Below the pieces are notes generated by a model. The model saw nothing but the letters and a program-made list of their open reading frames with translations. It was not told the DNA's origin and searched no databases. Made by a program: the position numbers and the translations under genes. Shown here one piece after another: positions 1-25,516 of a DNA stretch of 25,516 nt (position 1 is the stretch's first letter; every line of letters begins with the position of its first letter). The DNA comes from Thermoproteota archaeon (lineage in GTDB: Archaea; Thermoproteota; EX4484-205; JAAOZP01): positions 16,586-42,101 of the forward strand of contig JBNAVT010000019.1 of NCBI GenBank assembly GCA_049700215.1. Reading direction: 5' to 3'.

Positions 1-713
1 GCTATGGCGCTGCTCCTGCTAGGCTTCAAAAACCTGTGGGAGCTCATTTTAAGGCCTACGACGCCCTCTCTCCTCCACTTCTCCAAGCCTTCCCTAACCA
101 TCTCCAGGTAGTCGTCTAGGCTTCTAACGGTCCAGCCGAGCCTGGCGGCATGCTTCTCAACCGTCCTCCAGCTTGCGACTGAAGCGTAAACGTCTATAGG
201 CATCAAGGGTATTAGGAGGTCAAGATCGTAGTCAGTCCGGTTCTGCTGCGTGAGAGCAACCCTGATCCTGCATTTCTCCCTCAGAATCCTGCGGTATATG
301 CCTGGCCTGTTCTCAGCCGCAATCCTTTCAGAAACCATCTTATAATTCTCCTCGTTAACATCGTTGAAGCCGTATATCTCTCTAGCCGCTATGAAGGCTG
401 GGCGAGCGTAGGAGCCATACCTTATCCTTTTCAAGTAGGGCGCGAACAGCTCCCACCGCTTCTCCAGCGGGATGGAGGGGTTGTGAATCATGTCCCAGTA
501 ATCCCCTGGTCCACCGGGCCCCCAGAGGCTGTCCCTGCTCCTAGGCATGCCGGCGGCCCACAGGTCAACCCTAGTGTAGTGGCTGAACAATGTGAAAACG
601 TCTGCCTTATGCTCTAGGCGGACGCTTTCAGGCGGAAGATGCTCGTGGGCGTCGATAATCTCAAACTTCTCGATCGCTCTCAGAATACTCTCCCCAACGG
701 TTGAGAGCCTCAT
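1..713 (-). CDS. Amidohydrolase-superfamily protein (uronate/glucuronate isomerase-like), 3' end runs off the window
   Basis: Not in the ORF track. Manual translation from ATG 713: MRLSTVGESILRAIEKFEIIDAHEHLPPE...LFSHYTRVDL...EKRWELFAPYLKRIRYGSYAR...GVVGLKM. DxHxH metal motif; frame open to base 1. Confidence 0.75.
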   Translation of the reverse strand, partial: MRLSTVGESILRAIEKFEIIDAHEHLPPESVRLEHKADVFTLFSHYTRVDLWAAGMPRSRDSLWGPGGPGDYWDMIHNPSIPLEKRWELFAPYLKRIRYGSYARPAFIAAREIYGFNDVNEENYKMVSERIAAENRPGIYRRILREKCRIRVALTQQNRTDYDLDLLIPLMPIDVYASVASWRTVEKHAARLGWTVRSLDDYLEMVREGLEKWRREGVVGLKMSSHRFLKPSRSSAI

Positions 714-772
714 CCCTGCTTTACGATTAAAGATTATTTTAAAATCTTTCTATACTCTGCCTAAACTTTTTC

Positions 773-1618
773 TCACAAAGCTCCTATCGTGAACTCGCAC
801 CAGGGGTCTCCCTTAGCGATGCACATTGTTTCAACAGCCTTCACATCCCTGTTTAATAATCGCGTGAAAAACCCTGCTACGACGCCCCTTGAGAAGTGGC
901 CGTAAGACGCCTCGCTCCCCCCGCCTATTTCACACTCGAAGCTATCATAGACACGCACCCGTGCCTCACACTTCTCAAGATCCATCTTAACAACCTCGAC
1001 GATCCCCCAGCCCATCGTCCTCAGGAAGGTTCTTGCAAGCTCTAAAGTGGCTTCAGGCTTCTCCGAGTCAGCGATACTAGCGTAATCACTGTAAGCCTGG
1101 TAGCCGATGTTGAAGCCCACGTAGTAGAGCATGACTTCTCCAGCGGTGCCGAACTTCTCCCTAATACCCTTGAACAAGGCCTCGTAAACCCTCCTCCTGA
1201 AGATTACTACTCTCTCCCCTCCTACTACAAGCGGGAAGAAATAGTCGTCTGAGAGAACCCTGTTTCCGCTTGGAAGAATGAGGCGCACACTTCTGACGAA
1301 CTCCTGCCTGCTGACGAGCTCCAGAGCCTCCTCAGGAGTGACGACGGAGCTGGAGAAATCCAGGAATGCTACTGCCCTCGCGAAAGGCTCCTGGCCCCTA
1401 ACCATGGAGACCTGGATGAACCTGATTACGATGCCAAGGTTATCCGCGATCTCCCCAAGCCTCCTGACAACATCCTTCCTGAAGTCGGTTTCAAGCACGA
1501 CGCCGCACCACTTCTGCCCCCTGTCCAGAACCGTCAGCCTGCCAAGGTCTAGAGGGTTAAGCCCACCCAGAGTCTGGAAACCGGCTTCCTCCGAACCTGT
1601 AGAAACCCTGCTGCCCAC
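773..1618 (-). CDS. V4R-domain protein with N-terminal ACT-like domain
   Basis: C-terminal V4R motifs GWG...SFECE...HFSRG...ETMCIAKGDPWCEF. Start codon uncertain. Confidence 0.85.
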   Translation of the reverse strand: MGSRVSTGSEEAGFQTLGGLNPLDLGRLTVLDRGQKWCGVVLETDFRKDVVRRLGEIADNLGIVIRFIQVSMVRGQEPFARAVAFLDFSSSVVTPEEALELVSRQEFVRSVRLILPSGNRVLSDDYFFPLVVGGERVVIFRRRVYEALFKGIREKFGTAGEVMLYYVGFNIGYQAYSDYASIADSEKPEATLELARTFLRTMGWGIVEVVKMDLEKCEARVRVYDSFECEIGGGSEASYGHFSRGVVAGFFTRLLNRDVKAVETMCIAKGDPWCEFTIGAL

Positions 1619-1775
1619 TCCTCAGGAGGACTGGGAAAGTATATAAGTAGTGCGGAAAAAGGTTAAACCCCTTGAAACCATGTGTCTAAACGCATTTTCC
1701 CCTATAATTATTTGCCTCAGTATTCCAGTGCTTAACCCGGCTTAAAGCAGCAGCGCATCCCGGGCTGCACACAGA

Positions 1776-1783
1776 TTTAAATA
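1776..1783 (+). promoter_or_regulatory. Archaeal TATA box of the Fpg/Nei-like gene
   Basis: TTTAAATA ends 28 nt before ATG 1811, consistent with a leaderless transcript. Confidence 0.55.
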
Positions 1784-1810
1784 GTTTGAAACAGGGTTTG
1801 AGTGGAAACA

Positions 1811-2635
1811 ATGATCGAGCTTCCTGAAGCCGTTGTTTTAGCCAAGCAGGTTAACGAGACGCTTACTGGCAAGAGGGTTAGGAGAGTGGTTGCCGCCCAG
1901 ACCCCGCATAGATTCGCATGGTACCACGGCGACCCGTGGAAATACAACAGCCTTTTGGCTGGGAAAACAGTTGGAAACGCTGTGAGCCGCGGCGGCATGG
2001 TTGAAATAAGCCTTGGCGACGCTAAGCTTGTCTTCGGAGACGAGGTTGGCATGCGATACTACGGGGAGAACGAGAAGCCGCCGGGTAGGCACCAGCTATG
2101 GGTTGAGTTCGAAGATGCTTCACACCTGGTCGCCAGGGTTCAAATGTACGGCGGCCTATGGGCTTTCCCAGGCGACAGCTTCAACAACAAGTATTACCTG
2201 GTGGCGGGGGAAAAGCCCTCACCCCTTACAGCAGGATTCGGCGAAACGTATTTCAACAGCCTGTTTAAAGAGGATGCGGGTAAACTCTCGCTGAAAGCCT
2301 TCTTGGCAACTGAGCAGCGCATCCCCGGGCTGGGCAACGGGGTTCTGCAAGACATCATGCTCAACGCTAGGATGCACCCGAAGAAGAGGGTGGACAGGCT
2401 CACGGAGAAAGACAGGAAGAGGCTCTTCAGCTCCATAAAGCGGACTCTGGCTGAGATGGTTGCCGGCGGCGGCCGGGATACGGAGACAGACCTGTACGGT
2501 AGACCCGGAGGATACAGGACGATTCTCAGCAGGAACACGGTAGGTAAACCGTGCCCAGTCTGCGGAGAAACAATAGTTAAGGAAGCATACTTGGGTGGAA
2601 GCATCTACTACTGCTCAAGATGCCAGGAGACTTGA
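1811..2635 (+). CDS. Fpg/Nei-family DNA glycosylase/AP-lyase (endonuclease VIII-like)
   Basis: N-terminus MIELPEA, H2TH motif EQRIPGLGN, C-terminal zinc finger CPVC...YYCSRCQ. ATG 1811 preferred over GTG 1802. Confidence 0.9.
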   Translation: MIELPEAVVLAKQVNETLTGKRVRRVVAAQTPHRFAWYHGDPWKYNSLLAGKTVGNAVSRGGMVEISLGDAKLVFGDEVGMRYYGENEKPPGRHQLWVEFEDASHLVARVQMYGGLWAFPGDSFNNKYYLVAGEKPSPLTAGFGETYFNSLFKEDAGKLSLKAFLATEQRIPGLGNGVLQDIMLNARMHPKKRVDRLTEKDRKRLFSSIKRTLAEMVAGGGRDTETDLYGRPGGYRTILSRNTVGKPCPVCGETIVKEAYLGGSIYYCSRCQET

Positions 2636-2671
2636 AAAAAGGCTGCGCGTTTATAAACTCAGACTTCTGCT

Positions 2672-3157
2672 TCACACCGTCTTAAGAAGGCTTTCAATCT
2701 TAGCCAGGTGGCTCAACTCCACGTCTATTATACTGTATATTTCCCGCCTGTCCTCCCTACCGGCGACCATCGCTATCGAATGGTATAGAAGCACAGTGTC
2801 CTTCTCCATCTGGACAGCAGCCTGCATAGCAGACTTTAAATCCCCAGCTTCCCCCGCCCTCTCAGCACCCTTCCTAAGGCTGCTTACTAAACCAGAAGCC
2901 TCTAAAACCTGAATGTAACGGTCAGCCAGCTTGCGCTCCTCCTCGGAAGCATAAGCCTCCCCGCTTGATAAAAGCCTCCTATACGTCTTAGCGTGCTGCT
3001 CCTCGTCTCCAGCAAGCTGGCTGAAAAAAGCCGCGTGCTCAGGGAACCTCCGGCTTAAAGCAGAGTAGAAGGCTCTGGCGGATTCCTCCGCCGCGATAGC
3101 CATCTCCAGGAGAACCAGCCTACTGTAACGGTATCCGGACAATAATCCCGCCTCCAT
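2672..3157 (-). CDS. Rubrerythrin/ferritin-like di-iron protein
   Basis: AIAAEE..FY..L...LAGDEEQH and AVQMEK...LY...VELSH duplicated E/ExxH motifs. Confidence 0.85.
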   Translation of the reverse strand: MEAGLLSGYRYSRLVLLEMAIAAEESARAFYSALSRRFPEHAAFFSQLAGDEEQHAKTYRRLLSSGEAYASEEERKLADRYIQVLEASGLVSSLRKGAERAGEAGDLKSAMQAAVQMEKDTVLLYHSIAMVAGREDRREIYSIIDVELSHLAKIESLLKTV

Positions 3158-3247
3158 TCTTCAAAGCTTGAAGCACATATTTAAAGCTATCCCGTATTTC
3201 CAAAACACTTTGACCACTCCCGAGAGTTTAGTGCAGCCTGGTTAAAG

Positions 3248-4627
3248 TCAAAGGCTCTTCAAGAACCCGGCGAGAAGAGAGGCTGCCTCCCTCCTCGCCT
3301 CCTCAAACAGTTTTCTCAAAGGCTCCTCCTGAAAACCTCCTACAGGGGGCATTGAGAACTCTCTGCTGAAAACCCTATGGTACTCCCTCATGTATTTCGG
3401 CTTCAAAAAGCTCCCGCCGGGGCCAACCTCCCTGATCAGGCTGAGGCAAAGAGTCTCCTCGTCCACCTCAACCTCCTTCTCCAGCGTGGAACAGTAGGAG
3501 TAAACATCCTTCGAGTCTACTGTTTCGAGAACACTGTTTACCAACGGTGACCCCCGGGTGAAAGAGTTTTCACAGATAAGGCTGTCGACCACCAGCTTCA
3601 GAATACTCTGAGTCTTCTCGCCCTCCAACATTCCAGGTCCAGAAACCACGTTCACCCCAGCCTCCCTACCTTTGGTTAGACAGTAGGCTGACTCTACGAA
3701 AGCCCTCTCGTCAACCACCAGGGAGTCGGACACGCCGAGGTAGGCGTGAGTCGGAATCCCGAAGTGTTTACCAACCCGGTTGTAGGCTAGGATAATCTTC
3801 AAAACCCCAGGGTGGCTCATTAAAGGAGTTTTTCCCAGAAGCAAGGGTGAGCCACCGTAGATTACACTGGCCCCGGGCGCGGCACACTCGGCGAGAACAA
3901 TCCCGCTGAGGTTTTCAGCATGATGCTGGACAAGGCTTCCCGCTAGAGTAGGGGGAGAGCAGACGAAGGGAATAGGCATGGATATGATTGTCGACGGGAT
4001 ATTGCTTCTCGCACACCCGATAATGCTGTGGCTTAAATGCCTGCTCCAGCGCAGAGGGCTATTCGGGCAGGCGTCGAAAACCGCCACCGGCCTGCTCGGA
4101 TCAGTAAACCTTGAGAGAAGACTCGTCATCCTCTCAAAGTCATCCTCCTTGAAAACACCCGTGACAACAGGCTTTCTCGAAGCCTCTAAAACAGCCTGGA
4201 GCCTTGAGACGGCGCGCAGATCCTCCTCAACATCCTGAACCACGAGGGCTGTGCTCTGCATATGGAGAAAAGGCAGTTTCTCAACAACCCGGGAAAAAAC
4301 AACCATATCCCTGTAGAAAGGCCTCCTCCTCACACCGTTCTCATCAATATACCAGCTTGCCGTCGAGCCAGGGTTGAAGAAAACCTCGTCACCCCCAAGT
4401 CTGCAGCTTATCCTTCCATCCAGATCATAGAGGCTGATCGAGGAAGGAGCCTTTTTCAAACAATCCTTAACCAGCTCCTCAGGAATATGCGCGACACTCC
4501 CCCTGACCTCAGCCCCGTTAGACTTCAAAACCTGAAGCGCCTCGACGCTTTCAAACACTACCCCGACCTCCTGCAAAACCTGCAGGGCAGCCCCGTGAAC
4601 CTCCTCAACCGCGCTGCTATTCAGCAT
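3248..4627 (-). CDS. mttB: Trimethylamine methyltransferase (MttB) superfamily, non-pyrrolysine
   Basis: VH.AAL.VL.EVGV.F, LKKAPSS, SPLRW, P.TLAGSLVQHHAE.LSG, PGASVIYG, GPGMLE, IREVGPGGSFL. No in-frame TAG. Confidence 0.85.
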   Translation of the reverse strand: MLNSSAVEEVHGAALQVLQEVGVVFESVEALQVLKSNGAEVRGSVAHIPEELVKDCLKKAPSSISLYDLDGRISCRLGGDEVFFNPGSTASWYIDENGVRRRPFYRDMVVFSRVVEKLPFLHMQSTALVVQDVEEDLRAVSRLQAVLEASRKPVVTGVFKEDDFERMTSLLSRFTDPSRPVAVFDACPNSPLRWSRHLSHSIIGCARSNIPSTIISMPIPFVCSPPTLAGSLVQHHAENLSGIVLAECAAPGASVIYGGSPLLLGKTPLMSHPGVLKIILAYNRVGKHFGIPTHAYLGVSDSLVVDERAFVESAYCLTKGREAGVNVVSGPGMLEGEKTQSILKLVVDSLICENSFTRGSPLVNSVLETVDSKDVYSYCSTLEKEVEVDEETLCLSLIREVGPGGSFLKPKYMREYHRVFSREFSMPPVGGFQEEPLRKLFEEARREAASLLAGFLKSL

Positions 4628-4741
4628 CCTAACCCCTCTTGAGGACAGCTTGAATAAAACAGTTTCCCCGGCGCTCGAATTCCTTTTTTAAACATGCTTC
4701 AGAATACTTGCCCATGTGTCGCGACAAATATTGGGGGGAAG

Positions 4742-5862
4742 CTAAGGGTTTAGTAGCCATTTCCACAGGGGGACGTACCGTATTTTCCTACCGTTTGAAA
4801 CATCTTCATCCTCGTAATCCCAGGTGACAACCAGCAGGTCTTTGCAATGCAGCTCTTCAGAAGCCTTGAGCAGTGCTTTAACTTCCCTAGGATTAACCTC
4901 GTCCCTCCCGCTGGCGTAAGTAACCTGTATGAGCTGCTTAATGTTTAAACCATTCTTAACGACGAAATCAACCTCGTTCTGCCGATAGTCTCTCCAGTAG
5001 AAGACTTCGAAATCGCTGAAAGAGTAGCTTCTACGCCTTAACAGTTCGACGACAACCAGGTTCTCCATCAGCCTTCCAAAGTTTTCCGAAAGCCTGAACC
5101 CGATTGAAGTCACGATCCCGTTGTCAACGCAGTAGGCTTTTTTGGGGGATATGAACTGGAGCTTAAGCTTCGGCGAGAACCTTTCGAGGAAAAACATTAG
5201 ATAGGCTTCACTAACCCATTCCGCGTAATTCTTAACCGTATGCACATCCTTTATGTTAAGTATTCTCCTAAGCCTGCTGAAGCTGAACTCGGAGGAAACG
5301 TTTGAAACCATGTATCTGGCAAACTCTTTAAGAGCCGCCGTCTTCTTAACTCGGTGCCTGCTTACAACATCCTTTTCAAGCGCATCGGCGCGCGCTAAGC
5401 ACGAAGTCAACATGCCTCCCAGTGAGGAACGTAGCCAGCTCGCTTGAAAGCAGTTGCGAGCTACTCCCTGTCACAATCATCTTCTTGGAAGTCCTCATCC
5501 TGCTTACAAACCTCTCCCAGCCGTTGACATGTTGAACCTCGTCGAGAACCATGAACTCCAGGTTCGTGCCGTAAAGCTGGTAAAAAGCCTCAAGCAGCTT
5601 CCCAAAGTCCTTTGCCTCAAAGCCGGCAAGCCTCTCGTCGAAGAAGTTAACATACCCGAACCTCAAGCCCCTTAGGAGCATCCACGAGAGCAGCGACTTG
5701 CCGCATCTCCTCACGCCGAGAACAGTCAGAATATTAGGGTGTGAAAGAAAGCTCCTCAGCTTCTCGGCGTCGACATCCCTCTCGATTATCTTCTCAGCCG
5801 CTAACAGGCTCTCCATCTCCTCTCTCTGAAGCCACGATTCTCTTCAAATCCTCGACCTTCAA
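4742..5862 (-). pseudogene. AAA_14/DUF4143 ATP-binding protein, disrupted
   Basis: Walker A GVRRCGKS, Walker B LDEVQ, VTGSSS, C-terminal EVDFVV...IQV. Frameshift near 5830 (TTG 5862 MKVEDLKRIVA/QREEMESLL). Internal deletion plus frameshift at the GC tract 5388-5395. Confidence 0.9.
5388..5397. repeat. (GC)n junction tract GCGCGCGCTA
   Basis: At the deletion/frameshift point of the ATPase pseudogene. Confidence 0.9.
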
Positions 5863-5875
5863 CAGGACTGTTTTC

Positions 5876-5918
5876 ACAAGCTTTTTTATAAAGTTTGTGG
5901 TTAATACCTACAAACTTT
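5876..5918 (-). promoter_or_regulatory. TATA box flanked by operator-like repeats
   Basis: Inverted repeat AAAGTTTGT(5890-5898)/ACAAACTTT(5910-5918), extra half-site ACAAGCTTT at 5876-5884, and CTTTATAAAA on the minus strand about 25 nt before TTG 5862. Confidence 0.55.
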
Positions 5919-6191
5919 TTAGTTGAAATCGGGAAAACATGCGTAGCCAAAACCAACTGCGTGACGCTTAAAACGAAGACCAGCATCAGGGAAAAATGGT
6001 AGAACACGACACTTTAAAACCCGGCTCCACTCTATCCCCACCGCTCTCACCCTTAACACGGAGCATTGAGGATGCTTAAGCGAATCCAGGTTCTCCCAAA
6101 AAGGTTGGTAAAACCATGCGTCAAGCTTCCCCCGCGGCTCCTCAACGCGCCCGGTAAAAGAATTTAAGTTTAAGACTGAAGAAACGCTTGA

Positions 6192-6884
6192 ATGAAGACA
6201 ATAGGGCTTATCGGCGGCATGAGTTGGGAGTCCACGCTGGAATACTATCGAATCATAAACCAGCAGGTTAAGGAGAAGCTGGGCGGGCTACACTCCGCGG
6301 AGTGCATACTTTACTCAGTCGACTTTGAAAAGGTTGAGAATCTCCAGCACGCTGGAGAATGGGGGGAACTAGCGGAGCTGATGACCAGCATCGCGCTGAA
6401 ACTCCAGGACGCTGGCGCCCAGGGGATAGTCATATGTTCAAACACGATGCACAAGGTTGCGGAGAAAGTTCAGGAAAGCCTGAGAACCCCACTAATCCAT
6501 ATTGTCGACGCGACAGCCGTAGAAGTCAAGAGGAGAGGCTTAAGGAAGGTGGCTCTTCTGGGAACCAGGTTCACGATGGAGGACGAGTTCTACAAGGGTA
6601 GGCTGAGGGAGAAACACGGAATCGACACGATAATACCCGGGGAAGCGGACCGTGGAATAATCCATGGAATCATCTACAGCGAGCTCTGCAAGGGAATAGT
6701 GAAGCAGTCGTCCAAGAAGGAGCTTGCAAGAATCATCGGGAAGCTTTCTGCGAGAGGCGCCGAGGGAGTAATCCTAGGATGCACGGAGCTACCGCTTCTC
6801 GTGAAACAGCAGGACGCAGCCACACCCCTGTTCGACACGACGGAGAACCACGCGAAGGCGGCGGCAGACTTTATACTAGGCTAG
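6192..6884 (+). CDS. Aspartate/glutamate racemase family (RacX/YgeA-like)
   Basis: MKTIGLIGGMSWESTLEYY, catalytic CSNTMH and LGCTEL. Confidence 0.95.
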   Translation: MKTIGLIGGMSWESTLEYYRIINQQVKEKLGGLHSAECILYSVDFEKVENLQHAGEWGELAELMTSIALKLQDAGAQGIVICSNTMHKVAEKVQESLRTPLIHIVDATAVEVKRRGLRKVALLGTRFTMEDEFYKGRLREKHGIDTIIPGEADRGIIHGIIYSELCKGIVKQSSKKELARIIGKLSARGAEGVILGCTELPLLVKQQDAATPLFDTTENHAKAAADFILG

Positions 6885-6895
6885 ATAACCTGGCA

Positions 6896-6903
6896 GCGCG
6901 CGC
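6896..6903. repeat. (GC)n tract, intergenic
   Basis: CTGGCAGCGCGCGCCAG just after the racemase stop. Confidence 0.8.
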
Positions 6904-6970
6904 CAGAGTTTGTTAAAGCTGGTCTTATTCATTAATTTTTAGAACTAGTGTATACTATTGACACGCGATG

Positions 6971-7474
6971 CTAGGCGCGCGGCAGTCGTTTAAGGAATTC
7001 CACGTGCATGAAAATCGAAGGAGGCTCGTCGCTGAATTTAACAGCGTTAACGACTTCGCCTACAACCAGAATATGGTCGCCGGCTTCAACCGTCTTAACG
7101 AGTTTACACTCCACCGCTATAACCGCTCTTCTAAAACCGGGGCTTTCGTCTCCTCCCCCCTTCTAAACTTGACATCGCTCTCAACAAGCTTGTCAACAAT
7201 CTTCCCCGATCTTGTTCCGAAAACCCCGTAAGCAGCGTTTTCAAGCCTCCTCCCAACCACGTTAACCACGAACTCGCCATACTCTTTTATAAGAGCCAAC
7301 GTATACCTTGACGGAACTATCGAAACAATTAGAAGCGGCGGATCCCATGAAACCCTGCTCACCCACGCCGCCGTCATCCCTCCCCTGTGACCACTGTCCC
7401 CACAATCCCCCGCAGTAACTATCGTCAACGGCTGAGGAAGATAAAGCATCTACAGGCCGAATCTTCTCCGGCAT
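6971..7474 (-). pseudogene. Flavin reductase-like (DIM6/NTAB) pseudogene
   Basis: Reconstructs as MPEKIRPVDAL/YLPQPLTIVTAG..GGMTAAWVSRVSWDPPL...APVLEE/AVIAVECKLVKTVEAGDHILVVGEV...LPRA*. Frameshifts near 7440 and 7126. Ends in a GCGCGCG tract (6975-6981). Confidence 0.85.
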
Positions 7475-7674
7475 GCCTACGCGTCCGAGAGAAAAACTAC
7501 TTAAAACTTACTCTAAACACCCTTCTCCCTCTTTCTCCACGCTGCACGCCACCGACAAACAGAATTTCCCCAAAAGCAGCCTAAACCCACTCCCATAAAG
7601 ATGCTGCGCTATGAACACGAATAGAAGCATGGAGAAAGAAAACCTGAAGAGAACTATTCAGAAAACAGGCTAGC

Positions 7675-9000
7675 CTACTTTGCTTCGAAAGGAACCTTCT
7701 CAGGAATCTCAGTCACAATACCGGCGGCAATCGTCATACCCATATCCCTGATAGCGAACCTACCAAGCTGCGGAAACTCAGAGTAAACCTCAATAGCAAT
7801 CGGCTTCAAAGGCCTAAACTTCACGATAGCAGCGTCACCAGTCTTCAAGAAATCAGGCTTCTCCTGAACAACAGCACCAGTACGAGGATCAATCTTCTTC
7901 TGCAACTCCTCAAACGTGCAAGCAATCTGCTCAGTATGAACATGCAAAACAGGAGTATAGCCAGCAGCGATAGCAGTCGGATGCCTAATCACAATAATCC
8001 TGCCGATGAAACTCTTCGCGACAGTAGGCGGATTATCAGGATACCCAATCACATTACCCCTCTTCAACTCCTCCCTCGCCAAACCCTTCACAGCCATGCC
8101 AATATTATCACCAGGCTCAGCCTTCTCAAGCTGCGTATGATGCATCTCAATAGTACGAACCTCACCAACCTTGTCAACAGGCCTCACAACAATCCTCGAG
8201 TTAGGCTTCAACACGCCAGTCTCAACCCTGCCGACAGGAACAGTCCCAACACCAGTAATCGTAAACACCTGCTGAATCGGAATCCTCAACGGCTTATCAA
8301 CAGGCCTAGGCGGAGGCTGAAACAGGTCGAAAGCCTCAAGCAGCGTCGGACCCTTATACCAAGGCATCTTCTCACTAGGCTTAACAAGATTATCACCAGT
8401 CCACCCGCTAATCGGAATAATAGGAATCGGATACTTCTCAAGATTAAAGCCAATACGCTTCAGCAAATCCTCAATACCCTTCTTCACCTCGAGAAAACGC
8501 TCCTGACTCCAATTCACAGAAGCATCATCCATCTTATTAACCCCGATGACAATCTGACGAACACCCAGCGTGAACAACAGGAACGCATGCTCAGTCGTCT
8601 GACCCTCAGGACTCACACCAGCCTCAAACTCACCACGCTTCGCAGAAACAATCAACAACGCACTATCAGCCTGACTAGCACCAGTAATCATATTCTTCAC
8701 GAAGTCACGATGTCCAGGCGCATCTATAATAGTATAGTAATATTTCTTTGTTTCGAACTTTACGTACATCGCGTCGATTGTTACTCCTCTCTCACGCTCC
8801 TCCTTGAGCCTGTCGAGCACCCATGCGAACTTGAAAGTGTCTCCTAGACCAGTCTTCGCTGACTCCGCCTCCAGCTCCTTCATCTTCCTCTCGTCAACGT
8901 AGCCGGTTAAGTATAGCAAGTGGCCTGTAGTAGTACTCTTCCCATGATCAACGTGGCCGCAGACGATGAGGTTCAGGTGTGGTCTGCTTGATGAACTCAT
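7675..9000 (-). CDS. tuf: Translation elongation factor EF-1alpha (archaeal)
   Basis: GHVDHGKST, ERERGVTID, DAPGHRDFVKNMITGASQAD, NKMD, LGRFAIRDMG. Confidence 0.99.
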   Translation of the reverse strand: MSSSSRPHLNLIVCGHVDHGKSTTTGHLLYLTGYVDERKMKELEAESAKTGLGDTFKFAWVLDRLKEERERGVTIDAMYVKFETKKYYYTIIDAPGHRDFVKNMITGASQADSALLIVSAKRGEFEAGVSPEGQTTEHAFLLFTLGVRQIVIGVNKMDDASVNWSQERFLEVKKGIEDLLKRIGFNLEKYPIPIIPISGWTGDNLVKPSEKMPWYKGPTLLEAFDLFQPPPRPVDKPLRIPIQQVFTITGVGTVPVGRVETGVLKPNSRIVVRPVDKVGEVRTIEMHHTQLEKAEPGDNIGMAVKGLAREELKRGNVIGYPDNPPTVAKSFIGRIIVIRHPTAIAAGYTPVLHVHTEQIACTFEELQKKIDPRTGAVVQEKPDFLKTGDAAIVKFRPLKPIAIEVYSEFPQLGRFAIRDMGMTIAAGIVTEIPEKVPFEAK

Positions 9001-9007
9001 TTTTCTA

Positions 9008-9048
9008 TCCTCCTTCTGTCTCCTTAGCTTCTGAGAGGGCTATTTAAG
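9008..9048 (-). promoter_or_regulatory. TATA box and Shine-Dalgarno of tuf
   Basis: Minus strand CTTAAATA (9048-9041) and AAGGAGGA (9015-9008), 7 nt before ATG 9000. Confidence 0.65.
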
Positions 9049-9177
9049 GTTTAAGGTTTTTAGCAGCGTGGTGGGTTTTTAACGGCTTTAAAGGCCTGTT
9101 TTCAACGTTGTTATCCTGGCTTCTGTAGTGTGCAAGAATCGTTGTTGGTAACTTTCGTAGGATGGTGAGTGGATAAA

Positions 9178-9187
9178 GCGCGCGCTA
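9178..9187. repeat. (GC)n junction tract GCGCGCGCTA (left island edge)
   Basis: aaaGCGCGCGCTActa. Confidence 0.85.
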
Positions 9188-9917
9188 CTAAATATGTTGC
9201 AGGTGTGAATGTGTCTTTAAGCGAAGTTTTGGGTGGACGGGAGCTATTGATCTTTTATTGGCGTTACTGCAGGGTTTACTTCGCCTATAGAAGAAGAATA
9301 GGATTCTGGAGTTTCCTTGGAGCGAGGTGCACCGCTGGCAGTTCGGCCACGCTTTGAACGAGCTAAATTGGATGATCAAGCATACTGGGTACAGGTATTA
9401 CAAGCCACGAAGGAAAATCAAGGTAAGCAAGGTTATTGTTAATGAAAGATAAGGCTGTTATAGGCTCAGCTTTGAACACTTCAGTAATCATAACGTTATG
9501 ACTACTGTCCTCCTCATTTACTTTATATTTTTTAGGGGTATGTTTAAAGGTTAAAATAGCTCTCTCTTTTTAGCGTAGAAATTGCAGGTGAAATTAAGCC
9601 ATAAACCGTAGGCTCTTCAAATTATTCTTTAAGCACTTTTCCGCCTATCTCACGCGCATGATTTCTTCTCATAACTCAGTACTCGACAAGCATTCCTCCA
9701 GAGGTTAGAAATGTGCGAACTTATTTTATCTTGTCTGCAATGAGCGAAACTGAAATTTCAGAGGTTTAGTGAAGTAACTTTGCATCCTTCGAGCAAACTG
9801 ATAACAAGATTGCCTAGAGCTTACAGCTTAGTTTTTTCTCCTTACTGGTACCCAGAACCTTTTTTATAAAGCATAGAAAACTGGTCACTCCTTAATTTAG
9901 ATTAAAAACGATAAAAC

Positions 9918-10553
9918 TTAGATTGGAACTTTAAGAAGTATTTTTATCACACTTCTTCTGTCTCTTATCTTACTATCTTGCAAGAGTGTATTTCTCCATT
10001 CTCTATTCATCCAAAAGTTATTCAAACATTCAATGAAGTATTCAGCATTTCTCACAATGTTTTGCCAAGGGCTAAAGCTTCGTAAAATCAACTTCTCTTC
10101 CTTTTCAAGTTTTGCAGCTAGGTATACTACCGGTAGCTTAAAACCTTTGAGTAGTTCATCCATGGTGTTCGTAAAGTTTAGTATGATATCCTCTCTTACT
10201 TCAGGAGCAAATACATGCCAGAGAGATAGTCCGTCAAATCCAAAAACAGAGAAAGCCATTACTTGTTGAAGGCCTGCATAGAAGTTTTTTCTTTTGATAT
10301 CATTCGGTGTAAAATACTCTATCTCTAAACACCCAATTAATGCTTTGTCATTTAGTTGTATAGGGTCTTCAAAAATAAGTATCAGATCGACTTCTGTGCG
10401 TGGTGGCGTTGCACCTTTCCACCATTCTATCCAGATCGCGCGCGCTAGGTTACGATGCCTGTAAACTTTTTTCAGCCAAGTGAACTTACCCTCATTTAGC
10501 ATGCTTTTAAGCGTTTCATATAACTTTTCGACAAAAATTCTTTCTGACATCAT
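9918..10553 (-). CDS. Hypothetical protein, possibly PD-(D/E)xK nuclease fold
   Basis: 211-aa ORF starting 3 nt after the DUF499 stop. P..EVDL...LEIEYF...FYAGLQQ resembles a restriction-endonuclease-like motif. Confidence 0.6.
   Translation of the reverse strand: MMSERIFVEKLYETLKSMLNEGKFTWLKKVYRHRNLARAIWIEWWKGATPPRTEVDLILIFEDPIQLNDKALIGCLEIEYFTPNDIKRKNFYAGLQQVMAFSVFGFDGLSLWHVFAPEVREDIILNFTNTMDELLKGFKLPVVYLAAKLEKEEKLILRSFSPWQNIVRNAEYFIECLNNFWMNREWRNTLLQDSKIRDRRSVIKILLKVPI
10437..10447. repeat. (GC)n tract CGCGCGCGCTA, in frame (NLARAIW)
   Basis: GC run inside an otherwise AT-rich ORF. Confidence 0.85.
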
Positions 10554-11110
10554 TTATTATTCAACTTTTTCCTCTTCAACTTTTGCTCCTATCTGGTTCA
10601 GGGTCTCCTTTACCTTTAAATCAATTGTATCCTTACTAATACCTTTCTCAGAGATGGCATCGATTTTTATTTCAAGAGATATTTCTGCACCTTCTCTGCT
10701 AAGTGGTGCAAGAACCCCACGGACCATGTCTGAAAGTTTATCCCATGGAACTTTAACTCTGAGTGTAATTTTTCGTATGAAGCCTTTTGGAACACTTACT
10801 GGAGAAGTGTGAGCCATAGGAGGCGGAGTTACAGATATCTCGGTTGGTGGAACTTTTTCTTTCTCCTTTTGCGCAATTTCCTTCCTCAGTACAAAAACAT
10901 CCTCTGTTAACTCTGGTAATGGGATAGTTTCTTGGTAGTAAACTTTTTCGTTCATTGAAATACCAAAAACACCATCTTCTACTCCTTTAATAAGGGCGTC
11001 TTTTAGTACGTTTTCTCCCTCAAGCATTGGTAGTTCTGGAAACTTTAAGAAAGCCTCCCAAATCTCAACCACGTTTTTGCGCTCATCATCTTTGGAAAAT
11101 GTTTTTTCTA

Positions 11111-11124
11111 TAGCGCGCGCGCTA
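11111..11124. repeat. Perfect palindrome TAGCGCGCGCGCTA
   Basis: In-frame junction between DUF499 remnants (NGFSARAIEK). Confidence 0.9.
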
Positions 11125-11380
11125 AACCCGTTGTATTCATTAGGGTCGCATATTAAAAACATTAGAGTATTCTTATAAGTCCTGTAGCCAGTTGAGTAGT
11201 TTGTCAGAATATCTTCTATGAATGCTTTTGTTTCAGGTTTATGAGCCATGAACTCAAAGGATAAGATAGCTAGCTTCAGCTTTTTATTATCAGGAATGTC
11301 GCTATTGGACTTAGGCCATATGAAAACATCAAAATCTTTACCTGCAATTTTCTCTACCCTCCTCTTCATCTCTTCCTCGA

Positions 11381-11393
11381 TAGCGCGCGCGCT
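11381..11393. repeat. (GC)n junction tract TAGCGCGCGCGCT
   Basis: Out-of-frame junction between DUF499 remnants. Confidence 0.9.
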
Positions 11394-11541
11394 TAACAAT
11401 GTATTCGGTTAGCTCGTCGATCAAGAGTAACACAGGCTTATTTTCACCCAGCATTTTTTCAATAATTTCTCTTCCGGGAGCGATTCTTTTTTCATCATGC
11501 TCTTTTACCAGCTCGTATGAGCCTAACTGCTCAGCTATTTC

Positions 11542-11558
11542 TAGCGAGCGCGCGCGTA
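11542..11558. repeat. (GC)n junction tract TAGCGAGCGCGCGCGTA
   Basis: Joins the DUF1156 remnant to the middle of DUF499. Confidence 0.9.
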
Positions 11559-12013
11559 TTTCTCCGCTTCTTTAAAAATCTCTATGTCCTTTTCCGTTGC
11601 AATTCTATACATCTTTCCTGTTTTAGAATTATGCAGAACCACAGCAACCAATCTTTGCCCAGCTTTTCCTTGTTGGAATTGTCTTCTTATTTCTTTATCG
11701 GATAAGCCAGCTCCACAAACTGGACACAGAACTTTTGCTTTCCTTACTGTTCCTTTCGAAGGATCAAAATTTATTTCTTTATCTTTCACAACTTCAAAAC
11801 CAATTTTCTTCTTTTCTTTGTCTATAATCATTTTTAATGCTATTTTTCTATTTTCTTTTTTTGCAAGCCAGAACTGCCTCATCAATGGTATTTCTGCTTG
11901 ACAAGATGGGTTTTGACATCTCATCGTTCTAGCCCAAATATAGCCTACTGGAATATTTTTTCTCCTCCACCTTCAGATAATGCTTTCTGGGTTGGTATTG
12001 TTTCTTCTGGATA
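11557..12013 (-). pseudogene. DUF1156 adenine-specific DNA methylase (Zn-ribbon) internal remnant
   Basis: YPEE.../[33 protein letters not shown]...FDPSKGTV...CPVCG...QRLVAVVL...K.YR.ATEKD. Frameshift near 11958. Both ends stop at GC tracts. Confidence 0.85.
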
Positions 12014-12024
12014 GCGCGCGCTAT
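12011..12024. repeat. Perfect palindrome ATAGCGCGCGCTAT
   Basis: 5' boundary of the DUF1156 remnant. Confidence 0.9.
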
Positions 12025-12310
12025 GTTCTTTATGCACTTAAATTCTCCTATCTCTATCCTAATCAAAAAGCCAAAAAATAGGCTATAAATCTTACTTTTG
12101 TAAAGTTAGCTCAATAGTAGTTCATTTTACTTACAACCTAGTCTATAGCTATAGCCATAGCCTTTGAGGAAATGCCTTACCCTTATCCTCTTATCCTTAT
12201 CCTTGTCCCTACTTTATAGAATAAAAAATAAAATTGTAAAAGCGAAGGCTCGTTCTAAACCCTTTTAGGTGTTAGTCCCTCCCGTCCTGACAACCAACTC
12301 GGGATCTTTG

Positions 12311-12320
12311 GCGCGCGCTA
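12311..12320. repeat. (GC)n junction tract GCGCGCGCTA (right island edge)
   Basis: ttgGCGCGCGCTAttc. Confidence 0.85.
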
Positions 12321-12394
12321 TTCTTCTTCATTTTGCATATAAAAATCCAAGTCCTAAATGTTTAAATTTCTCCCCACTGTTTTAAACAAACGGG

Positions 12395-12748
12395 TTGGGT
12401 CATTCCTGGGTGGAGGTCGAGCTGCTTAATCTAGAGAGAACCAGGTCAAAGAAGGTTAAGGCTCTAGTGGATACTGGCGCAAGCCTGTCTGTCCTGCCCA
12501 AGGGTTTGGCTGACGAACTTGGGATAGAGGCGGTGAGTGAAGACAGGGTGATGACGGGAGCTGGCCAAATAAGGATAAGCAGGGGTAGGGCCTGGATAAG
12601 GCTGGAGGGTAAAGAAAGTCCTTTCGACGTATGGCTCTCCGATATCATAGACAAGGTTCTCATAGGCGTTGTGGTCTTGGAAACCTTCGGGTTTGAAGTG
12701 GATCCCACAACCGGGACAATAAGGGAAAAACCACTGCTCCTCTACTAG
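12395..12748 (+). CDS. Single-domain clan AA aspartyl protease (AF_0612-like)
   Basis: MGH..VEV...ALVDTGAS...LIG..LE..G.EVDP. TTG start with TTTAAA about 30 nt upstream. Confidence 0.88.
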   Translation: MGHSWVEVELLNLERTRSKKVKALVDTGASLSVLPKGLADELGIEAVSEDRVMTGAGQIRISRGRAWIRLEGKESPFDVWLSDIIDKVLIGVVVLETFGFEVDPTTGTIREKPLLLY

Positions 12749-13040
12749 TTAGTCAGAGAGTGTTCACAAGTCAGTATTCCACGCTCGGTACACACTCGCA
12801 AGGTATTAGGAAGAGAAGCATGTAAAGACGAGAAACCTAACAGAGTTATTGTGGATTTACTAGATGTTCAGAACTCCTAAGACCTTTACAGATTTCCTAG
12901 CGGCTAAAGTTGACGTTGATAAGAAATGGGAAAACTTAGTGTCAAGGTTTAACCAGGAGGAGAATAGGGTCATAAAAGAGTTTATCGGTTTACTCAAAGC
13001 TGGAAGGGTTGGGAAGCGCGTGAAAGACCTGCTTCTCTAT

Positions 13041-13721
13041 TCACAAATTTGCAAACATGATCGTAAAGATTACAACCAGTTCTTTCCCACTTATACTTGC
13101 TGTTGTCCCGTCATCAAACGCTATTCTAACTCTTACCTTTCCAGTTTCCATTTCCTTTTGAACCTCATTGAAGGCGTCGTATCCGAATATTTTCCTAACC
13201 TCGCTGAGAAGGCTCGTTGTTCTATCGTCCTTAACAGAGAAGTCCATTGGATACTTTTTCCCGATTTCTAGTTTCAGTGTCTTTATCGGGTAGATGGATT
13301 TCGTGTCCTCCCCCACGCTTTCCCGAGTGATCGTCAGGGAGGCTATCTCCTCACCCTCGATCCGCCTAGTTTCGAGCGATATCTCTTTTATCGAGAGGGC
13401 GTTTCCTCCTGAAACGATCCTAACCTCACCATTATCGTAGAACCTCAGCACTAACTCGCTGCCCCTCTCCACGCTCTTAACGCTCGTTTTAACGGTTAGA
13501 CCAGGCCCGTAGCTCGGGTCTCTGAGCATCCCTTCGAGCTCAAACCCTTCCACCTTGAAGCCGCCTATTTTCAGACCGTCTTCCACGAAATCCAGGAAAA
13601 CATCACCCTCTAAGGATTTTAGCGTGAAGTGCTTAGGGAAGTGGAGCTCAGACACGTACCCGCAGAACTCGAGCTTTTTTATCGTTTTCCCAGCCAGCTC
13701 TCCCCTTAGCCCGGTGGGCAC
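13041..13721 (-). CDS. Hypothetical protein, probably the frameshifted C-terminus of the upstream large protein
   Basis: Coding-like composition. Frame is open upstream of GTG 13721 (GEEGGGNQQITVPTG) and overlaps the end of the previous ORF. Confidence 0.6.
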   Translation of the reverse strand: MPTGLRGELAGKTIKKLEFCGYVSELHFPKHFTLKSLEGDVFLDFVEDGLKIGGFKVEGFELEGMLRDPSYGPGLTVKTSVKSVERGSELVLRFYDNGEVRIVSGGNALSIKEISLETRRIEGEEIASLTITRESVGEDTKSIYPIKTLKLEIGKKYPMDFSVKDDRTTSLLSEVRKIFGYDAFNEVQKEMETGKVRVRIAFDDGTTASISGKELVVIFTIMFANL

Positions 13722-13723
13722 GG

Positions 13724-16700
13724 TTATCTGTTGGTTCCCTCCTCCTTCCTCACCTCAATAGTCCATATTTTTACACCCGGTTCTCCCTCCACCTCCGCCA
13801 TAACCTTGTAGAACCCCTCGTCAACCGTGCCGGTGAGCCATATGCTTCCACCGCTCGTCATCCTCCTGTCCTCATACTCGTAGTACTTCACCCCGCGTAG
13901 TGTCTCCATAGCCTCGGAGACCAGCTCCGGCTGAATTGCGAGCTCAGCTAGGCGATCAGGCTCTTCAAGCGCTACCTGCAGGCTTTTCAAACCGTTAACC
14001 CCGAGCTCTTTAACCTGGCTAAGCAGGCCGGAGTCCAAAACCTTCTTCAGCCTTCCCTCTTCAAGCATCCTTAGCCATTTTGAAACCGCTTTAGCGGCCT
14101 CCCTCGATTTCAAAGCTATCCCGTTGAGCTCCCCAAAGACTTCCGCCCGCTCAGGGATGTCGAAGCCCGCGCCGTCGAAAGCGTAGTCCGTCTCGATAGC
14201 CTCTTTCTGCCCAATGTCCCTGGCGAACCCGTACAGCTCGTCGTGAAACCCTAGGATGCTCTTCAGCTTCTCAGTAACCCTGTTCGCGAAGCCCTCGATC
14301 TTCTCCACGCCGGCCTCAATCTTTTCAACGAATTCCTTCAGCTCTGTCTCCAGCTTCCCCCATGACTCCAGGGCCTTGCCCTTCAGCGTCGAGAGCCCTC
14401 TGACCAGCAGGAACTTCCCGATGCTCAGCGCCTCCACAGGATGCTTCGCTATGAAGATGATGGTTCTCCTGCCCCTCACAAGGGTTTCGAGAAGGTCGTA
14501 TATCGCCGGCGTGGCCCAAGCCTTAACCGTTTTAACCAGGCTCCAGGGCGTCCTAGTGTTCCCAGCCTTAGCCTCTATGCTCGCTATCTTAGTCGCTATT
14601 ACGAAGGCTACGAAGGAGAGGGCTGAGGCCACTATCCTCCCGGTTGCGCGGCCCCTTTCACACTCACCCGCCTCCGGGTTCATCGCCGTCTCAAAGTCCG
14701 TCACGCCGCACCCAACCACCAAGTCTAGAACAGTGTCCTCAAGGAGCCTAGTGGAAACCCCCTTGAAATACTGTGAATAGCTCCAGTAGAGTTCTGCGAG
14801 AGGACCCTTCGGCTCGTATGGCTTAAACTCGGGCTCCTGCAGCCCAGGCGGTCCTGTGATGTGCTCAGGCGGAGTATAGTTGCTCAGCTCGAAGCTCCAC
14901 TCGCGGAACCTTTCAGCCAAGCCATTGTAGAAGGAGTATGCTGCGAGACACTGCTCTATCTCCCCCCAGTTCAACACTGCCCCGCTGACGAGGTAGAGTA
15001 CGGTGGAAACTATTGAGACGGCTAACCCAGCGTAGGCCGCGGCTGTGCAGTGCCCCGTGAGGAAGCCCACCAGTATTATCACCGTGCTGGTCGCCAGAAT
15101 CCAGGGGATCCTCGCCTTAACCTCGCTCCAGAAACACTCCCAGAATAGTGATTTCTCAGGTTCCAGGCTGAAAACCGTTTGAGCAACCAGATTGGAGCCG
15201 TATAGGAGGCTAACCAGGTAGGTGTATCCCTCTGCAACATTAAGGCCTGCCAGGGTGACGTTGTAGTCCCACCCCTTGACCACGAGGGGGCTGCTGTAAA
15301 CATCCATCGTCGGAGGATGGTTCTGGTAGGCCTGGTGCCTGAACTGCCGGACCTGCATCACGTAGCTAGCGTCGAAGCCCGCGTAGTTCCTAACCTGTAT
15401 CGACTTGAGGGGCCCGCTCCCCCTGACCACCAACGGACGGTAGATCAGGGTTAGGAAGCCCGTCTCGTCAACAGGCTGAGTAAGCCTCGTCGCGTTAGCG
15501 GTCTTCCCCCAGCGTACCCTGAATTCTCCCTGAAGACTGCTCTCCCTAACATACTCGCCTACAGTCTGGTTGTATATCGCGAAGACGGTGGCGTTCATCA
15601 CCATTCTCCCACCTGCCCTCCAAGCCTGGTCCACGAGCCTAACCCTGTATCCCTCGAGGGAGCCGTTTGCCCTGAGCACGCGCGGCTCAACGCTGAGCAG
15701 CCCCGCTGCCACATCCTCCTCGTAAACCCCCACGTGCTCCCAGTAGGGCTCTATGCTGAGCAGCACGAAGTCAGTTTTCGCAACGGTTTCAACGCTTGAA
15801 GCGTTAACTTCCTGCTCCCCAATTGGCGTGAGGCGGGAGACAAGCTCGAAGCCCCCGTAGTGCCCCCGGAAACTAGGCATTGGCGCAGCCATCCCTGAGC
15901 CAGGGTGGCTGAAGGTCAGAGTGTAAAACCTGACGTGAGTAGAATGGTTGCAGTCCGGGACGAAAATCCTTCTTGTTTCCTCATGCTCAGGCACGACAAC
16001 TCTGATCTCCTCGAAACGCTCGGGAACCCAGATGCTCTGGGTCCAGACCCATGTCTTGGTCTCGCTGAAAAAGCAGTTGCCCTCGTCATCCCTGTAGAGT
16101 GCTCTAACCGTAACCTCCGTGGAGGACCTTGTAAGCCGAACGTTGAGCTCAGCCCTCCTCAACCCGCCCGCTTCAATGTCTCCAACACTCATGCTAGTAG
16201 GCTCCGCGTGCACGCCGGTAACCTGAACATTCACGCTCCTCGCAGTGCTCCCACCGTTATTGCTGAGCTCTAGCGTCAACCCGGCGTGCTTCATGATGGA
16301 TGGGTCAACGTTGAGGACCCGAATGCTGACGGATGGTGAGGCTGGGCCAGCGACCAGGATGCTGTACGAAACATTGTTGCCAGGCGGCCAGGTGCCGAAG
16401 CAAGCGTTCCCAGCTAGGGTGAGCGTAACGTTGTGGAGTCCCTGCTTAACAGCCCTGAGCCTGAAAACCCCGGAAGTATGGGTATCGTTAAGAATCCTCT
16501 CAACACCATCCAGGGGCTCGAAGCCATCCGTTGGGGTGAGGCTCAGCGTCGCGTTAAGCGGCTCAGGCTCCCCGGGGGAACTGTATCCAGCCCAGTATGA
16601 AACCTCCAGGATCCCTCCGAGGACTAGGCTCGTCGCGGAGACGCTTGTCGCAACCACCCAGCCCTCCACGATAACCGGATCATACCCTGGGAACAATACT

Positions 16701-17266
16701 GTAAGGCTCTCCTCATGCTCTGGAACAACCACCCTAACATCCTCGTAGTGGCCCGGCGCAGCGATAACCGGGTTCCCCAGGAACCAGGGCCAGTTCTCCT
16801 CAGGGTACGCGAGCACAATCCTTCCAACGCCCATCTCCTCCGGGAAAAACCCGATGGTGAGCCTTGAGACAATGTCGAAGACAACCCCTTTCTCAACATC
16901 CTTGATGACATACCTGTAGAGCCCAGTATACTTCTCGACCTCGTAAAGCCTGACGAGTGTCTCGTTCCACGTCCCATACATCACCGTGACGCCTGTTGAA
17001 TTATAGTAGGTGTAGTTCAGCGGGCTGCTCGACTCTACGGGGATCCTTACTCTAACGCTCCCGTCGTCAGGCTTCTCAACCCTCAGGCCAGTCAGGTTCA
17101 GGAGGCAAGCACTCCCGTTAATCTCTAGGTTGAGTGTGCCATTCGGATAAGCGTTTTCAAGCGTCCTCCTAAGGTCCTGCTCCGAGCAGCCTGTGCTCAC
17201 GCTCGGGGCGAAAACCCTCCAAAGCCTCTCGGCAAGGGAAGTGTTGAAACCCTCTGGAACAATGTA
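13724..17266 (-). CDS. Large membrane-anchored surface protein (CARDB/Ig-like domains, TM helices), 5'-truncated
   Basis: 1158-aa ORF whose frame extends 22 more codons (YIVPEGFNTSLAERLWRVFAPS) up to the GC tract. Many NxS/T sequons, CARDB-like LTLELSNNGG...VGDIEAG, hydrophobic IPWILATS...GAVL and IVASALSFVAFVIA. Confidence 0.75.
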   Translation of the reverse strand, partial: YIVPEGFNTSLAERLWRVFAPSVSTGCSEQDLRRTLENAYPNGTLNLEINGSACLLNLTGLRVEKPDDGSVRVRIPVESSSPLNYTYYNSTGVTVMYGTWNETLVRLYEVEKYTGLYRYVIKDVEKGVVFDIVSRLTIGFFPEEMGVGRIVLAYPEENWPWFLGNPVIAAPGHYEDVRVVVPEHEESLTVLFPGYDPVIVEGWVVATSVSATSLVLGGILEVSYWAGYSSPGEPEPLNATLSLTPTDGFEPLDGVERILNDTHTSGVFRLRAVKQGLHNVTLTLAGNACFGTWPPGNNVSYSILVAGPASPSVSIRVLNVDPSIMKHAGLTLELSNNGGSTARSVNVQVTGVHAEPTSMSVGDIEAGGLRRAELNVRLTRSSTEVTVRALYRDDEGNCFFSETKTWVWTQSIWVPERFEEIRVVVPEHEETRRIFVPDCNHSTHVRFYTLTFSHPGSGMAAPMPSFRGHYGGFELVSRLTPIGEQEVNASSVETVAKTDFVLLSIEPYWEHVGVYEEDVAAGLLSVEPRVLRANGSLEGYRVRLVDQAWRAGGRMVMNATVFAIYNQTVGEYVRESSLQGEFRVRWGKTANATRLTQPVDETGFLTLIYRPLVVRGSGPLKSIQVRNYAGFDASYVMQVRQFRHQAYQNHPPTMDVYSSPLVVKGWDYNVTLAGLNVAEGYTYLVSLLYGSNLVAQTVFSLEPEKSLFWECFWSEVKARIPWILATSTVIILVGFLTGHCTAAAYAGLAVSIVSTVLYLVSGAVLNWGEIEQCLAAYSFYNGLAERFREWSFELSNYTPPEHITGPPGLQEPEFKPYEPKGPLAELYWSYSQYFKGVSTRLLEDTVLDLVVGCGVTDFETAMNPEAGECERGRATGRIVASALSFVAFVIATKIASIEAKAGNTRTPWSLVKTVKAWATPAIYDLLETLVRGRRTIIFIAKHPVEALSIGKFLLVRGLSTLKGKALESWGKLETELKEFVEKIEAGVEKIEGFANRVTEKLKSILGFHDELYGFARDIGQKEAIETDYAFDGAGFDIPERAEVFGELNGIALKSREAAKAVSKWLRMLEEGRLKKVLDSGLLSQVKELGVNGLKSLQVALEEPDRLAELAIQPELVSEAMETLRGVKYYEYEDRRMTSGGSIWLTGTVDEGFYKVMAEVEGEPGVKIWTIEVRKEEGTNR

Positions 17267-17276
17267 GCGCGCGCTA
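17265..17276. repeat. Perfect palindrome TAGCGCGCGCTA
   Basis: Out-of-frame junction between two surface-protein coding segments. Confidence 0.9.
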
Positions 17277-18236
17277 GAACACTGTTAGCGTGGCCCGAGT
17301 CCCTGAGCCTGGCCTTAAGATCCTCGTTCTCCCTTGTCAGGGTTTCCACCTGCCTGCCCAGCCATTCTGAAGAATCCTTGAGGACAGTGTAGTTCACGGC
17401 GAGCGTTTTATACAGTGTTCTTAGACTATTGTCAATCCTTACGCCCGCTCCCACAACCTCGCCACCAAGCGTCTCCACATAAACGTTGAGAAGCCCCGTC
17501 TCGTTAACCCTCACCATGATTCCGCCCGCAACCTTGGTCGCGTTGCACTCAACCTGGTCGCCATTCGCCCTGACGAGCCTAGCGCCAAACCCGTTAACCT
17601 CCCTGGGGTAGCTGAAGACCACTAGCGTCTCCTTCTCGTTAACCTCCACCGAGGCTGGTTTAAGCTCTGGAGGAGGCTCCGTCGCCTCCCCGACAACCCT
17701 TATCATGAAGTCGCCTGGCCTCCCAGTGGTGTTGAGGGAAACAAGGAGGCGTGCCTGCCCGCATCCATGATGAAGCTAGCGTTAGCAATAGGAGGATCAT
17801 CGTCGACGCTCAGCCACAGCTGAGGACCATCAAGGGTGAACATTGGCACGATAACCACGTAGAAAACGCCTTTAACAACCACTTTCGGAACCTCGAGGGT
17901 GTACCAGTCTAGCGTGGCGTTTCTGAAAACCCTGTTGAAGAGGAAAGGCTGAGAGTAGACAGTGTTCAAGCCAGCGTCCCATATTTGAACGTAGAACAGT
18001 GAGGCCGGGCCCCTGAGGATGCATGCCGCGTGAATCTTTACGGCCGTTATCCTCCATGCTGTTGAAGGCGGGGAGAACCCTACTGCGGCGCAGCTAGGGT
18101 AGAAGTCGCTCCAGCCATAGTTGTGGCCAGCATCGTCATAGCTGAGTTCGAAAGGCGTTGCGGAAGCATTCAGCAACCCGGTGAGAAGAAACAGTAGCAG
18201 GGCTAGGGCTAGAATAAGCCTGACACGCCTACCCAT
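17277..18236 (-). pseudogene. Secreted protein, frameshifted and 3'-truncated
   Basis: ATG 18236 MGRRVRLILALALLLFLLTGLLNASA is a signal peptide; ELSYDD motif. A frameshift near 17750 joins DAGRHA to LLVSLNTTGRPGDFMIRVVGE (track ORF 17197-17706). The coiled coil stops at the GC tract. Confidence 0.7.
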
Positions 18237-18296
18237 GGCTGAGAAGTATATGGGTAAAGGTTTTAAATAAGTTTTCCGCGGAATGACTGCATACTG

Positions 18297-18359
18297 GAAT
18301 CCACTAGCCGGTGGACATAGAATAGTGTAGCTTAAACAAGTTTCCCACAGCAATATATG
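18297..18359 (+). repeat. 63-bp direct repeat, copy 1
   Basis: GAATCCACTAGCCGGTGGACATAGAATAGTGTAGCTTAAACAAGTTTCCCACAGCAATATATG; 58/63 identical to copy 2 by manual alignment. Confidence 0.92.
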
Positions 18360-18394
18360 GCGAGCGAATCATATTGACGGCTGAGCCGGGTGTA

Positions 18395-19627
18395 TTATGC
18401 TTCAAGAAGCCATTTCCATATAGGCATGTATCTTATTCCTACATTTCTCACTTTAGTCTCCCCTTCCTGATCCCTAGTGATGCAAAGCAGGTTTTTGCAA
18501 CTGAGTTCTTCACTCGCCTTCACCATCTTCCTTACATGCTCCTCGTCAACCTCGTAGCATACTTCAATCACCTGCTCGATTCGGCTGCCGGTTTTGACAA
18601 CGAAATCTATCTCTCCCCCGTCCTTCGTCACATGGTAAAACACCTGGGAAATCTTGTTTTGAAGCCTTCTTAAAAGCTCGATGAAAACCAGGTTTTCCAT
18701 TTTCCTACCTAGGTCCAAGGGTTTTTCGAAAAGGTTTGAAAAAGCGAGGTCGATCACGTAGATTTTCTTCGGCGAAACCGCTCTCTCCCTTTCCGAATAC
18801 GAGAATCTCTGGAGAGTGAATATTAGGAAAGCCTGAGCCATATAGTTTATGTAATTTATAAGCGTTTTAGTGTCGATTCTAACATTCAGCGTTTCCATGA
18901 ATCTCTTCAAAGAGTTCCAAGTAAACGAGTTCGAATAGTTTGAGAGGACGAAGTAGAAAACGCTCTGGAACTCCGCCATATTCCGTATTCTAAACCTCTC
19001 CACCAAGTCTCTGTAGAAGATTGTTTCAAGCAGGGACACGATTTTCTCCCTCGACCTGTAGAGCCACACTTCAGGGAAGCCTCCCCATTTCACGTATTCT
19101 TCGAAAACTCTTTGCGCCTGCCCCCTTTCCCTGAAGGTTTTGGGGGAAACATTGGAAACCTCTCTGAATGAAAAGGGCGTCACCAGTTTTGAAACGTATC
19201 TTCCTCTTAATCTCGTTGGTATCTCGGAGGATTGCAGTGACGAAGAGGAACCGGAGATGACGACAGTGAAGTCTTTAACATCATGCAGCCACCTCAAATT
19301 AAAACCCCAGTCCCGCCATTCCTGAATCTCGTCGAGAAAAAGATTAACCTTCCCCTCAGGATACTCTTTTCGCACCAGCTCGCCAAATCTCCTAACAGGG
19401 ATCTTCCTAAGAGAAGGCTCGTCGAACGAGGCGTAAATAACCTGTTTATTGCTCTTTAACATATTGTTTGCAGTTTTAAGCATGAGAAAAGTTTTACCGG
19501 ATCTTCTCGGTCCTACTACTGCCACTATGTCCGGGCTTACAGTAGGCAGTGCAATTTCTCTTTGAATCTCCCTCACGTATCTCAACGAATCTAAATACTC
19601 GTAAGTGATTTCTAACAGTTGTCCCAT
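18395..19627 (-). CDS. AAA_14/DUF4143 ATP-binding protein (AAA+, wHTH, PD-(D/E)xK-like)
   Basis: GPRRSGKT, FLDEIQ, ISGSSS, LRGR, PFSFRE, GGFPE, PKKIY..D, ENLVF.EL, EIDFVV. Confidence 0.93.
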   Translation of the reverse strand: MGQLLEITYEYLDSLRYVREIQREIALPTVSPDIVAVVGPRRSGKTFLMLKTANNMLKSNKQVIYASFDEPSLRKIPVRRFGELVRKEYPEGKVNLFLDEIQEWRDWGFNLRWLHDVKDFTVVISGSSSSLQSSEIPTRLRGRYVSKLVTPFSFREVSNVSPKTFRERGQAQRVFEEYVKWGGFPEVWLYRSREKIVSLLETIFYRDLVERFRIRNMAEFQSVFYFVLSNYSNSFTWNSLKRFMETLNVRIDTKTLINYINYMAQAFLIFTLQRFSYSERERAVSPKKIYVIDLAFSNLFEKPLDLGRKMENLVFIELLRRLQNKISQVFYHVTKDGGEIDFVVKTGSRIEQVIEVCYEVDEEHVRKMVKASEELSCKNLLCITRDQEGETKVRNVGIRYMPIWKWLLEA

Positions 19628-19682
19628 TTATGGAATGCTGTTCCAAAGGTACTTATAAATCTTATGGAGTCTCATTCCATAA
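19628..19682 (-). promoter_or_regulatory. TATA box between two palindromic operator-like sites
   Basis: TTATGGA-N7-TCCAAAG (19628-19648) and TTATGGA-N7-TCCATAA (19662-19682) flank ATTTATAAGT (minus strand, 19660-19651). Confidence 0.65.
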
Positions 19683-19693
19683 AATTATAAGCT

Positions 19694-19767
19694 GAATCCA
19701 CTGGCGCGCTGCGAGCCAGTGGACATAGAATAGTGTTGCTTAAATAAGTTTCTTACAGCAATATATG
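19694..19767 (+). repeat. Direct repeat, copy 2, with 11-nt GC-rich insert
   Basis: Same as copy 1 plus GGCGCGCTGCG at 19703-19713. Contains TTAAATA, the probable TATA box of the downstream gene. Confidence 0.92.
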
Positions 19768-19830
19768 CAGTAAATGAGCTTTAACCTCAACCGTACTGGA
19801 CACGGTGTTCGGGCTGTTGAGGTCGTGACG

Positions 19831-21039
19831 ATGGTGGGAAAATTAATCCTCTTTACTTTCGCTCTTCTAATTCTGGTTGCCGACACTGCTCCGTGTACTG
19901 GTCTCGAGGAAAGAACTATTCTTGTTCCCGACGATTATAGATCTATTCAGGCTGCTTTAGATGCTGCAAGCGATGGGGACAGTATCGTCGTTAGAGACGG
20001 GGTTTACGTGGAAAGAATAATGATTAGGAAGCGGGTGACGATAAGGTCTGAGAAGGGACCGGATAAGTGCGTAATCGCGCCTCCGCCTTCATACGGTTTA
20101 GTGGCGGCGGTGGTTAATGTAAGCTCTAACAGTGTCAAGATAGAGGGCTTTACTGTTGAAGGCAGCTCTAATGAAATCGGGATCGCTGTAAGCAATGCTG
20201 AGGAGTGCGAGGTAGTGAATAACATTGTTAGAGGCTGCCTCATCGGGATCTTGTTTTTCAAAGCGGATAAAAACAAGGCGGTAAACAATACGCTTATCGA
20301 AAACGATTTCGGAATGAGCTTGGAAGCCGCGGGCAATAACGTTATAACGCGTAACGTTTTCGTGAAGGGCGGGATTAGTGTTGTCGACTCATACGGAAAC
20401 CGTGTTGAAGAGAATATTGTTAACGGGAAGGAGTTGATCTATCTTGAAGGCGTGAGCAACCGCGTGGTTAACCAGGGTGGGCAGGTGATCGCCGTAAACT
20501 GCATCGGGATAATTGTCAAGGGGCTTAACATTTCAGACACCGCGGTCGGCATAGAATTTCACAATACTAGGAATTCAAGAATAGAAGCCAATATCATTAG
20601 GAACAGCAGCGCGCGCGACGGGGTTGGCGACACTCCCTGCGAAATCGGTAAGGCTGTTGACAAGTATCCGCTCGCGAGGCCGCGTAGCCATTACGTTCTC
20701 CTCCATGGGAAACTGTTCATGGTTGAAGTCTCTAGCGAGAAGGGAGAGGTCTCGGGTGGAGGTCTTTACGAGGCGGGTGACATCGTCACCGTGCTAGTCA
20801 CACCCCCGCTCATAAGGGGCTTCCTAACTAACGAGGTGTTTAAAGGCTGGGTTGCTGAGAACGGTACAATGGTTTCAACCTCCCCTGCTTTCTCGTTTAC
20901 TGTTAGGCGATCCTTGTCGTTAGAAGCATCTTGGGAGACCCAGCCCAATCTGATGGGGATAGCTGTGGTTACCGGAGCGATTGCGATAGTGGTGATGCTG
21001 CTACTGGCATTAGTCAAGAGAAGGTCGGAAAAATTCTAG
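19831..21039 (+). CDS. NosD/CASH parallel beta-helix cell-surface protein with C-terminal TM anchor, internally deleted
   Basis: Signal peptide, VPDDY.SIQAA.DAA..GD.I.V..G.Y.E, beta-helix repeats, VNGK.L.YLE, DGVGDTP...DKYPL, GGGLYEAG...FKGW repeat, TM helix + KRR. ATG 19831 has GAGGT upstream; the alternative start is 19774. Confidence 0.85.
   Translation: MVGKLILFTFALLILVADTAPCTGLEERTILVPDDYRSIQAALDAASDGDSIVVRDGVYVERIMIRKRVTIRSEKGPDKCVIAPPPSYGLVAAVVNVSSNSVKIEGFTVEGSSNEIGIAVSNAEECEVVNNIVRGCLIGILFFKADKNKAVNNTLIENDFGMSLEAAGNNVITRNVFVKGGISVVDSYGNRVEENIVNGKELIYLEGVSNRVVNQGGQVIAVNCIGIIVKGLNISDTAVGIEFHNTRNSRIEANIIRNSSARDGVGDTPCEIGKAVDKYPLARPRSHYVLLHGKLFMVEVSSEKGEVSGGGLYEAGDIVTVLVTPPLIRGFLTNEVFKGWVAENGTMVSTSPAFSFTVRRSLSLEASWETQPNLMGIAVVTGAIAIVVMLLLALVKRRSEKF
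20608..20617. repeat. (GC)n tract AGCGCGCGCG, in frame (NSSARDG)
   Basis: At the apparent internal deletion of the beta-helix protein. Confidence 0.85.
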
Positions 21040-21165
21040 TTAAACGGAGCTATTTCTTTTTATCGTCTCCCCAGCTTTAGAGAAGGCTGTTGAATGTTTA
21101 AGGTGTTTAGCGGTTGAGCGCGCGGAAGAAGATGATAGCTCGTCAAGATTATGCTTTTAGAATTC

Positions 21166-22281
21166 TTAAGATGAACGTAGGGTTTCCTCGTAGGCCTCCT
21201 CTATCTTTTCCACAACTATGCTCCAATCGTATTTCTTCACTTCTCTGAAAGCGTTCGAAGAAATTCTTTCAGAAAGCTCTTCGTCTTCAAGCAGAGTTAA
21301 GACGCTTTTCGCCAACCCTTCTATCTTGTTCCTTCTCACCAGTAAGCCTGTTTCCATGTGTTTCACTACTTCCTGCACTCCGCCTTGGGCTGTCGCCACA
21401 ACCGGGGTCTTTGAAGCCATTGCTTCCAATAGCACAATTCCGAAGGATTCGCCGAAGACCGAGGGCATGACGAAGACGTTAGCCTTCTGATAGAGATCGA
21501 CAAGCTCATTCTTGCTTAAGCCTTCCCTTATAAAGACGTTATCCTGAAGATTCAGGGTTTTCGCAAATACTTTCAGGATGGGGCTCAAGTATCCGGAGCC
21601 CGCTATCGTCAGCTCCGCCTCCTTCTTTTCATCAACCACCTGCTTCATGGCTTCTAGAAGCAGGTGTAACCCTTTCCTGTACACTAGCCTTCCGACGAAG
21701 AGCACGCTTTTCCCGTCGAACTTCTTAACCCGTGGAGCATACTCTTCAACATTTACCCCGTTAGGGATAATGCTTACCTCTTTATCTGTGAAATGCGAGA
21801 TGAAGGTTGCTGCCGCCCTGCTTACGGCTATTATCCTGTCGGTACTGTTAATATACTGTTTAAGCGGGAACATTATGAATGAGGAGGGTTTCCACAGGTA
21901 GTTGAAATCGTAAAGGAACTGTATCGAATGGTTAGTCAGCACAGTCTTTACTCCAAGCCTTTTACCCACGAGTATGGAGAACAAGGAGATTGGGGAGAAA
22001 GCATGGTGAGCATGTATGATTTCCGGCTTCTCTCTTCTAAGAACCTCCTCCAGCTCATCCATGTAAGGAAGGTCTAGTGTTTGCGAGCTTCGGAACAGGG
22101 ATTTAATCCGGACGACTTTTAAGCCGCGCGCGCGCTGGGCTTCATCGTTGAAATCCGCGGTTTTAGTGATTATGACTACTTCATGCCCCCTTTTCTCCAG
22201 TGTTCTCGCCAGGTTCTCCATGTGCGTCGTTATGCCGCCTGTTTTCGGGTAAAAATAGTCGCTGCATAAGGCGATCTTCAA
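21166..22281 (-). CDS. Glycosyltransferase family 4 (PigA-like)
   Basis: MKIALCSDYFYP..GG...H, HAHHAFS, TNHS, IPNGV, VGRLVYRKG, ESFGIVLLEAMA. Confidence 0.93.
   Translation of the reverse strand: MKIALCSDYFYPKTGGITTHMENLARTLEKRGHEVVIITKTADFNDEAQRARGLKVVRIKSLFRSSQTLDLPYMDELEEVLRREKPEIIHAHHAFSPISLFSILVGKRLGVKTVLTNHSIQFLYDFNYLWKPSSFIMFPLKQYINSTDRIIAVSRAAATFISHFTDKEVSIIPNGVNVEEYAPRVKKFDGKSVLFVGRLVYRKGLHLLLEAMKQVVDEKKEAELTIAGSGYLSPILKVFAKTLNLQDNVFIREGLSKNELVDLYQKANVFVMPSVFGESFGIVLLEAMASKTPVVATAQGGVQEVVKHMETGLLVRRNKIEGLAKSVLTLLEDEELSERISSNAFREVKKYDWSIVVEKIEEAYEETLRSS
22125..22136. repeat. (GC)n tract CGCGCGCGCGCT, in frame (EAQRARGL)
   Basis: In a loop of an otherwise intact GT4. Confidence 0.85.
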
Positions 22282-23192
22282 AGGTTTTCACCGAGTTGAA
22301 GAACAATCATGTTGAATCCTCCGAGAAGAATTAAGACGTACGCGATGCATGTGCAGGCGTCTGCAAGCTTCAAATAACAGTCGAACCGTGTCCACTTCAA
22401 GCCTGCTAGAGCAGACGATACGGTAAAGATTAGAATGAGGCTCATGACGCTAGGGTAGATAAGGAGAGAGGCTGCTGACAGAAGCAGCCAGTGAAGAATT
22501 AGGAGTGTTTTTAAAACGGATAAGGATTTTTCATAGCCCAGCCAACAGACAGTGGTTCTTGTCCCGGAGCTTAAATCTACTTGGAAATCATCCAGATGGT
22601 TTCTCAACTCGAGAACAACCGAGTAGGTAAAGATCGAGGCTCCGACGAGGATGGTTTGGAGAGTTACACTGCCTGAGGCTGAAACACCGTAGAGATACAA
22701 TAGTGCTCCAAAGAATAAACCGTGAGAAGCCAGATCCATAAAGGGCACGGATTTAAGCCTGAGGGGAGGAGTAGAGTAGGCTAGTGAAAGAGCGACCAGC
22801 AGAAGGTAGATTGAGAAGCAGCTTCCGAACCAGAGGTATGTCAGCAACAGGCCCGTGACGGCTAGGCTTGACGAAAATATAATGCTCTCCTTAAACTTAA
22901 TCCTTCCCGTGGCAACAGGGTTTTTCTCAGCCTTGTCTTCTCGCAGCGCGTCGCTCTCCGCATCGAAAGAATTGTTGATGGAGAAGGAGAATGCAAGGTA
23001 GAAGGCTGTTGTCAACATGAACTTGAAGACTTCCAACGGTATCGAGGCAGCTGTGAACCCTGGGCTAGAGATGAAGCCGAGCATAGCAATACCCATGTAT
23101 GCTCTCCATTCGAGAACCCTGGAGTCGCGAGAATAGGATGCGAGGCGCGACGCAACGGGTTGGAGCACGCGCTCCACCGGGGGCGTTCTCAT
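22278..23192 (-). CDS. UbiA prenyltransferase family
   Basis: FSINNSFDAESD...KNPVATG, YSTPPLRLKSVP..D, NHLDDFQVD..SG..T, multiple TM helices. 4-nt overlap with the GT4 start. Confidence 0.92.
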   Translation of the reverse strand: MRTPPVERVLQPVASRLASYSRDSRVLEWRAYMGIAMLGFISSPGFTAASIPLEVFKFMLTTAFYLAFSFSINNSFDAESDALREDKAEKNPVATGRIKFKESIIFSSSLAVTGLLLTYLWFGSCFSIYLLLVALSLAYSTPPLRLKSVPFMDLASHGLFFGALLYLYGVSASGSVTLQTILVGASIFTYSVVLELRNHLDDFQVDLSSGTRTTVCWLGYEKSLSVLKTLLILHWLLLSAASLLIYPSVMSLILIFTVSSALAGLKWTRFDCYLKLADACTCIAYVLILLGGFNMIVLQLGENL

Positions 23193-23371
23193 CGGTTTCT
23201 TTAATACTTCTCGTAAGCCGGTTTCTTAAAGTTATCTGAACTTTTAAATAGAGAAAAAACACTATTGCTTGGTTGTAGCACACACTGTTGAAAAACAGTG
23301 TTCGACGCTGTACTGGTTATTCCATAGTTCTTGCCAAACGATAGCTTTATTAGATTTGAAAAGGCATTTAC

Positions 23372-24133
23372 GTGTTTCGTGAACAGCGCGTGGTAAGCAG
23401 GCAGGATTACGAGGATTCTGTCGATGAATTCGTGAGTATTATTGAAAGAGAGTTGACCGATAAGGTTGTGGCTGTCTACGCAGCCGGGAGTTTCGCAAGG
23501 GGCGACTACAAGCCTGGGAGAAGCGACATCGACTTGTACATCGTGGTGAAGGAGGAGGATGAAGACCTTAAGAGAAGACTTAACGAGATTGCCAGGGGGA
23601 TAAAAGATAAGAATTTGAAAGAAGTTGAAAACTATAATCCGGAGCCTCTCAGCCTGGCTTTCACGACGCTAGACGAGGTTAAAAGCGGCAGCTCGTGGCT
23701 GGGTCTAGGATGGGAGTACCACGTTTTCCTGCGCGAAGGCAGGCTGCTCTATGGTGTAGACGTTAAAGGGCTTATTCGGAAGCCGGCTCGGGAAAACGAA
23801 ACACTCTTAGCGAGAGAATTCCTAGGAAGGTTAAAGAGGGGTCATGAGATTCAAAGGCTGTTCTCAGTGGTTTTTAGAGCAACATCCATCTTCCTCAGCC
23901 TAAGCGGGGTTTACGTCGCAGCCAAGGGGGATGTGGTGAAAGAGTTTAAAAGAGTGTACCCGGGTGAGAAAGACAGTATTAAGGCTCTGGAAAGAGCATA
24001 CGAGCTATGGAGCCTCTGGGCGGAGAGAGATCTGGCGGATGAGGAGGTTCTAGAATTGTTCAGTGTAGCCCTAAAGATGCTTAACACCGTATGGAGGCTG
24101 GTGAAAAAGGGGGAAACGGGTGCGCGCACTTGA
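23372..24133 (+). CDS. Pol-beta-type nucleotidyltransferase with helical C-terminal domain
   Basis: GSFARGDYKPGRSDIDLYIVV (GS...DxD), EGRLLYG. Confidence 0.85.
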   Translation: MFREQRVVSRQDYEDSVDEFVSIIERELTDKVVAVYAAGSFARGDYKPGRSDIDLYIVVKEEDEDLKRRLNEIARGIKDKNLKEVENYNPEPLSLAFTTLDEVKSGSSWLGLGWEYHVFLREGRLLYGVDVKGLIRKPARENETLLAREFLGRLKRGHEIQRLFSVVFRATSIFLSLSGVYVAAKGDVVKEFKRVYPGEKDSIKALERAYELWSLWAERDLADEEVLELFSVALKMLNTVWRLVKKGETGART

Positions 24134-24274
24134 GAAGCATACGGCTGAACTGGTCCGGAGAGAAACCATTAGCCAGACGTGTTTCTAGCGTGCACTATGC
24201 TTGCACCAGTACTTTTCACGGAGGATACTGGCAGGCTGGGTTGACACTTTAAGCCTTGCTCCCGAGTGTTAAAG

Positions 24275-25285
24275 CTACTCGTAAACCAGGTTGCGCGGCC
24301 CAAGCATCTCGTCTATAGCCTTCATCTGGCTTGGCTTAAGCGGCCCGTATTCCAGGGCTCTCGCATTCTCCTCCGCTTGCTTCACTGTTTTGAAGCCGGG
24401 TATCGGTATGGTCATTGGCGACTTAGCCCAGATCCAGCCTATGGCTCCCTGAACAAGCGTTCTCCCGTCTTCCGTCAGTATCTGCCTTATCTGATCCAGT
24501 TTCTTAACATACTCTGGCGCAGGCTTCCCGTTCTTAAAGTAGACCAGCCAGCTTGGCGTGGACCTCCGGACATCGTTCTCAGGCAGGCTTGAGGAGTCTA
24601 GAGTGTACTTTCCTGAGAGGAGCCCCATCGCCAGGGGTCCACGGTTTATGTTGGCCAGCTTTTTCTCCTCGCAGAGCCTGATGATTTCGCTCGTAACCCT
24701 TAAAACGTTTAGCTCGCTTTCAACAGCCACGAAGCGTTCACGGTCGGCGAAGGCGGCTGCACGGCTTGTTGAGTCAGTGCTCCACCCGTAGCCTCGAATA
24801 ACACCTTCGTCAACCAGCTCCTCCAGCGTGTCCATGGTTGCAGCCGCTTTTTCAACAGGATAACCCCATATGTGAAGCAGGTAGATGTCTATGTAGTCTG
24901 TCCTCAGCCTTTTAAGCGAGGCTTCAACCGCTTTACGAGCATACTGGGGGGAACCGTCCTCGCCTGTCTCGCGTCTCGCTTCAGGGTCGAAGGTTAATCC
25001 AAACTTCGTTATGATTATTATTTCGCCACGGTGTTCTCCCAATGCTTCCCCGATGAGCTTCTCGCTGTGGCCGCAGCCGTATACGTCGGCAGTGTCGAAA
25101 ACCCTTACGCCGAGCTCGAAAGCCTTTTTCAAGGCTCTCAGAGCCTCCTCGTCATCAGTCTTCCCCCACCCGTGAGCCAGCCCGTCGGCCCCCGTGATGG
25201 GCCCCCCTATGGCCCATGTTCCAAGGCCTAGGGCGCTCGTCTCAACACTCAGCTTCGGAATCCTTCTCCTGTAGAGTCTCGCCAT
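24275..25285 (-). CDS. Aldo/keto reductase
   Basis: SALGLGTWAIGG, FDTADVYGCGHSE, TKFG, SLKRLRTDYIDIYLLH, PLAMGLLSGK, PIPGFKT. Confidence 0.95.
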   Translation of the reverse strand: MARLYRRRIPKLSVETSALGLGTWAIGGPITGADGLAHGWGKTDDEEALRALKKAFELGVRVFDTADVYGCGHSEKLIGEALGEHRGEIIIITKFGLTFDPEARRETGEDGSPQYARKAVEASLKRLRTDYIDIYLLHIWGYPVEKAAATMDTLEELVDEGVIRGYGWSTDSTSRAAAFADRERFVAVESELNVLRVTSEIIRLCEEKKLANINRGPLAMGLLSGKYTLDSSSLPENDVRRSTPSWLVYFKNGKPAPEYVKKLDQIRQILTEDGRTLVQGAIGWIWAKSPMTIPIPGFKTVKQAEENARALEYGPLKPSQMKAIDEMLGPRNLVYE

Positions 25286-25325
25286 ATCTTACCGCACTAC
25301 AGTCTTGTTTATATTGTTTTTAGAG

Positions 25326-25334
25326 GCGCGCGCT
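25326..25334. repeat. (GC)n tract GCGCGCGCT
   Basis: AGAG-GCGCGCG-CTCT, immediately followed by a headless gene remnant. Confidence 0.85.
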
Positions 25335-25503
25335 CTTTGGGACTCGGTAAATGAAGGGGTTTTTCCTGGAAATGAACAGGGAAGGAGCAAACCCGACATG
25401 GGATTCTAAGAATGGTTGGGTGCAAGGCGGAGCCATGGTGGCGTTCGCCTACGTTACCAAGGCGGGGCGTGCGTGGAACCCCCTGATAAAGGCAAGAAAA
25501 TAA
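25334..25503 (+). pseudogene. C-terminal gene remnant (possibly AGE/epimerase-like alpha-barrel)
   Basis: LWDSVNEG/FFLEMNREGANPTWDSKNGWVQGGAMVAFAY...*, with a frameshift in GGGGTTTTT. Begins at the GC tract. Confidence 0.35.
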
Positions 25504-25516
25504 TACCGTTGAATGG

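Follow-up and report, generated by a model that had tools for sequence, protein, structure and literature searches.

Palindromic GC tracts in a hot-spring Thermoproteota archaeon as probable scars of end joining

End joining by a primase is known from Saccharolobus islandicus, in which the replicative primase PriSL(X) carries out microhomology-mediated joining of double-strand breaks. It does so by terminal transfer, annealing via as few as 2-4 G:C pairs and extension, with insertions biased towards G/C (PMC12019639, accessible part of the report). According to the same part, the products are mostly 1-2-bp indels (PMC12019639), in contrast to the fixed 8-12-nt word found at the junctions described here. 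In addition, all archaea have PriSL, while the signature of these tracts is patchy.

The Ku/LigD NHEJ system of bacteria and Methanocella is a dedicated end-joining pathway in which an AEP polymerase fills or extends the ends. In this it resembles the route considered here, although in the genus under study Ku was found in 0 of 17 genomes and the LigD polymerase in none of the three members tested. We know of no stereotyped filler left by LigD. In eukaryotes, filler consists of the N-nucleotides of terminal transferase or the templated insertions of polymerase theta, and it is random or copied from nearby sequence. The tracts share with it the use of microhomology and the presence of non-flank nucleotides at deletion junctions, but they consist of one palindromic word, of which hundreds of copies lie at unrelated sites and in archaea of more than one class.

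The DRT3 defence reverse transcriptases synthesize alternating poly(GT/AC) DNA, one strand being protein-directed (PMC13314766, accessible part), and provide a precedent for dinucleotide-repeat synthesis without a conventional template. However, they belong to the reverse-transcriptase family, of which 0 of 17 genomes of the genus held a member, and they make long polymers for phage defence instead of 8-nt chromosomal inserts. Finally, the cyanobacterial HIP1 element (GCGATCGC) is, like the tracts, a lineage-specific and hyper-abundant GC-rich palindromic octamer. HIP1 has been linked to cognate methyltransferases, and it is conserved and common within genes (accessible parts of PMC4390886 and PMC5861425).

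Abundance and decay of the tracts

The DNA analysed (the window, 25,516 nt) belongs to the genome, labelled G000, of a hot-spring Thermoproteota archaeon. An earlier note on its sequence had listed 13 starts of GCGCGCGC, all of which were found again (5388, 6896, 9178, 10438, 11113, 11383, 11548, 12014, 12311, 17267, 20609, 22126 and 25326). They comprise 16 overlapping matches at 13 loci, against a mean of 0.23 (maximum 2) in 100 dinucleotide-preserving shuffles of the window. The shorter variants at 6975 and 21118 (7 nt) and at 19704 and 24122 (6 nt) were likewise recovered, together with two extra 6-nt runs at 4212 and 15679. As the note had stated, the tracts vary between 8 and 11 nt. A or T immediately adjoins at least one side in 11 of the 13 loci (the exceptions are 5388 and 25326), and the copy described as having a GA interruption is TAGCGAGCGCGCGCG at 11548.

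Throughout G000, 264 tract loci with the consensus TA(GC)4TA were counted. The 339 GCGCGCGC windows in 2.09 Mb make this word the second commonest real octamer, while the remaining 15 GC-only palindromic octamers occur 4-132 times each; the excess is therefore genome-wide and not local. Exact (GC)n runs with n from 2 to 6 number 2692, 156, 166, 51 and 2, which gives a distinct mode at n = 4 and indicates that the tract is a discrete unit. An A precedes it at 206 of the 264 loci and a T follows it at 205, and no similarity among tract flanks was found past the tract ends.

Since all the genomes are metagenome assemblies, and the run that fully contains the window probably comes from the sample from which the window was assembled, an artefact of assembly, scaffolding or library preparation had to be weighed. 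Whether reads span the junctions, a doubt raised in the earlier note, was settled by independent, scaffold-free Logan contigs (run X1), which extend from 5200 to 23147 at about 10-11x and cover 12 of the 13 tracts with zero differences at any of them, excluding scaffolding and gap filling. Moreover, many projects have yielded assemblies with the signature, one of these assemblies being at chromosome level, and seven members of the genus lack it; decayed copies exist, and events in intact genes keep the frame. The probability of an artefact is negligible.

An open frame of at least 600 nt surrounds 16% of the tracts versus 72% of random sites, and single-transition variants of AGCGCGCGCT number 71 versus 6 for a control word; both features indicate that the tracts behave as scars and not as functional sites. 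These scars accumulate in dispensable DNA and afterwards decay. The same data bear on a HIP1-like origin, in which an iterated palindrome would be made by methylation-linked short-patch repair and retained by selection. The lineage-limited abundance of the octamer agrees with such an origin, as do three sites that keep the length of the relative and differ from it by a few substitutions only. Nevertheless, most resolved sites are indel junctions, the tracts avoid long open frames, and their decay proceeds by internal transitions, whereas deviations from HIP1 are biased towards end positions (PMC4390886, accessible part). A C5 methyltransferase (PF00145) was not found in G000, G008 or G002 either, and this origin is highly improbable.

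Anatomy of the junctions

At least seven tracts had been said to coincide with places at which coding sequence breaks off or jumps. This was borne out by BLAST comparison with genomes of the same genus, whose alignments terminate no more than a few bases from the tracts at 5388, 6896, 6975, 11383, 11548, 17267, 20609 and 25326; a translated comparison added 11113. For every resolved tract, either a relative has between 28 bp and 9.6 kb more sequence at the site or the tract is a short insertion, and the filler, of 8-12 nt, derives from neither flank. The deletions resolved in G000 or in its relative G002 number at least 16 and measure between 28 bp and 9.6 kb, the polarity of events between these two genomes being read without an outgroup. 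There are also three net insertions (+9 in frame, +14 and +27), of which the second combines GCGCGCGC with a duplicated GTCAAA (6 bp), as well as length-preserving patches. In roughly half of the events 1-5 nt of G/C are common to the tract and one native end, and the flanking TA is in some cases native (as at C29:7193) and in others belongs to the filler (as at G002 L070:9465).

Within the window, where no strand is assigned to the tracts, 5388..5395 marks a deletion within the gene for an AAA_14/DUF4143 ATPase (Pfam assignment of both halves). It stands in for 174-175 bp (161-162 bp in G011; references G013, G008, G011 and G014), and the resulting frameshift splits the gene into the ORFs 5376-5816(-) and 4742-5413(-). 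The tract at 6896..6903 lies shortly beyond the end of ORF 6192-6884, at a position where G011 holds 9.6 kb and G007 about 5.1 kb. It is followed (6904..6981) by an orphan fragment of 72 bp (6904-6975), 91% identical to G011:C45:689-764, and a closing 7-nt tract (6975-6981). A single gene remnant, collinear with G007:C53, has undergone three internal deletions with a tract at every one: 316 bp at 11113..11122 (10 nt; measured by tblastx, coordinates 15154 to 15470 in L038), 928 bp at 11383..11392 (10 nt) and about 2,120 bp (~2.1 kb) at 11548..11556, closed by TAGCGA-GCGCGCGCG.

Other events preserve the frame. At 17267..17275, between a 1158-aa ORF and ORF 17197-17706(-), GCGCGCGC+T replaces 365-369 bp (net -360; references G011, G007 and G013), and at 20609..20617 GCGCGCGC replaces 476 bp of a gene for a NosD-like repeat protein (19774-21039, Pfam; net -468; reference G006). 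A clean in-frame insertion of 9 nt (CGCGCGCGC) at 22125..22135 adds three residues to a group-1 glycosyltransferase gene (Pfam) with zero nucleotides deleted, and it is missing from G014, G009, G007 and G013. The tract at 25326..25333 marks a synteny break, where the alignments of G002, G014 and G009 stop and a G010 contig from elsewhere begins shortly beyond it. No same-genus relative could be aligned by BLAST as far as the tracts at 9178..9185 (AAAGCGCGCGCTAC, non-coding, upstream of an EF-1alpha-like gene), 10437..10445 (in ORF 9918-10553(-), reading L-A-R-A-I in frame), 12014..12021 (ATAGCGCGCGCTAT) and 12311..12318 (TTGGCGCGCGCTAT). The GCGCGC at 24122..24127 is native and unlikely to be a scar; here G002 has a (GC)4 tract of its own in place of about 102 bp kept by the window (24128-24230).

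These alignments to tract-less relatives support the earlier reading of the tracts as filler at rejoined broken ends, often with flanking loss, and show that they are derived and not ancestral. Such junctions might also arise in two steps, if small tract insertions came first and a pair of identical tracts lying close together later recombined or slipped, deleting the intervening DNA and leaving one copy. Pure insertions do exist, the tracts cluster (neighbouring tracts are 55-103 bp apart in 12 cases, where about 3.5 are expected), and microhomology-mediated deletion works well on a perfect GC identity of 8-12 bp. However, undeleted relatives lack a tract at both ends of the segment for 5388 and 17267 (three or four references each) and 20609 (one), and the initial writing of the tract would still need explaining, which makes this order of events unlikely.

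A role as recombination or insertion sites of cassette-type gene exchange, marking gain or swapping of DNA and not repair, is more doubtful still. It would account for the 38 of 51 examined G002 tracts that lie in DNA missing from G000 on one or both sides, and for short orphan fragments that have a tract on each side, but not for collinear internal deletions within single genes or de novo tracts at sites that are tract-less in relatives. In addition, the tract measures just 8-12 bp, flanking similarity ends with it, and the tracts are not conserved but decay. It is very unlikely that the tracts were left, together with flanking deletions, by the excision of a cut-and-paste transposon that has GCGC termini. 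Although the scar is palindromic, TA is frequent at both sides and one insertion shows a 6-bp target duplication, a multi-copy element is absent from G000, the flanks have no common sequence, and no element occurs at the ends of the deleted segments in relatives. Furthermore, the flanking TA is native in some cases only, and a second pure insertion lacks any duplication.

Taxonomic spread and the candidate polymerase

Within the genus the signature has a patchy distribution: AGCGCGCGCT occurs 118, 88, 70, 33, 32, 18 and 16 times in seven members and 0 times in seven others. Four genomes labelled as Bathyarchaeia hold 69-114 copies versus 2-5 of the control, and the signature recurs in Bathyarchaeia assemblies of several projects, one of them chromosome-level (G401, with 114 copies of the 10-mer). 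Enrichment follows the taxon and not the project; the earlier note had named library preparation or amplification as the alternative.

That note had also stated that the responsible enzyme is not identifiable in the window, and the candidate, AEP2, is indeed encoded elsewhere, on contig C17 (G000:C17:241-1059). AEP2 is an extra PriS-like primase paralog of 273 aa, shorter than the 377-aa open frame of the canonical PriS in G000, and it matches PF01896 with 32.2 bits (cut-off 26.8). Residues D97, D99, H153 and D205 are invariant among 33 relatives with 35-63% identity. The top structural matches of its predicted model (pLDDT 82) are archaeal PriS proteins, and TM is about 0.54 with the Methanocella NHEJ polymerase 5dmu and the Mycobacterium LigD-Pol 2irx. 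Judging from model and sequence, it shares with PriSL the PriS fold and the catalytic residues.

In the genus, the AEP2 gene overlaps that of a second RadA (RadA2). Both are intact in the same six tract-bearing genomes (G000, G002, G006, G007, G008 and G013) and neither is present in the seven zero-tract ones, a contrast that amounts to about a single evolutionary event, since the tract-rich members are mostly mutual closest kin; the counts carry no phylogenetic correction. G009 has an AEP2 pseudogene, G010 (16 tract copies) gave no AEP2 hit, and G023 encodes a 354-aa relative yet has no tract signal. AEP2 or pieces of it appear in six of nine tract-rich Bathyarchaeia, and the other three (G401, G402 and G407) have canonical PriS only and no trace of AEP2, because of which the assignment to AEP2 is one that we infer. 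Among 384 sampled genomes outside the genus, full-length AEP2 was found in one and remnants in two. The 80 metagenome loci encoding AEP2 relatives contain 143 tracts in 559 kb versus about 5 expected, a figure that stands without matched control loci, and one or more tracts occur in 46 of the 72 distant loci. RadA2 adjoins AEP2 in this genus only, being absent from that position in G403 and in three distant metagenome loci.

The scars could be real but written by another polymerase, either canonical PriSL or, in Bathyarchaeia, Ku with a LigD-type polymerase, AEP2 being a bystander in the same variable genome compartment. Consistent with this are the four tract-bearing genomes without AEP2 (G401, G402, G407 and G010), the frequently wrecked state of AEP2 copies and their location in variable DNA, and the PriSL end joining via GC microhomology already described (PMC12019639, accessible part). 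Ku is present in G401, G403 and G404 and the LigD polymerase in G401 and G403, so that a different polymerase could act in these tract-rich Bathyarchaeia. In contrast, the genus yielded neither, as mentioned above, canonical PriS is also present in the tract-free G003, and the tract enrichment at AEP2 loci of many metagenomes is about 27-fold. This explanation is possible, though we regard it as rather improbable.

Proposed route of end joining

Two mechanisms had been put forward in the earlier note. The excision of an element has lost ground, as no element was found, while GC tailing by a primase or terminal transferase fits better and is favoured, conditionally, because a PriS-like paralog co-occurs with the tract signature. 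On the sequence comparisons made here, the tracts are probably end-joining scars whose palindromic filler is stereotyped, (T)A-(GC)4-T(A), and AEP2, as a PriS-like archaeo-eukaryotic primase paralog, is the leading candidate for the polymerase that adds the tails. The 3' ends of a break would gain a short, unit-length, self-complementary GC tail, which would pair with the other tail or, when single, with native G/C microhomology of the opposite end; gap filling and then ligation would complete the joint. RadA2, translationally coupled to AEP2 in the genus, could pair or protect the ends.

Literature searches found no report of such a GC filler. The tracts point to an undescribed route of DNA repair in these archaea, which may depend on an extra primase-like enzyme.

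Abundance and anatomy of the tracts

The earlier note had placed the (GC)n core GCGCGCGC at 13 coordinates of the window, and all of them were recovered, with 16 overlapping matches; the flanks and shorter variants that it described are also present as stated. Its claim of an excess over chance holds too, as 100 dinucleotide-preserving shuffles of the window yielded a mean of 0.23 copies and a maximum of 2. The genome to which the window belongs (G000; 2,089,643 bp in 85 contigs, 49.2% G+C, with the window on contig C19) holds GCGCGCGC in 339 octamer windows, the second commonest real octamer in a genome-wide count, versus 8 occurrences of the HIP1 word GCGATCGC. These 339 windows merge into 264 loci, most of them 8 nt in length (166), with 34 of 9 nt and 55 of 10 nt. 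An A is found at −1 in 206 of the 264 loci and a T at +1 in 205, while the outer edges show a T at −2 in 132 and an A at +2 in 125, frequencies that give the consensus TA(GC)4TA.

Among the 16 GC-only palindromic octamers, GCGCGCGC is the sole enriched word in this genome, the count of 132 for CGCGCGCG being due to its containment in longer runs. Microsatellite slippage, which would be expected to leave a microsatellite-type fall-off in run length, was rejected because exact (GC)n runs show a separate mode at n = 4 (2692 runs for n = 2, 156 for n = 3, 166 for n = 4, 51 for n = 5, and 2 for n = 6).

The tracts are also found in contigs derived from reads. A public hot-spring sequencing run (X1) contains all the sampled words of positions 5300-12400, and its Logan contigs extend over 5200-23147 in five segments, identical to the window at every tract and with a word depth of ~10-11, bridging 12 of the 13 window tracts. 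Since Logan contigs are built from reads with no scaffolding, placeholders introduced by scaffolding or gap filling are excluded. This run is probably the source sample of the window and hence not independent of it, so that independent support for the tracts comes from other genomes. A run from another study (X2) contains 25% of the sampled words, with no tract-bridging contig among the contigs listed, and a third run (X3) gave no contig for the window.

DNA replaced at the tracts

The window was compared by BLAST with 16 other species of the genus and then base by base. Alignments of relatives break off at window tracts, and at the relatives' own breakpoints there is neither a tract nor a common motif nor an element. 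The tract at 5388, CGCGCGC(T), replaces 174-175 bp of the genus genomes G013, G008, and G014 and 161-162 bp of G011, shifting the frame and splitting an AAA_14/DUF4143 ATPase gene, both halves of which are recognized by Pfam. At 17267, GCGCGCGC plus T stands in place of 365-369 bp in G011, G007, and G013 (net −360), and at 20609, within a NosD-like gene, GCGCGCGC takes the place of 476 bp in G006 (net −468). The counterpart of the tract at 6896 measures 9.6 kb in G011 and ~5.1 kb in G007, and this tract is directly followed by a 72-bp orphan fragment closed by a second tract. Positions 10446-12013 are collinear with ~4.8 kb of contig C53 of G007, against which the tracts at 11113, 11383, and 11548 seal internal deletions of 316, 928, and ~2,120 bp, respectively. 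At 22125, comparison with four relatives shows a clean, in-frame gain of 9 nt within a glycosyltransferase gene and no loss of sequence, and the tract at 25326 marks a synteny break. No alignment from the 16 other species reaches the tracts at 9178, 10437, 12014, and 12311. A DUF499/DUF1156-like label for the remnants at 9918-11924 was dropped, as they have no Pfam match. Just past the last tract of this gene wreck, a 117-aa ORF (12395-12745, + strand) matches retropepsin-like aspartyl proteases (PF13975, PF13650).

The same type of junction appears beyond the window. Tracts of G002, a genome with ~95% identity to G000 where aligned, were compared with the whole G000 genome, and 13 of the 51 examined have both flanks paired there. 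The paired tracts include five deletions (1,749, 945, 202, 102, and 28 bp), a same-length replacement of 8 nt, two sites where G000 has a near-match one or two changes apart, and one tract common to both genomes. They also include two insertions, one of +14 consisting of GCGCGCGC and a 6-bp duplication of GTCAAA, and a complex one of +28; the last two paired sites (L066:11973 and L071:1750) are these same insertions, tallied by locus. At the other 38 tracts, the DNA on one or both sides is missing from G000. Further G000 tracts, compared with a set of loci and with the whole of the tract-free genome G003 (1.79 Mb, where GCGCGCGC occurs only once), correspond to deletions of 320, 202, 2,143, 58, 342, 1,021, and 68 bp and to two short replacements. 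In all, at least 16 deletions have been resolved, with sizes from 28 bp to 9.6 kb. A tRNA-like gene at G000:C20:5933 carries a 27-nt insertion with AAGCGCGCGCTAAA, near a T-arm-like GGGAGAGACTCGAACTCTC, which G003 does not have; this insertion may be what is left of an intron, or else a scar within a tRNA gene.

The inserted filler is a stretch of 7-14 nt in which G and C alternate, in some cases together with T/A, and it is missing from the reference at both breakpoints. The flanking TA is native on both sides at C29:7193 and is clearly filler at G002 L070:9465, where TAGCGCGCGCTA replaces 945 bp. In about half of the events, 1-5 nt of G/C at one native end merge with the tract, which may reflect the use of microhomology at the junction. 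That the tract is the derived state is secure at 5388, 17267, and 22125, on which several outgroups concur, and it is presumed in the G000-G002 pairs. At the level of sequence comparison, the tracts are shown to be derived fillers at the junctions of deletions and small insertions.

Other origins for such junctions have been considered. Cutting by a restriction enzyme at AGCGCT or RGCGCY followed by fill-in was ruled out, as AGCGCT is not depleted (372 observed vs. 439 expected) and no such site is present at the relatives' breakpoints. An extended repeat, MITE, or REP was rejected since BLAST of flanks against flanks gave nothing but overlaps between neighbouring tracts. The footprint of an excised transposon is considered unlikely, given that there is no intact multi-copy element in G000 and no common flank sequence, a negative that is weaker than it would be in a finished genome because MAG assemblies can lose repeats. 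A target-site duplication, of 6 bp, is found at one of the two clean insertions and not at the other.

The placement and decay of the tracts are informative about their nature. In G000, only 16% of them lie within an open frame of at least 600 nt, compared to 72% of random sites. They also cluster, with 12 inter-tract gaps of 55-103 bp vs. ~3.5 expected, so that very short fragments bounded by two tracts are in excess. Along with 118 perfect copies of the 10-mer AGCGCGCGCT, this genome contains 71 single-transition variants (6 for a control word) and 37 single-transversion variants (23 for the control word). This decay is the opposite of what characterizes a conserved site, and it marks the tracts, as read from their variants, as scars and not signals. 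The data suggest that tract production has continued across roughly the divergence time of these species.

A comparison with HIP1 is pertinent, because both are palindromic octamers that are hyper-abundant genome-wide. However, HIP1 is of a type that arises by substitution in collinear DNA and is kept, whereas the resolved tracts lie mostly at indel junctions, and tracts decay. They differ also in that no cognate C5 methyltransferase was found here: C5 methylases (PF00145), the only methylase family searched, gave no match in G000, G008, and G002. The sole C5 DNA methyltransferase among five genus genomes searched is encoded by the tract-free G004 (C44:1223-2584).

Distribution among archaeal lineages

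Within the genus, the count of AGCGCGCGCT varies from 118 in G000, 88 in G008, and 70 in G002 to 33 in G009, 32 in G007, 18 in G006, 16 in G010, 6 in G013, and 3 each in G011 and G014, with 0 in seven others, four of which are at least 90% complete. The 12-mer TAGCGCGCGCTA occurs in 26 of 401 genomes sampled from the phylum, and outside the genus it reaches a maximum of 12 copies (G285; control 4), followed by 4-5 in G105, G142, and G389.

When all species genomes were scanned for paired tracts 50-80 bp apart, at least 80 loci emerged. Among those listed, 22 are archaeal, and 18 of these are labelled Bathyarchaeia or Bathyarchaeota; the Bathyarchaeia loci were sequenced in several projects, in one case with assembly to chromosome level, and have a local G+C of ~45%. 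The 58 bacterial loci among those listed have ~63% G+C, and most of them are taken as chance matches. Five loci in bacterial MAGs (L098, L124, L120, L113, and L090, labelled Gammaproteobacteria, Eubacteriales, Patescibacteria, Acidiferrales, and Pikeienuella) have a local G+C of just 36-49%, at which chance is less likely, so that the signature may extend beyond archaea.

In four Bathyarchaeia genomes, the 10-mer occurs 69-114 times vs. 2-5 for a control (a fifth, G405, turned out to be the genome G008), and in five further ones the 12-mer occurs 9-32 times vs. 0-1. This spread over genomes and projects indicates that the signature is not bound to one project, sequencing method, or heat. Taken together, the comparisons show that tracts have been made repeatedly in certain archaeal lineages, where they are tolerated mainly in dispensable DNA and later decay. 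In the Bathyarchaeia genome G403 (contig C3, L293), ~1.5 kb of non-coding DNA at 2260-3759, upstream of a gene for AEP2 (the primase-like protein described below), contains several tracts in the opposite phase, such as TACGCGCGCGTA and AACGCGCGCGCGTAG, and the register or edge of the filler may therefore differ between lineages.

A candidate enzyme and its significance

The responsible enzyme was sought both near the tracts and by protein family. Nine tract-dense small contigs contain no polymerase gene among 50 of their ORFs according to Pfam, which instead identified housekeeping genes, AAA_14/DUF4143 ATPases, and toxin-antitoxin modules. Subtraction of the whole genome against the tract-free G003 left 397 of 1865 ORFs without a match. 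Annotation covered 45 of them, namely those of 130 aa or more located in five windows of 20 kb, and assigned most to sugar metabolism or to an ATP-synthase operon. This subtraction was not exhaustive; the candidate came from a family search instead. The operon (G000:C7:16986-25175, L282) is a complete A/V-type ATP synthase operon by Pfam (subunits I, c, E, C, A, B, and D), with no tblastn counterpart in the 93%-complete G003.

Searches for several other enzyme families gave nothing that tracks the signature. A DRT3-like reverse transcriptase would require PF00078, which is found in 0 of 17 genus genomes, and Prim-Pol (PF09250) is present in G002 only. The sole match to the PolX palm is the minimal nucleotidyltransferase of a HEPN pair. 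Ku/LigD non-homologous end joining (NHEJ) was rejected for the genus, where Ku (PF02735) is found in 0 of 17 genomes and the LigD polymerase (TIGR02778) was not found in G000, G008, and G003; both proteins are present in the Bathyarchaeia genomes G401 and G403.

The search for the PriS family returned one match in G003 and two each in G000 and G008. The extra gene, named AEP2 (G000:C17:241-1059, 273 aa), has no counterpart in G003. It scores 32.2 bits against PF01896 (cut-off 26.8) and aligns with the catalytic core of Pyrococcus PriS, matching the PDB PriS chains 1g71 and 1v33 at E = 2e-6. Its catalytic acids (a DxD and a third Asp; D97, D99, and D205) and the motif-II H153 are invariant in 33 relatives with 35-63% identity, as are H109 and C117 of the zinc knuckle, with C120 nearly so. 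Modelling with 6 sequences had been uninformative (pLDDT 37), while the later model (pLDDT 82.4, pTM 0.81) has an AEP fold whose top Foldseek matches are the archaeal PriS 9f28, 1g71, and 5of3 (E = 1e-10 to 1e-12), followed by eukaryotic Pri1 and NHEJ polymerases. AEP2 is thus apparently an active PriS paralog, to judge from its residues and predicted fold.

At six of six loci of the genus, AEP2 overlaps the end of a gene for a second RadA (RadA2), a full-length RadA/Rad51 of 318 aa (Pfam E = 8e-92) with only 51% identity to the canonical RadA that these genomes also encode; in G000, the RadA2 gene extends from contig C59 into C17, whose ends overlap. A second, partial RadA2 is found in G007 (C11:13975-14715; 93% identity over residues 1-247), apart from the AEP2 locus, which suggests that the module or parts of it have moved or been duplicated. 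Close AEP2 relatives are labelled Brockarchaeota in public records. In G403 and three distant metagenome loci, the AEP2-type gene stands alone among ordinary genes, with no RadA. Two peptide patterns did not find AEP2 relatives in viral contigs.

The six genus genomes with an intact AEP2 are also those with an intact RadA2, and they contain 118 (G000), 88 (G008), 70 (G002), 32 (G007), 18 (G006), and 6 (G013, an assembly 70% complete) copies of the 10-mer, a contrast that amounts to little more than one evolutionary event, as the tract-rich members are mostly close kin. G009, with 33 tracts, holds only AEP2 fragments with stop codons, and neither gene has a match in G010 (16), G011 (3), G014 (3), or the seven zero-tract genomes. 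Extra AEP2 fragments are present in tract-rich genomes, and one such fragment (C69:553-756) ends 14 nt from a tract. The 384 phylum genomes outside the genus contain one full-length relative, of 354 aa, in G023, and two remnants, in G142 and G090. Of the nine tract-rich Bathyarchaeia, two (G403 and G410, the latter with the highest tract count in its set) encode a full-length AEP2, G408 has a truncated AEP2 and a divergent copy, three (G404, G406, and G409) retain remnants, and three (G401, G402, and G407) have none. These last three, tract-rich yet free of AEP2, are weak points of the assignment together with G010, as is G023, which counts against the link in having an AEP2 relative yet no tract signal. 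In metagenomes, 80 contigs encoding AEP2 relatives (559 kb in total) carry 143 tracts (0.256 per kb) vs. ~5 expected from composition rather than from matched loci, and AGCGCGCGCT occurs in them 28 times vs. 0 for the control word. The 72 loci of distant relatives (at most 46% identity, or partial matches) have 109 tracts, with at least one in 46 of the 72.

In the mechanism proposed here, a self-complementary GC tail of unit length would be added to broken 3' ends, and two such tails would anneal together, or one tail with G/C microhomology on the other end, after which the gaps would be filled and the ends ligated. Annealing of GC tails would account for the palindrome, for a length distribution that has a narrow mode at 8 nt and a lesser peak at 10 nt, and for the partial A/T edges and one-sided G/C overlaps. 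The single 6-bp target duplication would be accounted for as well, being the expected product of a staggered break whose two overhangs are filled in. AEP2 is the best candidate for the filler polymerase, being a predicted PriS paralog that, intact or wrecked, accompanies the scars in two archaeal classes. In the repair of breaks, the related PriSL is known both for terminal transfer and for annealing through GC microhomology (PMC12019639). The many AEP2 pseudogenes are in keeping with a costly gene subject to gain and loss, with scars outlasting the gene. A broader reading, which is put forward tentatively and considered rather unlikely as a whole, is that AEP2 would be a new end-joining polymerase that extends broken 3' ends with a defined self-complementary word, ~(T)A(GC)4, without using the partner strand as a template, so that any two ends could be zipped via the same 8-bp GC duplex. 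It would then be a gain-and-loss gene spread among Brockarchaeia and Bathyarchaeia, paired here with its own RadA, and the main driver of deletions and gene wrecks in flexible genomes.

Full-text literature searches found no published description of a GCGCGCGC filler signature, the nearest published systems being PriSL-mediated end joining, Ku/LigD NHEJ, DRT3 dinucleotide-repeat synthesis, and HIP1. The present analysis contributes genome-wide statistics for the tracts, their decay pattern, a survey across lineages, and the AEP2-RadA2 lead. In most archaea, breaks are rejoined without Ku, and the tracts offer a natural, sequence-readable mark of one Ku-free route. They number in the hundreds per genome and span at least two archaeal classes, and the signature comes with a testable candidate enzyme and its predicted catalytic residues. 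If a dedicated primase paralog does write the filler, this would be a rare case of defined-sequence end addition outside telomerase and CCA-adding enzymes, and the ratio of perfect to decayed tracts would provide a molecular clock for deletions. Even if AEP2 is not the enzyme, the scars allow recent deletions and insertions, as well as the formation of pseudogenes, to be traced in uncultured archaea by sequence alone, and (GC)4 tracts flag broken genes for annotators.
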